Source: an uncultured Acidobacteriota bacterium
Lineage (GTDB): Bacteria > Acidobacteriota > Terriglobia > Terriglobales > Acidobacteriaceae
DNA length: 64,000 nucleotides
NCBI GenBank assembly: GCA_963756315.1
Contig: CAVWNI010000001.1
Coordinates: 48,801-112,800, forward strand
Direction: 5' to 3'
Shown: one piece after another, positions 1 to 64,000 of the stretch
Layout of the letters: each line of letters opens with the position of its first letter
How positions within the stretch are numbered: position 1 is the first letter of the stretch
Made by a program: the position numbers and the translations under genes
The notes under the pieces: model-generated
Told to the model about the DNA's origin: nothing
Database searches by the model: none
The model's input: only the letters and a program-made list of their open reading frames with translations

Positions 1-239
1 CTGACGCCAATGGCGGCAATGTCGCGCGGCTGGATGCCATGCTTCTCAGTGAGTTGATGAATGGTCTTCTGAATCATGTCCAGAGCGCGTTGTGGGCCCT
101 GTTCCGGCAACGTAGCAAATGCGACTCGCTCCAGGATGACGGGTGGTTCAGAGCAAAGCACGATGGCCGTTTTGGTGCCACCGACGTCGACACCGATCCA
201 GTGCTTCTTGATGTTGTCGGGAAGTTTATTTTCATTCAT
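1..239 (-). CDS. ROK-family sugar kinase, N-terminal fragment (gene runs off the left edge)
   Basis: Reverse translation from ATG at 239 gives MNENKLPDNIKKHWIGVDVGGTKTAIVL... The DxGGT phosphate-binding motif sits at the extreme N-terminus with no HTH before it, so this is a kinase rather than a ROK repressor. The ATG is embedded in the last codons of the upstream MFS gene (tATGAATGA). Confidence 0.7.
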   Translation of the reverse strand, partial: MNENKLPDNIKKHWIGVDVGGTKTAIVLCSEPPVILERVAFATLPEQGPQRALDMIQKTIHQLTEKHGIQPRDIAAIGV

Positions 240-1521
240 AGGAGGCTTTTCCGAGGAAAGAGACGGCGAGGACATAGAGAAAGCAGAGGGCGGGCACCAT
301 CATGGCGAGTTGGATTCCGAGGTGGTCGGCAGCAAAGCCGACCAGCGGAGGAATCACAGCTCCACCCATGGACGCTGTCACCAGCAAACCGGAGATTGTG
401 CCTTGCGATTCGCGGAAGGAATGGATGGCGCCGCTGAATAAAAGGGTGATGAGGATGGAAGTAAAAAATCCGCACGCGGCAAAGGCGAACGCGGCCACAT
501 GGACGGGAGCGACGGTGGCCAGCACAAGTGATGCGAGCGCGCCGAAGGTATAGAGGCGCAACATGGGTCGGGCGCCGAGCTTTTGAATTCCGGGAGCGCT
601 GGTCAGGCGACCTATCGCCTGCAAGCCCCAGAATAGTGAAACAGTCAAAACGGGAAGCGCGGGCAGGTAGCTGAGCCACGCGCTTTGGCTGGGAGTGGTC
701 ACTCTCACCTCTCCCAGCCCATGCACCTGCTGGAAGAACTTCACGATCCAGGAGGCGGTACCCACCTCAGCTCCCACATAAAAAAAGACGGCGAGAAAGT
801 AAGTGATGGCGATGGGATGGGCGAGAACCTTGCCGATCTCGCGTGGGCGAAGCTGATCGCGGGCGAGCATCTCTCCTTGAGGAAAATGGGAGAGCGCGAG
901 AAAGATCAGCAGCGCCAGGCAGAGGAAAGCATAGTACACATAGAGCCGCTGCCAGGGCTGGCCATGCGACTGCAGGGCGGAAAGGCAGATGGGACCGAGG
1001 AAGGCTCCGATGCCACAAAAGCCGATGGTAAGGGTGAGATTGCGGTGATAATTCTCACGCCGATCCAGGCGCTCAACCAACGGATTGCCAGCGGTTTCGA
1101 GCAATGCCACGCCGGCGCCGATCACAAAAGCCAGAACAGTGATGGACACAAAATTGGCGGCCCAGGGAATGGCGCCACAGCCAATCGCCATCAACAACAC
1201 TCCCGCCAGCACGACTGGTTTTGAACCAAATCGGTCCGCGGCGAGGCCAGCCGGAATTGAACATACGCCAAACGGAATGTAGAGAGCAAAGGCCAGAAGG
1301 CCGCCGGCGAACAAGCTGAGGTGGTACTGACGAATCACGATGGGAATTACCACCCCCACCACGTTCAGCACAATTCCAAAGGTAAAGTAGGAAGCGAATA
1401 ACACCCACAACAGCCGATTGGGCTGCTGGACGTCTACCGTTGTTGCTACTGCAACCTTCTTGCTCGTCACCCAGTCACCCTTTGTTCGAACGTTACTGCC
1501 ATACGATGATCGCACTACCAA
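232..1521 (-). CDS. MFS sugar transporter (FucP / glucose-galactose-type)
   Basis: 429-aa ORF that is hydrophobic throughout, with an MFS loop motif GLAADRFGSKP. The ORF's first codon is TTG. An in-frame GTG near 1470 preceded by AAGGG is an alternative start. Confidence 0.8.
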   Translation of the reverse strand: MVVRSSYGSNVRTKGDWVTSKKVAVATTVDVQQPNRLLWVLFASYFTFGIVLNVVGVVIPIVIRQYHLSLFAGGLLAFALYIPFGVCSIPAGLAADRFGSKPVVLAGVLLMAIGCGAIPWAANFVSITVLAFVIGAGVALLETAGNPLVERLDRRENYHRNLTLTIGFCGIGAFLGPICLSALQSHGQPWQRLYVYYAFLCLALLIFLALSHFPQGEMLARDQLRPREIGKVLAHPIAITYFLAVFFYVGAEVGTASWIVKFFQQVHGLGEVRVTTPSQSAWLSYLPALPVLTVSLFWGLQAIGRLTSAPGIQKLGARPMLRLYTFGALASLVLATVAPVHVAAFAFAACGFFTSILITLLFSGAIHSFRESQGTISGLLVTASMGGAVIPPLVGFAADHLGIQLAMMVPALCFLYVLAVSFLGKASYE

Positions 1522-1608
1522 CGAATCGGCTTAGACTTTATTCATTTCCTGATGCATATGTTGTACTTGACCATCGTCGCCATTGCAGTTAGCCACTGAA
1601 TCTAATTG

Positions 1609-2763
1609 TTAGTTATCCAGAAAATCCTTGCATCCGGCGGCGGGAACGGCGAAGGAACTCTTAACTCGCTCATCGTAAAGCACGATCGCGTCGCCCATAA
1701 TTTCGACGTCTTCGATGGACTGTATCCCGTCGGGAATCGCAAACAGAAAGATCAAATATCGCGCCGTCTTCTTTCCATGCGCGGGAATCACACAACCAAT
1801 GGGAGTTCCAAAGATGTTGCCTCCGCGACGCGCCTCGTCACGTCCGGCACCAAAGGGCGTGGTGCCAAATTCCATGCCTCGTGCCTGGGTGCTGCCATTC
1901 CATGGTGGTCCGGGCCGCGCACAGTTCTCTTCCCACAGGGCCATCCACGGAAAGTCGGTCCGGCGAAAGCAATATCCCACGCCCAGGCGCAGTTTCCAGT
2001 TCATTGCCGCCAGGAATTCCACGTCGCGTCGTGGATCGAGTTCGACGGCGGCGCCGAAACCAAAGCCTTCCGAAGAAAACGGTTGCCTCAGATCCACAGT
2101 GGACCCCACGGCTGTCGCGCGCGGCGCATAGGGCCACGAAAATTCCTGATTAACGGCGAGCAGCGAACCACCTTCATACTCCGTCGGCGAGGTGATGCCG
2201 AGAGTCGCCGAGACAGCCAGGGTGCTTTCAGCGTGGTTCAAAAATGGCGGTGAGAAGGTCGCGTGCTCTACCCATTGGCAGGGATGATCCGCTTCGCGCC
2301 GGTTGTAAACCGTCTCTTCCACGTAGACGACGGTCTCCTGATCCTGCAGACGGATGATCCGTTCGAAATCAAGTTGCGCGACGGGTAGGTGGACAGTCCA
2401 TCGACATGCGGCGTCCGCCGCGACAGACAATTCCTGCGCGTCCCAACGCGCGGAACCTGCCTCGCCGTGAATCGGAAGGCCGGCAGCGTCGTCTTCGGGC
2501 GTCGGCGCTCCGAAATAATCGAGACACAGGGCGTGGCCTGTAAAACCGCCGGTCTCCGATTGCTCGTCCTGTTGACTTCCGGCGTGTCCCGGGACCATCC
2601 AAGGCGATTCCCAAAGGACGTTGTCCGAAGGGGCGCCAGTTTGACTAGAGAAGCGGAAGTCGGCGAGATGGCCACCCTGTGTGAGGGCGGTCATCTCGAC
2701 CAAACCATTGGACAGCCGCGTGGCGTCACGTCCGCGCCAACGGATGGATTCGGCGACCGGCAT
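1609..2763 (-). CDS. Aldose-1-epimerase/galactose-mutarotase-like protein (DUF4432-like), function uncertain
   Basis: Long ORF with no signal peptide and beta-rich composition resembling mutarotase-fold proteins. Start chosen at the ATG (MPVAES...) 6 nt after GGGGAG. The ORF track begins at an upstream TTG (2799). Confidence 0.5.
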   Translation of the reverse strand: MPVAESIRWRGRDATRLSNGLVEMTALTQGGHLADFRFSSQTGAPSDNVLWESPWMVPGHAGSQQDEQSETGGFTGHALCLDYFGAPTPEDDAAGLPIHGEAGSARWDAQELSVAADAACRWTVHLPVAQLDFERIIRLQDQETVVYVEETVYNRREADHPCQWVEHATFSPPFLNHAESTLAVSATLGITSPTEYEGGSLLAVNQEFSWPYAPRATAVGSTVDLRQPFSSEGFGFGAAVELDPRRDVEFLAAMNWKLRLGVGYCFRRTDFPWMALWEENCARPGPPWNGSTQARGMEFGTTPFGAGRDEARRGGNIFGTPIGCVIPAHGKKTARYLIFLFAIPDGIQSIEDVEIMGDAIVLYDERVKSSFAVPAAGCKDFLDN

Positions 2764-2831
2764 TAACATCTCCCCAATTGAAGCCCGTTCACAGATCAAT
2801 TCCCCATCGCTTTCGAATGCGGCAATGGTGT

Positions 2832-5800
2832 TTATTTCTGATCGTGGGGATAATCAATCCGAATCGACATGATGTCGTAGGGATGGATTGGCACGGTGAC
2901 GTCGCCCGAACTGGAAATCGACAGCGGGCCGCCTTCCGGCTTCTCCATCAGGTTGGTCATGGTTGCCGACGTGGCTCCTGGCGGAACATGGATTTTGACA
3001 TCGCTGTCTTTGCCTGCCCAGTCATAGAAGTGGAGGATAAGTCCGTTCGCGTCTTCGGCTTTCTTGACCGCGCTCAGCACTACGTTGCTATCGTCCACTG
3101 CAATAAAGGAATGCTCCAATGGCAGCTCACCGGAGTGAGCTTCCACCTGCATCGCTTTGAGCTTGTAGTTATAGTCGTAGCCATGCCGGACGGTAAGCGC
3201 GGTTTTCCAATCCCCAGCGTGCGGGTAGAGGGCAAAGGTGAAATGGTTGTGGCCGCGATCGGCATTGGGATCGGGAGACACGGGCGAGCGGAGAAGAGTA
3301 AGTCGCAGGACGTTATCTTTGCAATCGTACCCGTACTTCGAGTTATTAATGAGCGAGAATCCGTGTTGCCCATCGCCCAGGTCGGCCCAGCGCAGCGCAG
3401 AGACCTCAAACTTGGCCTCGTCCCAGCTGTTATCCCGGGTGGTGGGGCGCTGGATGGTTCCATAAGGAATCTCATAAGTCGCCATTTTGCTGGTCACTGA
3501 CAGCGGAAAAGCTGACTTGAGCAGAACATGCGTCTCATGCCAATCAATATCGTTCACGATATTGACCTGGTCGGAGTTCGCGTACAGCTGGATATCCTGG
3601 ACGAACTTCGAGCTCTGCCAGTGCCGCGATACACGGATAACTGCGCGCAAAGGAGTCTGTTCCACCAGCTTTACCGAGTCGACCTCGGTGATGGGATTCA
3701 TGTGGTCCAGCGTGCCTGGATCAATGTTCCAAGCATCATCGTTCAGCGGAGTATCCTTGAAGGTCTGTAACTGGTCGCCACAAGCCCCTGGGGCCAGCGC
3801 CTCGAAATTATCCTTCTTGTCGTAGAGGCTGGTAATGCAACCCGTGCTGGGATCCACAGTGACTTTGAGCGATGCATTCTCCATCGTCGTTCCACTTACT
3901 TTCAGGTCGCTCGGGAAGGTTCGCTTACCCGGCACGACATGTAACACCTCATAGCCAAGCGAGGGAATATCGCTGGCTTCCACTAACAGGCGGTAGGTGT
4001 TCGTCTGGGCATCGCTCGACAATACTTGTGACGGTAATACGCGATCCTTTACATCCAGGACGGAAACTCCGTTGGGAGTTGCGGCCGGCATTTGCACATC
4101 GACGTTGACCAGTCCGGAGCGTTCCCATCCCAGCGGATTGACAATCACTACAGGCACGGCTCCCGCGGCGCGAGTGTTAATGCGCGCCTCAACTGTGCCG
4201 AGGGCTTTGGTGGAGACTTCATCGGTCGCCCAATGTACCTGGTCGAAGTCGCGCTGCGCATCTTTATAAATGACGCCAATACCCGACCCGGCGGCGAGAT
4301 CGTGAAACTCGTTGAATAGTAGTTTCTTCCATGCTTCATTCAGCTCGGTTTGCGGATAGGCCTTACCATCCAGCCATGCCAGGGAAGAATACTTCTCCGA
4401 GTTCAGCAACCACTCTTCGCTGTCGCGGATGTTCCGCTTCTGATTCGCCTGAGTGGTGTAGGTGCCGCGGTGATGCTCAAAGTACAATTCATCGTTCCAA
4501 GTCGGGATGGATATTTCACCTGGGGGCGGCGTGGGCAAAGCTCCAGCGCCATGAACCATGGCCTGATAATTCCAGGTCGGGGAGTCAGGGGCAACCTTCT
4601 TTTCAACGCTGCTGAAGAAGGTTTGCGCTGTGCCGAACTGCATTGTGGGAATAACTTTGTCCGGCTGCATCCACTGCTCGCCCTGGTCCAGCACGGCCCG
4701 GGTTGGTCCGCCGCCATGATCGCCAATCCCATACAAATCCATCATCTCCAGCAAGCCCGGCGAATAAGTTCTGGCCTTCACAAGATCATTGGTCAGCCGA
4801 ATTGGGTCGAGATTATTGTTTCCGTAGCTATGCGGGAAATAGGCGAGCACCTTGCTTCCATCCGGAGATTCCCACCAGAATAGCTTGAATGGTAGTGGGT
4901 TCGTCTCGTTGGCCGCGAGCTTTTGAGTCACAAAATAATCGATGCCGGACTTCTTATAAATCTGCGGAAGCTGCCAGTTATAACCAAACGAATCCGGATT
5001 CCAGCCGATGCGTGTTGTCACGCCATATAACTGCTGGAATTCCCGCTGCCCGATCAGTAACTGCCGCACCTGCGATTCACCGCTGGGCATATTCAGATCC
5101 GGCTCAACCCACATGCCGCCGACGATTTCCCAGCGTCCTTCCTGAATGCGCTTCTTGATCTCCGCATTCATCTCAGGATATTTTTCTGCCATCCACTCGT
5201 TATATTGCGACGCGGACTGGGTGTAGGTGTAGTTGGGATATTCATCCATCAACTGGAGCGCGGTGCCGAAGGTGCGCCTTACTACGTCAATCGTCTCGCT
5301 CCGCGGCCATAGCCACGCGGCATCGATATGGGAGTTGCCAGTCAGGTGGAAAGTGGCTTCCTGCAATGTAGGTTTGAGCGGCTCCATATCCTGTTGCGAC
5401 TGGCGCAATGAACTGTCGAATTTCTGCTGGTCGCCGCTGGAAAGCGCAGCCATATCTACATCGCCAATAGCTTTTTCCAGTTGCGCGTTCTCCGCGGGCA
5501 CATCCTTGGCCAGGCCGGGGATGAGCAGAGCCGCCGAGACGTACTCGGTATACATATCGTCTGGATTCGGGCGATTTGGGGCGAATTCAATATGAGTATC
5601 CATGGGCCGAATATTCGTTGACCCGCGGGACGAACTCCCGATGCGAACGGCAACCAGGATCTTATCGCCGATTTTTGCAGAACTGAAAAGAGCAATGGGT
5701 TCCAGATCGTCGCCATTCGCCACGCGTTCGCCGTTGAAGAACAGCGTCACGGAGTCGCTTCGAAACGAAGGGATCCATACGCGGGCGCCGGTCAGGTCAT

Positions 5801-6197
5801 ATCCATGCAGAGACTTCGGGATCTCAACCCAGGTGCGCAGCCATATGGTATCGGACGAGTTCACGCGATAGGGCGCATGGATTACCTGCCAGCTAGAGTC
5901 GTCGAGGGTTACCGATCCGCCATGGTCCACATCCCCGATATGAAGTCGCCATTGTTCGATTGGAATCGAATTAAGTTTCGAGAGCCCTTCGACTACAGCC
6001 TGAGACTGGGGCGACAAAGCCTTCAAGGCGTCTGCGGTTTGCTGGGGGGCGAAATTGTTAGCTGCCCTGGCCCTGGCGTTTTGCTGTGCCTGTGAGGAGG
6101 AACAAATCAAGAACAGTGCGAACGATAGTGCGGCGACGACCGCAAAATTCCTGCGAGGCGAATTCTCTACCAGTACCTCGGGCGATGGATAAATCAT
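2832..6197 (-). CDS. Secreted GH38 alpha-mannosidase
   Basis: 1121 aa with an N-terminal signal-like segment (VVAALSFALFLICSSSQAQQ). GH38 hallmarks are present: GNSHIDAAWLWP and GGMWVEPDLNMPSGES. AGGAG lies 8 nt before the ATG. Confidence 0.9.
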   Translation of the reverse strand: MIYPSPEVLVENSPRRNFAVVAALSFALFLICSSSQAQQNARARAANNFAPQQTADALKALSPQSQAVVEGLSKLNSIPIEQWRLHIGDVDHGGSVTLDDSSWQVIHAPYRVNSSDTIWLRTWVEIPKSLHGYDLTGARVWIPSFRSDSVTLFFNGERVANGDDLEPIALFSSAKIGDKILVAVRIGSSSRGSTNIRPMDTHIEFAPNRPNPDDMYTEYVSAALLIPGLAKDVPAENAQLEKAIGDVDMAALSSGDQQKFDSSLRQSQQDMEPLKPTLQEATFHLTGNSHIDAAWLWPRSETIDVVRRTFGTALQLMDEYPNYTYTQSASQYNEWMAEKYPEMNAEIKKRIQEGRWEIVGGMWVEPDLNMPSGESQVRQLLIGQREFQQLYGVTTRIGWNPDSFGYNWQLPQIYKKSGIDYFVTQKLAANETNPLPFKLFWWESPDGSKVLAYFPHSYGNNNLDPIRLTNDLVKARTYSPGLLEMMDLYGIGDHGGGPTRAVLDQGEQWMQPDKVIPTMQFGTAQTFFSSVEKKVAPDSPTWNYQAMVHGAGALPTPPPGEISIPTWNDELYFEHHRGTYTTQANQKRNIRDSEEWLLNSEKYSSLAWLDGKAYPQTELNEAWKKLLFNEFHDLAAGSGIGVIYKDAQRDFDQVHWATDEVSTKALGTVEARINTRAAGAVPVVIVNPLGWERSGLVNVDVQMPAATPNGVSVLDVKDRVLPSQVLSSDAQTNTYRLLVEASDIPSLGYEVLHVVPGKRTFPSDLKVSGTTMENASLKVTVDPSTGCITSLYDKKDNFEALAPGACGDQLQTFKDTPLNDDAWNIDPGTLDHMNPITEVDSVKLVEQTPLRAVIRVSRHWQSSKFVQDIQLYANSDQVNIVNDIDWHETHVLLKSAFPLSVTSKMATYEIPYGTIQRPTTRDNSWDEAKFEVSALRWADLGDGQHGFSLINNSKYGYDCKDNVLRLTLLRSPVSPDPNADRGHNHFTFALYPHAGDWKTALTVRHGYDYNYKLKAMQVEAHSGELPLEHSFIAVDDSNVVLSAVKKAEDANGLILHFYDWAGKDSDVKIHVPPGATSATMTNLMEKPEGGPLSISSSGDVTVPIHPYDIMSIRIDYPHDQK

Positions 6198-6681
6198 GGG
6201 GTATGCTCCTCGAAATCTTTAGGAATTGCAATAGACAGGCCGTCAAAAATACAAGACGGGCAGACAAGCGGCAATTGCGCCTTGCCAATCATATAGGAGC
6301 GCGACAATGTGTCAAGGCTAGGCATAAAGCGGGACGAAGCGGGGACACGGGGAAATGCTGTCACGTCGGCAGAAAAACGCGAAAATCAAAGGAAATATGG
6401 GGATTTTAGCGGTCGTGCCGGTTCGGTGTTCGCCCCTTGCTTTCCAGTTTGTGGACAGCTTGGGTGACTCTGGCGAGCACCCCGCCGTCAGTCGTCTCCA
6501 GGTTGTTCTGCAACGGCATGACAACACGAATTCATGGTGTCGACATTTCGACCGTTCGATCCAATCGTGGGGTCGGTCCTACTGGCGACTGCATTTCGTA
6601 TAATTCGTTGGTTCGTGCGAAAGTCTGGGTCACGCATCCCGATCATCTACGCTGGGGCACAACCGTCAACGAGGAGAAACG

Positions 6682-8631
6682 ATGAAAATCGGCAAGCACA
6701 CGGGACGTGCATCCTGGCTTCCACTGGTTTTGCTGGTTGCGCAGTGCGCTACCAGCTTTGCACAGTCCCCCGCACAGCCACCGCGCTCTTCCCACTACGC
6801 TGCTTTGCAGCAGCGACTGGCGCAAGGCTGGAACACCTGGGACACGAACAGCGTGATGACGCAGGTATTGCTGCCCGAAGGGCTGGCTGTTCAGATCGGA
6901 ATCAAGCACCAGGGCACGGAGGGTTCGGACAGATTCCTTCCCGCCGCTTTGATCGGGCGCCAGGGCAAAGACGACGAGCAAGTGATTCCCGGCCCCCACG
7001 CCTATGACGGCAGCTATACCGATTTAAGGCTCATCTGGCACGGTCACGTCATCCGAATCCAAAGTGCACACGATGGGGATGACCTGGTGTTGCTCGCGAC
7101 TCCCCTTCCTTCCACGGCAACCTCGCATCTTCCTGCGGAAATCGTCTTTTCCGCGGGGACCCTCTGGAATCGGCCGGGCACGGTCGTGAAGAGAGGAGAC
7201 CGGATGGAAGCGCAGCTTCCTGATCGGACAATCTCGATATTTTTATCGGGCATCGATACGGCCGACGTCAATGTACCGGTTTCCGGCGCCTACTTTACGG
7301 CCGACCTCAACTCACCCGTCGGAATGAGTACGGGCAAGCGGCGGACCGTGGCAGAGATTCAAAGCGTGTTGGAGCGCCAGCGGCTTGCGTATCGACAATC
7401 GGTCGCGTCTTTTGGAGTCCGCGCAACCGTAGCCGATGCCATCCAGACTGTGATCGGATGGGACACAATCTATGAGCCACAGGGTCGACGGGTGATTTCT
7501 CCGGTGAGCCGAATCTGGAGCGTTCGCTGGGGCGGCTATGTTCTGTTCGACTGGGATACCTTTTTCGCCGCGACTCTGGCTGCGACCGGGGACCGAGATC
7601 TGGCATACGCAAATGCCATTGAAATCTGCCGCGAGGCGACGCGCCAGGGTTTCGTCCCGAACTACGCACGCAGCGGGGGCTGGAAGAGTACGGACCGGTC
7701 AGAGCCGCCGGTCGGAGCAATTACGGTGCTCGGACTCTATCAAAAGTTCCACGATCGCTGGCTTCTGGAGGACACCTTCGAGGCGTTGCTCACGTGGAAC
7801 CGGTGGTGGTCGGAACATCGTGACCGTCAAGGTTACCTGGTGTGGGGCAGCGACGGCGAGAATCAGCCGGTGAATCTTGACGACAGGTCCGTCGGAACGC
7901 GAGCCGGGGCCATCCTCGAATCGGGACTGGACAACAGCCCGATGTATGACGGCGCCAGCTACGACGAAGCGACGCATCAACTAGCGTTCGCCGATGTCGG
8001 CCTGATGGGAATGTACATCGCGGACTGCGACGCCCTGGCCCAGATCGCAGACATTCTGGGCAAGAGTGCGGATGCGAAACAACTGCGCAATCGCGCCGCG
8101 AAATATCGTGCTTCCCTGGAGACATTGTGGGATGAAAAAACTGGGATGTTTCTCAACAAGGATCTGCGAACGGGACAGTTCAGCGATCGGCTATCACCGA
8201 CCAATTTCTATCCCATGCTGGCGCGGGCTGCCACGCCTGAGCAGGCACGTCGCATGGTTGATGAGCATCTTCTGAATCCGAAGGAATTCTGGGGTGAGTG
8301 GGTGATCCCGTCGATTGCCAGAGATGATTCGGCTTTCAAAGATCAGAACTATTGGCGCGGGCGCATCTGGGGACCGATGAATTACCTGGTCTATCTGGGG
8401 CTGCGAATCTACCCTCAACCCGACATTGACCGAGCCCGAGCGGAGCTGGCGCAGAAATCCCTGGCTCTTTTCTTGAAAGACTGGCAGGCGAACGGTCACG
8501 TGCATGAGAACTACAACGCGATCACCGGCAGCGGAGACGATGTCGGCAACAGCGACAGGTTCTACCATTGGGGGGCGCTGCTGGGACTGATCGATCTGGA
8601 AGAGCAAAGCCCAGCGGATAAAACCCAGTAG
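6682..8631 (+). CDS. Secreted (alpha/alpha)6-barrel glycoside hydrolase, GH63 / MGH1 / trehalase-like
   Basis: Signal peptide (LPLVLLVAQCATSFAQS). C-terminal motif NYWRGRIWGPMNYLVYLGL is typical of GH63/GH37-type barrels. GAGGAG RBS is present. Confidence 0.7.
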   Translation: MKIGKHTGRASWLPLVLLVAQCATSFAQSPAQPPRSSHYAALQQRLAQGWNTWDTNSVMTQVLLPEGLAVQIGIKHQGTEGSDRFLPAALIGRQGKDDEQVIPGPHAYDGSYTDLRLIWHGHVIRIQSAHDGDDLVLLATPLPSTATSHLPAEIVFSAGTLWNRPGTVVKRGDRMEAQLPDRTISIFLSGIDTADVNVPVSGAYFTADLNSPVGMSTGKRRTVAEIQSVLERQRLAYRQSVASFGVRATVADAIQTVIGWDTIYEPQGRRVISPVSRIWSVRWGGYVLFDWDTFFAATLAATGDRDLAYANAIEICREATRQGFVPNYARSGGWKSTDRSEPPVGAITVLGLYQKFHDRWLLEDTFEALLTWNRWWSEHRDRQGYLVWGSDGENQPVNLDDRSVGTRAGAILESGLDNSPMYDGASYDEATHQLAFADVGLMGMYIADCDALAQIADILGKSADAKQLRNRAAKYRASLETLWDEKTGMFLNKDLRTGQFSDRLSPTNFYPMLARAATPEQARRMVDEHLLNPKEFWGEWVIPSIARDDSAFKDQNYWRGRIWGPMNYLVYLGLRIYPQPDIDRARAELAQKSLALFLKDWQANGHVHENYNAITGSGDDVGNSDRFYHWGALLGLIDLEEQSPADKTQ

Positions 8632-8777
8632 CGCGGGAATACGCCGGTTGCGGATGCGCGCGCGGCCGGTTCAGATATTTCATTCCACAGCGACACCCGC
8701 TGGAGATCGAGTCGTGTCGCTGTGGCAGGTTGAAGACAGATTCCATGCGCCAGGACTCAAAGAGTCAAGGCAACTGG

Positions 8778-9419
8778 CTATTTGTGCTTGAGTACTTTTC
8801 CAGTGTTGGCATCCACGTAGACAGCATAGCCGGCCTTGTCAGTTCCCCACACCAGGTACCAGACTGGTCCCTGGAATCTGAATGTGTCACCAAGTTCCAT
8901 TGTTGAGAGCGGCTTGTCTGGATTTTTCTTCAACCAATCCGCAGCATCCGTTGCGGCGGCCTGGTACGCGGCATCCGAATCGATGTTGAATTGCGAAGTG
9001 TCAATCGGCATGGCGTCGCGTGTTATGCCGCCCCAGGGCAGCGCGAGACCTGCCACCACTCCCTTATAAATGTCCGGCCCGGCGGCGATGGCGTAATCGT
9101 AAACCCGGTACTCCCGCTGGCTGGGCGAAGCAAATGTCGCCTCCCACATAGCTGCCTTGCCGGCCTCATTCTTGAATCCTGGGATTTCTTTTTCCGTGAC
9201 TCTGAGTGTCACGAGGTCGGGAGCCCAGTTGTGAGCGGACGTATACATCGGCCAAAATGCCGTCTTGGCAGGCACAATTTGCGGAGGTGCCGCGGGCTTG
9301 GCGGCCGATGCAGACTCCGTGCCAGCTGAGGGCGGGGTGGATGATTGCGAGCAGCCCGCCAAAAGCAGCACTGCAACGGCGATAGCACTTACCGCAGAAT
9401 GTTTGAGCAAAGCGCTCAT
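8778..9419 (-). CDS. Lipoprotein of unknown function (PepSY-like C-terminus?)
   Basis: Lipobox LLLAGC|SQSS, followed by an A/P/S-rich linker. The C-terminus WYLVWGTDKAGYAVYVDANTGKVLKHK resembles a PepSY-type beta-hairpin. GGAGG lies 6 nt before the ATG. Confidence 0.65.
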   Translation of the reverse strand: MSALLKHSAVSAIAVAVLLLAGCSQSSTPPSAGTESASAAKPAAPPQIVPAKTAFWPMYTSAHNWAPDLVTLRVTEKEIPGFKNEAGKAAMWEATFASPSQREYRVYDYAIAAGPDIYKGVVAGLALPWGGITRDAMPIDTSQFNIDSDAAYQAAATDAADWLKKNPDKPLSTMELGDTFRFQGPVWYLVWGTDKAGYAVYVDANTGKVLKHK

Positions 9420-9814
9420 CAGAGTCCTCCAATTACTGCCTGTTCTCGTTGTTCCACGGGCGAAGATAGTTATCTTCTTCGGGCGCAGGATAGCAGTAGC
9501 TGAGTACTGGGGACAGAGCTACCTAGGGGTTGCGTACCTATGGACGCGCAGGCGGCCCAGTATCTGCCTGCATTTTTCCACGGATGATTATAGACCCCTA
9601 GGACTCAAAGAGATGCGAACTTTTTTTGAACAGCTGCGCGCCGTTCCAGGAAGGAACAGATTTGCTACCGACGAGTTGTTTCAAGGCTTGACACGCGGGC
9701 GGTTGAGGTGAACTCCCGGACGGCAGCGTAATGGACAAACGACCGCTGAGGCTGCGCAGTGACGAAGCGACAGGGGTGTGACTTCAGCGAGCAAAGCGTC
9801 TCCCAAGCAACTGG

Positions 9815-12031
9815 TCAATGAAGATAGTTCACGGTGCTCCAGTCGACCGGCTTAGAGCGCAGTTCCTTGTAGATCGCGAGCGCTTGCGAATAGGCATCTC
9901 CCTGCGGGGTGAGCCGGAAGTGATCCGGCTGACGGTTCCAGGCATCCTCGACCGCGAACCAATCGATCGGCTTGGGTTCGGTATTCGTCTTCATTGCAGC
10001 CGCCAGGCTGTCGAAAAAAAGTTTCCAGCGCTGATAGTAGAGAGTCCCCACCAGCCCGGACCAATCCTTGTTTGCATAATCGTGGAGATGGCCGCTGACT
10101 TCCCGATCTCCCCACGTGGTAAGAAGCGAACGCGCGTCGTAGACCAGAGCAGTTTGTTCCGCTGGACTACTGGCCCACGACTTGGGCGCTTCGAGCCAGG
10201 GCCCAAGCAAGAACCACTGATTGGTTGCCACCAGGCTTTCCTCAGCCCGCATGAGATGAAGCCACTGCTGCGTCAACGCAGCGAAGCGCGCTTGATCCCC
10301 GGCCTGATCCGCAGCTTTGATCTGAAGGAACAGCGCGTGGCCTCGGTTGTCCAATATCTGGCGGGTGATATTCACCAGATCATATTGGTAGGTTGGTGTG
10401 GCGCGTAGCCTTGGGGACACGGCAAGCAATTCCGGTAATGCTTTCTCCAATGCTGCGGGGTCGTAGGGGATATGAGCTCCGCCCCAATCCGGCTTCACGG
10501 CGAAATTCGGTCGCAGGTTGAAGAGAGATTCCTGCGCAGCCTCCTTGTCGGCAGGCATGTGGTAGACACTGTTGACAAGAATTTGCCAGGCGCGATCGGC
10601 ATGGGGATCCGCAGCTCCATAGCGACGCGTGGCGTACGCGGAGAACCATTTCGACACATCGACCGGTTCGCTATGCCAGGCCATCTCCATAAAAAATGCG
10701 AAAGCGGCGGGGTCGGTGTCCAGGCCCTCATTGTAGAAAGCAATGCCTTGCATGTGACTTCCCGGCGCCATTCCGAATTGGGGTATGCGCGTCGCGTAGG
10801 CCTGCAAATGCGCGCCGAGCGTGTTGCGGCCGCCAAAGTCCCAAATCGCGCTGTAGAGATAGGGGGAGCCCTTATATTCTGTTTCCGGATTATGACTCAG
10901 GTTGCTGTTCAGCTTTTCATCGACAATTATCAGCTTGCTACGGTCCACGGCATCGATCAGCGCCGGCTTAGGATTCTCCTGCCAGGCCAGCATCATCCAG
11001 TAAGAGCCGGGGTGGGCTGATTCCAATGAGCGTTGCACGGCGACAGAGCCGGCACCCACAGGAACATCGCCCGGTGTGCCGCCTTCCTGGAATACTTCCA
11101 TGTTGTAGATCGATGTATCTCCGTAGAGTTCGTGCTGATGACGATAAAAATCCGCTGCAATCTTCGCAAACATTGGATCGCGCGGGTCGAGCCAGTCCGG
11201 GCGCGCAAATCCATTCCAATCTCCTTGCGGAATGACGTGCGCCTGGGGATGCTTCTGCGCAAAGCCGGTTGGGACGAGGCCGTAATAGCCGGGCAGTACC
11301 GGCGTGATTCCCAGGCCACGCATGTAGGCGAGGATTTGTTTGGCCGATTCGGCTCTTTTTTGCAGGAGCTGCATGCTGATCGGGCCGCCGAAACAACACA
11401 TGTTCCCCATGAGCTGCCAATTCTGATGCGCAGGAAGAGTAAACCAGGCGCGGATTTGCTGATCTGTATAGCCGAAATCGCGAAATGTCTGGTAGAGCAC
11501 CAGGCCGGTGCCGCGTTCCAGCAAAATCGTATTGGCTCCGCTTGCGGCCAGCAGATCGATTTCATGTTTCCAGCGAGGCAGCTGCCAATACGGCGTGCTA
11601 TAGCCTGATACGTTTTCATTGAACGCATAGCGATAGCGATAGGGCGAGCGGACTTCGATCGGGGCGGCCGGTGCGGGAAGCTCCGCCGGCAGATTTAGTT
11701 GATTTTCGTTGGTAGAGATTTGCCCATGGGCCACATATTTCAGATACCAGTTGAACCCCGTGAGGAGCGCCACGTTCGAACTGCCGGCAATCTCAATCGC
11801 GCCGGGTCTTCCGGAAATACGAAAGACATCGCTCCCACTTTCGGTCGGAAGGGTTGTGAAATGCACCTGACGCGCGATGCGTTCCGGCACCAACTCCTGC
11901 AGCGCCGTGCGCGCGGGAGCGCTGTCGAACGTGGCGGCAACCGCAGCCCAGGGAAATATCCCGACAGCAATTCCGAGTACTATAGCGAAACGAAAGAACG
12001 ATCTCGATACCACCGCGGCTCCTGACTTCAA
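9815..12031 (-). CDS. Secreted GH89 alpha-N-acetylglucosaminidase (NAGLU family)
   Basis: 738 aa. The segment YATRRYGAADPHADRAWQILVNSVYHMP closely parallels the human NAGLU segment ...[23 protein letters not shown]... It also has a TIM-barrel region (WQLMGNM, VLPGYYGLVP). The first codon is TTG, so the start is uncertain. Confidence 0.85.
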   Translation of the reverse strand: MKSGAAVVSRSFFRFAIVLGIAVGIFPWAAVAATFDSAPARTALQELVPERIARQVHFTTLPTESGSDVFRISGRPGAIEIAGSSNVALLTGFNWYLKYVAHGQISTNENQLNLPAELPAPAAPIEVRSPYRYRYAFNENVSGYSTPYWQLPRWKHEIDLLAASGANTILLERGTGLVLYQTFRDFGYTDQQIRAWFTLPAHQNWQLMGNMCCFGGPISMQLLQKRAESAKQILAYMRGLGITPVLPGYYGLVPTGFAQKHPQAHVIPQGDWNGFARPDWLDPRDPMFAKIAADFYRHQHELYGDTSIYNMEVFQEGGTPGDVPVGAGSVAVQRSLESAHPGSYWMMLAWQENPKPALIDAVDRSKLIIVDEKLNSNLSHNPETEYKGSPYLYSAIWDFGGRNTLGAHLQAYATRIPQFGMAPGSHMQGIAFYNEGLDTDPAAFAFFMEMAWHSEPVDVSKWFSAYATRRYGAADPHADRAWQILVNSVYHMPADKEAAQESLFNLRPNFAVKPDWGGAHIPYDPAALEKALPELLAVSPRLRATPTYQYDLVNITRQILDNRGHALFLQIKAADQAGDQARFAALTQQWLHLMRAEESLVATNQWFLLGPWLEAPKSWASSPAEQTALVYDARSLLTTWGDREVSGHLHDYANKDWSGLVGTLYYQRWKLFFDSLAAAMKTNTEPKPIDWFAVEDAWNRQPDHFRLTPQGDAYSQALAIYKELRSKPVDWSTVNYLH

Positions 12032-12295
12032 ACGCGAACGACGATCCTACTAAATTTAACTCACAATCATTCGATTTTCAGAAAGCGGAAGGAAATCAAG
12101 GGTGGGGGTCTCGCCGAGCAATGCCGGAAGTGCGCCGGTATTCCGAGCGAGACGAAGGTGGTTGGCGGCGACGAATCTCCATGAGTTTATGATCAACTTG
12201 CCCGCAGGCGACCTGGTGCAGGAGTTTCGTAATCTTTGCCGGAGTGAAATACTGACAGGTCTTTGGCGTTTGCCGAACAATGAGGAGCGATCACA

Positions 12296-14395
12296 ATGAA
12301 GTTGGTTTCATCGAGGCTTTTGTTCCGGTTACTTTTTCCATGCTGCCTGCTTGTGACAGCTTCTTTTGTGCGTGCCCAGGAACGTCCTCCGGCAGTTCCG
12401 CTGATCGTTCACAATCCATACTTCAGCGTCTGGTCGATGAATGACCACCTCACCGATGGACCTACGCGCCACTGGACGGGGACTCCGCAACCGCTGACAG
12501 GACTGATCCGGATCGATGGAAAAACCTGGCGCTACATGGGCGACCGGCCGCGTGACCTTCCCGCGCTGCAACAGACATCGCTTACGCTGGCCCCCACGCA
12601 CACGGTGTATACGCTGGAGGGCGGCGGCATCCGCCTGACACTAACTTTTTTCACGCCCGCCTTTCCGCAGGACCTGGATGTGTTGTCGCGGCCTGTCACC
12701 TATCTGACGTGGACAGTGTCGAGCACAGATGGGCAAAATCACAGCGTCAGCGTTTTGCTGGATGTCGATCCGGTCATCGCCGTCAACACGCCCGACCAGC
12801 AGGTGACATGGGGACGTTCGCAGGTAACGGGCCTGACAGTGCTGAACGTGGGCTCGCGTGATCAGCAAGTGCTGAATCGCTCCGGAGACAATCTGCGCAT
12901 CGACTGGGGATATTTTCACCTTGCAGTTCCCACCGCGGAACCAGCGACCACGGTCGCCGCTGCCGAGGCGGAGCGGCAGTTTGTGCAAAGCGGCACACTG
13001 CCGGCCTCGGACGACATCGGCATGCCACTCACCCCGCACGATCGGACGGCGCATCTGGACGTGGAGTTGCCGCTGAACTGCACCGCTGGGCAGACCGCGA
13101 CCGCACATGTTCTGCTGGCCTATACGCAAGGATTCGGGATCGAGTATCTGGAGCGCAAACTGCACCCCTACTGGCAGCGCAACGGCGAGACTGTCGGGGA
13201 CATGCTGGCACAGTCGGAAAAAGATTATGTTTCTTTGGAGGCTCGCGGAAAACAGTACGACAGCGAACTGACCGCCGACCTGACAAAAGCGGGGGGACCT
13301 GGCTACGCCCAACTGGCGATTCTTGCTTATCAGCAGACGTTGGGTGCGCACATGCTGGTCGCAAATGTGGACGGAAAGCCGATGCTCTTTGCGAAGGAGG
13401 ATTTCTCCAACGGCGATATTGCCACCGTCGATGTGCTGTATCCCTCTTCACCCTTTTTCCTGCTGCTGAACCCCCGCCTGCTGGAAGCCCAGGTGTTCCC
13501 GGTGCTGGAGTATGCCAGCCTGCCACGCTGGACATTTCCGTTTGCGCCGCATGATCTTGGGCAGTATCCGCTGGCGAATGGTCAATTGTATGGCGGAGGC
13601 GAGAAGAGCGATGTGGATCAGATGCCGATTGAGGAGAGCGGAAATCTGCTGATTCTTGGCGCCGCACTTGGCCAGTCGGAAGGCGATTGGCACGTGGCAA
13701 AGGAATACTGGCCGCAATTCACCAAGTGGGCAGAATACCTGAAAGCCAACGGGCTCGATCCTAAAAACCAGCTCTGTACGGACGACTTCGCCGGGCATCT
13801 TGCTCACAATGCCAATCTCTCGATCAAAGCGATTGAAGGGTTGGGTGCCTATTCTTTAATGGCGCGCGGCTTGGGGATGACCTCCATTGCGGACGAGTAT
13901 CTGCAGACGGCGAAACAGATGGCAGTCAGCTGGCAACAAATGGATAAGGATGGCGATCACTACAAGCTGGCATTTGACAAGCCCGGGACGTGGAGCCAGA
14001 AATACAATCTGGTGTGGGATCAGTTGCTGGGGCTGCATCTGTTCCCTGCTTCGGTGCGAGAAACGGAACTCGCGTTTTATCAGAAGCAGCTGAACCCGTA
14101 TGGATTACCGTTGGACAGCCGCGCGACCTATACCAAGCTCGATTGGGAACTTTGGACGGCAACCTTGTCGTCGAATCAGACTCAGTTCAACACCTTTGTG
14201 GATCCGATTGTGAAATGGGTCAGCGCGACGCCGTCCCGCGTGCCGTTGACCGACTGGTACGACACGATCACGGGCAAGCAGCAGGGTTTCCAGGCTCGCT
14301 CCGTAGTGGGCGGAATTTTCATCAAGGCGCTGGCAGACAAGACCATCGCAGAAAAATGGCAGGCTGCCGCGAAGCAGGGAAAGTCGAGCCAATGA
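12296..14395 (+). CDS. Secreted DUF4964/DUF5127/DUF4965/DUF1793 (glutaminase-A-like) putative glycoside hydrolase
   Basis: Signal peptide, then PPAVPLIVHNPYFSVWS, typical of the N-terminus of this multi-DUF family. 699 aa, with a GAGGAG RBS. Confidence 0.7.
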   Translation: MKLVSSRLLFRLLFPCCLLVTASFVRAQERPPAVPLIVHNPYFSVWSMNDHLTDGPTRHWTGTPQPLTGLIRIDGKTWRYMGDRPRDLPALQQTSLTLAPTHTVYTLEGGGIRLTLTFFTPAFPQDLDVLSRPVTYLTWTVSSTDGQNHSVSVLLDVDPVIAVNTPDQQVTWGRSQVTGLTVLNVGSRDQQVLNRSGDNLRIDWGYFHLAVPTAEPATTVAAAEAERQFVQSGTLPASDDIGMPLTPHDRTAHLDVELPLNCTAGQTATAHVLLAYTQGFGIEYLERKLHPYWQRNGETVGDMLAQSEKDYVSLEARGKQYDSELTADLTKAGGPGYAQLAILAYQQTLGAHMLVANVDGKPMLFAKEDFSNGDIATVDVLYPSSPFFLLLNPRLLEAQVFPVLEYASLPRWTFPFAPHDLGQYPLANGQLYGGGEKSDVDQMPIEESGNLLILGAALGQSEGDWHVAKEYWPQFTKWAEYLKANGLDPKNQLCTDDFAGHLAHNANLSIKAIEGLGAYSLMARGLGMTSIADEYLQTAKQMAVSWQQMDKDGDHYKLAFDKPGTWSQKYNLVWDQLLGLHLFPASVRETELAFYQKQLNPYGLPLDSRATYTKLDWELWTATLSSNQTQFNTFVDPIVKWVSATPSRVPLTDWYDTITGKQQGFQARSVVGGIFIKALADKTIAEKWQAAAKQGKSSQ

Positions 14396-14440
14396 CGCTC
14401 ACCGCACCGGCTGGAATGGCGGTGCGTACGCAGGTCTGAC

Positions 14441-15748
14441 TCAGATGCTTTCAGTTCCGACGGCGACCTGTTGTTGTTGAGCGAGACGGCCTTCATAAGC
14501 CCAAAGAGCCAGCGCCGGATTGGAGATGAAAAAGATCTCTTCCCCGTCGACAATGTTCCAGCCATCAGACAGCTTCGCAGGATCATACTTCGCCATGTAT
14601 TCCGCAAGGTCGCCATAGGCGAAGAGGGCGCCTTCCATCTCTTCGCGAGTCAGGTGCCCCGGACAATAGCGGATGGTGAAGCGGCCTTCGCTGGATCCGT
14701 GGATCAAGTGGGCGGCCGCCGACAGGTTGCCGGCCAGCACAGGGTCGTTCTTGACGGCCTGAAGCGTTGCCGGAGTGCCGCAATATCCGTACTTGCGGAT
14801 GAGTTTGTCGATCGCGGGGTCTTCGCCGAAAGCGCGAACGCCAGGAGCGAGGATGATCAGTTCCGCATTGTCCGCCAGGGCCATGCGGGTGCGATATATG
14901 CTTTTGTTCCCCAGCCAGGTCGTCTTGAATTCCTGAGGATCGAGGAAAACGACCGCCTTGTGAATTTCGCGGTCCATCACAAAGAAGTTGACCTTGAGAC
15001 TAAGCTCGGCTGCACGCTCAAAACACTCGGCGTCATCGCCTATATATAGACCGTTGATCACGAGCTTGCCGGCGGCATTTTTGCTGACGACCGTCTGAAC
15101 GTAGATGATGGGCAGGTTCTGGGCGAAATGGTCGCTGGCGTAGTGGAGGACGCTGCGCACGGGATTGTCCGCCTGACCCATCATGCGTTCCATTCCGTAC
15201 ACAGCGCCGAGGAAGTGGCTGCGGTGAATGGCCTGAACCCCGCCGGTGCCGACGAAGATGTTCTTGTTGTAGTTGGCCATACCGGCCACTTCGTGAGGCA
15301 CCACCTGCCCGATGGAGAGAATCAGGTCGTGGCCGCCATCTCGCAGCAGCCTGTTGACCCCGACAGGGATGGTGTAATCTAGCTTGCCTTCGCTGACTTC
15401 AGCAACCACCTCGCTGGGAACTTCACCCAGGGTTACGACGTCATTGCGCCAGTCGTGGACACGAAACAGATTCCGCGGGATGGCGCCGAACATCGTCTGA
15501 ATTTCATAGTCCGTCATCGGGTTGTGCGTGCCGAGGGCAGGCAGAACATCGGTGAGGGATGCGCCGTAATAGTCCCAGGCATACTGGGCGAGAACGCCGC
15601 TCATGGAATGCATGCGGGTGAAATCCGGAGGAACGGCGAGGACTTTTTTGCGGGGACCGAGTTTGTCGAGCGCGGCGAAGAGACTGGCCTTGATCTCCGC
15701 GGGGGAGAACTCAGTGGTAGGCGATCCGGCAGCGAACAATAGGCTCAT
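14441..15748 (-). CDS. LarA-like (lactate racemase family, DUF2088) putative 2-hydroxyacid/sugar-acid racemase or epimerase
   Basis: 435 aa, cytoplasmic. PPDFTRMHS resembles the LarA N-terminal DxTR segment. SIGQVVPHEVAGMANYNKNIFVGTGG matches the LarA pattern PH..AG.....K....G.GG, which contains the cofactor-tethering Lys. Confidence 0.65.
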   Translation of the reverse strand: MSLLFAAGSPTTEFSPAEIKASLFAALDKLGPRKKVLAVPPDFTRMHSMSGVLAQYAWDYYGASLTDVLPALGTHNPMTDYEIQTMFGAIPRNLFRVHDWRNDVVTLGEVPSEVVAEVSEGKLDYTIPVGVNRLLRDGGHDLILSIGQVVPHEVAGMANYNKNIFVGTGGVQAIHRSHFLGAVYGMERMMGQADNPVRSVLHYASDHFAQNLPIIYVQTVVSKNAAGKLVINGLYIGDDAECFERAAELSLKVNFFVMDREIHKAVVFLDPQEFKTTWLGNKSIYRTRMALADNAELIILAPGVRAFGEDPAIDKLIRKYGYCGTPATLQAVKNDPVLAGNLSAAAHLIHGSSEGRFTIRYCPGHLTREEMEGALFAYGDLAEYMAKYDPAKLSDGWNIVDGEEIFFISNPALALWAYEGRLAQQQQVAVGTESI

Positions 15749-15842
15749 AGCATGGTTATGATATTCCCTTCGAAAGCGGTGTGAAAGTGCCGGGTTTCAC
15801 GGATGCGCGGCCGATGCCGTAGCCTTAGATTTGAGGGACCCT

Positions 15843-16643
15843 ATGTCGTCCAATGAATCCACTTCCGTGCGCCAGCACGCTTCCACCGGCCCCGCAGTGC
15901 CGCAGTTGCCCGAACCCACCTACGCCGAACGCGTCCGCACCTTGATCTCTTTGTCCTCGGTCGCGACACTCTCGACGCTGTCTCGCAAGCATGCGGGATT
16001 TCCCTTCGGTTCGCTGATGCCCTATGCCCTGGACGCATCGGGGCGGCCGATCTTTCTGATCAGCAACATGGCGATGCACACCCAGAATTTAAAGGCCGAT
16101 GCACGCTCCAGTCTTTTCATTGCGCAGGCTGGCGCGGACGGCGATCCGCTTGGCGCCGCGCGTGCCACGCTGATGGGTCGCGCCGAATCCGTGCCGGCGG
16201 ATGATCTAGCCGCAGCACGAGAAACCTATCTTGCGCGGCACGAGAACAGCCGTTACTGGGTCGACTTTGCCGACTTTGGGTTCTTTCGGCTTGAGCCCAT
16301 GGATATCTATTATGTTGGGGGCTTTGGTGTGATGGGATGGGTGGATGCGGGGGAGTATGAGCACGCAGCACCGGACCCGCTGGCGAATGCCGCGCCCGCG
16401 ATCCTGACTCATATGAATGCCGACCATGTCGACTCCATGATTCTGCTGGCGCGAGCCGATGCAGGGCTTGAAGCGACGGAGGCAACGATGACTTCCGTCG
16501 ACCGCCTGGGCTTCTCTCTGCGACTGAAGACACGCGAGGGGATGAAAGGTACCCGCATCAACTTTCCCCGGGAAGTGTCTACATCGCAGGAAACGCGCAC
16601 CGCACTGGTCGAGATGGTTCGGCACGCAAAGGAATCCATCTAG
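15843..16643 (+). CDS. HugZ-like / pyridoxamine-5'-phosphate-oxidase-fold protein with DUF2470-like C-terminus
   Basis: ARTLISLSSVATLSTLSRKHAGFPFGSLMPYALDASGRPIFLISNMAMHTQNL is typical of the split-barrel HugZ/PNPOx family. The ATG at 15843 follows GAGGGA. The ORF track starts at TTG 15831. Confidence 0.65.
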   Translation: MSSNESTSVRQHASTGPAVPQLPEPTYAERVRTLISLSSVATLSTLSRKHAGFPFGSLMPYALDASGRPIFLISNMAMHTQNLKADARSSLFIAQAGADGDPLGAARATLMGRAESVPADDLAAARETYLARHENSRYWVDFADFGFFRLEPMDIYYVGGFGVMGWVDAGEYEHAAPDPLANAAPAILTHMNADHVDSMILLARADAGLEATEATMTSVDRLGFSLRLKTREGMKGTRINFPREVSTSQETRTALVEMVRHAKESI

Positions 16644-16706
16644 TCGGGCTGCCAGGTCGCCCCGGGAAGCGCTCAATTCTCGCTATGGAGATTCCGACAA
16701 TTCTTC

Positions 16707-16723
16707 CTGTGGCCACGCCACAG
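16707..16723. promoter_or_regulatory. Perfect 7-3-7 inverted repeat CTGTGGC-cac-GCCACAG, candidate PadR operator
   Basis: Read directly from the sequence, 43 bp upstream of the PadR ATG. Related half-sites (TGTGCCA, TGTGGCA) follow at 16728-16748. Confidence 0.4.
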
Positions 16724-16765
16724 AATCTGTGCCATACTTATGTGGCATCGACACAGGAGACGAAC

Positions 16766-17116
16766 ATGGCGGATGTGAAGCTCGACCTATTGCAAGGCAC
16801 TCTGGACTTGATGGTTCTGCAGACGCTGGCCGCCATGGGTTCCCTGCATGGTTACGGCATCGCGCGGCGCATTGAGCAGGTGAGCGGCGACGAGATTCTG
16901 CTGAACCAGGGCACCATTTACGCATCCCTGGTACGTCTGCAGCAGCGCGGCTGGATCTCCGCGCAATGGGGCACGTCCGACAACAATCGCAAAGCGAAGT
17001 ACTACGCCATTACGAAGAGCGGTCGCGGCCAGCTGGCCAAGGACTCGGCCTACTGGCATCGCTTGTCCAGCGTGATGGGTCGCGTGCTGGCGATGCAGAC
17101 GGAAGGAGAGCGGTGA
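16766..17116 (+). CDS. PadR-family transcriptional regulator (pair 1)
   Basis: MADVKLDLLQGTLDLMVLQTL...HGYGIARRIEQ...GTIYASLVRLQQRGWISAQWGTSDNNRKAKYYAITKSG is a canonical PadR winged helix. AGGAGA RBS is present. The stop overlaps the next start (gTGATGg). Confidence 0.9.
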   Translation: MADVKLDLLQGTLDLMVLQTLAAMGSLHGYGIARRIEQVSGDEILLNQGTIYASLVRLQQRGWISAQWGTSDNNRKAKYYAITKSGRGQLAKDSAYWHRLSSVMGRVLAMQTEGER

Positions 17117-19761
17117 TGGGCGCGATACGCGAAGCCAGCAACCGTGTGCGATCCTTCTTTCACAAGCAGCAGCGGGATGCGGAGCTGGATGCGGAAATCT
17201 CGACGCATGTTGAGCTGGCTTTCGAAGAAAATATGCGGCAGGGCATGCCGGAGGCGGAGGCCCGGCGGCGGGCGCTGGTGCGATTCGGCGGCGTGCAGCA
17301 GGCCAAGGAGCGGCAGCGTGAGGCGCGCGGACTGCCATGGCTCGACATCCTGCTGCAGGATGTACGCTACACATTGCGTACACTGGCCCGGGATCGTGGT
17401 TTCACCATTGTCGCCGTGCTGATTCTTGCGCTGGGAATTGGCGCCAATGTCGCCGTCTTCAGCGTAGTGGATACGATTTTGCTGCGACCCCTGCCGTTTC
17501 CCGAGCCGCAGCGGTTAGTCCGAATCCTGACAAAAAATACCACGGGCGGCGAATCCAGCCAGACCTATACCGTCGATGCCACCCAGGAAATTCAGCAACG
17601 CAACAGATCATTCCAAAGCGTTACTGGATATTTTGCTTTCACCTCCAGCGACAATTACAAGTTGACAGTAGGTCAAGGCCAGCCGGTACCTGTCACAGGC
17701 ATCCTGGTGATGGGGAATTTTTTTCAGACGCTTGGCGTCGAGCCTTTTCTGGGCCGTTTGTTTACTGCAGACGAGTGTCTGCCAAACAGCCGTCCCGCCG
17801 TGCTGCTGAGCTATGCCTTCTGGAAGCGGCAGTTTGGCAGCAATCGCGGCATCCTTGGCCAGGCCATCGATCTGAGCGGCACGCCGGTGACGGTCGTCGG
17901 CGTTCTGCCGGACAGTTTCGACTTTGGTTCGGTGTTTTCGCCGGGAGCGAAGGTCGACATCTTTACTCCGTTCATCATGTCGGACTTCGAGCATGACGGA
18001 AATGATCTGGCGCTGATGGGGCGTCTCAAACCGGGAGTGACGGTGGCCCAGGCACGAGGGGAAGCCGATCTGCTTTTCCCAACGCTCGACCACGATCTGA
18101 AACGTCCGCAGTGGACCGGAGGCTACGAAGGCCGGCTGCTTGGCATGAAAGAATACGTAAGCGGGAAGCTGCGCCGGCCGCTGATTGTGTTGTGGTGCGC
18201 GGTGGGCATGATCCTGCTGATAGTCTGCGTCAACCTATCCAATCTTTTATTGGCGCGAACTGCCGCGCGAAGCAAGGAATTCGCGATGCGCAGTGCACTC
18301 GGAGCGGGGAGAGGTAGACTCATTCGGCAGTTACTGACCGAGAGCCTCATTCTTTCCAGTGCCGGATCTTTCGTTGGCCTGGGCATTGCGTTTGTCGTCA
18401 TCGAGTTTCTCGCCCACCAGGGATCGATTGCACTCCCGCTGCTGAGCAGCGTTCGCATCGATGGTTCTGCGCTGGCGTGGACCGTAGCGATTGCCATTGT
18501 CACCGCCGCTGCGTTCGGTCTTGCTCCCGGATTGAAAATGTCCGCGGGTAATCTGCAGGAGACGTTGAAGGATGCAGGCAGCGGCGCAAGTGAGGGCCGG
18601 AAGCATGAGGGACTGCGTTCCGCGCTGGTCATCTCAGAGATCGCGCTGGCTTGCGTGCTATTGGTGGGTGCCGGACTGTTGCTGCGCAGTTTTCTGCACA
18701 TCCTGGACGTTAACCTCGGCTTTGAGCCCAGCCATGCCGCGGCGATCAGTGTGGATTACAACGACGGCGGCGATGCCGCAAAGAGAGGCGCGATCTGGCA
18801 GGAGATCATCCGCCGCGTCGAAGCAACTCCCGGCATTGAAACCGATGGCATCTCCGACAATCTGCCGCTGAGTCGAAATCGGAGCTGGGGTTTTCAAGCT
18901 AAAGGGCATATCTATCGCACTGGAGATCTTGAGGACGCGTTCGTGTTTATGGTTTCTCCGGGATACCTTCGCGCAATTGGCATGCACCTGCTCGAAGGGC
19001 GTGACATTCGCTGGTCCGACACCGCGACCAGCCAGAAGGTGATCATCATCAACGACGCCATTGCTCGCGGGCTGTGGCCGGGCCAGGATCCCATTGGGCG
19101 CATCGCGCTAATTGGCGGGACAGAGGCAACGGTTATAGGAGTGATTGAGGACGTTCAAGAAAGTAGTGTTGAAGGACAAGCTGGCTGGCAGGTGTATTTG
19201 CCCGCGACGCAGTTTGGACCGGACGGAGCGCAGCTGGTGATTCGTACCAAACTGCCGCCGGACGTGCTTGCGTCCAGCGTGATGACCATCTTGCGGCAAA
19301 TCAATCCTGGCCAACCGGCCACGGAGTTCCGCCCAATTCAGGGGCTGGTGGATCACGCAGTTTCGCCGCAGCGCTTTTTTGTTCTGTTAGTCGATATTTT
19401 TGCGGCTCTGGGACTGTTCCTCGCCTCGCTCGGCATCTATGGCGTCATTTCGTATTCGGTCACCCAGCGAACCCAGGAGATTGGCATCCGTATGGCGCTG
19501 GGCGCTTCGCGATCGCGGGTACAGCTGGGCGTGATCTGGAAGACGCTGCGGCTCGCCCTGTTGGGGATGCTCGCGGGAATTGCAGCATCTTTCATCGTGG
19601 CGCAGACGATTGCGACTCTCTTGTTTGGAACCGCCCCCACCGATCCGGTAACGTTTGCCGCGACGATTCTGATCCTCACGGCGGTTGCTTTCCTGGCGGG
19701 GTATATTCCCGCACGAAGAGCTTCCCAAATCAACCCCATGGTTGCGCTCCGCAACAACTGA
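17116..19761 (+). CDS. ADOP-type duplicated FtsX/MacB-like permease with N-terminal cytoplasmic prefix domain (pair 1)
   Basis: The ATG at 17116 overlaps the PadR stop by 1 nt. A roughly 80-aa helical prefix (ELDAEISTHVELAFEENMRQGMPEAEARRRALVRFGG) precedes DVRYTLRTLARDRGFT. It contains two [TM - periplasmic domain - 3 TM] units and ends in INPMVALRNN. Confidence 0.9.
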   Translation: MGAIREASNRVRSFFHKQQRDAELDAEISTHVELAFEENMRQGMPEAEARRRALVRFGGVQQAKERQREARGLPWLDILLQDVRYTLRTLARDRGFTIVAVLILALGIGANVAVFSVVDTILLRPLPFPEPQRLVRILTKNTTGGESSQTYTVDATQEIQQRNRSFQSVTGYFAFTSSDNYKLTVGQGQPVPVTGILVMGNFFQTLGVEPFLGRLFTADECLPNSRPAVLLSYAFWKRQFGSNRGILGQAIDLSGTPVTVVGVLPDSFDFGSVFSPGAKVDIFTPFIMSDFEHDGNDLALMGRLKPGVTVAQARGEADLLFPTLDHDLKRPQWTGGYEGRLLGMKEYVSGKLRRPLIVLWCAVGMILLIVCVNLSNLLLARTAARSKEFAMRSALGAGRGRLIRQLLTESLILSSAGSFVGLGIAFVVIEFLAHQGSIALPLLSSVRIDGSALAWTVAIAIVTAAAFGLAPGLKMSAGNLQETLKDAGSGASEGRKHEGLRSALVISEIALACVLLVGAGLLLRSFLHILDVNLGFEPSHAAAISVDYNDGGDAAKRGAIWQEIIRRVEATPGIETDGISDNLPLSRNRSWGFQAKGHIYRTGDLEDAFVFMVSPGYLRAIGMHLLEGRDIRWSDTATSQKVIIINDAIARGLWPGQDPIGRIALIGGTEATVIGVIEDVQESSVEGQAGWQVYLPATQFGPDGAQLVIRTKLPPDVLASSVMTILRQINPGQPATEFRPIQGLVDHAVSPQRFFVLLVDIFAALGLFLASLGIYGVISYSVTQRTQEIGIRMALGASRSRVQLGVIWKTLRLALLGMLAGIAASFIVAQTIATLLFGTAPTDPVTFAATILILTAVAFLAGYIPARRASQINPMVALRNN

Positions 19762-19777
19762 GCCCAAGGATTGGGCT
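19761..19777 (+). terminator. Hairpin AGCCCAA-gga-TTGGGCT immediately after the permease stop (no clear U-tract)
   Basis: 7-bp perfect stem read from the sequence. A second, longer imperfect hairpin follows (arms 19787-19800 and 19838-19850), then aaattttt. Confidence 0.3.
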
Positions 19778-19897
19778 GCTGCGTCCCTGCGTAGGCCAGG
19801 CCGCGTGTCACGACGATGAACCGGGCGTGGAGAATGCCCTGGCCTAGCAGAAATTTTTAAAGCCGTCCAACCAAAATCGGCAGAAGATCCTTAAAAT

Positions 19898-19906
19898 TGG
19901 TATAAA
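19898..19906 (+). promoter_or_regulatory. Candidate extended -10 promoter (TGgTATAAA) for gltBD
   Basis: TGGTATAAA lies in the only AT-rich stretch of the 262-bp intergenic region. It would give a leader of about 110 nt before the gltB ATG. Confidence 0.35.
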
Positions 19907-20023
19907 ATAGAACCCTCCAGCACCCGTTGCAGAGCGGATTTGTGTGTCTCGCTCGCGAGATGCCGCCTGACTGTCCGCACCGTACACAGATTTCCAGATC
20001 GTGAAAGCTAAGCAGAGGAATCA

Positions 20024-23000
20024 ATGTCTAATTTCCATTCAGTTTCCGGCTTACCGCCGGCCCAGGGTCTCTACCATCCCGGCCACGAACATGATGCGTG
20101 CGGAATTGGATTTGTCGCCAGCATTCGCGGAGAGAAGAGCCACGAAATCATCCTGAAAGGGATCGAGGTTCTGATCAATCTGACGCATCGGGGAGCTTGC
20201 GGGTGCGATCCGGAGACCGGCGACGGCGCCGGCATTCTGATCCAGATTCCACATCGTTTCTTCGCGCGCGAGTGTAAGCAGCTGGGTTTTGAGTTGCCCG
20301 AGCCGGGCGCCTATGCGGCAGGCATGGTTTTTCTGCCGGTGGAGAAGCTGAACCGGCTGCAGTGTGAAGGAATCTTCGAAGAAATTGTGCGGGATGAAGG
20401 GCTAACCGTTTTGGGCTGGCGGGACACGCCTTGCGATGGCAATGCCATCGGTCGTGTGGCGCGGGCGAGCCAACCTTACATTCAGCAGATTTTTATCGGA
20501 AAGCCTGCGGAACTGGATGAGGATGCCTTCGAGCGCAAGCTATTTGTGGTTCGCAAGCGGACCGAACGCGCGATTGCCGCCTCTGAAATAGAGGATAAGG
20601 AGGTCTTTTACATTCCCTCCCTTTCCGCCCGCACCATTATTTACAAAGGTCTTTTGCTGGCTCCGCAAATCGCGAGCTTCTACGGGGAATTGTCCGATCC
20701 TGAAGTTACCAGTGCCCTTTGCCTGGTGCATCAGCGTTTTTCGACGAACACGTTTCCCAGCTGGCGCCTGGCGCACCCGTTCCGTTACGTAGCGCATAAC
20801 GGCGAAATCAACACGTTGCGAGGCAACGTGAACTGGATGCAGGCACGGCAGTCGATTCTGTCTTCCCCGGCATTCGGCGACGACATGGCGAAGGTGTTTC
20901 CCATCATTGAGGAGGGCAGCAGCGATTCCTCAGCCTTCGACAATGCGGTGGAACTGCTCTATCAGTCTGGCCGGTCGATGCCACATGTCATGTCCATGTT
21001 GATTCCAGAGTCCTGGTCTGGCAATCCGCACATGAACAACGACAAGCGGGCGTTCTACGAGTACCACGCATCCCTGATGGAGCCCTGGGATGGCCCCGCG
21101 GCGATTGCCTTTACAGACGGGCGAGTCATTGGAGCGTCGCTCGATCGCAATGGATTGCGGCCGGGCCGCTACGTCGTTACCAAGGATGACATCGTAGTGC
21201 TGGCGTCTGAGGCGGGCGTTCTCGATATTCCCGCTGTAAACGTAAAGAAAAAGGGTCGCCTGCAGCCGGGCAAGATGTTCCTGGTCGACACGGTGCAACA
21301 GCGCATCATTTCCGATAAAGAGATCAAGCAGCAGCTTGCGTCTCGCCAGCCGTACGACGAATGGTTGAAGCAGAACCAGATCACGCTGGATCAATTGCCG
21401 GAGCCCTCGCGCGTGTATGCGGCCAATCCCGGGACGCTGTTGCGGCGGCAACGGGTGTTTGGCTACACCGAAGAAGACATGAAGATGATCCTGGAGCCGA
21501 TGGCAAGCAAGGGAGAGGAGCCGATTGGCTCCATGGGAACCGACACTCCGCTGGCTTGTTTGTCGGACCGGCCGCAGATGCTGTTTAGTTATTTCAAGCA
21601 GCTGTTTGCCCAGGTGACAAATCCGCCGATTGACCCCATCCGCGAAGAGATGGTGATGTCGTTGATCAGCTTTATCGGCAGCGAGAGAAACATTCTGGCG
21701 GAGACGCCCAAGAACTGCCATACCTTGAAGTTGCCTCACGCCATCCTGAACAATCGGGAACTGGAAAAGCTGCGTCGCGTATCGACCGGAGATTTGCTGG
21801 CAACAACCTTGTCCACGCTGTTTCGGGTGGAAGACGGCGAGGCGGGCTTGCGGCGCGCGCTCGATGAGCTATGCCAGCGGGCATCGCTGGCTGTGCGCTC
21901 GGGATATACGTTGTTTATCCTTTCAGACCGGGGAGCGGATGCGCAGTATGCTCCTATTCCCAGTCTGCTGGCGCTGGCCGCAGTTCACTATTTGCTGGTG
22001 CGTGAAGAGACGCGGACACAGGTTGCGCTGATCCTGGAGTCGGGAGAGCCGCGCGAGGTGATGCATTTTGCGTTGCTCATCGGCTTCGGCGCCAGCGCCA
22101 TCAACCCATATCTGGCATTCGATTCGATACGGGACCTGGCGCATCGCGGCTATCTCGCCAATGGCGTCACACCCGATGCCGCTGTAAAGAATTTCATTAA
22201 GGCAACGAACAAGGGATTGTTGAAGACGTTCTCGAAAATGGGAATCTCCACATTACAGAGCTATCGGGGAGCCCAGGTATTCGAGGCCATCGGCTTGAAC
22301 AAGGACCTGGTGGAAACGTATTTCCAGGGAACTGCTTCCAGGATCGAAGGAGTGGGACTCGATGTATTGGCACGCGAAGCGCAGATCAAGCACGAGTACG
22401 CTTTTGCTCCTTTGACCGATTCGCAGACGGATCTGTCGGTGGGCGGTACATACCACTACCGGGTAGACGGGGAATATCACCTGTTAAACCCGGAAACGAT
22501 CGGCAAGCTGCAACATGCGGTGCAACAGGGCAATCCGAAAACGTTTAAGGAATACACCGACCTGATTGACCAGCAGAGCCGCAACATGTGCACGCTTCGC
22601 AGCCTGATGCGCATCAAGGAATCGAAGACTCCGGTTCCGCTGGAAGAAGTTGAGCCTGCCAAGGAGATCGTCAAGCGTTTCACGACCGGAGCCATGTCGT
22701 TTGGCTCGATCAGCAAGGAAGCGCACGAAACGCTTGCCATCGCGATGAACCGCATTGGCGGCATGTCGAATACGGGCGAGGGTGGCGAGGATGAGCGGCG
22801 TTTTACTGCGGACGACAATGGAGATTTGCGTCGCAGCGCGGTGAAGCAGATTGCGTCGGGACGCTTTGGAGTCACGACGAACTATCTGATTAACGCGGAC
22901 GAAATCCAGATCAAGATGGCCCAGGGCGCCAAGCCGGGAGAGGGCGGCCAGCTGCCTGGACATAAGGTTGACGAGATTATCGCCCGTCTTCGTCACTCCA

Positions 23001-24607
23001 TTCCAGGAGTGGGACTGATCTCACCGCCTCCGCACCACGACATCTACTCCATTGAAGACCTGGCGCAGTTGATCTATGACTTGAAAAATGTAAACCCGAG
23101 AGCTCGCATTGCCGTGAAGCTGGTCTCGGAAGTTGGAGTCGGTACGGTAGCAGCCGGTGTTTCGAAGGCTCATGCCGACGTGGTACTGATCAGCGGAGAC
23201 AGCGGAGGAACGGGCGCTGCGCCGCTCAGCTCCATCAAACACGCCGGAATCCCGTGGGAGCTAGGACTTGCAGAAACCCAGCAGGTTTTGCTGCTGAACG
23301 ATCTGCGCAGCCGCATTCGAGTGCAGACGGATGGTAAGTTGCAGACAGGACGGGATGTCGTGATTGCTGCGTTGCTGGGCGCGGAAGAGTTTGGTTTTGC
23401 CACGGCGCCGCTGATTACCATGGGCTGCATCATGATTCGCAAGTGCCATTTGAACACCTGCCCCGTGGGGATCGCCACACAGGATCCAGAACTTCGCAAG
23501 CGGTTCCAGGGCCAGCCCGAGCACGTGATCAACTTTTTCTTTTTCCTGGCGGAGCAGGTTCGCGAGTATATGGCAAAGCTCGGTTTCCGCACCGTAAACG
23601 AGATGGTGGGTCGCGTGGATATGCTGGAAACGCACTTAGCGATCGATCATTGGAAGGCGAAGGGCATCGATCTTGCGTCAATTTTGTACCACCCGCCATT
23701 GCCCGCCCGCGTCGCCCGGCACTGTGTCCACAAGCAGGACCATGGTCTGGAGCAGGCACTCGATCATCGACTGATCGAACTTGCTCAGCCGGCGCTCGAC
23801 GATCGACAACCGGTGGAGGTCTCGCTGCCCATCCGCAATATCCACCGCACGGTGGGCGCGATGCTTGGCGGTGAGGTGGTGCGGCGCTATGGTTCGCAGG
23901 GCCTGCCTGAGGAAACGATCCAGTTCCGGTTCCAGGGATCTGCGGGTCAAAGTTTCGGAGCGTTTCTGCCCAGCGGAATCACTCTGACGCTGGAGGGAGA
24001 AGCCAACGACTACGTGGGCAAGGGGCTTTCCGGCGGCCGGATCATCATTTTCCCGCCACGCAATTCCAGCTTCCAGCCGGAAGAGAGCATTCTTGCCGGC
24101 AACGTGATTCTCTATGGCGCGACCAGCGGCGAAGTCTTTCTGAATGGAATCGCCGGGGAACGTTTTGCCGTCCGCAACTCCGGTGCAACCGCTGTCGTGG
24201 AGGGTGTGGGAGATCACGGCTGCGAATATATGACCAATGGGCTGGTAGTCGTACTGGGCGCGTGTGGCCGCAACTTCGCCGCTGGAATGAACGGTGGGAT
24301 CGCATACGTCTTCGACGATCGCGGAGATTTCAAGGAGAAGCGCTGCAACCCGGCGTCGGTGGATTTGGAGGCAGTTACGGACGAGCAGGACATCGAAGAT
24401 CTGCAGACGCTGATCACCCGCCACCGCGATCTGACCGGAAGTCCGCGTGCCGGTTGGATTCTAGCCAACTGGGCGGAGAGCTTGCCAAAGTTCATCAAAG
24501 TGTTTCCGCAGGAATATAAGCGCGTGCTTCGCAGTCGAACGGAAGCACATGTTTCAGCAGGAGAGATTCCTACATTGACCACAATCGAGCAGGTGCAGCA
24601 TGGGTAA
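20024..24607 (+). CDS. gltB: Glutamate synthase (GOGAT) large subunit
   Basis: 1527 aa. N-terminal amidotransferase begins with Cys ([10 protein letters not shown]). FMN domain (GEGGE...[16 protein letters not shown]), 3Fe-4S Cys motif region ([15 protein letters not shown]) and a C-terminal GXGXG beta-helix are all present. Confidence 0.97.
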
Positions 24608-26063
24608 AACCACCGGATTCATGGAATATTCGCGCGAGCTTCCCGAGCGCCGTCCGGTCGAGGAACGCGTCAACGACTGGGTTGAGATTTATCGTGCGTT
24701 TCCGGAAGAGAAGCAACAGCAGCAGGCCGCGCGATGCATGGACTGCGGAGTTCCCTTCTGCCATACCGGCTGCCCGGTCAACAACATCATTCCCGACTGG
24801 AATGACCTGGTGTATCGCGGACGATGGAAAGAAGCGATACGGCGTCTGCACGCCACCAATAACTTTCCTGAATTTACCGGGAGAATTTGTCCTGCGCCAT
24901 GCGAGGCGGCATGCGTGCTTGGCATCAATGCCCCGGCAGTGACGATCAAGCAGATCGAAAAAAACATCATCGAGCATGCCTACGAGGAAGGCTGGGTCCA
25001 TCCGGAGCCGCCGTCATTTACCACGGGAAAAGCGGTCGCGATCGTAGGTTCGGGCCCGGCTGGGCTGGCGGCGGCACAACAGCTTCGCCGCGCGGGCCAT
25101 GCGGTCACGGTATTTGAGAAGGCCGACCGCATTGGCGGATTGATGCGCTACGGAATTCCTAATTTCAAGCTGGAGAAAACGGTCCTCGATCGGCGTCTCG
25201 AGCAAATGCAGGCGGAAGGCGTCGAGTTCGTCACCGGCGCGCATGTCGGACAGAACCTGCCGATTGCAGACCTTCAGCGAGACTTTGACGCCATTCTGCT
25301 GGCCGGCGGGGCGGAACAGCCGCGCGATCTTGCCGTGCCGGGCCGGGAGCTGAAAGGCATTCATTTCGCCATGGAGTTTCTGCCGCAGCAGAATCGCCGA
25401 TGCGAAGGCGACGCAGTACCGGAAAGCGAAGCCATCCTGGCGACCGGCAAGCGAGTCGTCATCATCGGCGGCGGGGATACAGGCGCGGATTGCCTGGGGA
25501 CCGCGCACCGGCAGAAGGCGCTGTCCGTCGAGCAATTTGAAATCATGCCGGCGCCGCCCGCCACACGCTCACCGCTGACGCCCTGGCCGTTGTGGCCGAT
25601 GCAGCTCCGCGTGGAGGGCGCGCATGAGGAAGGCGGAAAGCGGAGCTGGAGTCTGGCCACGACGAAGTTTACCGGAGACGATCGCGGCAACGTGAAGCAG
25701 CTGCACGGAGTCCAAGTCGGCTCTCCACCCAAGTTCGAGCCGCAACCCGGCAGTGAATTTGTCATGGAAGCTGACCTGGTGTTGCTTGCCATGGGCTTTT
25801 TGGGCCCGGTTCGCAACGGCCTGATTGAGAAGCTGGGAGTGGTCCTGGATCCCAGGGGAAATGTGGCGACCAACGCCGATTACATGACCTCGGTTGAGGG
25901 TGTGTTTGCCGCCGGAGATCTGCGGCGGGGACAATCACTGGTTGTGTGGGCCATCTCCGAAGGGCGGAAAGCGGCTGCGTCCATCGATCAGTATTTGACT
26001 TCTTTTCCAAACGTTGTGGCAGCCAGCTCCGAAGCAGCCGTCAAGGTCAATTCCCGCGGATAA
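24600..26063 (+). CDS. gltD: Glutamate synthase small subunit (NADPH-dependent)
   Basis: [11 protein letters not shown] and CPAPCEAAC Fe-S cysteine clusters, plus the dinucleotide fold [14 protein letters not shown]. The ATG overlaps the gltB stop (ATGGGTAA). Confidence 0.95.
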
Positions 26064-26156
26064 GCGAGCGCCACAACAGTGGTCCGTGCCGGCGTTCGTT
26101 GGCCTGTCCGCGATTCTCAGGCGGCGGTAGAATGATTGTCGTCAGAGGTTCGGGGC

Positions 26157-26489
26157 ATGTTGGTGGAGATCGCCAAGCCGTTTGCCTTGCTGCTTTGCAT
26201 GGTCTCGTTGTGCGCCCTTTTTTTTACCGCGTTTCTGGCTCCCTCGGGCGATCTGCAGCAGCGAATCTTAGACTCCCTGGAAATGCTGGCGCTGGCCGGC
26301 GGAATTTCCCTGATGAGCGGATTGATTTTTCGCGACTCGGAACCCGAACATTCCACCGACCACGCGCGGCTCGCAGCCACCCTTCCCATACAGGTGTTCT
26401 GCTGGGCAACGGGCACGATGGTCATCCTGTTCGTCGTTTCGTGGTATTTAGAAACTCACTGCATATTCTTCCGGAATATCAACTTCTGA
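26157..26489 (+). CDS. Small hypothetical membrane protein (3-4 TM)
   Basis: The hydrophobic ORF MLVEIAKPFALLLCMVSLCALFF... has GC-rich third codon positions and a GAGG about 8 nt upstream. I recognise no family. Confidence 0.45.
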   Translation: MLVEIAKPFALLLCMVSLCALFFTAFLAPSGDLQQRILDSLEMLALAGGISLMSGLIFRDSEPEHSTDHARLAATLPIQVFCWATGTMVILFVVSWYLETHCIFFRNINF

Positions 26490-26511
26490 AGCTGAGCGCG
26501 GAGAGAGGCTG

Positions 26512-27987
26512 CTACGGCTCGGTGCGTAGAAGCGTGACATTGGACATGGTTGGAAGGCGGACCTCGGCACGGCACCCGGGTGCATCGTCACGGTTGGCCA
26601 AAGTCAGCGTGCCTCCATGGGCTTCAATGATTTGCAGCGCAAGCACTAATCCAATTCCAGTGCCGCCGGGCTTGGTGGTATAAAACGGAACGAAAAGATT
26701 GGCTGGATTCGCCAGTCCAATTCCATTGTCTTCGACGCGAATCACGACGCTGTCGGGCCGCCTTTTTCCTACGACCGTTACATGCGCCGCCAGTTTATCC
26801 TGGTGAGCCTGCATGGCCGCGTCGGTCGCATTGCGAATCAGATTGATCAGCGCCTGTTCCAGCTGGGCCGCGTCGGCGTGAACATGGGTATCTTCCGCGA
26901 CATCGAGCGTGACTTTCAGCCTGGTCTCAAGATGGCAGACGCGCTCCAGTAGAGGAACCGCGGGAAACGTCGTCTTGACGGGGGCAGGCAGTTTGGCGAG
27001 CTGGCTGTACGCCTGCAGAAAACGGTTCAACGACTCCGCTCTCTCTTCGATGATCGCCAGCCCATGCTCCATGTCTACCGGATTTACGGCCCGATTCTGA
27101 GGATCGCTGGCGCCGGTCCAGCCAGTGGGCTGCGGAGCCGGGATCCATTGCACCCGCGAGCGAAGGCTGCTGGCGATCGATTTGATGGGTGTCAGAGAGT
27201 TATTGACCTCATGAGCCAGCACACGAATCAACCGCTGCCACGCCTGACGTTCCTGTTCCCGCAACACTCCGCTCACATCGGAAAGCAGCAACAGAGTGTG
27301 AGGCATACCGTTCTGATAAAACTTGCTGCGCCTCACCATCCATCGACCTTCTCGCCCATGCATGGCCAGGGAAACGACGCTGTTGTCAGGACAATCCAGA
27401 ATCTCCATCAGTCCGAGAGAATGCGCGCTTTGATGTAAAGTCGAATCTGCCGGAAGCTGAAGCATCTTCAGCGCCGCCGGATTGGTCAACTGCAAATCCG
27501 AGGCGGAATCGAAGGCGAAGACGGGCAGATCCATGGTTTCGACGACGCGCTCCAGCAGAGCAAACGTCTCCGATTCTCGATGCCGGCGCGTACGAAGATC
27601 GCCGGCCAGCTCATTGATCTGCGCGGCCAGGTCGCCGAGGGCATCTCCCTGTCCTATCTCGCGTGCGCGAAAGGAATACTCATTTTCCCGCAACGCCGAG
27701 ACAACGTTGGAGAGCGTTTGCAATGGTCGCACAATATGCTGGAACACCGCCGAACCCAGCGATGCCAGAAGGATGACAAGAACAGACAGGACACACAGCC
27801 AGATCAGGATGGAGGCATGCCACATATACAGGGCGACACACCCTAACGCGAGGGTTGGGAGCGCGAGCAGCACGAGCAATCCGGCCAGGCGAAGCTCAAA
27901 ACGAAGACGCGGAATTTTGAAGCCGATGGCAGGACGAGACGGCGGAGAAGAGGAATTTCGTTCACGATTCGCCGCATTAGATACCAT
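26512..27987 (-). CDS. Sensor histidine kinase with two closely spaced TM segments (no periplasmic domain), HAMP, PAS-like, HisKA and HATPase_c
   Basis: TM1 and TM2 are separated by about 3 residues (YMW-HAS-ILIW). H-box is LAHEVNNSLTPI. G-boxes are DNGIGL and GGTGIGL. The start overlaps the regulator stop by 11 nt. Confidence 0.9.
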   Translation of the reverse strand: MVSNAANRERNSSSPPSRPAIGFKIPRLRFELRLAGLLVLLALPTLALGCVALYMWHASILIWLCVLSVLVILLASLGSAVFQHIVRPLQTLSNVVSALRENEYSFRAREIGQGDALGDLAAQINELAGDLRTRRHRESETFALLERVVETMDLPVFAFDSASDLQLTNPAALKMLQLPADSTLHQSAHSLGLMEILDCPDNSVVSLAMHGREGRWMVRRSKFYQNGMPHTLLLLSDVSGVLREQERQAWQRLIRVLAHEVNNSLTPIKSIASSLRSRVQWIPAPQPTGWTGASDPQNRAVNPVDMEHGLAIIEERAESLNRFLQAYSQLAKLPAPVKTTFPAVPLLERVCHLETRLKVTLDVAEDTHVHADAAQLEQALINLIRNATDAAMQAHQDKLAAHVTVVGKRRPDSVVIRVEDNGIGLANPANLFVPFYTTKPGGTGIGLVLALQIIEAHGGTLTLANRDDAPGCRAEVRLPTMSNVTLLRTEP

Positions 27988-29374
27988 ACTTTTCCATCCG
28001 CCGGTACAACGCTCCTCGGCTCAAGCCCAGAGCGTCGGCGGCCTGGCTCACGTTGCGATCATGCCGAGCCAGAGCTTTACGGATCAGGATACTCTCGACG
28101 GCTTCCAGACTCATCTCGTCGATGTCATCGGCGGGCTTCGCGGTCTGCAGATTCAAATCGCCAGCCTGAATGCGGCGGCCGCGGCTCATGAGCACCGCGC
28201 GTTCCATGGAATGTTCGAGCTCCCTGACATTGCCGGGCCAGGAGTGTTCGAGTAGGGCGTGGAGCGCGGTGGCGTCGAGCCCCTCGATCTGCTTTCGATA
28301 ACGCGCGGCGTAGCGAGCCAGAAAGTGCGCCGCCAGCGCGGGGATATCCTCGCGTCTTTCTCTTAGCGGAGGCAGGTGAATTTCCACGGTATTCAGCCGA
28401 AACAGCAGATCGGGCCGAAAGCGGCCCTCCGCACACTCGTGGGTCAGATCGGCGTTGGTTGCAGAGAGTACCCGGACATCGATCCGGCGAACGCGCGACG
28501 AGCCGACCGGCTCCAGTTCTCCTGCCTCCAGAACGCGCAAAAGTTTTGCCTGCTGGCGGATCGGAACATTGGCGATTTCATCCAGAAATAAGGTTCCGCG
28601 ATCGGCCAGTTCAAAGCGACCAATGCGGTCGGCACGGGCGTCGGTAAACGCTCCTTTGACATGGCCGAACACTTCACTTTCAAACACGCCCTCTGAGAGC
28701 GCACCCGTATTCACGGCAATCCATGGGTGGTCGGCGCGCGCAGATAATGCGTGGAGGGTGTGCGCGACAATTTCTTTTCCGGTGCCGTGCTCCCCGGTGA
28801 TGAGCACATTGGCATCCGAGGGACCCACGCGGGTCATCGCATCGAGAACCGGCTGCATGGCCGGCGATTCAGCAATCATCTCCGGTCTGTCGGTGGCCCT
28901 TAGAAGCTGATTTTCCGCCTCCAGCAGCTGGGCGCGACGCAACGCTCGGTAGAGCGTCACCTGAGTCTGCAATACGGTCACCAAGCGGGCGTTTTCCCAA
29001 GGCTTGGTGATGAAGTCTCGAGCGCCGCGGCGCATCGCTTCGACCGCCAAGTCTACGCTGGCCCAGGCGGTCATCACAATGACAGGAAGCTGCGAATCGA
29101 TCTCCAGCACCTGCCGCAACAGTTCCAATCCTTCGTGGCCCGAGGTGGTGTCGCGGGTGTAGTTCAGGTCCATCAGCACGGCATCATACGGTCGATTGCG
29201 GAGTGCACGCAGCGCCGCCTCAGGAGAGCCGACGGTATCCACGTGGAAGCCCGCGGGCTGGAGCAATAATGTAAGCGCTTCAAGAATTTGCGGCTGGTCG
29301 TCGGCCGCAAGCACGCTGGGCAGCGTGCCTGCATCTACTTTCTTCCGATCGAGAAGCACGGGTTGTTCCGCCAT
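27977..29374 (-). CDS. Sigma-54-dependent response regulator (NtrC/AtoC family: REC, AAA+, Fis-type HTH)
   Basis: REC domain (LAADDQP...AVLMDLNY...KP). Walker A GEHGTGKE. The GAFTDA loop in ESEVFGHVKGAFTDA is diagnostic of sigma-54 activators. C-terminal HTH is NVSQAADALGLSRGALYRRMEKYGI. Confidence 0.93.
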   Translation of the reverse strand: MAEQPVLLDRKKVDAGTLPSVLAADDQPQILEALTLLLQPAGFHVDTVGSPEAALRALRNRPYDAVLMDLNYTRDTTSGHEGLELLRQVLEIDSQLPVIVMTAWASVDLAVEAMRRGARDFITKPWENARLVTVLQTQVTLYRALRRAQLLEAENQLLRATDRPEMIAESPAMQPVLDAMTRVGPSDANVLITGEHGTGKEIVAHTLHALSARADHPWIAVNTGALSEGVFESEVFGHVKGAFTDARADRIGRFELADRGTLFLDEIANVPIRQQAKLLRVLEAGELEPVGSSRVRRIDVRVLSATNADLTHECAEGRFRPDLLFRLNTVEIHLPPLRERREDIPALAAHFLARYAARYRKQIEGLDATALHALLEHSWPGNVRELEHSMERAVLMSRGRRIQAGDLNLQTAKPADDIDEMSLEAVESILIRKALARHDRNVSQAADALGLSRGALYRRMEKYGI

Positions 29375-29416
29375 GGCAGCCCCTCGCTTAGAGTATCGTG
29401 ATTCCGCCCCATACTC

Positions 29417-31420
29417 TTACGGTTGGCGAACCTCGCCGGTTTTTGCGACTACGATGGAGACGCCCATTCGCTCCAGCGTTTCTCCGGTGGCGCGGTCGAT
29501 ATCCACCTTGGCCTTTTCATCGGCTGTCTTTGCGGCCACGAGAGTGGATTCGGCAATAGCCAGATCGTGTTCCGCGACCAGCGCGTCGTAGGTGGACTTA
29601 GCACCGAGTTTCTGTTCCCGTTCGGTGATGTCGAATGTGCGTTGAGCCAAATCGCGGGCCTTCTGCACGGCATCGACACGGGCCTGGGCCTGTTGATATG
29701 CGAACTGAGAGTTGCGCACGTCGAAACGGATGCTCTTCTTCTGTTCTTCGAAGGAGATTTGTTTCTGCCGATATTCCAGCGAGGCGCGGAACTGATCTGC
29801 CTTGGCGACACGATTGCGAAGAGGGATCTGCAGCGTCATGCCAACTTGATATTCCGGCGAAGAGTAGTTGAAGGTGTTTCTGAACATGCCGCCGAATCCT
29901 GCGGGAAGATTGGTGACGCACTGGTCGCCCAGGCTGCAGTTCGGGTTTGCCGGTCCTGCGCTACCTGCGCCCTCATAGAAGCCATAGGCATTTAACGTAG
30001 GCAACAGCTCGTTGCGGATCGATTTGAGGCTCATCTGCGCCACCTGCATCGCAAGCTCGTCCTCGGAGACATCAGGCCGATTCTTTTCGGCCTCGGCGAT
30101 TAGATCGTCAATCGGCATGGAAGCGTTGGGGTCGGGTGGGCCGACGCGATCCAGAGGAATGACGGACATCTCATCGATTCCAGGATTGTCGCTCTTGGTG
30201 AGGGCGTTGATGATGAGCAGCTCATTCAAGCGGAGATTGGAACGCGAAATCGTAAGGTCACCCTCACTGGTAGCCACATCTGACTCGTCCTTGATAACCT
30301 GAATGGCCGGAATGGCCTGCAACTCAAGCTGCTTCTGGTCATCCTGAAGAGTCTTATGGGCAAAAGCGACCAGCCGCTCCTTGATCAGTTCGTCTTCATA
30401 GGCATCCACAAGGTCCCAGTAGATATTTTCGACCTGCGTGATTGTCGCAATCACCTGCGAACGAAAGGCCAGATCGGTGATCTGCATATTTTTTTTGGCG
30501 ATACGCATATAGCGCTCGTTAGTGGCGATACCAAAACCGGCGAGCAACTGTTGTGTGAGTTTCACCTGGAGATTCGAGTACAGCGTGGGATTGATGGCTT
30601 CGTAGGGGCTGTTATTAGCGAAACGCTGGCCCACATAGTTGATGTCCAGGCCTGTTCCCAGCGGAAAGTTCTGGGTGTAACTGGTCAGCGCTTCAATGGT
30701 GTTCTCCTTGAAAATGGGAACACCCACGGAGAAAGGGTTCGTTTCCTGGATTACGGTGTGATCCACGTAGCCCTGGAAAGTCACGTAGGGATCGAAGGAA
30801 GCGACCGCGGTTCCGCTGCCGAGGGTCGAAGTTACGATACCGCCTGCGCCGGCAGCCGCCGATCCTGAACTGGCGCCTGCACTGGAACTTCCTCCCGAGA
30901 AGCCGCCCTGCGTGGACGACTGCACGATTGCTGTATTGACACCACGCGCGCTGCCGCCCGCCTTTGTGCGTGCATAGTCGGTTTGCGCAATGGGGAAGTT
31001 ATAGCGGAAGTAGGCAAGATCCAGATTGTTCTCGATGGCAAGAGCGATCGCGTCACTCAACGAGATGTACAGCTTTCCATCACGGATCAAGCTTTGAAGG
31101 CGCGGCGAGTTGTTTAAGTCCAGCGGAGGAGCATCCGTGGGCCTATATGGCGACAATGGATTGCGCGAGTGCGGGAGGGGCACATGAAAAGGCTGTTGTG
31201 GAGCAAACGACAGCTGCTGCGTCTGTTGAATTTGTTGGGCCAGAGAAGGAGACGCGGCCGACTGAGGGTTCGCCGTGGGCGCGGGAGCCTGCGGCACAGC
31301 CGAAGTTGTTTGCGAATCGGCACCCGCTGCCGGCGGTACTGGCTGCGTGAAAGCCACCGTCCCGGTTGCGAATAAGCCTACAACCACGCCGATTGTCAGC
31401 AGGTCTTTCCAGTTGGACAT
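29417..31420 (-). CDS. TolC-family outer-membrane efflux duct with P/Q/A-rich N-terminal extension
   Basis: Start taken at MSNWKDLLTIGVVVGLFATGTVAF (signal-like), 11 nt after the ATPase stop. It has two TolC repeats (LSLSDAIALAIENNLDLA..., LRNRVAKADQFRA...AKVDIDRATG). The ORF track extends to 31501. Confidence 0.85.
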   Translation of the reverse strand: MSNWKDLLTIGVVVGLFATGTVAFTQPVPPAAGADSQTTSAVPQAPAPTANPQSAASPSLAQQIQQTQQLSFAPQQPFHVPLPHSRNPLSPYRPTDAPPLDLNNSPRLQSLIRDGKLYISLSDAIALAIENNLDLAYFRYNFPIAQTDYARTKAGGSARGVNTAIVQSSTQGGFSGGSSSAGASSGSAAAGAGGIVTSTLGSGTAVASFDPYVTFQGYVDHTVIQETNPFSVGVPIFKENTIEALTSYTQNFPLGTGLDINYVGQRFANNSPYEAINPTLYSNLQVKLTQQLLAGFGIATNERYMRIAKKNMQITDLAFRSQVIATITQVENIYWDLVDAYEDELIKERLVAFAHKTLQDDQKQLELQAIPAIQVIKDESDVATSEGDLTISRSNLRLNELLIINALTKSDNPGIDEMSVIPLDRVGPPDPNASMPIDDLIAEAEKNRPDVSEDELAMQVAQMSLKSIRNELLPTLNAYGFYEGAGSAGPANPNCSLGDQCVTNLPAGFGGMFRNTFNYSSPEYQVGMTLQIPLRNRVAKADQFRASLEYRQKQISFEEQKKSIRFDVRNSQFAYQQAQARVDAVQKARDLAQRTFDITEREQKLGAKSTYDALVAEHDLAIAESTLVAAKTADEKAKVDIDRATGETLERMGVSIVVAKTGEVRQP

Positions 31421-31431
31421 TCCTAGGCTCC

Positions 31432-32145
31432 TCACGCTTTTCCCTCTCCTGTCTGCTGCAACTCGGGGCGTGCGGAATCTGAAACGATCCATCCGTCGCA
31501 CAGCTGGACGGTACGCGTCCCATAGGTGGCATTCAGGTCGGAATGGGTGACCTGTACAATCGTGGTTCCTTGCTGGTTCAGTTCGCGAAATAGCTCCATG
31601 ATCTCCTTCGCCTGGGTGGAATGCAGATTGCCGGTCGGCTCATCCGCCAGCAACAATGCAGGCTTGTGGATGACGGCGCGGGCGATGCCGACCAGTTGCT
31701 GTTGGCCGCCTGAAAGCTGGGACGGGAACAGATCCTTCTTGGCGACCATACGGAAGCGATCCAGAACGTCCGCCACCATTGCCTGCCGCTCAGCGGACGG
31801 AATGTTCTTGTATGACAGGGGCAGGTCAATGTTCTCGGCCACCGTCAAATCATCCAGCAGATGATAGCTTTGGAAAACCATGCCCATGCGGCGGCGGGAG
31901 AGATCCGCGCGCTGCTTACGGCTCAGCTTGTGCACGGCCTGCTCTCCGAACCAATACTCCCCTTGCCAGTCGTCATCCAGCAGTCCAAGGATATTCAGAA
32001 GTGACGACTTGCCTGATCCCGAGGGGCCCATGATGGTGACAAACTCGCCTTCGAGGATTTCCATGTGGATACGTCGTAGCACCCACGATTGCCCGACGCC
32101 GGACTTGTAGCTTCGGTCGATATTTTTCAATTGAATCATTCTCAT
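31432..32145 (-). CDS. ABC transporter ATP-binding protein, MacB/LolD-type (ATPase 2)
   Basis: Walker A GPSGSGKS, Q-loop VFQSY, signature LSGGQQQ(L), Walker B LLLADEPT and H-loop VTHS. The start is ATG 32145 or 32139 (MIQLKNIDRSY), after AGGTGAG. Confidence 0.9.
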   Translation of the reverse strand: MRMIQLKNIDRSYKSGVGQSWVLRRIHMEILEGEFVTIMGPSGSGKSSLLNILGLLDDDWQGEYWFGEQAVHKLSRKQRADLSRRRMGMVFQSYHLLDDLTVAENIDLPLSYKNIPSAERQAMVADVLDRFRMVAKKDLFPSQLSGGQQQLVGIARAVIHKPALLLADEPTGNLHSTQAKEIMELFRELNQQGTTIVQVTHSDLNATYGTRTVQLCDGWIVSDSARPELQQTGEGKA

Positions 32146-32222
32146 CTCACCTGTAAAAACTTTGTTGCTGTATGAAATTGCGCGATGGCTCAGTGCCTCT
32201 GGGTACGCCGCTTGCATGGGAA

Positions 32223-34697
32223 TTATTCGGTTCGCAGCGCCTCCACCGGTTCAATCTTCGCGGCCCGCCGCGCGGGAAGATAACTGGCCAGCAGCCCGAC
32301 GCCAACCAGCAGGACGGACACCGCCAGCAGGGTGAGCGTGTCGTGCGGAGCGACGCCGTAGAGGAAACTGCGAACCAACTGTTCGGTGAAGTATGCCGCC
32401 AGAATTCCCAGCAAAAGGCCCGCGCCGAGTACTTTGGCGGCCTGTCGCAACACCATCCCAAGAATGTCTTCTCGCTGCGCGCCCAATGCAAGCCTTACGC
32501 CAATTTCCCGCGTGCGTTGACTGACACCGTAGCTCAGCAAACCGTAGAGCCCGGCTGCGGCAATCAGGACAGCGGCCATCGCGAATAGCCAAAGCAAACG
32601 CGCGGCGAGACGCTGGCTTCCCAGAACGGAGTCAATTTTTTCGGTCATGGTTTGCACGTTATTAACAACAAAAGTCGTATCCATCTTTGCCAAAACACGG
32701 CTCACGGTGGGAATAAGCGCTTGTGGCTGCTGTTTCGTGCGCACCACAATTTGCATGAAGGCGGTAAAAATCGGATAAAAATCGTCGCCGACCGGCACCT
32801 GGTAAATATCGATATCTACTTCGGGTTCCGGCCTCTGTCCAAGGGCATCCTGCGGCGTGTTCTCGACAACACCCACGACCGTCGCATCTTTCAACACGCT
32901 TTTCGTGGAGGGCCCAAGATCGAGGTTCAGCCTTTTTCCAAGCGGCTGATTTCCAAGATATTGGTGGGCAAATGCCTGGTTCACGACAACAACGGCAGTC
33001 GTTCCGATGCGATCCTCTTGATTAAACAAACGCCCTTCCAGCAAAGAGGTCTCGAGCGTGCGGTAGACGCCTGGAGTGACGGCATGCAGAACAACGCTAC
33101 GGTCGGACGCATTGGCCAAAGGTTCGCCAATGACAGCGAAGTTATCGCCCAAGTGCACATTATTTGTCAGCGGCGAAGCGGTCATCAATGCCGCCGATTC
33201 CACACCCGGAATATGCTGCACCCGATCCAGCAATGGCCTGTAGAAGATATCGCGAATATCCGCTTGGTCCTTCGCCGGCGAAAACATCATTGCGCTGCCG
33301 TGGTATGAAAAAAACTGCGCAGTGATAAGGTGTTGCGGATTAAACCCGAGAGGCACTTGGCGCAGCGCATACAGAGTCCGCAGCAGCAATCCTGCGGAGA
33401 CCAGCAGCACCAGCGACAATGCGAACTCGCCAATGATGAGTGCATTGCGCAGGCGTAGCTGTTTTACACCTGCTCCTCCCCCTCTGGACCCCTCGTGCAG
33501 GGCCTCCTGCGGATCGGCAGATGCCGCCTGAAAGGCTGGCGCTGTGCCGAAAATTACGGCAGATACGATGGAAAGCACAATGAGCAACAGAATGACGTGC
33601 CCATTGAGCGCAATGTCTGCCGACCTGCTTAAGCTTGCATCGATTGAACGGCGCAGCAGCGCAAGGCATCCGTAAGCTACGCCCAGACCAATCACTCCTC
33701 CGGAGACCCCCAGCAAGAGGCTTTCTGTAAGGAATTGCCGCACGATGCGTCCTATTGCCGCACCGAGCGCGGCACGAACCGCAATCTCTCGCCGCCGCGC
33801 TGCCATCCGCGTCAGCATCAGTCCTGCAATGTTGGCACAGGCGATCAACCACACCAGTAAAACCGCTCCCAGTAAAGCCAGTAATGCGGGGCGGACCGGC
33901 CCGACCAGGGCATCAAGATAACTCTTCACTACCACGCTTTTCGGCAGATCCTCATTTTCATAGCGTTGTGCAATGTTTCCCTGAATGCCATTCAATTCTG
34001 CTGTCGCGGAAGCAACCGTCACGCCGGTCCGTAGCCGTCCGATCGCGCGCAGAAATGCGGAGCCGCGGTTCTCCATGCTTGGCGTCCGAGTCAAAACTGT
34101 CCAGACAATCGGACCATCGTCGTTGATGCCGACATAGAAGCGGGGCGGCATCACTCCAACTACCTGATATGGGTTGGATCCGAGTTGGATGGTCTGGCCG
34201 AGAATGTCTTTGTTGCCATGAAAGTTGTTGCGCCAGACGTAATAGCTGAGGACAACAACTCCGGCATTCTCTCCTTCGGTTCCTTGCGGGAGAAACGTTC
34301 TCCCTAACAAAGGTCTCGCCTGCAACATAGAAAAAAAGTTGGGGCTGGTTTCCGTATTGATGGAAAACTGAGCGCTGCCATCGGGTTTCTTCAAATCAAA
34401 GAAACTCTGTGTGTACCACGCGATGTCCTGAAACGATTTGCTCTGCTGGCGCCAATCCCGCAGATCGGGCAATGACGAGGCGCTGAGGCCTCCGCTATCG
34501 CTCGCCTCACCAAGCACCACAATCTGCGACGAATGCGGAACGGGTAAGGGTCGCAGCAGCACGGCGTCGACCACCGTAAACATTGCGGCGCTAATACCGA
34601 TACCGAGCGCCAACGTCAACACTGCGGTGAAGGTAAAGCCGGGCGCTTTTCGCAACTGCCGGATAGCGTAACGAAGATCCTGCCATGTTGACTGCAT
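32223..34697 (-). CDS. ADOP-type duplicated FtsX/MacB-like permease P6 (last of the six-gene array)
   Basis: [22 protein letters not shown]... ends in EPVEALRTE. ATG 34697 follows TAGGTGcatcga and gives the family-typical N-terminal length. An in-frame GTG at 34706 abuts the P5 stop. Confidence 0.9.
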   Translation of the reverse strand: MQSTWQDLRYAIRQLRKAPGFTFTAVLTLALGIGISAAMFTVVDAVLLRPLPVPHSSQIVVLGEASDSGGLSASSLPDLRDWRQQSKSFQDIAWYTQSFFDLKKPDGSAQFSINTETSPNFFSMLQARPLLGRTFLPQGTEGENAGVVVLSYYVWRNNFHGNKDILGQTIQLGSNPYQVVGVMPPRFYVGINDDGPIVWTVLTRTPSMENRGSAFLRAIGRLRTGVTVASATAELNGIQGNIAQRYENEDLPKSVVVKSYLDALVGPVRPALLALLGAVLLVWLIACANIAGLMLTRMAARRREIAVRAALGAAIGRIVRQFLTESLLLGVSGGVIGLGVAYGCLALLRRSIDASLSRSADIALNGHVILLLIVLSIVSAVIFGTAPAFQAASADPQEALHEGSRGGGAGVKQLRLRNALIIGEFALSLVLLVSAGLLLRTLYALRQVPLGFNPQHLITAQFFSYHGSAMMFSPAKDQADIRDIFYRPLLDRVQHIPGVESAALMTASPLTNNVHLGDNFAVIGEPLANASDRSVVLHAVTPGVYRTLETSLLEGRLFNQEDRIGTTAVVVVNQAFAHQYLGNQPLGKRLNLDLGPSTKSVLKDATVVGVVENTPQDALGQRPEPEVDIDIYQVPVGDDFYPIFTAFMQIVVRTKQQPQALIPTVSRVLAKMDTTFVVNNVQTMTEKIDSVLGSQRLAARLLWLFAMAAVLIAAAGLYGLLSYGVSQRTREIGVRLALGAQREDILGMVLRQAAKVLGAGLLLGILAAYFTEQLVRSFLYGVAPHDTLTLLAVSVLLVGVGLLASYLPARRAAKIEPVEALRTE

Positions 34698-34706
34698 TCG
34701 ATGCAC

Positions 34707-37208
34707 CTATTCTTCCCGCAGAATTTCGACTGGTTCGGTCATCGCGGCGCGTCTCGCTGGAAGGTATGCGGCGAACAAACCGCAGGCTACCAACAGGAGA
34801 CCAGCCGCCCACAGCGTCCCCTGGTCCCCGGGATGAACCTGATAGAGGTATCCCCGCAACAAGCGACCGGTCGCATATGACAACGCGGTTCCCAAGGCCA
34901 CGCCTACCAGCAACAAAATCGCTGCGCGCCATAGAATGAGCTTCAGAATATCCACGCGTTGGGCGCCCACAGCCAGGCGAACCGCCATCTCTCGCCGACG
35001 CAGGCTGACTGCGTACAACAAAGATCCATACAGCCCGGCCAATGTGATCAGCAGCGCTGTTCCACCGAACAGTTCGAGCAGATGAGCGGCCAGATTCTGG
35101 TCGCCCATCGAATCCTCGACGACCTGGTCCATCGTCTCGATTTTCACTCCACGCAATTGCGGCGCCATTTGGCCGAGGAGGTTGCGGATCTCCGGAATGA
35201 CGATTTCCGGTTGCTCGCGGGTGCGGACCGCCAATTGCATGTGGACGCTCGCAACCACTCCGTACAAGTTATCCGCCGGCAGCAGTTGCGGCAGGCATAT
35301 CCAAACCTGGGGGCCTCGTTCTTCGGCCAGCGAGCGCTGTGGCAGATCGTCCATGACGCCGATGACGATCTCATGGGCATTCTTGCCCTTGTGCAGATTC
35401 ATAAACGGCTTACCAAGAACACGGCTGTCGGATGGCCATTCCTCTTTGGCGAAAGCTTGATTTACCACAACGACGGGTTGCGATTCAGATGTGTCGTTCG
35501 CGTTGAAAAATCTGCCTTGCAGCATTCGAAAACCGAATACACGCTGCAGGTCCGGCGTCGCCACATTGAGTTGTGCATGGACGAGCTTGTTCTCTGCGTT
35601 GCGTGCGCCGCTGGCCTGTGGGCCGTCGTTGTAGAGGGAAAGCTGCACCCAAAAACCTGCATCCAGCGGAACCGATGTCGATAGACTGGCAGCCTGCACA
35701 TCCGGCAGTTGCTGAGTTTTCGTCAGCAGTGGCTCGTAGAGCTGTGTGACCAGGTTGGTGTTGCGATACTGATAGCGGGGGATATTGAAGTCCGCCGTCA
35801 CCACGTGGTCCGTACGTATGCCCAACGACTCGTGACGCAGGGCATACAACGTGCGCAGCAGCAGACCGCAGGCGACAAGCAGGGTCAGCGAGAGCGCGAT
35901 CTCAACCACGATCAATCCGTCGCGCAGATACTTCTGTCGCCGGTCTGTGCTGCTGTGCATACCTCCCTGCTGCAACGCCTGTAGAGCTGGAATCCTGGAT
36001 GTCATCAGCGCGGGTATCACGCCGCAGACCACTGCGGAAACAATCGAGAACGCGCCCAGAGCCAGCAGCACGGGGTAATTCAGGTGAATGTCGCGGACGA
36101 TCGAAATTCTCTGGAGCAAAGCATGACGGAACGCGTGTAGCGCCACAGATGCGAAGCCAATTCCAACCGCTGTCGCAATCAGGCTGAGCACCAGGCTTTC
36201 CGAAAGAGATTGCCACAGCAGTCGCGTGCGGCTCGCTCCTAACGCCGCTCGCACCGCAACCTGCCGCTGCCGTGCGGATCCGCGCACCAGCAGCAGACCC
36301 GCCAGATTCGCGCAGGCAATCAGCCACAGGACAAGGCATGCGCATTCCAGGATTAACAGGGCCGGCCGAAATTTTCCCGTTAAGGTGTCTCGATATGACT
36401 GCACTGACACCGACACCGGGACAGGATAGGCATAGCTCGCCGGATATTCCCTGGCAATGCCCTGTTGCAGGTCGTTCAGTTCTCGCTGCGCGGCAGTGAT
36501 GCTAACGCCTGATTGCAGCCTCCCGATTGCGGCGTAGTTTGCGGGTGGGGTGCTGCGACTGGGCATCGCCGGAGTCACTGGAAGCGGCGTCCATACCTGC
36601 GGCTCGGTGGCCCATATCTGCTCGCGGGCATCCATCAGCGGATAAGAAAACGACTTCGGCATCACGCCGATGACGGTGTAAGGCTGCCCATCTAACTGGA
36701 TCGTTTGCCCAAGAGCGTCAGGATCGCGATGAAAGTACTTGGTCCAGATTGCATCGCTCAATACGACCACATGGTCCCGACCAGGAGTTTGCTCCTCCAC
36801 TCCATAGGTACGCCCCAGCTGTGGCTGTACTCCAAGAACAACGAACAGATTCGCGCTGCTCTCGACATTCGAAACGGATTCTCCTCGGCCGGCATCTTCA
36901 AAAAACTGATTGAAATTGTTGTCGTACGCAATGCGGCTCAACGTATGCGAGCGCTTCTGCCACTCCACGATATCGGGATAATTGAGGCCCAACATCGGCC
37001 TTCCATGCTGATAGAACGTTGTAGGAACCACCAGCCGGTTGGCGTCGGCATAGGGCAGCGGTCGCAGCAGGACCGCGTTGAGCACCGCGAACATGGCCGC
37101 GTTGGCGCCGATGCCCAACGCAAGGACGAACACCGCCGTCACCGTAAATCCCGGTGACTTGCGCAACTGCCGCAGCGCATAGCGTAGATCGGCCAACAAG
37201 TTCGTCAT
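34707..37208 (-). CDS. ADOP-type duplicated FtsX/MacB-like permease P5
   Basis: [22 protein letters not shown]... ends in EPVEILREE. 833 aa with two FtsX-type units. Confidence 0.92.
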   Translation of the reverse strand: MTNLLADLRYALRQLRKSPGFTVTAVFVLALGIGANAAMFAVLNAVLLRPLPYADANRLVVPTTFYQHGRPMLGLNYPDIVEWQKRSHTLSRIAYDNNFNQFFEDAGRGESVSNVESSANLFVVLGVQPQLGRTYGVEEQTPGRDHVVVLSDAIWTKYFHRDPDALGQTIQLDGQPYTVIGVMPKSFSYPLMDAREQIWATEPQVWTPLPVTPAMPSRSTPPANYAAIGRLQSGVSITAAQRELNDLQQGIAREYPASYAYPVPVSVSVQSYRDTLTGKFRPALLILECACLVLWLIACANLAGLLLVRGSARQRQVAVRAALGASRTRLLWQSLSESLVLSLIATAVGIGFASVALHAFRHALLQRISIVRDIHLNYPVLLALGAFSIVSAVVCGVIPALMTSRIPALQALQQGGMHSSTDRRQKYLRDGLIVVEIALSLTLLVACGLLLRTLYALRHESLGIRTDHVVTADFNIPRYQYRNTNLVTQLYEPLLTKTQQLPDVQAASLSTSVPLDAGFWVQLSLYNDGPQASGARNAENKLVHAQLNVATPDLQRVFGFRMLQGRFFNANDTSESQPVVVVNQAFAKEEWPSDSRVLGKPFMNLHKGKNAHEIVIGVMDDLPQRSLAEERGPQVWICLPQLLPADNLYGVVASVHMQLAVRTREQPEIVIPEIRNLLGQMAPQLRGVKIETMDQVVEDSMGDQNLAAHLLELFGGTALLITLAGLYGSLLYAVSLRRREMAVRLAVGAQRVDILKLILWRAAILLLVGVALGTALSYATGRLLRGYLYQVHPGDQGTLWAAGLLLVACGLFAAYLPARRAAMTEPVEILREE

Positions 37209-37219
37209 CGTCTCTTCCT

Positions 37220-39700
37220 CTATTCCTCGCGCAACGCCTGCATTGGATCTACGGCGGCGGCCCGTTGCGCGGGCAGTGCCGAGGCAGCCAGCGCCAGCAT
37301 CAGAATGGCGGCTGCGGCGCCGGCTACTACGAGCGGATCAAACGGATCGACCTGAAACAGTAAGGAGCGCATCAATCGCGCGACGACCAGCGCACCCGCG
37401 AGTCCCAGGACGCATCCCACCCCGGCGAGCTTGGCTCCAGAGAAAAGGATCAGCCGCAGGACACCGGATCTGGGCGCGCCCAGCGCCAGGCGAATCGCCA
37501 TTTCCTGCGTCCGCAGAGCAACCGAGAACGCAATCACGCTATAGATGCCCAAGACCGCCAGCAGCACGGAAATGACTCCGAATGCGCTGATGAGGCTGGT
37601 ATCGAAACGGCGGGGGGCTTCCGAATCTGACACCGCCTGGTCCATCGACTGTACATTCGTGATCGCGAGCTGAGGGTCGAGCGAATGAAAGGTTGCGCGT
37701 AGTGAATTTTCTACCTGCTCCGGTTCCATGGCCGTTCGCAGAACCACCGACATGGTGCTTCCATGGACGTCATCCGGTCTCGCCATGCTTCCATCCGATC
37801 GACGTACCTGGGCCACCGGCTGATAAAACTGCATTTGCGTCTCGCTATCCGGAGCATCCAGGGTGACGTCAGGAATCTCGCCGACAATGGTGAGCCAGGG
37901 CCTAGCCATGGAGGGCATCCCCAACCGAATGCGCTTCCCTATCGGATCTTGCCCGGGCCAGTAATGTTCGGCCAGCTTGCGGTTTACGATGACGACCAGT
38001 TGGGAGTCGGCGTCATCGGAATCGCTGAAGAAGCGACCGTGCAACAGCGGAATCTCCATCGTCCGAAAAAATTCGCCTTTGACGTAGAAAAACATGGCGA
38101 TGTTCAGTGCTGCGCCTTTTGGCGGGACATAGCCGTCGGGAATAAAGACACCTTCGATTGCGGCGTCCATCGGCAACGCCGACGTGAGCGCAGCCGATTT
38201 GGTGCCCGGAAGCTGTTGCAGTCGACGCAGCAGTTCCAGATTGAAGCTGTCTGCTTCAGCCTGGGTGCTGTATTGTTTCTGCGGCAGAGAGTACGACGCA
38301 GTGACAATATGTTGCGGATGGAATCCCAGGTTTACATCTCGCATCTTTTGGAAACTGCGCAGCAGCAAGCCGGATGCGATGAGAAGAATCAGAGCCACCG
38401 CAATTTCAGACACCACCAAAACGGAGCGCAATCGCGCATGGGTGCCCCCCACGCTTCCTGTGCGGCCGCCTTCTTTCAATGCTTCGTTCATGTTGGTGCG
38501 GAGCGCAGCAAAGGCAGGAGCCAGGCCGCAGAGGATGCCGGTGGCAATTGCCAGCGACAAGGCAAATGCCGCCACCATTTTGTTTAAGTGAATATCGCTA
38601 ATGCGCGGCAGCGTCTCCGGCAGCATGCTGACGCAAAGGTGAATCGTGATTCCGGCGAGCGCAATCCCGAGCAAACCGCCGGCGACGCTGAGGAGCAGGC
38701 TTTCCAGCAATGTCTGGCGCACCAGCCTGGCGGGTCTCGCGCCCATCGCCAACCGCACAGCCGTCTCGCGTCGACGGCGAATGGCGCGCACCAGCAATAG
38801 TCCGGCGAGATTGGCGCACGCGACCAGCAGAACGACAATGACCGCCAGAAAAAGGATTTGAACCATGGGGCGGGCCTGCTCCACCGTGTCCGTTTGCAGT
38901 GGCTTAACGAGCGCGCTGATATGTAATCCGGCCATGCGCGGCGGATAGTTGCGCATGATCTCGAGCGCGACTCTGTTGGCATCTTGCTGCGCCTGGAGCA
39001 TGGTAACGCTGGGCTTGAGACGCGCAACCATTTGATAGCCCCAGCGCGAGGCGCCGACCGTGAGTTCATCCTGAGTAAAACTCATCGGCACCCATAATTC
39101 CGCCTGGTTCAGATGGCCCGGCACCAGGGGAAACTCAAAGCTGCGCGGCATCACGCCGATGATGAGATATGGGTTGCGATTCAGCAGCAGTTTCTTGCCG
39201 AGAATGTCGCGGTCGCCATGAAAGCGGCTCATCCACGTGGCGTAGCTGAGTACGGCGACCTGCTCGTTCTGCTCGTCGTCCCGTTGTGTGAATACGTGAC
39301 CCAGCAACGGCGCGACGCCGAGTGTCTGGAAAACGCCGGCGGTCAATCGCCCGGCGTTGATCTCTGCGGGCTCGCCCGCGCCGGATAATTCGTACTGAGT
39401 GGTAATGTATCCACCCGCGCTGCTGAAGGCTTGCGTCTGTTGCGTGTAAGTGCGAACCTCGGGAGCGGTAACACTTGTGTTAGTTCCAGCGCTGAGCCCC
39501 TTCAGTTGATCACCGAACGCCACCAGTTGGCCTGGGTCGCGAAACGGCAATGGTCGCAGCAATACGCCATCGACGATAGAAAAGATTGCCGTCGTGGCAC
39601 CGATGCCTAAGGCCAGCGTCAGCACGGCCGTCACCGTAAATCCGGGTGATTTGCGCAACTGCCGAATCGCGTAGCGAACATCGTGGAGTAAAGTGCCCAT
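37220..39700 (-). CDS. ADOP-type duplicated FtsX/MacB-like permease P4
   Basis: [22 protein letters not shown]... ends in DPMQALREE. 826 aa. Confidence 0.92.
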
Positions 39701-39713
39701 GGATTCGTTTCCC

Positions 39714-42143
39714 CTATTCCGACCGCAATGCTTGCATCGGTTCGATGGAAGCCGCCCGCAACGCCGGTATCAAACCGGCCAACAGCCCGACCACTGCCAG
39801 GACAAAAATGGGCAGCAGGAAGGAAAGCAACGTGGCCGCGTCAAGATTCGCAAAGAGCCGTATCAGCAAAAAGCGCGCCAGAACTGAAAGAATGATGCCC
39901 AGCACTAGCCCAACAGCCATCAGTCTGGCAGCGCTTTGCAGGACCATTCCGACAATTTGTCGGCGTTCCGCGCCCAATGCCATGCGAATGCCAATCTCCG
40001 TGGTTCGTTGGGCGGCGGTGTAACTGATGAGTCCGTAGATACCCACGACAGACAGGAGCAGCGCCAACAACGCGAACCCGGTGAGCAGCCAGACAATGAG
40101 CCGTCGCCCAGCCAGAGATTCCTGCACCATGGAGCCGAGAGTCTCGATGTCAAAGATTGTTTGCGACGGATCGACCGCCGCAGTCGAGCGCTGCAGTGCG
40201 CCTTGCAGGGTGTAGGGGTCCCCATCGGCGCGGGCGATGAAGGCTGCCATCGGTACAGGATTTTGCGCGTATGACTCGTACACAATTCCTTTACCCGTGT
40301 CCTCTGCCAGCGAACTGAGCCGCACGTGGCTGACAACGCCGACTATCTGATGCCAGGGAGTGGCTCTTCCAAACCGCAGATATTTTCCAATCGGATCCTG
40401 ACCAGGCCAGTAGGCACGCGCTAGGTTCTCATCGATGACGACGACCGGTGCTGTGTTGTCGCGGTCTTCCGGAGTGAACCAACGACCCGCACGCAACGGA
40501 ATCCGCATCACCTGCAGATATCCCGGAGTGACCCAGGCCCGGTAGCTATGTGGGCCGGGATCGTTGGGGCCACTTGGACGGCCTTCAATGCTGAACGATC
40601 CCGACGGCATATCGCCGCTGAATGGCAGCGGATAGACGGCCGCCGATGCCCGCACCCCTGGCTGCTGTGATAGCTGTTGGGTAACGCCGGCAATAAAGTT
40701 TGAGCGACGTGGCGCATCATTCTGATACTGCACACCGCTCAGGTTCACGGCACCTGTCAGGACGCCCTGGGGATCAAAGCCGGGATTCACATGCTGCAAT
40801 TGCCTCAAGCTGGCGAGAAATAATCCCGTTCCGGTCAACAGCAACAAGGACAGCGCGACCTCAGCGATGACGAGCGTAGAGCGCAGACGTTGACGCTCCG
40901 CTGAAACGGTTGCGTTGCGAACCCCTTCATGCAAGCGAAGATTTTTTTGACCGTGGACGATTCTCAGCACAGGCGCCAGGCCTGCCAGAGTTGCAGTCAG
41001 CAATCCCGCGACCGCCGCAAATGCCAGGACCGCCGGTTCCGTGCGCACATCAAATCCAGCCGCCAAATCTCTTGGCACCAGCCACAGCAACAGTCTGCCA
41101 AAGGGCGGACCGGCCAGCACTCCCACCAGCGTTGCTGTGCCCGCCAATAGAAGTGTCTCCACCAGCAACTGACGGACCAGCCGCCAGGCGGGTGCGCCGA
41201 AGGCTGTGCGCAGGACCATCTCCTGGCTGCGCGCCGCGCCCCGAGCCAAAAACAGCCCTGCGACGTTGGCACAGGCAATCAACAGAACCGCCAGCACCAC
41301 TCCCAGCAAAACGTAGAGAGGTCTGCGCAACTGGCCGGCGATCAACTCCGTATAGGGAATCGCAAACATACCCCAGCCGGAAGCCTGGCTGTATGGGTTT
41401 TTGTACTTGCGAAACAGCTCCTGCATCTTCGATTGCAGACCGGCATTCAGCTGTGCGACATCCACTCCCGGCTGCAGACGAGCAATGCCGTCATACATCT
41501 CGTCGAAATATTGATCCGCGCTGTATGCAGCCGGCGCCAGACCCAGCGGCACCCATACATCCCGTCCTCGCGGCCAATCGAAATCACTGCGCATCACACC
41601 GATCACGCGATAGGCCTGTTGATCCAGCAAAATTGTCTTGCCGATCGCATCTCTCTGTCCGCCGAACACACGCTGCCAGGTGCCGTAGCTCAAAACAACT
41701 TCGTGGTTGGCATTAGGTTGGTCTTCCTCCGCCGTGAAGGTGCGTCCCAGAATCGGACGCGCCCCCAACACTTTGAACCACTGCCAGCTAACGTTGGCAG
41801 CCGCCAAATGCTGGGTTCGTCCATCCACCATGGAATTGAAGCTTCCCGACTGTTCCAGTGCCGCATATTCGACTTGTTTCTTGAGCGAAAGCGCATCCGC
41901 AAAATCGGGCACCGAGACCCCAATACTCGCCAAATTCAGATGGGTATAGCGCACCCGCAGCGCCACCACACGCGCCGGATCTCCGATTCCCGCAGGATGC
42001 AACAACACGGCCTGGATCAAACTAAAGATCGCAGTGGTCGCGCCGATTCCCAGCGCCAGCGTCAACACCGCCGTGACCGCAAATCCAGGCGACTTGCGCA
42101 ACTGCCGAATTGCATAGCGAACATCGTTGAGGAAATTGGTCAT
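39714..42143 (-). CDS. ADOP-type duplicated FtsX/MacB-like permease P3
   Basis: [22 protein letters not shown]... ends in EPMQALRSE. 809 aa. Confidence 0.92.
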
Positions 42144-42154
42144 GACTTGGCTCT

Positions 42155-44659
42155 TTATTCAGAACGCAACGCTTGTATCGGATCGACCGAAGCAGCCCGC
42201 CGGGCTGGGATCCAGCACGCGACCAGCGCAATCAGGAACAAAATAGCCAACCCGGCAATAAAGGTGACAGGATCGGAGGGAGAAACCTGGTAGAGCTGCG
42301 AGGCAAGCCAGTGGGTGGCGATGACTGAAACGACGGCACCAAGAAACACGCCGGAACTAGCCAGTTTCAAACCCTCCATCAATACCAGGCGGCTGACTGC
42401 ATTGCGTTGCGCGCCCAGCGCCATGCGCACGCCAATTTCCCGGGTGCGCTGACGCACGGTGTAGGCCAGCACACCGCCAATGCCGGCCGCCGCCAGCAGC
42501 AGCGCGATCGCGGCGAAGATGCCAAGGACGAAGCTGTTGAACCGCTGCGGCGCAACGTCGGTGTCGACCATCTCCGTCATGGTGTGGATGTCAGTCACCG
42601 GCAGAGAGGGATCGATGGAATGAACGGTCGACACCAGCAGGTTCTGCATCGATGCCGGGTCTTGCTGGGTGCGGACTGCTAAGTACAAATTCCGCAGTTC
42701 GTCGACATTCGGATCCACGAAGAAATTCAGGTCCGCTTGCCCCATACTCCCCGTCTCTTGCAAATATGGCGTATAGCTTTCCGGGGCCGCGGCCTTGTCC
42801 ATCCCATTGGCCCTGACACCCGCGACCACGCCGACCACGGTTAGCCACGGCACCTTGGATTGAATGAGACCGTGCTTGATGCGATGACCCAGCGGGTCCA
42901 TACCGGGAAAATAGCGGTTCGCAAATTCCTGACTGACGATGACGACGGGCTGCGAACCTTCTTTATCCTGGGGCGTGAATAACCGACCGCGGATCAGCCG
43001 AATGCCCATGGCGGGGAAATAGTCGCCCATGACCCAGGTGTGCTGAACATTGACCGATACCGGCGGACGACCGGGCAATGGCTCGACGGTGAATGTGTCC
43101 TGCTCGCTGATGTGCGTTGGGGGACTGGTCGTCAGTCCAGCGTCGCGTACGCCGGGCAGTGGCGTCGTCCTGGTCAACAATTCGCTATAGAAGTTCTTGA
43201 TCTGTTCCGGCGTGGAATACGCCGCGAGCGGCAGGGTCATCGACATCGTCAAGACATGATCCGGCCGGAAACCAGGATTGGTTTCTGTCAAACGCTGGAA
43301 GCTGCGCAACAACAGACCCGCAGTGACCAGCAACACCATGGCGAGGGCAAACTGCGACGTTACCAGCAGGCCCAGAGTGCGGTGGCGACTGCGACCGGCC
43401 ATCCCGGAGCGGCCACCTTCATACAGGCTGTCGTTGGGATCGACGCGCAACGCGCGCAGCGCCGGAATCAGTCCTGTCAGCAAGGCCGTGAGCAGACAAA
43501 TGCCAAAGCAGAATGCGAGCACGCCGCCATTAATGTTGATGGACCCAGCACGCGGAAGATCGACGGGTGCGGCCGTAACCAGCAGATGCATGGCGCCATA
43601 GGCCAATGGCAATCCGAGCAGGCCGCCCGCAATCGCAAGCAGAAGGCTTTCTGAGAGCAACTGCGAAAAGACCCGGGCGCGCGGCGCACCGACGGCAATG
43701 CGCATCGCCAATTCGCGTCGGCGTCCGGCGGTTCTGGCAAGCAGAAGATTGGCCACGTCCACGCAGGCGATCAGCAAGACCAGCAGCACGCTGAACTGCA
43801 ACAGCATCAGGCGGCTGCGCACGGTTCCGACGACCTGGTCGTTATAGGGAGCCGCGCTTGCGCCCACCTTGAACAGCGGATTGCCGTGCAGCGCCGGCGG
43901 GTAGAGCTTGTACGACTGCTGGACCAGGCCGTAGACTTCCGCACTCGCCTGAGGAATGGTGACACCGGGTTTCAGGCGCGCGATGACGCTGTAATTGAAT
44001 TCGTCGCCGAAGTCATGTAACTGCCCGGGAGTGAAATGCATGGGAAGATACATTGCCGCCGGGGTGTTATTGTTGCTCTCTCCGTGGTTTGGAAAAACCA
44101 GCGAGCGCCCCATGACTCCGATAACCGTGTAGGGCTTTCTGTTCAGAAAAATGGTTTGTCCGATGACACCCGGATTGGACGCAAAATGTTGCCTCCAGAA
44201 CGCGTTGTTCAACACCACAACCGGTGCGCCCGTGGAATCTTCCTGTTCTGTAAACGTACGGCCCAACTCCGGCGTAACGCCGAGGACAGAAAACAACGAC
44301 GCGCCGACCCGCTCCCCGTGCACGCGGGCCGGATCACCGCTTCCGGAAAGCTCATAATCTTCGTCACGGTAAGCCGCCATGCCGCTGAAACGGGTAGCTT
44401 GTCGCCGCACGTAGGTATAGTCGGGGGCGGAAAACGTGATTTGTTGAAAGCCGAGGCCCGGAAGAGACTCGAATAGCGTAACCAGGGATTGCGGATTTTT
44501 GTATGGGAGCGAACGCAGCAACACACCGTCCACGATGCTGTAGATCGCGGTCGACGCCCCGATCCCGATTGCCAGCGTGCAGATGGCGAGAGCAGCGAAT
44601 CCGGGCGCCTTGCGCAACTGCCGGAGCGCATAGCGAAGATCATTGAGAAAATTGGTCAT
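42155..44659 (-). CDS. ADOP-type duplicated FtsX/MacB-like permease P2
   Basis: MTNFLNDLRYALRQLRKAPGFA... ends in DPIQALRSE. 834 aa, with GGAGG in the 11-nt spacer upstream. Confidence 0.92.
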   Translation of the reverse strand: MTNFLNDLRYALRQLRKAPGFAALAICTLAIGIGASTAIYSIVDGVLLRSLPYKNPQSLVTLFESLPGLGFQQITFSAPDYTYVRRQATRFSGMAAYRDEDYELSGSGDPARVHGERVGASLFSVLGVTPELGRTFTEQEDSTGAPVVVLNNAFWRQHFASNPGVIGQTIFLNRKPYTVIGVMGRSLVFPNHGESNNNTPAAMYLPMHFTPGQLHDFGDEFNYSVIARLKPGVTIPQASAEVYGLVQQSYKLYPPALHGNPLFKVGASAAPYNDQVVGTVRSRLMLLQFSVLLVLLIACVDVANLLLARTAGRRRELAMRIAVGAPRARVFSQLLSESLLLAIAGGLLGLPLAYGAMHLLVTAAPVDLPRAGSININGGVLAFCFGICLLTALLTGLIPALRALRVDPNDSLYEGGRSGMAGRSRHRTLGLLVTSQFALAMVLLVTAGLLLRSFQRLTETNPGFRPDHVLTMSMTLPLAAYSTPEQIKNFYSELLTRTTPLPGVRDAGLTTSPPTHISEQDTFTVEPLPGRPPVSVNVQHTWVMGDYFPAMGIRLIRGRLFTPQDKEGSQPVVIVSQEFANRYFPGMDPLGHRIKHGLIQSKVPWLTVVGVVAGVRANGMDKAAAPESYTPYLQETGSMGQADLNFFVDPNVDELRNLYLAVRTQQDPASMQNLLVSTVHSIDPSLPVTDIHTMTEMVDTDVAPQRFNSFVLGIFAAIALLLAAAGIGGVLAYTVRQRTREIGVRMALGAQRNAVSRLVLMEGLKLASSGVFLGAVVSVIATHWLASQLYQVSPSDPVTFIAGLAILFLIALVACWIPARRAASVDPIQALRSE

Positions 44660-44670
44660 CGTCCGCCTCC

Positions 44671-47199
44671 TTATTCAGAACGTAATGCCTGCATGGGATC
44701 GACCGAGGCCGCGCGGCGCGCGGGCAAAAGACAGGCCGCCGCCCCGGCAACCAGTAGCGACGCAGCCGCGGCGGCCGCAATCCACGGATTGAATGCGTTC
44801 ACCTGAAATAGAAGGCTTCCGATCAGTCGTGCAAAACCAAGCGCAACCGCGACCCCGATGACAGTCCCTGCGATCACTGGACCCAGACCTTCGCGAAGGA
44901 CCTGGGAATAAATGTTGGCGCGCTGTGCCCCCAGCGCCATGCGCAGGCCAATTTCCTGCCGCCGCTGCGCCACGGAATATGTGACCACGCCATACACACC
45001 CAGCCCGGCAAGCAGCCAGGCGCTGACAGCAAATAGCAGGAGCAAATCCATTTCAAACCGACGGGTCGCGACGGAGTCGGCCACTACACCGCCCAGCATA
45101 CGAACGGTGGGTACGGAAACCGCGGGATCTACGCTCCAGATGGTTTTGCGGATCGCGCTGGCCATCTCCGCCGGGTCTTGCCGGGTGCGAACTAAAAATC
45201 CTGCGGACGCATCCGCGCGATACCAGTACGGGACATACACCATCATGGGATCGGGCTTGGCGAGCGTTACGGTCCTGGCGTCACCCACGACGCCGATGAC
45301 GGTAAATTCCGTCAATTTGGAATCCGCAGGATCGCCCCGATCGAACCGCTGACCGATTGGGTTCCTGCCCGGCCAAAGCGCTTTAGCTGTGAGTTGGGAG
45401 ACGAGTGCGTCGTTCTTTCCCTCGTCGCTGCCACTCAAAAAGCGACCGGCAATCAGCGGCAAATGGATGGTCTCAAAATATCCAGGGCTGACCCAGCGAA
45501 ACTGCGCCAATGGCAACTGCATAATTGCCCGTGCATCGCCTGGAAGGCGAACCCAGTCGCCCCAATCATTACCGGTGAGCGGCAACACGCTTACGATCGC
45601 CGCGTGCTCCACGCCAGGGAGGCGCGTGAGCCGGTCGAGCGCCCTTTTGTAAAAGGCAGCATGATCCTGCTGGTCGGGGTAATACTTATAGGGCAGATAG
45701 ATCTGTACGGTCAGCACCCGCGCAGTGTCAAAGCCGCGACCGATATGTAAGAGCCGGAACAAGCTGGTCGTCAATAAACCCGTGATAAGCACCAACGCCA
45801 CGCTGATCAAGACCTCCGCCGCAACCAACGTCTTGCGCAACCGCTTGCCTGCGGGCGATTCACTGGCGGAACGGGAATCGCTGCGCAATGCCGCCTGCGG
45901 CTGGGTATGCCAACTGATCCACGCTGGCGCGACGCCCGCGAGCAGGGTGGCCGCCCCAGCCAGCAGGACTGCAAAGCCGGCACCTGCCCAGTCGATGTGC
46001 AGGTTTCCGCGGAAGTTCAGCGCGGCAGGCAAAAAGCGCTGAAGAATTGGAACGGTCACGACAGCCAATAGAATTCCCAGCGCGCCGCCAATGCCGGCAA
46101 GAACGCCGGCCTCCCTGATTGCAACCCGCGCCAGGTCGGAGCGACTGGCCCCAAGTGCCGCTGCGACCGCCAACTCCTGCCGTCGGCCAACGGCGCGAGC
46201 CAGCAATAGATTTGCGATGTTGATGCAGCCGACGAACAGCAATCCAGCAACCGCGCCTAACAAGATACCGAGCGACTTGCCGTTGTTGCCCACAAGATAT
46301 TGCTGGAATGGCGTGAACACAGCGGAGAGTGTCCCATGTTCATCCGCAGGCAGGCTGGCCGCGATGGTGTGCTGCAGCGCATTGATTTCCGCGTTTGCCT
46401 GAGCAACCGAGACGCCGGGCTTCAACCGCGCCAGTCCAAAGTAATTGAAGTCTCCCATGGCTTCCTGCAGCCGGTCTTTTGAAAACGCCATCGGCACAAT
46501 CGCTTCGGTCGATTCTGACCGACTGGTGACATCTTGACTGGCGATCGTATGTATATTCGGCAAACGAAACGATGGCGGCATGACGCCGATCACGGCGTAA
46601 GGATAGCCATCGAGCGTAATGGTCTTGCCAAGGATGCCGGGATCACTGTGAAACTGCCGCTTCCATAAGTCATGCATCAGTACGACGACACGCTCATGCC
46701 CGGGTTGATCTTCCTGTGCGGTAAAAGTGCGGCCAAGCTGTGGGTTTGCATCGAGGACGGAAAAGATGGCGGAGGTGGCGCTCAACTCGCCCACCTGGAG
46801 CGGATGCCCGCCACCGCCAAGGGGAACGTTGCCCTGCTGCATGACAGCCATCGACTGCAGGCTGTGGCTATGCTGCTGCCAGTTCATGAAATGGTTGGCG
46901 TTCATGGGCAGCGTGGGGTAAAGGTCCCGCAACTCGGCGACCTGCTCTTCCATCACCACCAGCTGCTCCGGATGCGGATACGGCAGCGGCTTCTTCAGCA
47001 CATCGTAGACCAGGGTAAAGATTGCAGTGGTCGCGCCAATCCCCAGCGCCAGCGTCAGCACAGCGGTCGCCGTAAATCCGGGCGACTTGCGCAGCTGCCG
47101 CCATGCATAGCGAAGATCGGCCCAGACCCCCTCACTGCAGCAATTCCCTTTCCGCGGCCAATTTGCGACGCAGATCCTCTTCGGATACGACCTGGCCAT
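44671..47199 (-). CDS. ADOP-type duplicated FtsX/MacB-like permease P1 (start problematic)
   Basis: ...[19 protein letters not shown]... ends in DPMQALRSE. The only canonical in-frame start near the 5' end is ATG 47199, which overlaps ATPase 1 by 68 nt. See the finding on the G5 tract at 47127-47131. Confidence 0.75.
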   Translation of the reverse strand: MARSYPKRICVANWPRKGNCCSEGVWADLRYAWRQLRKSPGFTATAVLTLALGIGATTAIFTLVYDVLKKPLPYPHPEQLVVMEEQVAELRDLYPTLPMNANHFMNWQQHSHSLQSMAVMQQGNVPLGGGGHPLQVGELSATSAIFSVLDANPQLGRTFTAQEDQPGHERVVVLMHDLWKRQFHSDPGILGKTITLDGYPYAVIGVMPPSFRLPNIHTIASQDVTSRSESTEAIVPMAFSKDRLQEAMGDFNYFGLARLKPGVSVAQANAEINALQHTIAASLPADEHGTLSAVFTPFQQYLVGNNGKSLGILLGAVAGLLFVGCINIANLLLARAVGRRQELAVAAALGASRSDLARVAIREAGVLAGIGGALGILLAVVTVPILQRFLPAALNFRGNLHIDWAGAGFAVLLAGAATLLAGVAPAWISWHTQPQAALRSDSRSASESPAGKRLRKTLVAAEVLISVALVLITGLLTTSLFRLLHIGRGFDTARVLTVQIYLPYKYYPDQQDHAAFYKRALDRLTRLPGVEHAAIVSVLPLTGNDWGDWVRLPGDARAIMQLPLAQFRWVSPGYFETIHLPLIAGRFLSGSDEGKNDALVSQLTAKALWPGRNPIGQRFDRGDPADSKLTEFTVIGVVGDARTVTLAKPDPMMVYVPYWYRADASAGFLVRTRQDPAEMASAIRKTIWSVDPAVSVPTVRMLGGVVADSVATRRFEMDLLLLFAVSAWLLAGLGVYGVVTYSVAQRRQEIGLRMALGAQRANIYSQVLREGLGPVIAGTVIGVAVALGFARLIGSLLFQVNAFNPWIAAAAAASLLVAGAAACLLPARRAASVDPMQALRSE

Positions 47200-47866
47200 C
47201 GAACAAATGGACTTCGCGGTCTGCCAGCTTGGCGAAGCGCGGATCGTGGGTGACCATGCAGATGGTCGCGCCATCTTTGTGGAGTTCTTTCAGCAACTCC
47301 ATCACCGCTTCGCCATTGCGAGAGTCGAGGTTTCCAGTCGGCTCGTCGGCCAGCAGGATGGAAGGTGACCCGGCCAGGGCGCGAGCCACGGCGACGCGCT
47401 GCTGCTGGCCGCCGGAGAGCTGCGAAGGATAATGTCGCAGCCGATGCGCCATACCCACGCGGCTCAATGCTTCATCCACCCGCCGCTTACGCTCGACGGA
47501 GGGCATTCCGGAGCGATAGGTCAGCGGCAGTTCGACATTTTCATATACGGTCAGGTCGCCGATCAGGTTGAAACTCTGGAAGATGAATCCAATCTCCTGA
47601 TTGCGAATGCGCGAACGCTCTGCAAAGCTGAGATTCTCTACCGGGCGCGTATTCAGCAGGTAGCTGCCGCCACTCGGCGTATCCAACAGTCCCAGGATAG
47701 AGAGCAGGGTGGACTTGCCGCAGCCTGAAGGTCCCGAGATGGCAACGTATTCTCCGCGGTCGATGTTGAGGTGAATGCCCGCCAATGCGTGAGTTTCAAT
47801 CTCATCGGTGTAGAAAACTTTGGTGAGCGCTTCTATATGAATCAGCGATTGCTCGGTTGCTGCCAT
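47132..47866 (-). CDS. ABC transporter ATP-binding protein, MacB/LolD-type (ATPase 1)
   Basis: MAATEQSLIHIEALTKVFY... with Walker A GPSGCGKS, signature LSGGQQQRVAVARAL, Walker B LLADEPT and H-loop VTHD. GAGAGGA RBS is present. The ORF track extends to 47935. Confidence 0.9.
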   Translation of the reverse strand: MAATEQSLIHIEALTKVFYTDEIETHALAGIHLNIDRGEYVAISGPSGCGKSTLLSILGLLDTPSGGSYLLNTRPVENLSFAERSRIRNQEIGFIFQSFNLIGDLTVYENVELPLTYRSGMPSVERKRRVDEALSRVGMAHRLRHYPSQLSGGQQQRVAVARALAGSPSILLADEPTGNLDSRNGEAVMELLKELHKDGATICMVTHDPRFAKLADREVHLFDGQVVSEEDLRRKLAAERELLQ

Positions 47867-47952
47867 GCGTGGGTCCTCTCTCGAACGAATGAACTGGATG
47901 CACTTCTGTATGTATCTACGTAATCTTTGAGACAAAGGTTCTCAGTCGGCTA

Positions 47953-49212
47953 TTAATCCAGCCGAATGCGGTCAACATTGTCCCAACGCGACATGTCGGA
48001 AAGGATAACGGTATCGCCCTCTTTCAGGCCGCCGAGGATTTGAATTTCATTCACTGACGCTCGACCGACTCTTACCGGTACGCGCGTCGCATAATTGCCG
48101 CTGGGGTCCAGCTTGAACAGGCTGATCGTGGAGTTTTCATTTCCGAACGCTGGGCGTCCGACATGCAAGACATCGTGCAACCGCTGCAGATCAACGGTTC
48201 CGTCCACGCTCAAGTCGGGCCGAGCTCCTTCGGGCAACGGTCCATCCAACTGTACGTCGACGGTAACGGTTCCGTTCACGACGGCCGGATTAATTCGCGT
48301 GACCGAACCCGGAACGATTCCGTTGTGGGTATCAATTTCGGCGGGCTGACCGATCTCGACATCATGGGCCTGGGTCTCGGCGATCTCCAACTGCGCCTTC
48401 AATTGGTTGGGCTGGATAATCTGGGCCAGCTCAGTCCCTACCGGAACATGCTGCCCGACCTGCAGGGGCATCTGCACCAGCACTCCCTCGATTCCAGCGC
48501 GAACGTTTAGCGCATCGACTTCGCGCTGCAACAGCTGTGCAAGCGCGCTCGCCTGCTGCACCTTCGCCTTTTGCACGGCGAGTTGGGTCTCGAGAGCTTT
48601 CTGGTTGATGGTGATCTCTTGCTTCTCCAGGTCTTCGCGCGTCGTCAACGCATCGGCTTTACCCTGGGAATCGCTGTACGACAACCCGCTAATCACACCA
48701 AGCTTGTACAGGGCTTGATCGGTCCGCGCTTGCAGTTGCGCCTGCTGGTACTGTGCATGAATGTCGGCAGCGGTGGCACGCCGGTCCATCAAGCTACTTT
48801 CCAGTGATACCTGGGTATTGTGGTAATCGGCCTGGGCCTCATTCAGCTGCAGGGCGGCATCCTGCGCCTCCTGCATCAGCTGTTGATTCGTCAATCGCAG
48901 GATGACCGTATCCGGATGCACCAGGGCGCCGGGCAGCTTGAAAATACTTACGACTGTGCCGTCGGTCTCTGCGGGAATGGAGCGGATGCGATCTTCGCGC
49001 GGCACCAGGGTTCCAAGACCGCGCACCTGGCGAATCATGTTGCCGCGTTTTACCGTGTCAGTCCAGACCGTGTTCCGGTCGACCGTAGGGGCAGCCGGCT
49101 TGAGCCGCATCACTAAGAGTGTGACCGCAGCTAGCAGAACCAGTCCAATCGCGGACCAGAGAACCTGGCGGCGAAGTTTTCGTTTTTTCAAATCGGGGCG
49201 CGCGATATCCAT
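47953..49212 (-). CDS. HlyD/MacA-type periplasmic adaptor (membrane fusion protein)
   Basis: N-terminus is basic then TM (KKRKLRRQVLWSAIGLVLLAAV). It has a biotinyl-lipoyl-like region, long coiled-coil heptads (QLNEAQADYHNTQ...LQREVDALN) and a beta-barrel C-terminus. Start is at ATG 49212, and a TTG 21 nt downstream is also possible. Confidence 0.85.
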   Translation of the reverse strand: MDIARPDLKKRKLRRQVLWSAIGLVLLAAVTLLVMRLKPAAPTVDRNTVWTDTVKRGNMIRQVRGLGTLVPREDRIRSIPAETDGTVVSIFKLPGALVHPDTVILRLTNQQLMQEAQDAALQLNEAQADYHNTQVSLESSLMDRRATAADIHAQYQQAQLQARTDQALYKLGVISGLSYSDSQGKADALTTREDLEKQEITINQKALETQLAVQKAKVQQASALAQLLQREVDALNVRAGIEGVLVQMPLQVGQHVPVGTELAQIIQPNQLKAQLEIAETQAHDVEIGQPAEIDTHNGIVPGSVTRINPAVVNGTVTVDVQLDGPLPEGARPDLSVDGTVDLQRLHDVLHVGRPAFGNENSTISLFKLDPSGNYATRVPVRVGRASVNEIQILGGLKEGDTVILSDMSRWDNVDRIRLD

Positions 49213-49225
49213 TATTGATAGACCT

Positions 49226-49241
49226 AGCATGTAGCGAGCCA
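49226..49241 (-). promoter_or_regulatory. Candidate sigma-54 (-24/-12) promoter TGGCTCG-N4-ATGCT for the pump cluster
   Basis: Minus strand reads ttTGGCTCGCTACATGCTaggtctatcaataATG. GG and GC have the canonical spacing. It has 2-3 mismatches to TGGCACG-N4-TTGCW. Confidence 0.35.
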
Positions 49242-49451
49242 AAGGAACTAACGATGAAACTGATTGCAATCAATGGTTTATGGAACATGAAAGGCCCCTG
49301 GTTTCGCTCGAACTGTCCATTATTGAAACAGGGTGTTCATTTTCGGACACCGATTTAGGACAGAGGGGAGCGTGCGGACAAAGGAAGGAGTCCCATTGCC
49401 AGAAAGGGCAGTTGACAACGAAGCCGAATTGAGACTAGCTTCTCCCATAAG

Positions 49452-49796
49452 ATGTTTAGGGAAGAAAACTCGGAAGCAGGCGACCTGATCCAAGGCACGC
49501 TGGAAATGCTCGTCTTAAAGTCGCTGGCGCGCGGTCCCCTGCATGGATATGCGGTAGCCGAGTGGATCCATCAAACATCGCAGCAACTGCTCAAGGTAGA
49601 GGAGGGTGCACTCTATCCGGCATTACACAGGCTGGAACTTCGCGGACTTCTCCAGGCGAAATGGGGGGCATCGGAAAACAATCGGCGTGCCAAGTTCTAT
49701 CAACTCACGACTGAGGGCAAGAAGCGTCTGAATGCCGAATCGCAACGCTGGGCGCGGCTGTCGGCGGCGGTCGCATTTGTTATGCAGGCATCCTGA
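49452..49796 (+). CDS. PadR-family transcriptional regulator (pair 2)
   Basis: GDLIQGTLEMLVLKSLARGPLHGYAVAEWIHQ...GALYPALHRLELRGLLQAKWGASENNRRAKFYQLTTEG. Confidence 0.9.
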   Translation: MFREENSEAGDLIQGTLEMLVLKSLARGPLHGYAVAEWIHQTSQQLLKVEEGALYPALHRLELRGLLQAKWGASENNRRAKFYQLTTEGKKRLNAESQRWARLSAAVAFVMQAS

Positions 49797-49807
49797 GGTG
49801 ACTTGCC

Positions 49808-52516
49808 ATGATTTCCGATCTACATGAATTCCTTGCACGAGTGAAGTCGCTGCTTCGCAAGCGCCGCATGGATGAAGAAATGGCGGAGGAGCTGGAGTTT
49901 CATCAGGCGCTGCTGCGCGAGCGATTCCAGCGACAAGGTGTACCGCAGGCAGAGGCGGATCTGGCTACGCGGCGGGCGTTCGGCAATGCGAGCCTGTGGC
50001 AGGAGCGACTCCGCGAAATCTGGCAGTTTCGAGCGTTCGAGAACTTCCTGCGCGATCTCAGATTTTCCGTGCGGCTGTTACGGAAGGCTCCCGGATTCAC
50101 GGCCGTTGCACTGCTCACACTGGCTTTGGGCGTGGGTGCGAACACGGCAGTGTTCTCCCTGATCAATGGATTGTTGCTACGTCCACTTGCAGTGCCGCAT
50201 GCCGAGCAGTTGGCGGTGCTCCGCATGGAGGAGGGCGGTCCTCAACCCGACTACGCTTTCAGCACACCATTTTTCCGGGGCCTGGAGAATAAGCACAACG
50301 TCTTCTCCGACGTCTTCGCATACAATGCGGACACGCTGCAGGTGCAGGGGCACTCTGGAAATGAAAACATTGATGGAGTGCTGGTGAGCGGGCAGTTCTT
50401 CCAGGCACTTGAGGTACCGCCGCTGATGGGCCGTTATCTGACGCCAGAGGATGACCAGCGGGGCGGCAATTCGGCGGGGCTCGCTGTTGTGATCAGCGAA
50501 AGCTTCTGGAAAAGCTGGTTCAATCGCGCTCCAGACGTGGTGGGACGTAAGCTGATCATCGCGAACACGCCATTTACCGTCGTGGGAGTGATGCCTAAGT
50601 CTTTTATAGGAGCCGACCCAACCCAACGACCGGAGATATTTGCACCGCTATCGGCCGACCCAATCATTGATGCTCCCCGGAACCACATCGATGCTGGGAT
50701 TCATGCCTGGTGGCTGACCGTGGGCGCGCGATTGCAGCCGGGTGTCAGTTTAGGACAAGCGAACGCGGAGTTACTCACAGTTTCCGACCCGATTCTGCAT
50801 GAATCATCCACCGACCCCCATTTCACCGCAGAGGAGGAGAAGGAACATTTCCATTTCTCAGCCGAGCCGGGGTCCCGTGGGTTTGCCGACACCCGCATAC
50901 TCTTTCGCAAGCCGCTCGCGACAATGTTCTGTATGTGCGTGGGCATATTGCTACTAGCCTGCCTGAACCTAACCAGTCTGCTGATGGCGCGCGGCGCTGC
51001 CCGCGAGCGGGAGTTAGCCACGAGGCTGGCGATGGGAGCTACGCGAGGGCGGCTGATCCATCAGATGCTGGTTGAGAGTTTGCTGATCGCGACCGCGGGA
51101 ACTGTTTTGGGACTAATAGCAGCGCCACTCGTAAGCCATTCGCTCGCGGCAATGCTGATGAGCGGCAACCGCTTCCAAAGCGTGGTTTTTCTCGATACTT
51201 CCCTGGACATGCGTGTCTTCTTGTTCGCCGCGCTTATCGCGGTAACAGTCGCGGTGCTGATCGGCCTGGTTCCGGCGTTGCAGGCTACGGGCGGAGACCT
51301 GAACGACCATATCAAGGAAGGGCAGCACGCAAGCAAAACGCATGAGAGGAAGAAGACGCTCCCCGCAGTGCTGATGACATTGGAGGTAGCTCTCGCTTTA
51401 GTGTTGGTCAGTGGTGCGGGACTTCTCGCGGTGAGCCTGGTGAGACTTTACCGGTCTGGTGCGGGGTTCGATCCCAGGGGGCTGGTCAACATCGCGTTCA
51501 GCATGGACAAACAGCAGCTCGACGGCGATTCACTGATGCAGGTTTATCAGCAGTTGGACGAGGGCCTGAGTCATCTGCCTGGCGTGAGAAACGTGAGCTT
51601 TCAGTTCATTGTGCCGCTATCCGGTAGAGGTTGGAACAGCCGTTACACGGCGCCTGGAGGGAGCCCGAGCCCCCACATGATCATGCTGAACAGCGTCGCT
51701 CCCAACTACTTCGCAACAATGCGAATCCCGCTGTATCAGGGACGCGAATTCCAGTGGAACGATACCAATGCCTCCGGACTAAAGATGATCCTCAACCAAT
51801 CAGCAGCGAAGTTACTCTTTCCGAACGAGAACGCGTTGGGACATCAGGTAGTCAATCCGAGGGAGAAGACTTCCTATGAAGTGGTGGCCGTCGTGGGCGA
51901 TACGAAGTATCGCGACATGCGTCATCCCGCGCCGCCGGCAGGGTATGTGCCAATCATGCAGGACGAGCAGAAAAAACCATCGCTGACGGCGGTCGTGCGG
52001 ATCGATGGGCCATTGGCGCCGCTTGCAGCTGCGGCGCGTTCGCTGGCGTCGCGCCTGGCGCCAACGATTCCGGCGCCGGTCCTGACAACGATGGATACCG
52101 TGCTGAACGACTCCATACGTGCGGAGCGAATGATGGTGCTGTTGTCAGTGTTTTTTGCCGGGTGTGCGCTGCTGATTACAGCCATCGGGCTGTATGGAAC
52201 GCTGGCATATGCGACGGCGCGACGGACGAGCGAGATCGGCATTCGCATGGCGTTGGGGGCGCAGCGCGAGCAGGTGGTGGCAATGGTCTTCCGTGAAAAC
52301 GCGCAGATCGCGATTGCAGGATGCGGAGCGGGATTGGTTGCAGCTGTACTTGCATCGCGCGCGCTGGCGAGCTTTCTTTACGAGATATCGCCGCACAATC
52401 CCTGGGTGTTTCTGCTCTCGATCGCTCTTTTGATGGCAATTGCGAGCGCCGCGTCGCTATTGCCGGCGTTGCGCGCGGCTCGAATCGACCCCACGGCGGC
52501 AATCCGTTGCGATTAG
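49808..52516 (+). CDS. ADOP-type duplicated permease with N-terminal prefix domain (pair 2)
   Basis: The prefix MDEEMAEELEFHQALLRERFQRQGVPQAEADLATRRAFGN precedes DLRFSVRLLRKAPGFT. It has two FtsX units and ends in IDPTAAIRCD. GAGGTGA RBS is present. Confidence 0.9.
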   Translation: MISDLHEFLARVKSLLRKRRMDEEMAEELEFHQALLRERFQRQGVPQAEADLATRRAFGNASLWQERLREIWQFRAFENFLRDLRFSVRLLRKAPGFTAVALLTLALGVGANTAVFSLINGLLLRPLAVPHAEQLAVLRMEEGGPQPDYAFSTPFFRGLENKHNVFSDVFAYNADTLQVQGHSGNENIDGVLVSGQFFQALEVPPLMGRYLTPEDDQRGGNSAGLAVVISESFWKSWFNRAPDVVGRKLIIANTPFTVVGVMPKSFIGADPTQRPEIFAPLSADPIIDAPRNHIDAGIHAWWLTVGARLQPGVSLGQANAELLTVSDPILHESSTDPHFTAEEEKEHFHFSAEPGSRGFADTRILFRKPLATMFCMCVGILLLACLNLTSLLMARGAARERELATRLAMGATRGRLIHQMLVESLLIATAGTVLGLIAAPLVSHSLAAMLMSGNRFQSVVFLDTSLDMRVFLFAALIAVTVAVLIGLVPALQATGGDLNDHIKEGQHASKTHERKKTLPAVLMTLEVALALVLVSGAGLLAVSLVRLYRSGAGFDPRGLVNIAFSMDKQQLDGDSLMQVYQQLDEGLSHLPGVRNVSFQFIVPLSGRGWNSRYTAPGGSPSPHMIMLNSVAPNYFATMRIPLYQGREFQWNDTNASGLKMILNQSAAKLLFPNENALGHQVVNPREKTSYEVVAVVGDTKYRDMRHPAPPAGYVPIMQDEQKKPSLTAVVRIDGPLAPLAAAARSLASRLAPTIPAPVLTTMDTVLNDSIRAERMMVLLSVFFAGCALLITAIGLYGTLAYATARRTSEIGIRMALGAQREQVVAMVFRENAQIAIAGCGAGLVAAVLASRALASFLYEISPHNPWVFLLSIALLMAIASAASLLPALRAARIDPTAAIRCD

Positions 52517-52605
52517 CGAGAAACGCTAGCCGTTTATCAGGTGCAGTCGGGGGATGAGTTGAAACCCGATTGCCCCGGATCTCTTCGCGTCGCGATTCAT
52601 CCTGC

Positions 52606-55269
52606 CTAGTCCGTACGGAGAGCGGCCATGGGATCGACACTCGCCGCGTGTCCCGCGGGCACCGCACTCGCCAGCAACGCGACCGCAGTGACTCCCACCA
52701 CCGCCAACAGATACGTCGCGAGATCCAGCGGCTTTACTCCGTACAGGGATGACGCCAGCTCCTCCCCGACCAGAATCGCCAGCGGAATCCCCAGGGCCAC
52801 CCCAATCGCCGTTAGCAGCAGACTGTCTTTCAGAATCATCCAGACCACCTGCCCGCGCCCAGCGCCGACGGCCATGCGCACTCCAATCTCGGCGGTGCGC
52901 ATGTTGACGCGATACGCCATGGTGCCATACAGCCCGGTCGCCACCAGCACAATCGCCAGCAGCCCGAAGAACTCCGCCAGCCTGGCAAACAGCAACTGCT
53001 GCGAGATGGTCTCATCAAACTGCGCGCGCTGGGTGATTGGCTGGATCAGCGGCAAATTCGGGTCCATCTGCTGCACTACCTTGCGCGCCGATGGGAGAAT
53101 CGCCAATGGATCGCCATGGACGCGCATCTCCACATTCATTTGGCCGACGATCGGAATCTGAGCATACATGTACCAAGCCATGGGAATCGGGGTTTCCGCG
53201 ATGCTGCGGTATTTATGGTCCTTCACGACTCCGACGATCGTCATCTGATATGGAAAATGTGCGGGTCCAATGGTATGTCCCAGCGGGTTCTGATTCGGGA
53301 AGAAGCGCTTGGCAAACTCCTCGTTGATAATGCCGACGTGCGACGACGTTGCATTGTCTGAATCCGTAAAATCGCGACCCTGGAGCACAGGGATGCCGAG
53401 CGTATGGAAGAAATCCGGTCCCACAACATTGCTCCGCACGGTTCGCGATGTACCGTTGGCTACGTCCGGCAGCTTGCCGTCGACTTTCATATCGCTGTTG
53501 TCCGAGGCACCCGATCCAAGGCGTTCTTCCATGACTGTCACAGACTCCACCCCCGGCAGAACGCGCAGCCTGCTCATCAGTTCCTGATAGAAAGCAACGC
53601 CCTGGGGAACAGAGGTGATATGTGGCTTTAGTTCAAATACGACGAGACCCTTGGTCGAAAAACCCAGCGGAGTATTTTCGAGATTGCGCAGCGTACGAAT
53701 CAACAATCCGCCGCCAACCAGCAGAACTACGCACAGCGCCATCTGGAAAGCGACAATGATCTTGCCGGTCCGGGTCATTCCAGCATCCGACCTTGAGATC
53801 GCCGTCGAGGGCTTCATTGCCAGTTCCGCACCCCCCGCAATCGCCACGCGGAACGGAGCAAGGCCGAACAGAACCGCGGCAAATGCCAGCACGCCCAGCG
53901 TGAACAGCAGTACGGTTTTATCTGGAGCCAGACTCGATTGAATCTGCGCCCATGACGCCAACGCCCGCGTTGCATAGACGGCAAAGACCCAGGCTAGCAG
54001 GCCTCCCATCGACACCAGCAGCAGACCCTCCGTCAATAGTTGTCGAAAAAGTTCCGCGCGACCAGCGCCCAGCGCAAGCCGCATCGAGAATTCGCGCTGT
54101 CGCGTCGCGTTCCGGGCCATCAGCAGCATCACGACATTGCTGAGAGCAATCAACAGAACCAGTCCGACCATCGCCATCAGCAACCGGAGCGGCTTGCCAT
54201 ACACTTCGTCATACCCGGGAAATCCTTTTGCATCCACCAGGCTGAGCGTGGGTTTCCTCTCGCCCGGCTGAGGATTTCCGAGCCCGGCATACGCGGCCGT
54301 CTGAAACGCGGACTGCAGTTGCGCAACTGCCTGCGCCCTGGTCACGCCGGGCGCAAGACGTCCAATCAGCCGCAGACACCACCACTTAGGATTGTCTATG
54401 TAGGTTTTGCCATCCTCAGGAGGACTTCCCCACGCATTCAACTCTGCGCGACTCTGTAACGGCATCCAGAAGTCGGTCGAGCGGCCAGCTTCGACACCCT
54501 CAAAGCCCTGCGTCGAAACTCCCACAATGGTGGTGGGAACGCCGTTCACAAACAGGGTCTTCCCCAACACATCCGGGTTTCGTCCGAAGCGCCGCGTCCA
54601 ATATTTGTAGCTGATCACGGTAATGGGCGCATGGTTGGCCTCGTCCTGTTCGGTAAATCCGCGACCACGTGCCAGTTTCACTCCCAGGCCAGAAAAGAAC
54701 GTACCGCTCACCATCTCCCCATCCGCCTCCTCCGGCTCCGTTCCATAACGGACCGCAACCTTGAAGGCTGAAAGCGGCACATATGCCATGATGGGCGACA
54801 GTCCTCGATTTTGCCGTCGCAGGGCATCGTATACCGAGTAGGAGAATGACGACGTCGAGTCGATGGTCCCCGTCCCGCGAGGTGAATTCGAAGTCCTCAA
54901 ATAGACCACGCGAGAGGGATCGGCCACTGGCAGCGAGCGTAGCAGCACGGCGTTCATCACGCTGAACACGGCTGTGTTCGCGCCTATCCCCACTGCCAGC
55001 GTCAGGATCACGGTCGTAGCAAATCCGGGGTTCTGGCGTATCAGGCGTAATCCGAAGCGCAGGTCACGCAACAGCTTGTCGAGCCATATCGATCGGCCTC
55101 GCAGATAGAAGCGTTCCTGCGCCGCGCGGATGTTGCCAAACTCGCGCCGAGCCTTGCGCCAAGCTTCCTCTTCGCCCAGACCCTGCTGCTTCAGGTCGTC
55201 GGCTTCGAGTTCCAGATGCGCCTTGATTTCTTCTGCAAAATCGTCTGCGCTTCGCTTGCGATGGAACAT
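52606..55269 (-). CDS. ADOP-type duplicated permease with N-terminal prefix domain (pair 3)
   Basis: Start taken at MFHRKRSADDFAEEIKAHLELEADDLKQQGLGEEEAWRKARREFGN, 2 nt after the PadR stop, followed by DLRFGLRLIRQNPGFA. It ends in VDPMAALRTD. Confidence 0.9.
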   Translation of the reverse strand: MFHRKRSADDFAEEIKAHLELEADDLKQQGLGEEEAWRKARREFGNIRAAQERFYLRGRSIWLDKLLRDLRFGLRLIRQNPGFATTVILTLAVGIGANTAVFSVMNAVLLRSLPVADPSRVVYLRTSNSPRGTGTIDSTSSFSYSVYDALRRQNRGLSPIMAYVPLSAFKVAVRYGTEPEEADGEMVSGTFFSGLGVKLARGRGFTEQDEANHAPITVISYKYWTRRFGRNPDVLGKTLFVNGVPTTIVGVSTQGFEGVEAGRSTDFWMPLQSRAELNAWGSPPEDGKTYIDNPKWWCLRLIGRLAPGVTRAQAVAQLQSAFQTAAYAGLGNPQPGERKPTLSLVDAKGFPGYDEVYGKPLRLLMAMVGLVLLIALSNVVMLLMARNATRQREFSMRLALGAGRAELFRQLLTEGLLLVSMGGLLAWVFAVYATRALASWAQIQSSLAPDKTVLLFTLGVLAFAAVLFGLAPFRVAIAGGAELAMKPSTAISRSDAGMTRTGKIIVAFQMALCVVLLVGGGLLIRTLRNLENTPLGFSTKGLVVFELKPHITSVPQGVAFYQELMSRLRVLPGVESVTVMEERLGSGASDNSDMKVDGKLPDVANGTSRTVRSNVVGPDFFHTLGIPVLQGRDFTDSDNATSSHVGIINEEFAKRFFPNQNPLGHTIGPAHFPYQMTIVGVVKDHKYRSIAETPIPMAWYMYAQIPIVGQMNVEMRVHGDPLAILPSARKVVQQMDPNLPLIQPITQRAQFDETISQQLLFARLAEFFGLLAIVLVATGLYGTMAYRVNMRTAEIGVRMAVGAGRGQVVWMILKDSLLLTAIGVALGIPLAILVGEELASSLYGVKPLDLATYLLAVVGVTAVALLASAVPAGHAASVDPMAALRTD

Positions 55270-55271
55270 GG

Positions 55272-55643
55272 TCACGCCTCCTCGCCGCTTGGCTCCAGGC
55301 CGCCGTCGAGAATCAATCCCATGGCCCGTGCCAGCCGCCGCCACTCGCTGGTTTTCTCTACGAGATGATCGCGCCCTTTGGGAGTTAACGAGTAAAAGCG
55401 CGCCTTACGGTTGTTCTCGCTCACACCCCAGTTCGCCCGAATCCACTTCTTGTCCTCCAGCCGCTGCAAAGCGAGGTAGAGAGAGCCGTGGTCGACAAAA
55501 AATACCTCTTCTGACTGGCGTTGAATGGATCGCGCCACACCTTGTCCATGGCAGGGGCCCAGTACAAGCGTCTTGAGAATCAGCAGGTCCAGCGTCCCCT
55601 GCAACAATGCGATGCGTTCGTCTTTACTCTCTCGGGTAGTCAT
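55272..55643 (-). CDS. PadR-family transcriptional regulator (pair 3)
   Basis: MTTRESKDERIALLQGTLDLLILKTLVLGPCHGQGVARSIQ...GSLYLALQRLEDKKWIRANWGVSENNRKARFYSLTPKG. The ORF track starts at an upstream TTG (55652). Confidence 0.9.
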   Translation of the reverse strand: MTTRESKDERIALLQGTLDLLILKTLVLGPCHGQGVARSIQRQSEEVFFVDHGSLYLALQRLEDKKWIRANWGVSENNRKARFYSLTPKGRDHLVEKTSEWRRLARAMGLILDGGLEPSGEEA

Positions 55644-55660
55644 TCGACCCAAGTATGCCC

Positions 55661-55689
55661 CTGTTTGGGTCGGATGTCAACCCAAACAG
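55661..55689. promoter_or_regulatory. Perfect 10-9-10 inverted repeat CTGTTTGGGT-N9-ACCCAAACAG between the divergent PadR (pair 3) and mrpE genes
   Basis: Read directly from the sequence, 18 nt upstream of the PadR ATG (55643). A third partial copy (TTGGGT) lies between the repeat and the ATG on the minus strand. Confidence 0.45.
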
Positions 55690-55810
55690 AATTCCATCCA
55701 GGCCGGTTCAAGAGCATCGAACTTCAGCAGATTGAACATTGATGACAACCTGACGCCTCTCTGGCGCATCTTCCTATCGCAAGGTCTTGCTGCGGAACAG
55801 GGGTCGGAAG

Positions 55811-56287
55811 ATGCTGAGATTCTCCATCACTGTGCTTGGCTTGGCAGTTCTCTGGATCCTTTTTGTCGCAGGTACCAAGCCGGAAGAGATGATTGTCGGC
55901 CTTGTTTGCGTTTCACTTACAGTCTGGTTTGTCTATTATGTAGCCCGAAATGAATGTCCTCGGATCAAGTTGAACATCGCCGACTGGATCCAGGTGTGGC
56001 GCGTTCCAGGATATTTGCTCATCGACAGCTGGTCGATTCTAAGGGTTCTCGCCCTGGACATCCTGCGAGTTTCTCCCGCGCCATCGCTGTTTCGCGCTAC
56101 CCGTTTCGACAGCCCCCGCGATCCGGAGGTCGCAACTGGACGGCGTGTTCTGGCCGTTGTCTACACCTCCGCCACGCCGAACATGATCGTCCTTGGCATT
56201 GATACGCACTCTAAGCAGATGTTGTTCCATCAACTGCAACGGACTGAGATTCCAGCGATGACTCGCAATCTGGGCGCCAGGGCATGA
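55811..56287 (+). CDS. mrpE: Mrp/Mnh antiporter subunit E-like
   Basis: MLRFSITVLGLAVLWILFVAG...EEMIVGLVCVSL...ATPNMIVLGID is typical of MnhE. The ATG follows AGGGG, and the stop overlaps the next start (ATGA). Confidence 0.75.
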   Translation: MLRFSITVLGLAVLWILFVAGTKPEEMIVGLVCVSLTVWFVYYVARNECPRIKLNIADWIQVWRVPGYLLIDSWSILRVLALDILRVSPAPSLFRATRFDSPRDPEVATGRRVLAVVYTSATPNMIVLGIDTHSKQMLFHQLQRTEIPAMTRNLGARA

Positions 56288-56535
56288 ATGTCTGGCTAGC
56301 GGCCGCCGTCGCTGTTTCCGCGTGCCTGTTGCCCTGCGCGGACATGTGTCTGCGCGGTTCGCCCGAACGGAGACTGGTAGGCGTTGAGATGACCGGCATC
56401 CTGATGACGATTATCCTCGTGCTGTTCACCGTAGGCACGCATCGGCTTCCCTTTATCGATCTTCCGTTGACCATGGCGATCATGTCGTTTGGGGGCGGCC
56501 TGGTCTTTGCGCGTTTTCTGGAGAAGCACCTATGA
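56284..56535 (+). CDS. mrpF: Mrp/Mnh antiporter subunit F-like
   Basis: 83 aa with 3 TM. ...RLVGVEMTGILMTIILVLF...MAIMSFGGGLVFARFLE is MnhF-like. It has ATGA overlaps at both ends. Confidence 0.75.
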   Translation: MNVWLAAAVAVSACLLPCADMCLRGSPERRLVGVEMTGILMTIILVLFTVGTHRLPFIDLPLTMAIMSFGGGLVFARFLEKHL

Positions 56536-56880
56536 GTATCCCGCACCAATTTGCCACCGATGTCTTTCTGGTGGTCACCGTCCTGGCGTGCTGGTTGGGA
56601 GTTCTCGGAATGTGGCGGATGCGCAAGCCTATACAGGCGCTCCACTACTTGTCATTTCCTGCCGCTATTGCTTCCATCGCAGTCACCATACGCGGTTGGG
56701 TTGGAGACAGGATTCACTCAAGCCACGGCGAAATGTATCGCGATCTCCGCGATTCTGATCGCGACCAACTCGATTGTTGCGCACGCTACAGCGCGTGCGT
56801 TTCGCGTCCGGGAATTGAATCATTGGGCACCCCGACCCGGGGATGACGTAGAGTTTTTGGGCCCGGGGTCGACGTCATGA
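56532..56880 (+). pseudogene. mrpG: Mrp/Mnh subunit G-like gene with an apparent +1 frame break near 56690-56715
   Basis: The frame from 56532 gives an MnhG-like N-terminus (LGMWRMRKPIQALHYLS...) and then a hydrophilic tail. The +1 frame gives TGFTQATAKCIAISAILIATNSIVAHATARAFRVRE and ends in an ATGA overlap with the next gene at 56877-56880. Confidence 0.6.
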
Positions 56881-57140
56881 TGATCTTCGGAGTGGTGCTG
56901 CTGTCGTTGATTGCGGTGACAGCCTTCGTAATTGTTCGCACACACGACGTTACATCGCAGGTGTTCGCGCTGACATTTTACGGATTGTTATTTGCCTTGA
57001 TGTTCTTCGTATTCCAGGCGCCGGATGTCGCACTGTCGCAGATCACCGTTGGAGGCCTGGCGCTGCCGTTGATGCTGATGCTGGCGATTTCCCGCATCCG
57101 CAGCCGCCGAGAACGCCTGGAAAAGAAGGCGGAAAAATGA
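56877..57140 (+). CDS. DUF4040 / MbhD-like small membrane subunit (MrpA C-terminal-domain-like)
   Basis: 87 aa. ...FVFQAPDVALSQITVGGLALPLMLML is the DUF4040 signature (APDVAL...VG). It has ATGA overlaps with both neighbours. Confidence 0.7.
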   Translation: MMIFGVVLLSLIAVTAFVIVRTHDVTSQVFALTFYGLLFALMFFVFQAPDVALSQITVGGLALPLMLMLAISRIRSRRERLEKKAEK

Positions 57141-57883
57141 ACGCCAAAGTCCGCATCCGCCTTTTCCTGACCGCAGGGATCGCTTTCCTCTTTTTCTACT
57201 GCATGGCGGCGCGCAATCTTGCGCCATGGGGCGAGTATCGCGGACCCTACGGGGACGCAGTCAGTCGCGTCGTGGTGTATCAGCGCCACGCGACCGACGT
57301 TGTGAATGCGATTACCTATGATTACCGCGGCTTCGACACCCTGGGCGAAGAGTTTATCCTGTTCAGCGCGGTCGGGGGCGTCATGCTGCTGCTGCGCAAA
57401 GAGGACGGAAAGCGCGAAATGCGCCAGGGACTGGATGATTATGCGACTTTGAGCGAGACGACAAAAGTGATCGTCGTACCGGCCATCGCAGTCAGCGTTC
57501 TGTTCGGGCTATATATCGCAACGCACGGCCAACTGACCCCCGGCGGCGGTTTTCAGGGCGGCGTCATCCTGGCCAGTGCGCCAATGTTGATTTATCTTTC
57601 GCAAAACACGCAGGCCTTTCAACGTCTGACGTCGCATCCATTGATGGAATTCATGGAAGCTTTGGGGGCAGCTTCCTACGCTGTTATCGGTATGGTCCCG
57701 CTCGCCATCGGAGTACCTTTCCTCACCAACATTCTGCCGCTGGGCAAGACCGGCGAAGTGTTCTCGGCCGGGAATATCGCGCTGATCAGCACTTGTGTCG
57801 GCATTGAAGTTACAGCCGCGTTCACGCTGGTCGTCTACGCCTATCTACAGGAAATAATTTCCGGTGCGAAGGAGGAGGAATAG
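57137..57883 (+). CDS. mrpB: Mrp/Mnh subunit B-like (MbhE+MbhF-like)
   Basis: VNAITYDYRGFDTLGEEFILFSAVGGVMLLL is the MnhB-domain signature. 248 aa, multi-TM. Confidence 0.8.
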   Translation: MNAKVRIRLFLTAGIAFLFFYCMAARNLAPWGEYRGPYGDAVSRVVVYQRHATDVVNAITYDYRGFDTLGEEFILFSAVGGVMLLLRKEDGKREMRQGLDDYATLSETTKVIVVPAIAVSVLFGLYIATHGQLTPGGGFQGGVILASAPMLIYLSQNTQAFQRLTSHPLMEFMEALGAASYAVIGMVPLAIGVPFLTNILPLGKTGEVFSAGNIALISTCVGIEVTAAFTLVVYAYLQEIISGAKEEE

Positions 57884-58234
57884 ATGCTGTTTCACATCTT
57901 CCCCTATCTGGTCGCAGCCTGGTTGTTTTTCTGTGGGCTGTATGGCATCGTCACCAGCCGCAACCTGATTCACACCGTTGTGTGCCTGGCGGTTTTGCAA
58001 ACATCAACCTACGTTCTGCTTGTGAGCATCGGATTCCGCGCTGGTGCCGCGGCGCCGGTGTTTGCCGATATCGCACCGGGCACGCTGACAGTCGATCCGC
58101 TGGTGCAGGCGCTGATGCTGACAGACATTGTTGTGGAGGCCACGGTTTTCGCACTGTTCCTTGCCATGCTGGTCAAGTCATTTGAAAAAGCCGGAACTTT
58201 GCGCCCGGACGATCTGCGCATCATGCGAGGCTGA
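57884..58234 (+). CDS. mrpC: Mrp/Mnh subunit C-like (NuoK-like)
   Basis: 116 aa with 3 TM. DPLVQALMLTDIVVEATVFALFLAML is typical of MnhC/NuoK. The ATG abuts the previous stop. Confidence 0.8.
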   Translation: MLFHIFPYLVAAWLFFCGLYGIVTSRNLIHTVVCLAVLQTSTYVLLVSIGFRAGAAAPVFADIAPGTLTVDPLVQALMLTDIVVEATVFALFLAMLVKSFEKAGTLRPDDLRIMRG

Positions 58235-58238
58235 CCGG

Positions 58239-60047
58239 TTGATCCTTTCGCCCGCGTTGCCCGTTGCAGTCCCATTGCTTGCCGCTGCATTGGTGGCTGG
58301 TCTGCGCCATTTTCTTTCGCGCAGCGTAGCCGATTCGATCGGCATTGCGACGGCTGCCTTCAACTTTGTCTTTTCGATATTTCTGCTGAAGGCGTCATGG
58401 TGCCACCCGTTTGTCTACTGGTTTGGAAACTGGTATCCACGCGGCCATGTCGTGCTGGGGATTTGTTTTGTTATTGACCCTGTCGGCGCAGGCTTTGCAG
58501 TCCTGGCAGGTTTTCTGGCGTTGCTGGCTCTTTTGTTTTCCTGGCGGTTCGTTGAATCGGGCCACAAGCTCTACCACCCCTTGATGCTTGTATTTCTCGG
58601 GGCAATGTCCGGCTTTGTGCTGACTGGCGATCTGTTCAACATGTTCGTGTTCTTTGAGCTGATGAGCACGGCGGCATTCGCCTTGTGCGGTTTGAAAACC
58701 GGCGAACCGGCGCCGCTGCAGGGCGCGTTCAATTTCGCGATCACCAACACCATCGCCGCCTTTCTGGTACTCACTGGAATCGCATTTCTATATGGAGCGA
58801 CCGGCGCGCTGAACCTGGCGCAGATCGGAAGTTCCCTGGGATCCAGACACGATTCACTGGTGATCGTCGCCTTTCTCTTTATTACCTGCGGCTTCTTGAT
58901 CAAAGCTGCTGCCGTACCGTTTCACTTCTGGCTTCCGGATGCACACGCGGTGGCGCCGACGCCGGTATGCGTTCTGTTCTCAGGTTTGATGGTGGAACTG
59001 GGGCTCTATGCGGTGATGCGAGTGTACGCGACTGTCTTTCAGCACGCCTTTGCCGGGCATGCTGCCGGACTGCGCGTGGTTTTCGTCACGCTCGGAGTCA
59101 TTACAGCATTGTGGGGCGCATTCATGTGCTATGCCGAGCACCACCTCAAGCGCATGCTCGCCTTCTCGACTATCAGCCATATGGGGCTGATGATTATCGG
59201 CTTTGGATTGCAGTCCGCGATCGGTCTTGCCGGTCTGTGCCTCTACATGATCGCGCATGCACTGGCAAAAGCCGGGCTGTTCTTTGTTGCAGGAATCCTT
59301 CTCCATCGGCTGCGCAGCATGAGTGAGACGGTTTTATTTGCCCGAGGGCGGAAGCTGCGTTTTACTCCAATTTTGTGGGTGCTTGGAGGACTTGCCCTGG
59401 CCGGGATGCCGCCGTTCGCAACTTATTTGGGAGAATCGCTGGTTTCTCAGGCTGGCGAAGGCGCCGGTTACGGTTGGATACCGGCGGTGTTCATGGGAGC
59501 TGGAGCGTTCACCGGAGCTGCGGTATTGCGCGTCGGCATGCGCACCTTCGCGGGCTGGGGTGATCCGGGACCATCCGATCGCGCTTCCAGAGTGGATGAA
59601 CTGCCCGAGACCCCCGAAGTGGACCGAATGATCAATTGGTTCCTGTTCGTTCCTGCGGCAATTTGCATCCTCGGCTGTACCGCCATCTGCTTTGTGCCAG
59701 GTCTTCGCCAGGACGTGGGACTGGCGGCGACGCGCTTTCTCGATCAGGGGGCCTACATCCACCTGGTGTACACCGGCGCCTGGACATCGTCTCCTGGTCT
59801 ATATCCTTTGCCATCATTGATGGGGCCAGGACTTCGTGGCGCCGCCGCGGCCTTGTTGGCATTGCTGATCGCACTGCTCTCCGTATTTCATCGCTCGGTT
59901 CCACGGTGGCTGCGCTGGCCCTCGCATATTGAGGGGCCGATGCGTTCCATCCGTGGCCTGCAGAGCGGCCACCCAGGCGACTACGTGACCTGGCTGACGG
60001 TCGGCGTATCGACCCTGGGCGGCGCGCTGTACCTGCTGCTGCGATAG
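58239..60047 (+). CDS. mrpD: Antiporter-like subunit (MrpD/NuoN/MbhH-like) with a C-terminal extension of about 160 aa
   Basis: TTG at 58239, 4 nt after the mrpC stop, gives (M)ILSPALPVAVPLLAAALVAG. The core motif is GDLFNMFVFFELMSTAAFALCG. The ORF track begins at an upstream alternative start (58128) inside mrpC. Confidence 0.8.
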   Translation: MILSPALPVAVPLLAAALVAGLRHFLSRSVADSIGIATAAFNFVFSIFLLKASWCHPFVYWFGNWYPRGHVVLGICFVIDPVGAGFAVLAGFLALLALLFSWRFVESGHKLYHPLMLVFLGAMSGFVLTGDLFNMFVFFELMSTAAFALCGLKTGEPAPLQGAFNFAITNTIAAFLVLTGIAFLYGATGALNLAQIGSSLGSRHDSLVIVAFLFITCGFLIKAAAVPFHFWLPDAHAVAPTPVCVLFSGLMVELGLYAVMRVYATVFQHAFAGHAAGLRVVFVTLGVITALWGAFMCYAEHHLKRMLAFSTISHMGLMIIGFGLQSAIGLAGLCLYMIAHALAKAGLFFVAGILLHRLRSMSETVLFARGRKLRFTPILWVLGGLALAGMPPFATYLGESLVSQAGEGAGYGWIPAVFMGAGAFTGAAVLRVGMRTFAGWGDPGPSDRASRVDELPETPEVDRMINWFLFVPAAICILGCTAICFVPGLRQDVGLAATRFLDQGAYIHLVYTGAWTSSPGLYPLPSLMGPGLRGAAAALLALLIALLSVFHRSVPRWLRWPSHIEGPMRSIRGLQSGHPGDYVTWLTVGVSTLGGALYLLLR

Positions 60048-60193
60048 ATGCCTGATTGTCCGGCAGACAAATCGGTATCCCGCCAACTCGACGATTCGCC
60101 GCCGTCTTTTACACTGGAGACTGACTGAGTAATTTCAGAACCTGAATCGGCTCCGCATACATGCACGGGAGTTGCGGCCGGGGTGATTGGCTC

Positions 60194-60207
60194 TTGATCG
60201 CTGTCAA
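60194..60207. promoter_or_regulatory. FNR/FixK/CRP-type box TTGAT-cgct-GTCAA upstream of the cbb3 oxidase genes
   Basis: 9/10 match to TTGAT-N4-ATCAA, about 95 bp upstream of the small ORF (60303) and about 250 bp upstream of the oxidase ATG. Confidence 0.4.
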
Positions 60208-60302
60208 CCCGTAGTAGTCTTAAGATCGTTTGCGGGCAGCGCATAAGCTTTCCGCGCACCTGAATGATTTCGGCAAATTCCCCTGACGGAGGTACTTCGA
60301 GG

Positions 60303-60458
60303 ATGGCGAAACCCGGCGGCGAGCCGTTTTCGCGCAAGCAGGAATTATTTGTCATCTTGCTTCTGCTGCTGGGGACTCTCCTGGCTCTGGGCGCGATCTA
60401 TTACCTGGACCGGCCGCACGTTTCGATACCCTCCACCTCCCAGCGGAGCAACCATTGA
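60303..60458 (+). CDS. Small single-TM protein translationally coupled to the oxidase gene
   Basis: MAKPGGEPFSRKQELFVILLLLLGTLLALGAIYYLDRP... GGAGG lies 10 nt upstream, and the stop overlaps the oxidase ATG (TGATG). The ORF track starts at 60264. Confidence 0.45.
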   Translation: MAKPGGEPFSRKQELFVILLLLLGTLLALGAIYYLDRPHVSIPSTSQRSNH

Positions 60459-63055
60459 TGACTGAAGATTCAGAGAGGGAGCGGGTCCCGGTAGCCACCG
60501 GCCTGGTGCGCGCGCACACTTACGCGGCCTTTGTCGGATTACTTCTTTCGGCCCTGTTCGGGTTGACGGTTTCGATTAAGTTTCACGTCCCCGAGTTTCT
60601 GACCAATCACGCTGCGCTGACGTGGGGACGATTACGGTACGACCACACGCAGGGCATCCTGTATGCGTGGCTCGGGAATGCATTCCTGGCGTTCATCTAC
60701 TACGCAGTTCCCTTTCTGACCCGCCGCCGCGTCACCAGCGAACGGCTCGGCTGGATCATGTTCTTCGTCTACAACTTTGTGGCCGTGCTGGGTGGATGGA
60801 CGCTGGTCCTGATGGGGGTGCTGCAGCCACTGGAATGGGCGGAGTTCCCCCTGGTCATCGCAGCGGTCATTGAGACCTGCTTCGTTCTGATGATTGTGCA
60901 GTTCGGCATTCCATTTCTGAAATGTGGGGCGTCTGAACTCTATGTTTCGGGCTGGTACCTGCTGGGCGGAATCACATTTACAACGCTCGCGTATCCGCTC
61001 GGCAACATTGTTCCGCATCTGCTTCCGGGAGCCATGGGAGCAGCCTTCAGCGGTCTTTGGATTCATGATGCGGTGGGACTCTTCGTCACTCCCATGGCGG
61101 TCGCGGTGGAATATTTTGTGATCTCCGCGGTCACACGGAAGCCAATCTACAGCCACTTTTATTCCATGGTTGGATTCTGGCTGCTCTTTCTTGTCTATCC
61201 GCTCAACGGCATTCATCATTACCTGTACTCTTCCCTGCCGATGATGGCGCAGCACGTGTCTGAAGCCGCATCCATCTATCAGGGAATTGATGTCATTCTT
61301 GTCGTGACAAATCTCCTGCTCTCCATTGCTATTGCAACTGAGGGTACGGTGCTGGAAGACGTTCCCCTGCGCTACATTTGGACCAGCATTGTGCTGTATC
61401 TGATCGTGAGCCTTCAGGGCTCGGTGCAGGCCGTCATGGCATTCAACCGGTTCATCCATTTCACGGATTGGGTGATCGGCCATTCGCACCTGGCGATGAT
61501 TGGATTTGCCTCATTCGCAGCGATGGGCGGGGTGAGCCATGTCTGGCAGCGAATACCCGGGGTGCGGCACAGCCGGCGGGCATTGGCGTGGTCCTACTGG
61601 CTTCTTCTCATCGGACTTGGCCTGATGGTGCTCGACCTGACCGGCGCGGGACTTGTACAGGCCAGCCTGTGGCAAAGGCACCTTCCGTGGATCGATTCTG
61701 TACGCGCCTCCAGACCCTACTGGATCTTTCGCACGGTCGACGGATTGATTTTGCTCGCCGGTTTTATTGTCTTCGCATGCAGCTTTGTGACCGGCAAGAG
61801 AAATCCCTCCGGCTTCCTCGGCGTGGATCTCAAATCCGACGCATACCAATTGCCGGGCCACGACAAAGCTGATTCCTGGTTTACGACAGCGTACGCAGCC
61901 ACCTTTGGCGCAGGCGTAGTTTTTTTCGTACTGTCATTCCTGATGCTGGGCGTCTATCCCGCCATCCACCTGCACGAGTCGATTGAGAGGAACACGCCGG
62001 CTGGAGTCCACCTCACGCTGACCGCCGCCGAACAGCGCGGAGCCAAGCTGTATGCCATCGACGGATGCGCTTATTGTCATTCGATGCAGGTGAGGTACAC
62101 CGCCGCGGACGAGTGGCGCTTCGGGAAACCTACGCAGGCGTGGGAGACTCGCCAGGAATATCCACAGATGTGGGGCACCCGCCGTATCGGGCCGGACCTT
62201 GCTCGTGAATCCGGCAAACGACCGGCGGACTGGCAACTGGTCCATCTCTACGACCCGCGTTATGTCGTGCCGGACTCCATGATGCCTTCGTTCCCCTGGC
62301 TATTCGACGGCTCGCCTGATCGGCCCACGCAGGATGCCCGCGATCTGGTCGCCTATCTCAACACTCTTGGCCGCGCCGAAGCAAAGCTTTCGCCCGTGAA
62401 ACCGGTTCCGGTCTACGTCCTGCCCGTGGCTGCGTCGCAGGATGATCGTGAACAAGGCCGCGCGGTCTTTCTAAGTAATTGTTCTGGATGCCATGGCGTT
62501 CGCGCCGATGGCGAATCGATTGGTGGCCGCTCTCTGCGACCAGTCGCCTTCGATCTTGCCGGATTTCGTCTAACGGATGATCGCATCTGGCGCGCTCTGG
62601 AGCAAGGCGTTCCGGGATCATCGATGCCGTCCTGGGAGATGTTGCCCGCCTCTGATTTCCGGGCGGTTGCGGATTACGTGTCGTCCATAGGGAATGCCGG
62701 CTCGCTGAACCCGGATGAGCAGGTGGCATCGCCGGAGGTATTGAAGGAGGCTGGAAGAAGGCTTTACGAAACCGACTGCGCGCGTTGTCATGGCGATGAT
62801 GGGGACGGAAGCGGACCCGACGGGGCGGTGCTTCTGCCGCACCCGGCAAACTTCCATCAGATGATGCCTTCCTACCCCGCCGCAGCCCGGATTCTTCAGT
62901 CCGGCGTGCCCGGCAGCGGGATGCCCGCGTTCCCCCTGTTGACACCCGCCGAAGTTCAGGCGGTCACGTATTATCTGCGTTCGTTTTATAGTGAGGCGAA
63001 CAAGCAACCCGCGGCCGCAACCTCTGCTTCCCCACAGAGGGGAGAAATGCAATGA
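60458..63055 (+). CDS. ccoN: cbb3-type cytochrome c oxidase, CcoN-CcoO-CcoP fused in one polypeptide
   Basis: CcoN motifs: RLRYDHTQ, WIHDAVGLFVTP, GIHHYLYS and FTDWVIGHSHLAMIGF. CcoO-like part: a TM anchor, CAYCH (62066-62080) and WGTRRIGPDLARESGKRPADWQLVHLYDPRYVVPDSMMPSFPWLF. CcoP-like part: CSGCH (62480-62494) and CARCH (62777-62791). Confidence 0.88.
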   Translation: MTEDSERERVPVATGLVRAHTYAAFVGLLLSALFGLTVSIKFHVPEFLTNHAALTWGRLRYDHTQGILYAWLGNAFLAFIYYAVPFLTRRRVTSERLGWIMFFVYNFVAVLGGWTLVLMGVLQPLEWAEFPLVIAAVIETCFVLMIVQFGIPFLKCGASELYVSGWYLLGGITFTTLAYPLGNIVPHLLPGAMGAAFSGLWIHDAVGLFVTPMAVAVEYFVISAVTRKPIYSHFYSMVGFWLLFLVYPLNGIHHYLYSSLPMMAQHVSEAASIYQGIDVILVVTNLLLSIAIATEGTVLEDVPLRYIWTSIVLYLIVSLQGSVQAVMAFNRFIHFTDWVIGHSHLAMIGFASFAAMGGVSHVWQRIPGVRHSRRALAWSYWLLLIGLGLMVLDLTGAGLVQASLWQRHLPWIDSVRASRPYWIFRTVDGLILLAGFIVFACSFVTGKRNPSGFLGVDLKSDAYQLPGHDKADSWFTTAYAATFGAGVVFFVLSFLMLGVYPAIHLHESIERNTPAGVHLTLTAAEQRGAKLYAIDGCAYCHSMQVRYTAADEWRFGKPTQAWETRQEYPQMWGTRRIGPDLARESGKRPADWQLVHLYDPRYVVPDSMMPSFPWLFDGSPDRPTQDARDLVAYLNTLGRAEAKLSPVKPVPVYVLPVAASQDDREQGRAVFLSNCSGCHGVRADGESIGGRSLRPVAFDLAGFRLTDDRIWRALEQGVPGSSMPSWEMLPASDFRAVADYVSSIGNAGSLNPDEQVASPEVLKEAGRRLYETDCARCHGDDGDGSGPDGAVLLPHPANFHQMMPSYPAAARILQSGVPGSGMPAFPLLTPAEVQAVTYYLRSFYSEANKQPAAATSASPQRGEMQ

Positions 63056-63267
63056 CAGCCTATCTGTTGGGTGGCGCCACGCTAATTCTGCTGGGGCTGA
63101 TGTTCTGGCGCAGCTCGTCGCCGGAATTTCGCAGAAAGAGCGAGCAGCCGAAGTTTCAGTTTCTTGCAAACCTGGGATTCAGACCCGACATGAATGCCCC
63201 AACCGACGTTCCCGACAAAACCGTGACTCCAGAACGGAAAGGACCCCATGAAGAGCATAAGCCGTAG
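63052..63267 (+). CDS. Small single-TM protein, possibly CcoQ/FixQ-like
   Basis: MTAYLLGGATLILLGLMFWRSSSPEFRRKSEQ... has the TM-W-x-basic pattern seen in FixQ. The ATG overlaps the oxidase stop (ATGA), and the 3' end overlaps the next gene by 20 nt. Confidence 0.4.
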   Translation: MTAYLLGGATLILLGLMFWRSSSPEFRRKSEQPKFQFLANLGFRPDMNAPTDVPDKTVTPERKGPHEEHKP

Positions 63268-63964
63268 GTCGTTTGTTGCTTCCGCTGTTGCCGGAGCTGC
63301 CTCGCTAAGCGCCATCGGAACGCAGTCTCCAGGCGCGGACGCGCAACTTGTCTACACCACCAAGGACTGGAGTACGACCGAGTTCGATCAGCTGGCGAAA
63401 CTTCCTGCCCGCGTGAAGCAGGTGTACGACGTGAGTGCCATCGGCGGCGGAAAATTTCTGAACAACATCAAGAACTCCTTGAATGGTCTGCACTTTGGGT
63501 TCGGAATCCAAGACAATCAGATCAAAGTTGTGGCTGCATTGCATGGGGCGGCGAACATGCTGAATTTCGACGACTACATCTGGGAAAAATACGGCATTGG
63601 AGCATGGCTTGACGTTGACGATCCCGGGACTGGGAAGCCGGCCACAAGAAATCCTTTCTATCCCAGCAAGGGCGGCGCCGACCTGCACTACGCTTCTCAG
63701 GATCCTGACAGTGAAGACTCGATTTACCAGGACACCAGTATTGCGGCGCTGCAGCATCGCGGGGTCAAGTTTCTCAGCTGCCATACGGCGAGCGAAGAGC
63801 AGGTCCGCAAACTGATCCCGCACAATCACCTGTCGGAGAAGCCCGAGCAAATCGTTACGGACATGCTGGCGCACGCACTTCCTGGCGTGCTGGTCGTAGC
63901 CTCCATGGTCGCCGCCATCGCGCTGCTGCAAAGTGAAGGTCATTACAGCTACATTACCGTCTAA
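63248..63964 (+). CDS. Tat-signal periplasmic protein, DsrE/DsrF-like (COG1416-like) fold
   Basis: Twin-arginine signal MKSISRRSFVASAVAGAASLSA. The pattern VKQVYDV...NNIKNSLNGL...IKVVAALHGAA...GVKFLSCHTA...LPGVLVVASMVAAIALLQSEGHYSYITV resembles the DsrE-like family. GGAAAGGA RBS is present. Confidence 0.5.
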   Translation: MKSISRRSFVASAVAGAASLSAIGTQSPGADAQLVYTTKDWSTTEFDQLAKLPARVKQVYDVSAIGGGKFLNNIKNSLNGLHFGFGIQDNQIKVVAALHGAANMLNFDDYIWEKYGIGAWLDVDDPGTGKPATRNPFYPSKGGADLHYASQDPDSEDSIYQDTSIAALQHRGVKFLSCHTASEEQVRKLIPHNHLSEKPEQIVTDMLAHALPGVLVVASMVAAIALLQSEGHYSYITV

Positions 63965-64000
63965 ACGATGCACGGATGCGAGAGGAATCCATGAGGCTGT

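Follow-up and report, generated by a model that had tools for sequence, protein, structure and literature searches.

A soil acidobacterial cluster of six ADOP permeases between two ATPase genes suggests a sigma-54-controlled type VII ABC pump with exchangeable permeases

The 64,000-nucleotide stretch of acidobacterial DNA that we analysed (the window) contains a cluster of 12 consecutive minus-strand ORFs (26512-49212) from a soil acidobacterium. The gene order is adaptor, ATPase1, permeases P1 to P6, ATPase2, TolC-like duct, sigma-54 regulator and kinase. Reading of the ORFs, together with Pfam and NCBIfam assignment of the domain content of all cluster genes, agrees with the initial annotation on the twelve genes, their strand and their domains; that annotation overlooked three more ADOP genes in the window. 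The features are as follows:

49226-49241, minus strand: candidate sigma-54 (-24/-12) promoter, TGGCTCGCTACATGCT (pattern match)
47953-49212, minus strand: HlyD/MacA-type periplasmic adaptor (membrane fusion protein), 419 aa (HlyD_3, HlyD_D23, RND_mfp)
47132-47866, minus strand: ATPase1, canonical MacB/LolD-type nucleotide-binding domain (NBD), 244 aa (ABC_tran, 118 bits)
44671-47199, minus strand: ADOP permease P1, start uncertain (TIGR03434, 848 bits)
42155-44659, minus strand: ADOP permease P2, 834 aa (TIGR03434, 925 bits)
39714-42143, minus strand: ADOP permease P3, 809 aa (TIGR03434, 832 bits)
37220-39700, minus strand: ADOP permease P4, 826 aa, orthogroup g6 (TIGR03434, 890 bits)
34707-37208, minus strand: ADOP permease P5, 833 aa (TIGR03434, 758 bits)
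32223-34697, minus strand: ADOP permease P6, 824 aa, orthogroup g1 (TIGR03434, 832 bits)
31432-32145, minus strand: ATPase2, divergent MacB-type NBD, 237 aa (ABC_tran, 107 bits)
29417-31420, minus strand: TolC/OEP-family outer-membrane factor, 667 aa (Pfam OEP in two stretches, 99 bits)
27977-29374, minus strand: NtrC-family sigma-54-dependent response regulator, REC + AAA+ + HTH_8 (Pfam and NCBIfam)
26512-27987, minus strand: histidine kinase, HATPase_c (Pfam and sequence reading)
49452-52516, plus strand: divergent PadR gene (49452-49799; TIGR03433, 143.7 bits) and prefix-bearing ADOP (49808-52516; TIGR03434, 803 bits)
52606-55652, minus strand: second PadR gene (55272-55652) and prefix-bearing ADOP (52606-55269) (profile matches)
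16685-19761, plus strand: third PadR gene (16685-17116) and prefix-bearing ADOP (17116-19761) (profile matches)

The permease-permease spacers measure 11, 11, 13, 11 and 9 nt, include TAAggaggcggacgATG and TAGaggaagagacgATG, and carry ribosome-binding sites. ATPase2 and the duct gene are separated by 11 nt, and the regulator and kinase genes overlap by 11 nt; the longer spacers are adaptor-ATPase1 (86 nt), P6-ATPase2 (77 nt) and duct-regulator (42 nt). None of the cluster gaps contains a terminator-like site, the overall count of such sites being at chance level. Every junction length quoted previously was exact on re-reading, and the operon-like packing then described is evident in the 9-13 nt junctions and their ribosome-binding sites. 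The twelve genes are probably co-transcribed.

All six array permeases pass the curated whole-protein cutoff (622.3 bits) of TIGR03434, the 'ADOP family duplicated permease' model, with scores of 758-925 bits. Each contains two MacB_PCD and two FtsX domains (Pfam), the N and C halves of P2 align at 25% identity (E = 1e-8), and both hydropathy and an AF2 model give 8 TM helices, which confirms the internal MacB/FtsX duplication and the topology initially proposed. The P2 model (pLDDT 78.6) has 8 TM helices and two coupling helices; among the full-length fold matches YbbP (9ge6_A) ranks first, ahead of MacB, LolC/E and BceB, with Spr0695 also matched. At the sequence level, an array permease matches MacB (5nik_J) with E = 1.5e-19.

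YbbAP(-TesA) of E. coli (PDB 9ge6; PMC12646458) resembles the array permeases in that its permease is one pseudo-dimeric chain carrying two each of periplasmic domains and coupling helices, and in its separate ATPase. It differs in having 10 TM helices (4+2+4; PMC12646458) against 8 (4+4) in ADOPs, a single permease gene, and no adaptor or duct. Membership of the YbbAP type was rejected: NF041854 scores only 19-24 bits on P1, P2 and P3 (cutoff 999), P4-P6 are not among the matches listed, and there are 8 rather than 10 TM helices.

The array copies are 31-43% identical in pairwise comparison, have acquired no stop codons, are of full length (809-842 aa) and have the invariant residues of the coupling helices in place. 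Over 78 ADOPs, entropy is lowest, and conservation therefore strongest, in the cytoplasmic elements (1.3-1.7); the periplasmic domains vary most (2.55-2.59). Motifs of the coupling helix are common to FtsX-family proteins at large, and their conservation is therefore no proof of a common partner. Near-identical periplasmic domains, which would have pointed to simple amplification, are not found; judged by their divergence, P1-P6 are old paralogs and not products of recent amplification.

The two ATPases are MacB/LolD-class NBDs that share 44% identity, and in both the Walker A motif, the Walker B glutamate, the signature and the H-loop histidine are intact. ATPase1 (73-94% identical to its orthologs) has 5xu1_A, MJ0796, MacB and LolD as top PDB matches, while its top NCBIfam matches, DarD and LolD, are both under cutoff. 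ATPase2 carries the signature QQQL, the D-loop GNLH and the H-loop THS. The two proteins define conserved ortholog groups (12 and 32 orthologs) with 32 fixed paralog-specific differences, including positions in the signature helix and D-loop. The D-loop sits at the NBD dimer interface across ABC proteins, and such differences would suit an asymmetric ATPase1-ATPase2 dimer; a heterodimer of the two may thus act on one permease.

The adaptor scores 97.9 bits against the NCBIfam RND_mfp model (cutoff 94.9) and has a TM anchor at its N terminus. Its start, earlier placed at 49241 in an otherwise correct account of the gene content, is fixed at ATG 49212 by ortholog alignment, the sequence MDIARP... 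being kept in every ortholog. The duct protein carries a signal peptide, its N-terminal region is of low complexity, and both proteins are syntenic at most related loci. An assembly of permease, adaptor and duct that would mediate substrate efflux is predicted.

Much of this equipment is that of MacAB-TolC (type VII ABC; PDB 5nik): the 4-TM FtsX/MacB unit whose TM1 and TM2 flank a Porter/Sabre-like periplasmic domain, the coupling helix, the C-terminal minor helix, the HlyD-type adaptor, the TolC-family duct and the MacB-type NBD sequence. MacB, however, is a homodimer whose permease and NBD form one fused protein, whereas the cluster encodes two permease units in one chain, separate NBDs from two genes, and six permease genes per operon. 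The darobactin exporter DarBCD (PMC8442675) is also similar in its long permease, membrane fusion protein and separate ATPase. DarBCD profiles are the top NCBIfam matches for both ATPases and match the adaptor in part, and the DarB profile (777 positions) shows weak similarity to P1, P4 and P5. All scores are under the cutoffs of NF038007, NF038010 and NF038008 (245 and 238 vs 375, 83 vs 450, and at most 31 vs 700), and assignment to DarBCD was rejected; unlike the cluster, that system has one ATPase, one permease, a RiPP biosynthetic cluster and no dedicated duct gene.

Ahead of the adaptor gene, the C of the promoter GC element lies 14 nt from the adaptor ATG, and an mRNA initiated at the candidate promoter would be almost leaderless. 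The GG-N10-GC pattern occurs at the identical offset in 42 of 61 orthologous loci, as against 0 of 61 in a control window, and near-perfect copies of the sigma-54 motif (TTGGCACGGCAAGTGCT) are present at many orthologous loci. The regulator's GAFTGA sigma-54 contact motif takes the form GAFTDA, a conserved variant that 35 of 35 orthologs also have. The kinase has two TM helices and a nearly absent periplasmic loop, which places it in the intramembrane-sensing type. This kinase and the NtrC-type regulator would activate the -24/-12 promoter. Besides its bearing on the pump, the analysis has yielded a sigma-54 regulon element that is well defined, and loci that are candidates for structural work. 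BceAB-BceS likewise combines a type VII permease of the fused kind with an intramembrane-sensing kinase whose extracellular loop is nearly absent; BceB differs in having 10 TM helices and one extracellular domain, and BceR is OmpR-type and not sigma-54 dependent.

Comparison with about 110 related loci shows the frame adaptor-ATPase1-[n permeases]-ATPase2-duct-regulator-kinase to be widespread in Acidobacteriaceae. Among loci that display both ATPases, n is 0 at 19, 1 at six, 2 at five and 3 at four, and at least 4 at 22 further loci (bounded by flank length); overall, the permease number ranges from 0 to at least 6. Far from being a one-off, the arrangement is a common Acidobacteriaceae locus type, and a tandem cluster of about ten ADOP paralogs with ATP-binding transporter genes, highly expressed, is known from Psychroflexus torquis (PMC3914696). 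In the literature searched, we found no earlier description of the present organisation or of its copy-number variation. Between genomes that share about 90% ATPase identity, the make-up of the array is mosaic. Orthogroups g6 and g2 lie inside or outside the operon depending on the genome; g6 (P4), for instance, is an array member at L004 and lies outside the operon at L026. Orthogroup g1 (P6) adjoins ATPase2 in the closest relatives.

We propose, with a probability of roughly 55%, that the cluster encodes a sigma-54-controlled type VII ABC tripartite pump with a constant chassis and exchangeable single-chain permeases. The chassis would comprise the membrane-anchored adaptor, the TolC-like duct and the two distinct cytoplasmic ATPases. 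One ADOP chain would provide the whole transmembrane part as two fused 4-TM MacB units, each bringing its own periplasmic domain and coupling helix. Two NBDs would dock onto the chain, in the simplest case one copy each of ATPase1 and ATPase2. Mechanical coupling would relay ATP binding to the ADOP periplasmic domains, which would push a substrate, presumably periplasmic or from the outer leaflet, into the adaptor and duct. Since P1-P6 differ mainly in their periplasmic domains, the six may be alternative specificity modules that compete for, and physically share, one chassis. The conserved frame, the variable n and the turnover of array content favour the earlier suggestion of one chassis for many permeases, and the abundance of ADOP cluster proteins in P. 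torquis is a supporting expression precedent (PMC3914696).

Alternatively, two or more conventional pumps may lie side by side, with ATPase1 and ATPase2 homodimers serving different permeases and with no heterodimer and no truly combinatorial use of the two ATPases. The type VII ABC systems characterised so far all work with one ATPase species (PMC5985334, PMC12646458); this holds for YbbAP, with two YbbA per YbbP (PMC12646458), and for heterodimeric LolCDE. Moreover, both ATPases here retain all catalytic motifs. ATPase1 is also found without ATPase2 within 10 kb at L122, L139, L141, L147, L152 and L159, in some cases alone with the adaptor, and an ATPase heterodimer is therefore not universal. 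Against separate pumps, the 19 loci with n = 0 have the two ATPase genes immediately next to each other, uninterrupted by a permease gene, and the two are found together across families. The arrays being mosaic, neither ATPase is tracked by a particular subset of permeases; there is a single adaptor and a single duct; and the fixed D-loop and signature-helix differences fit an asymmetric dimer. We consider side-by-side pumps unlikely.

The proposed pump would also have every permease use the adaptor and duct. A somewhat less probable alternative is that the array permeases use the ATPases and mostly bypass these two components, as Lol-, FtsEX- or YbbAP-like extractors or mechanotransducers (passing, for example, lipids, lipoproteins or peptides to periplasmic partners), with one or few working in a tripartite pump. 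The outputs of type VII ABC systems are very diverse (PMC5985334, PMC12646458), the periplasmic domains have diverged strongly, YbbP, the top full-length fold match, is not an efflux-pump component, and the PadR-linked ADOPs are encoded without an adaptor. The variability of the periplasmic domains, the parts that would contact the adaptor, also counts against our preferred explanation. The bypass reading is opposed by the adaptor gene, which precedes ATPase1 at nearly all loci, and by the duct gene, which follows ATPase2 in Acidobacteriaceae loci; in addition, the permeases lie inside this adaptor/duct frame with coupling-type junctions, and no genes for periplasmic partners are present inside the cluster.

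ADOP permeases are among the largest paralogous families of soil Acidobacteria and are annotated as 'orphan' because no ATPase partner is evident. The 'orphan' units (TIGR03434/TIGR03433) contain the same permease family as the array, and the three ADOPs outside it (803-853 bits against TIGR03434) are classical examples, each preceded by a PadR gene. The array copies, in contrast, lack the N-terminal 'permease prefix' domain and the PadR partner, and their array has an ATPase gene on either side within an adaptor/duct/sigma-54 frame. Thus the 'orphan' context (no adjacent ATPase, upstream PadR), a descriptive feature outside the TIGR03434 model, does not apply to them.

The occurrence of one frame with 0 to at least 6 permeases suggests a shared motor for the 'orphan' family. 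At one locus (L015) the order is adaptor-ATPase1-ATPase2-duct-regulator-kinase with no permease within 7.8 kb upstream, and at another (L028) none was found downstream; such permease-less loci imply that permeases with genes outside the array also take part in the sharing. ADOPs under PadR control at other sites probably draw on the same ATPases in trans, and the unit at 49452-52516 is a candidate trans-client. More tentatively, and at odds below even, the asymmetric ATPase dimer, adaptor and duct could form a genome-wide chassis shared by dozens of ADOPs, located either in a fast-turnover cassette array between the ATPase genes or in PadR-controlled units elsewhere. This, if true, would explain the 'orphan' look of the family. 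To our knowledge, no shared energising module has been described for type VII or tripartite exporters, and such a chassis would be the first ECF-like or MsmX-like module among them. In group II ECF transporters and with the multitask ATPase MsmX, many membrane specificity components depend on one ATPase module encoded elsewhere (PMC7658222). The logic is that of the proposed chassis, by analogy and without membership, as these are importers (ECF type, type I) of unrelated fold. The conserved locus offers a concrete, testable answer to how ADOPs obtain energy and an exit route. If sharing is real, it would widen the principle of a shared energiser, so far one of importers, to include tripartite exporters, provide the first two-ATPase type VII system, and point to cassette-like diversification of envelope export or detoxification in soil bacteria that are abundant and hard to study.

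The 5' end of P1 is anomalous, which counts against the exchangeable-permease pump. No start codon adjoins the ATPase1 stop; in-frame ATGs occur only at 47199 and 47274, the former implying a 68-nt overlap with ATPase1, and a GTG overlapping the ATPase1 stop codon lies 1 nt off the P1 frame, where a G5 run occurs. In the closest relative, the two genes meet in a clean caATGAcc overlap. The P1 gene either overlaps ATPase1 by 68 nt or carries a 1-nt indel at the G5 run. A defective or unusual P1, together with the rapid turnover of array content between relatives, might indicate evolutionary debris, in which one or two copies function and the others are duplicates, redundant or in decay, that serve no role of their own. 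We regard this as very improbable: the six ORFs score well over the family cutoff at full length and with their coupling-helix residues kept, they have diverged to 31-43% identity without stop codons, and arrays of at least four permeases recur at 22 loci. P4 and P6 also have intact orthologs of about 70% identity in other genomes, those of P6 being 70-72% identical (L002, L003, L004 and L031).

The twelve-gene cluster most likely encodes a sigma-54-controlled type VII ABC tripartite system, in which a chassis (adaptor, TolC-like duct and two ATPases) is combined with exchangeable single-chain permeases. The twelve consecutive open reading frames that the initial annotation had claimed on one strand are present at 26512-49269, minus strand. 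In transcription order, they encode a HlyD/RND_mfp adaptor; an ABC ATPase (ATPase1); six proteins of 809-842 residues (P1-P6), each containing the MacB_PCD and FtsX domains twice (Pfam); a second ABC ATPase (ATPase2); an OEP/TolC outer-membrane factor (the duct); an NtrC-type sigma-54 activator with REC, Sigma54_activat and HTH_8 domains; and, last, a histidine kinase. These assignments come from Pfam and NCBIfam. The junction lengths quoted in the initial annotation are all exact: the permease-permease gaps are 11, 11, 13, 11 and 9 nt, with purine-rich sequences; 11 nt separate ATPase2 from the duct gene; the regulator and kinase genes overlap by 11 nt; and the gaps ahead of the ATPase1, ATPase2 and regulator genes are 86, 77 and 42 nt, respectively. 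The adaptor start has been corrected to the ATG at 49212 (MDIARP...), the start common to all orthologs. P1 lacks a start codon at the ATPase1 stop. Its in-frame ATGs are found only at 47199 and 47274, and the GTG overlapping the stop (caGTGAggggg; 47127-47135, minus strand) is 1 nt out of the P1 frame, at a G5 run; the closest relative (L004) has a clean in-frame caATGAcc overlap at this junction. The anomaly reflects either a genuine start at 47199, overlapping ATPase1 by 68 nt, or an indel in the homopolymer.

The cluster is presumably co-transcribed. A scan of the array found no sigma-70 promoter-like or terminator-like sites in the intergenic gaps of the cluster and thus, on the weak evidence that such a scan provides, no sign of internal transcription units (array totals: 2 promoter-like sites with 6.9 expected, and 25 terminator-like sites with 19.4 expected). 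The genes on the flanks (20024-26063 and 57137-63055, both plus strand) are of the usual housekeeping kind: downstream of the cluster lie those for both glutamate synthase subunits (large and small), and upstream lie Mrp-type antiporter subunit genes and a cbb3-type oxidase fusion gene. The cluster shows no GC anomaly.

P1-P6 belong to the ADOP family by both score (758-925 bits on TIGR03434, 'ADOP family duplicated permease', NCBIfam; cutoff 622) and architecture. Membership of the YbbAP family was rejected on a score below the model cutoff and a different TM number, and that of the DarBCD family on scores below the model cutoffs. The window contains three extra ADOP genes, absent from the initial annotation, each directly behind a PadR gene:

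16685-19761, plus strand: PadR-ADOP unit (PadR, TIGR03433; ADOP gene 17116-19761)
49452-52516, plus strand: PadR-ADOP unit (PadR, TIGR03433; ADOP gene 49808-52516)
52606-55652, minus strand: PadR-ADOP unit (PadR, TIGR03433; ADOP gene 52606-55269)

The second and third of these ADOP genes are convergent, and the second unit is divergent from the adaptor gene of the cluster. All three PadR-linked ADOPs have an N-terminal extension of ~60-80 residues, which is missing from P1-P6. Two of these extensions match 'permease prefix domain 1' (NF038403), the third resembles them by eye, and the prefix possibly contacts PadR or an ATPase.

The array permeases share 31-43% pairwise identity (26-35% with the three non-array ADOPs) and, judged by their sequences, are old paralogs. 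This divergence rules out a recent amplification of the array and excludes an assembly collapse or artefact. The array permeases might also be viewed as decaying duplicates, but their reading frames are intact, deeply diverged and have conserved orthologs. Within P2, the N half is 25% identical to the C half (E = 1e-8), and AlphaFold2 modelling of P2 from the nine ADOPs of the window (pLDDT 78.6, pTM 0.65) predicts eight long TM helices along with two periplasmic domains rich in beta structure, short coupling helices after TM2 and TM6, and a C-terminal helix. A Foldseek search of the PDB with this model ranked YbbP, a fused type VII permease, highest and matched it over the full length (9ge6_A, E = 1e-19); MacB, Spr0695, LolC/E, BceB and HrtB came next, each covering one half. 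The best solved relative by sequence is MacB of the MacAB-TolC structure. The alignment, the model and these matches bear out the earlier proposal that one ADOP polypeptide corresponds to the membrane portion of a MacB dimer. The nearest characterized systems are MacAB-TolC, YbbAP, LolCDE, DarBCD and BceAB-S. YbbP and BceB have 10 TM helices, including two linking helices (PMC5985334, PMC12646458), whereas the ADOPs are direct 4+4 fusions; the fused permeases listed in a review of MacB-family proteins all have two linking helices and one separate NBD (PMC5985334).

In a comparison of 78 ADOPs, conservation is highest in cytoplasmic segments (entropy 1.3-1.7), namely the N-terminal helix, the two coupling-helix loops and the C-terminal PARRAAxxDPMxALRxE, while both periplasmic domains are the most variable (entropy 2.55-2.59). 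The invariant residues of the array ADOPs are also present in the PadR-linked copies. The pattern is consistent with docking surfaces that stay constant and periplasmic surfaces that have diversified. The coupling-helix motif RxxExxxRxALGA is common to FtsX/MacB proteins in general, as is the C-terminal PARRAxxxDPxxALR. Conservation of the docking motifs is therefore no proof of a common partner, and we rejected the coupling helix as such.

Our analysis indicates that the window is one large example (n = 6, where n is the number of ADOP genes between both ATPases) of a widespread acidobacterial locus type. Related loci were obtained by scanning species-representative genomes with ATPase2 (L001-L080; orthologs in L001-L032, 59-91% identical) and metagenomes with ATPase1 (L081-L160), and L001-L032 and L081-L160 were annotated through BLASTP comparison with the proteins of the window. 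Throughout the Acidobacteriaceae, and in soil and peat metagenomes, loci repeat the frame adaptor-ATPase1-[n x ADOP]-ATPase2-duct-regulator-kinase, with n varying as follows.

Loci by number of ADOP genes (n), counted where both ATPases are visible; in the class of at least 4 the array fills the whole 10-kb flank
n = 0: 19 loci
n = 1: 6 loci
n = 2: 5 loci
n = 3: 4 loci
n at least 4: 22 loci
n = 6: the window

L015, for instance, has the full frame without any permease, with tmk, a GGDEF-EAL gene and a Wzz-type kinase gene ahead, and in L028 (Bryobacteraceae) adaptor-ATPase1-ATPase2 is followed by unrelated metabolic genes. In L149, L151, L155, L157 and L032 of Saprospiraceae (more distant), the ATPase genes are adjacent and the ADOPs come after the pair. 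Exceptions are L122, L139, L141, L145, L147, L152 and L159, which have ATPase1 without ATPase2 inside 10 kb. The ATPase1 and ATPase2 proteins of related loci are 73-94% and 57-91% identical to those of the window, and their array permeases are mostly just 30-45% identical to any window permease. Orthogroups (g numbers) from clustering at a minimum of 55% identity reveal mosaic arrays: the window reads [-,-,-,g6,-,g1], L004 [g7,g6,g1], and L002 and L031 [?,g12,g7,g1]. Array order differs between L018/L019 and L020/L025, of which L025 lies on the complete Acidobacteriaceae chromosome OZ255621.1. Some genomes carry g6 and g2 members within the array, and in L026 they lie outside the operon. Tight packing and the lack of a prefix domain characterize 93 of the 102 array permeases. 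The duct gene, at the same operon position, is 45-46% identical to that of the window in some relatives and 78-84% in others (L001 and L004 versus L002, L003 and L031), with ATPase2 ~90% identical in all; it seems to have been replaced, like the permeases.

ATPase1 and ATPase2 are 44% identical, and the best matches of both are of the MacB/LolD/MJ0796 class, ATPase1 being the more canonical. Between 12 ATPase1 and 32 ATPase2 orthologs, 32 positions are fixed differently, including the signature helix (LSGGQQQRVAVARA versus LSGGQQQLVGIARA), the D-loop (GNLD versus GNLH) and the H-loop (THD versus THS). In ABC proteins generally, the D-loop is part of the interface between dimerized NBDs. Both ATPases retain Walker A, the Walker B glutamate and the H-loop histidine. 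They are thus distinct, conserved paralogs, and both are probably catalytic. Look-ups by exact protein sequence found neither ATPase2 nor P2 on record among public assemblies.

In the proposed system, each ADOP would dock with a pair of NBDs, in the simplest case one ATPase1 and one ATPase2 as a putative heterodimer, and would use the adaptor and duct to expel a periplasmic or outer-leaflet substrate by MacB mechanotransmission (PMC5985334). Separate homodimeric ATPase systems lying side by side would agree with known type VII stoichiometries and with the loci that have ATPase1 alone, but the ATPase genes are adjacent in n = 0 loci and there is a single adaptor and a single duct. Alternatively, the permeases may use the ATPases but not the duct, as Lol- or YbbAP-like extractors. 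The shared chassis may also serve permeases in trans, because permease-less loci exist, n is variable and orthogroups move in and out of the operon; this would explain the 'orphan' PadR-ADOP units. The initial annotation had proposed six permeases sharing one adaptor, duct and ATPase pair. This is supported in part: gene content, fold, synteny statistics, the paralogy of the ATPases and the promoter motif were observed directly, and sharing, heterodimerization, use of the adaptor by each permease, the substrates and co-transcription are what we infer.

A GG-N10-GC element (TGGCTCGCTACATGCT; 49226-49241, minus strand) lies ~14 nt upstream of the adaptor ATG, counted from the C of its GC. The element recurs at this offset in 42 of 61 orthologous loci, many of them with a near-perfect TTGGCACGGCAAGTGCT, and in a control window it is absent from all 61. 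Of the loci that lack it at this offset, several carry it further upstream of the adaptor. Across the whole window, TGGC-N8-TGC is not above chance (25 versus 18.9 expected), so the sigma-54 promoter call rests on positional conservation across loci. The usual sigma-54 geometry places the transcript start at a fixed distance from the -24/-12 element. The adaptor transcript would thus start ~3 nt before the ATG, giving a nearly leaderless mRNA in at least 42 loci, which fits the absence of a Shine-Dalgarno sequence ahead of the adaptor ATG. The regulator (27977-29374, minus strand) has GAFTDA in place of GAFTGA, in 35 of 35 orthologs. The kinase (26512-27987, minus strand) reads as having two TM helices with ~3 residues between them and is therefore of the intramembrane-sensing type. 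The two-component system of the cluster would drive the candidate sigma-54 promoter. The kinase recalls BceS, whose sensing runs through a type VII ABC permease, and may keep watch on the pump of its own cluster.

Shared ATPase modules are established in ECF transporters. They are also established in type I importers (PMC7658222), and the literature searched yielded none for type VII exporters. A tandem ADOP cluster with ATP-binding transporter genes, whose proteins are abundant, has been described in Psychroflexus torquis (PMC3914696), the only such cluster found in that literature; the same paper attributes the first observation of ADOPs to Ward et al. 2009. ATPase2 orthologs with 59-70% identity occur in the Bacteroidota loci L029 (Algoriphagus ornithinivorans DSM 15282), L032 (Saprospiraceae), L030 and L036. 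In L029 and L032 the ortholog adjoins tandem ADOP-like permeases, matching the Psychroflexus cluster, and the Bacteroidota loci hint at transfer between phyla. The Algoriphagus locus is from a cultured strain.

Follow-up and report, generated by a model that had tools for sequence, protein, structure and literature searches.

Intramembrane-sensing histidine kinases are small proteins in which two transmembrane (TM) helices are joined by a short linker and which possess no cytoplasmic sensor domain. Perception within the membrane is also known from PilS, a membrane kinase with six TM helices: it detects pilin in the inner membrane and passes the signal to a sigma-54 activator, thereby controlling pilin expression. 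The permease BceB has a single large extracellular domain. Among the paralogue families of the Acidobacteriota, a dominant soil phylum, the ADOP permeases rank with the largest, and no substrate, partner ATPase or regulator is known for any of them; literature searches yielded no study of ADOPs or of the two-component system described here. The Bce modules of the Firmicutes (BceRS-BceAB) are antimicrobial-peptide modules that operate by flux sensing (PMC4513084, PMC10314905, PMC11009047), and their permease BceB has 10 TM helices (PMC10314905). A recent survey computed sigma-54 -24/-12 promoters upstream of COG0577 and COG1136 genes in Bacteroidia, Opitutia and Gammaproteobacteria (PMC12316311, published in 2025).

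The locus considered here lies on the minus strand of a 64-kb window, this being the whole stretch of acidobacterial DNA that was analysed. Open reading frames (ORFs) and domain calls give the order HlyD/MacA-type periplasmic adaptor (MFP; 47953-49212), ABC ATPase 1 (47132-47935), six ADOP permeases, ABC ATPase 2 (31432-32217), TolC-like outer-membrane factor (29417-31501 for the longest ORF), NtrC-family sigma-54 enhancer-binding response regulator (RR; 465 aa, 27977-29374) and sensor histidine kinase (HK; 491 aa, 26512-27987), all on that strand. The regulatory pair thus comes last, and the original prediction of a kinase and NtrC-type activator at the 3' end of a MacB-superfamily pump cluster is confirmed by the coordinates and domain calls. 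The permeases, each with MacB_PCD and FtsX modules in duplicate, all exceed the curated cut-off of the ADOP family TIGR03434 (622.3 bits), with scores between 758 and 925 bits: P1 (44671-47274, longest ORF) 848, P2 (42155-44659) 925, P3 (39714-42143) 832, P4 (37220-39700) 890, P5 (34707-37208) 758 and P6 (32223-34706) 832. Adaptor, MacB_PCD/FtsX permease, ABC ATPase and outer-membrane factor occur together, so that a MacAB-TolC-type gene set is complete at this one place. The two ATPases, identified by domain calls and orthologue motifs, are unequal, since ATPase 1 has canonical motifs in 34/34 orthologues and ATPase 2 a non-canonical LSGGQQQL signature and a D-loop His that are kept in all 63 of its orthologues. 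There are 31 ADOP genes in this genome and this ATPase pair is the only one encoded beside any of them.

The start of the MFP gene is fixed at the ATG at 49212 (MDIARPDLKK) by a conserved MDIxRP N-terminus. The longest ORF of P1 overlaps ATPase 1, which leaves its true start uncertain, and that of the duct runs into ATPase 2 by 70 nt, which probably puts the true duct start further downstream. A gap of 42 nt, in which no terminator was predicted on the minus strand, separates the duct from the RR gene, and the RR and HK genes overlap by 11 nt. A scan of positions 26000-30000 for sigma-70 promoters and terminators gave nothing above the shuffled expectation and no basal promoter from which the two-component genes could be read.

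The partner of the kinase had been described as a REC domain, an AAA+ domain with GAFTDA and a Fis-type helix-turn-helix (HTH), and this was borne out by the sequence and by Pfam hits to Response_reg (6.9e-23), Sigma54_activat (1.8e-61) and HTH_8 (7.1e-12). The REC domain occupies residues 21-135, the AAA+ domain with its GAFTDA motif 166-333, followed by a lid (AAA_lid_14), and HTH_8 residues 422-463; the combination of REC, AAA+ with a GAFTGA-type loop and C-terminal Fis-type HTH places the regulator in the NtrC family of enhancer-binding proteins. The RR gene was found upstream of the HK gene on the same strand in 79 of 80 fetched loci, directly abutting it in all but two (L029 and L030), and the one exception (L060) is a locus that starts inside the kinase gene. 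Open frames of about 900 aa at some kinase orthologues, which looked like RR-HK fusions, proved to be alternative-frame stretches over a separate RR gene. Same-strand pump genes adjoin the pair in each of the 76 loci with enough flanking sequence. Clear orthologues are present in about a third of the Acidobacteriota (approximately 100 of 301 evenly sampled genomes), and the presence of the MFP agrees with that of the kinase in 19/21 genomes, one of the two exceptions being a contig end. In a few genomes the pair is found apart from the pump, or a related MFP-ATPase set occurs without the pair (G279, G269). Between none and at least 6 permeases are encoded per operon, and at three loci (L009, L015 and L017) the operon is permease-free and a divergent ADOP gene with its own sigma-54 promoter lies beside the shared enhancer. 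A paralogue family with 24-32% identity combines a hairpin kinase, an NtrC-type RR, an MFP-ABC-FtsX operon and a sigma-54 promoter, and most of its members have an enhancer of the same type. Culturable carriers include Silvibacterium bohemicum S15 (L028) and Edaphobacter aggregans DSM 19364 (L055).

The predicted sigma-54 -24/-12 promoter of the window, TGGCTCGCTACATGCT (49226-49241, minus strand), came to light when the MFP start was used to anchor orthologous loci. A TGG-N10-GC element stands 28-31 nt before the MFP ATG in the window and in every one of the 25 related loci whose MFP start could be recognised, compared with a background of 0.87% of ATGs. The flanks of the element are not conserved across these 26 sequences. 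What is expected of a sigma-54 promoter is thus found, namely correctly spaced GG and GC dinucleotides upstream of the regulated gene, conservation in orthologues and an rpoN gene in the genome, the transcript start itself being predicted. The window promoter has two mismatches to TGGCAC-N5-TTGCW, and a strict search of the 64 kb with that pattern found no match and missed it. A looser pattern matched only at 9309-9324, within a lipoprotein ORF, and this was dismissed as a chance occurrence. The MFP ATG has its A 15 nt downstream of the C of the -12 element, from which a 5' leader of about 3 nt, and hence a near-leaderless mRNA, is predicted. A leader of this length is unusual for a sigma-54 promoter and counts against the regulatory model set out below.

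Further upstream is a predicted enhancer, of which site 1, TGTCCGAAAATGAACA (49334-49349, minus strand), is a TGTCC-N6-GGACA palindrome centred approximately 126-127 bp before the predicted transcript start. With no more than one mismatch it is present in 25 of the 26 sequences and the remaining one has two mismatches at the same place, against a background of 0.037 sites per kb; the centre lies at -126 to -129 in 23 sequences and at -104 in two (L037 and L055). A degenerate second site, tgtttcaataatggaca (49314-49330, minus strand), follows 3 nt after site 1 in the window; clear tandem sites, about 20 bp away, are seen in some orthologous loci and at the other predicted targets in this genome. 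These are two orphan ADOP genes and one gene for a STAND-type regulator (Trans_reg_C+AAA_16), each preceded by the tandem enhancer and a -24/-12 element.

Near-universal synteny, co-occurrence and the conserved sigma-54 promoter and enhancer tie the pair to the pump, and we consider it quite probable, on this genomic evidence, that the RR and HK form a dedicated and autoregulated switch of an ADOP-type tripartite MacB export operon. The original prediction depended on the regulon of the regulator including this cluster, and at the level of prediction it does so, given the conserved promoter and enhancer before the pump operon. The genes from MFP to HK would be read as one transcript from the sigma-54 promoter abutting the MFP start codon; the phosphorylated RR would bind the TGTCC-N6-GGACA enhancer some 127 bp upstream and activate sigma-54 RNA polymerase, and activation would increase expression of the pump and of the two-component genes alike, giving positive feedback. 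Since the genome encodes about 10 further sigma-54 activator homologues, it is only adjacency and co-conservation that assign the enhancer to this RR. The enrichment of sigma-54 promoters before FtsX-type permease genes in other phyla is an independent report (PMC12316311).

An important consideration is where the kinase might perceive its signal. The two hydrophobic segments and the HAS linker originally quoted are present letter for letter in the HK ORF, and the proposal that the kinase has no periplasmic sensor domain withstood a topology check by hydropathy and AlphaFold2, which left a turn of only 3-5 residues. A Kyte-Doolittle scan of the 491-aa protein placed every membrane segment in one unbroken hydrophobic block (residues ~33-82), and in the AlphaFold2 model a helix (28-54), a turn (55-59) and a second helix (60-100) continue into the HAMP domain. 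Basic residues before TM1 and HAMP after TM2 indicate an N-in/C-in topology with essentially nothing in the periplasm, which leaves the membrane or the cytoplasm as the place of perception. The protein can be divided into a cytoplasmic N-terminal tail with an RLRFExRL motif, TM1 (~33-56), the HAS turn, TM2 (~60-82), HAMP (84-135), PAS (144-240), a DHp domain with H259 and a variable loop (282-302), and the CA domain (339-480). The HAMP-like, PAS-like, H-box and ATPase regions reported downstream of the hairpin correspond to these domains: Pfam detected HATPase_c at 4e-17 and HAMP, PAS and HisKA below threshold, and AlphaFold2 predicted a PAS fold of five strands at 156-237 (pLDDT 74-87) and, around H259, the DHp helices. 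The TM hairpin anchors the kinase in the inner membrane, and the signal would be relayed via HAMP and PAS to the DHp/CA core. An invariant E-Y-S-F-R-A-R stretch in the HAMP connector was entertained as a special docking motif and dropped, as it matches GDLxxR, the usual consensus of the Pfam HAMP profile. The loop-less hairpin is retained in 25/25 aligned homologues and in the 24-32%-identical paralogue family, which makes it a family trait rather than a matter of chance. Its sequence is the least conserved part of the kinase after the N-terminal tail and the DHp loop; in distant orthologues TM2 is 10% identical and HAMP 66%.

Several accounts of the signal have to be weighed against these observations. 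It is possible, at clearly less than an even chance, that sensing is coupled to the pump in some form, through contact with a conserved pump part that need not be a permease. In its strict, Bce-like version the TM hairpin would dock on one or more ADOP permeases and report transport, the kinase being unable to sense alone. This has a precedent in BceS-BceB, where a kinase of two TM helices and HAMP lies against the permease TM helices (PMC10314905, PMC4513084), and is in keeping with the lack of a periplasmic domain in every kinase homologue and with a linkage of the kinase to pumps of the FtsX/MacB fold that holds throughout two deep paralogue families. Against it stand a conserved PAS domain that is absent from BceS, a hairpin that is the least conserved of the folded regions and a permease number per operon that varies from none to at least 6. 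The sigma-54-controlled permeases of this genome, moreover, are polyphyletic and only ~30-35% identical; a single clade would have suggested a shared kinase-binding surface, and as they do not form one, a single sequence-specific TM interface is unlikely. The idea that the pump is the sensor is thus somewhat tempered by the PAS domain, hairpin divergence and permease variability, and the strict version is unlikely. A variant, which we likewise hold to be improbable, would have the kinase dock on the invariant engine of the pump, i.e. the adaptor and the unequal ATPases 1 and 2, rather than on one permease, as a sigma-54-wired diderm counterpart of Bce flux sensing. If true, this would integrate the load of many interchangeable ADOPs, including lone ADOPs elsewhere in the genome, and would explain the "orphan" look of the ADOPs, of which there are 31 here with no ATPase pair but this one encoded beside any of them.

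The PAS domain may also invite an account independent of the pump, in which it binds a small molecule in the cytoplasm (a pump substrate or stress metabolite) and the hairpin is a mere anchor. The domain lies between HAMP and DHp, is well predicted and is conserved among homologues; the closest structures to the kinase in the fold search were PAS-containing kinases such as WalK, VicK and LOV-FixL chimeras, with no Bce kinase among the PDB hits by sequence and fold, all of them generic PAS/HAMP kinases, and the hairpin evolves as a plain anchor might. However, the helices and G-beta strand of a PAS domain usually line the ligand pocket, and here that region (residues 176-212) is the least conserved of the domain (0.55, compared with 0.75-0.82 elsewhere). 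Only NPAA and DVS, both generic transmission motifs, are invariant, and the domain showed no recognisable cofactor motif; an anchor-only role leaves the HAMP directly after TM2 unexplained. We rate small-molecule sensing by the PAS domain as clearly less likely than not, though only a little behind pump-coupled sensing. Conservation of the hairpin-HAMP architecture without that of the TM sequence would fit a physical cue, and LiaS- and DesK-type kinases provide a model in which the hairpin would detect perturbation of the bilayer (thickness, packing, lipid II-type intermediates) by membrane-active compounds. The association of the pump family with antimicrobial-peptide or detergent-like substrates (COG0577 naming, PMC12316311) would agree with this, but strict coupling to one pump type is explained no better than by the other models, and such sensing of membrane state seems improbable. 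An NtrY/NtrX-type function of the pair, in nitrogen or redox regulation and beside a pump only by chance, is suggested by the JGI names of homologues ("NtrY", "nitrogen fixation/metabolism regulation" kinase). NtrY has a larger N-terminal membrane domain, whereas this kinase has two TM helices only; the RR scores 318.6 bits where the NCBIfam NtrX cut-off is 600, none of the kinase equivalogs attains its own, and the near-universal pump synteny and the enhancer-promoter pair before pump and permease genes make a chance neighbourhood very improbable indeed.

What is new, as read from the genomes, is the synteny and distribution of the pair, the fixed sigma-54 promoter, the predicted enhancer and the extra candidate targets in the genome. 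The locus gives the ADOPs a full pump context of adaptor, two ATPases and duct, a dedicated regulator together with an enhancer (TGTCC-N6-GGACA) and a promoter that can be read in the sequence, and a predicted target set that includes two orphan ADOPs of this genome. The family thereby becomes approachable by experiment in S. bohemicum and E. aggregans, and transporter-coupled signalling, so far a speciality of the Firmicutes, gains a clean test case in diderms with a sigma-54 output.

In common with the Bce modules the locus has a 2-TM kinase that exposes hardly any external loop, carries HAMP just beneath the membrane and is genetically tied to an FtsX/MacB-fold (type VII) ABC transporter, the regulation being directed at the genes of this transporter. 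It differs in that the regulator is an NtrC-type sigma-54 activator (REC, Sigma54_activat and HTH_8) and BceR is OmpR-type, that a PAS domain (144-240) lies between HAMP and DHp where the Bce kinase has no further cytoplasmic domain, and that the permeases are duplicated 8-TM ADOPs with two MacB_PCD modules rather than the 10-TM BceB. The pump is tripartite, with adaptor and TolC-like duct, in diderm Acidobacteriota rather than Firmicutes, and the two-component genes lie inside the operon that would be induced, hence the proposed positive feedback. Of the Bce hallmarks examined here, three (the OmpR-type regulator, BceB-type permease and PAS-free kinase) are therefore absent, and only the short TM1-TM2 loop is present. 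Similarly, the kinase has the two TM helices and short linker of the intramembrane-sensing class, but not its small size and lack of extra domains, having 491 aa, HAMP and PAS. The order HAMP-PAS-HisKA-HATPase and the NtrC-family partner recall NtrY/NtrX, from which the pair is set apart by scores far below the curated cut-offs and a context of pump rather than nitrogen metabolism. The pump resembles MacAB-TolC in its HlyD-type adaptor, MacB_PCD+FtsX permease, MacB/LolD-like ATPase and TolC-like duct; however, the ATPases are separate polypeptides and two conserved, unequal paralogues, whereas the ATPase of E. coli MacB is fused to the permease, each permease is one chain with an internal duplication, copy number per operon ranges from 0 to at least 6, and control is by a sigma-54 two-component system. 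The survey of sigma-54 promoters (PMC12316311) makes no mention of Acidobacteriota, a kinase, an enhancer or operon structure, and the present analysis adds the activator, a predicted enhancer, its fixed geometry and a target set at genome level. PilS-PilR involves no ABC pump, and common ancestry with it extends only to the general kinase and activator families, but in perceiving part of a machine inside the membrane and answering through an NtrC-type sigma-54 activator it provides a diderm precedent for the combination proposed here.

The histidine kinase gene (26512-27987; 491 amino acids) and that of its NtrC-type response regulator (27977-29374; 465 amino acids), which overlap by 11 nt, quite probably supply the regulatory wiring of the adjoining pump operon, acting as an autoregulated two-component switch. 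We infer that this operon, all of it on the minus strand, begins with a HlyD-type adaptor (MFP; 47953-49212), the 5'-most pump gene, and continues through ABC ATPase 1 (47132-47935), an array of six ADOP permeases of 809-867 amino acids (32223-47274), ABC ATPase 2 (31432-32217) and a TolC-like duct (OMF; 29417-31501) directly 5' of the regulator gene, to end with the kinase. Each permease scores above the curated cut-off of TIGR03434, the model for the ADOP family of duplicated permeases. The gap between duct and regulator genes is only 42 nt and no terminator was predicted in it. Most of it is occupied by a 7-bp inverted repeat, AGAGTAT ... ATACTCT with a 14-nt loop (29390-29417, minus strand), which begins within the duct stop codon, has no T-run downstream and may act as a hairpin in processing or attenuation. 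A PadR and ADOP gene pair is transcribed divergently from the operon.

The promoter and enhancer found before the adaptor gene bear out, as a prediction, the proposal that the regulon of the regulator includes the pump cluster. When orthologous loci were aligned by anchoring on the conserved adaptor N-terminus, MDIxRP, a TGG-N10-GC element (mostly TGGY...TGCA/T) started 28-31 nt 5' of the adaptor ATG in the window and in each of the 25 related loci whose adaptor start could be recognised, its flanks not being conserved among them; taking every ATG of these loci together, only 0.87% are preceded by the same arrangement. The predicted sigma-54 -24/-12 element of the window is TGGCTCGCTACATGCT (49241-49226, minus strand), with the adaptor ATG at 49212. 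The distance from the -12 C to the A of the start codon, which is ATG throughout, is 14-17 nt, and the position of this C in the window puts the predicted start of transcription about 3 nt before the ATG, giving a near-leaderless mRNA. In the 25 loci and the window alike the adaptor message should, from the sequences, be leaderless or carry a leader of no more than 5 nt, whilst leaders of ordinary length (25-40 nt) are found in a paralogue family of kinases and at the other predicted targets in this genome, which possesses rpoN. Further upstream, 25 of these 26 sequences contain a 16-bp palindrome, TGTCC-N6-GGACA, with no more than a single mismatch, and the remaining one (L078) has it at the same place with two mismatches, against a background of 0.037 sites per kb. 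Its centre lies at -126 to -129 relative to the predicted start in 23/25 cases, whilst L037 and L055 have it at -104, and five loci have a weaker copy, with two mismatches, some 20 bp downstream of the first. The copy in the window is TGTCCGAAAATGAACA (49349-49334, minus strand), followed by a degenerate second site. The genome encodes about ten other activator homologues; adjacency and co-conservation lead us to infer that it is the neighbouring regulator that would bind this enhancer.

The association of the pair with the pump extends well beyond this genome. Scanning a single genome for each species brought up at least 587 kinase relatives. Among the best 80 loci, which were fetched, a regulator gene lies upstream on the same strand in 79, abutting the kinase gene except in L029 and L030; in the one other, L060, the sequence begins inside the kinase gene. 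Enough flanking sequence was available for 76 loci, and in every one of them MacB-type pump genes adjoin the pair on the same strand, the usual order being MFP, ATPase 1, a variable number of ADOPs, ATPase 2, OMF, regulator and kinase. The number of permeases in the operon ranges from none to at least three within the 10 kb fetched per locus, compared with six in the window. In 17 related operons, including L009, L012-L017 and L022, no permease separates the two ATPase genes; several of these have a divergent upstream ADOP gene, which in L009, L015 and L017 has its own near-perfect sigma-54 promoter (e.g. TGGCACGACAGTTGCT) beside the shared enhancer. Both ATPases are conserved, as unequal paralogues: ATPase 1 has canonical motifs in 34/34 orthologues, and in ATPase 2 the signature reads LSGGQQQL (Arg to Leu) in 63/63, with a D-loop His (NLHS/NLHT) in 61 and Gln in two. 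The pair may form a heterodimeric motor, which would match the duplicated permease with its own unequal halves. Kinase scores across 301 evenly sampled Acidobacteriota genomes are bimodal, with a clear orthologue (E <= 1e-38) in about 100, and in 19 of the 21 genomes that were checked the adaptor orthologue and the kinase are either both present or both absent, one of the two exceptions being at a contig end. The second tier of scores (24-32% identity) is the paralogue family, in which a kinase of the same hairpin-HAMP-PAS build is again partnered by an NtrC-type regulator. Its pair adjoins MFP-ATPase-FtsX pump genes, at the operon 3' end in 6/10 fetched loci, and the adaptor gene has a sigma-54 promoter in front of it in 7/8 loci examined, most of these seven having a tandem enhancer of the same kind, TGTYCG-N4-CGRACA, with a spacing of about 20 bp. 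Rare exceptions to the synteny occur in two sampled genomes, G279 (L096, L097) and G269 (L095), as a lone regulator-kinase pair distant from related MFP-ATPase genes or an MFP-ATPase-ADOP unit lacking the pair; the MFP gene of L097 has a possible -24/-12 element (TGGCAGGAGCCGTGCC) but shows no clear enhancer.

The two proteins have the composition expected of them, the regulator consisting of REC, sigma-54 AAA+ (GAFTDA), lid and Fis-type HTH_8 domains, and the kinase, single-copy in this genome, showing in translation exactly the two hydrophobic segments and HAS linker of the original prediction. A hydropathy scan gives a single hydrophobic block, residues 33-82 or so, which an AlphaFold2 model (25-sequence alignment, mean pLDDT 69) resolves into a helix (28-54), a turn (55-59) and a helix (60-100) continuous with HAMP, beyond which lie the second helix of HAMP, a PAS fold of five strands (156-237, pLDDT 74-87), the two DHp helices (239-281 and 303-331) around H259, and the CA domain. 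From the basic N-terminal tail and the HAMP domain, both termini are cytoplasmic, leaving essentially no periplasmic part, and the predicted lack of a periplasmic sensor domain was thus confirmed. The closest folds in the PDB (Foldseek) are ordinary HAMP/PAS kinases: WalK, VicK, LOV-FixL chimeras and ZraS.

An important consideration is what such a kinase responds to. The original suggestion was Bce-like flux sensing, in which a loop-less kinase reads the activity of its FtsX-fold transporter, and we lean, only weakly, towards some form of pump-coupled sensing, given that an external domain is absent from every homologue in both kinase paralogue families and that the pair is almost never parted from the pump. 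A strict BceS-BceB-like transmembrane contact between kinase and permease is, however, less easily reconciled with a hairpin that is the least conserved region of the protein, N-terminal tail and DHp loop aside (identity to distant orthologues is 25% in TM1 and 10% in TM2, compared to 66% for HAMP, 48% for PAS and 66-78% for DHp), with the wide variation in permease number and identity, and with a conserved PAS domain within the signal path. That domain might itself sense a conserved ligand, but the helices and strand of the kind that usually line a PAS pocket (residues 176-212) are its least conserved part, and the residues that never vary belong to structural and transmission motifs of a generic kind. 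Pump-coupled sensing would perhaps operate through the invariant parts, adaptor and ATPases, rather than through a permease.

Searching this genome for tandem enhancers with a -24/-12 element downstream revealed three further places with tandem TGTCC-N6-GGACA, all predicted from sequence to be additional regulon members: two lone ADOP genes on contig C9 (224934-227635, start near 225100; 400889-403573, start near 401060) and a 621-residue Trans_reg_C + AAA_16 (STAND-type) regulator (C7:26352-28395, near 26530). The genome has 31 ADOP genes, six in the array, two behind these enhancer-promoter pairs, 15 behind PadR genes and eight others. In a maximum-likelihood tree the array permeases form one or two groups, and the two sigma-54 'orphans' fall far from them among PadR-linked sisters, which implies that the mode of control has switched repeatedly; the sigma-54-regulated permeases share only about 30-35% identity. 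PadR-ADOP pairs inside the window lie at 16766-19761, 49452-52516 and 52606-55652, and in the 15 PadR-linked ADOPs the match to array permeases begins 70-160 residues into the open frame, fitting an N-terminal extension. ATPases 1 and 2 of the operon are the only ADOP-adjacent ATPases of the genome; a further MFP-ATPase pair (C9:797104-799418) has no adjoining ADOP. Two near-identical ADOP pairs (C2:2316-5000 and C9:306164-308305; C6:459814-462513 and C6:462942-465596), with tree branch lengths of about 0.01 and of 0.07-0.09, have arisen either by very recent duplication or, in the case of C2/C9, possibly as an assembly repeat.

Sigma-54 promoters were noted in a 2025 survey to be enriched upstream of genes for FtsX-type permeases in Bacteroidia, Opitutia and Gammaproteobacteria, a link termed there a new regulatory axis; Acidobacteriota, the kinase and the enhancer lie outside its coverage. 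The parts of the operon are known ones, and there has been an earlier hint of a sigma-54/FtsX link, whereas several features appear to be undescribed: an operon of this type in Acidobacteriota, its enhancer with the fixed geometry, a sigma-54 promoter that would give a near-leaderless message, the pairing of two unequal ATPases and the predicted reach of the regulator to 'orphan' ADOPs. An identity as NtrY/NtrX, despite some source annotation names, was rejected. Bce modules likewise combine a loop-less kinase with an FtsX-fold transporter (PMC10314905, PMC4513084, PMC11009047), but membership was rejected on regulator family, permease architecture and the extra kinase domain, and the host lies outside the Firmicutes. 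It is the autoregulated two-component switches of efflux pumps that the regulator-kinase pair resembles in the way that it works.
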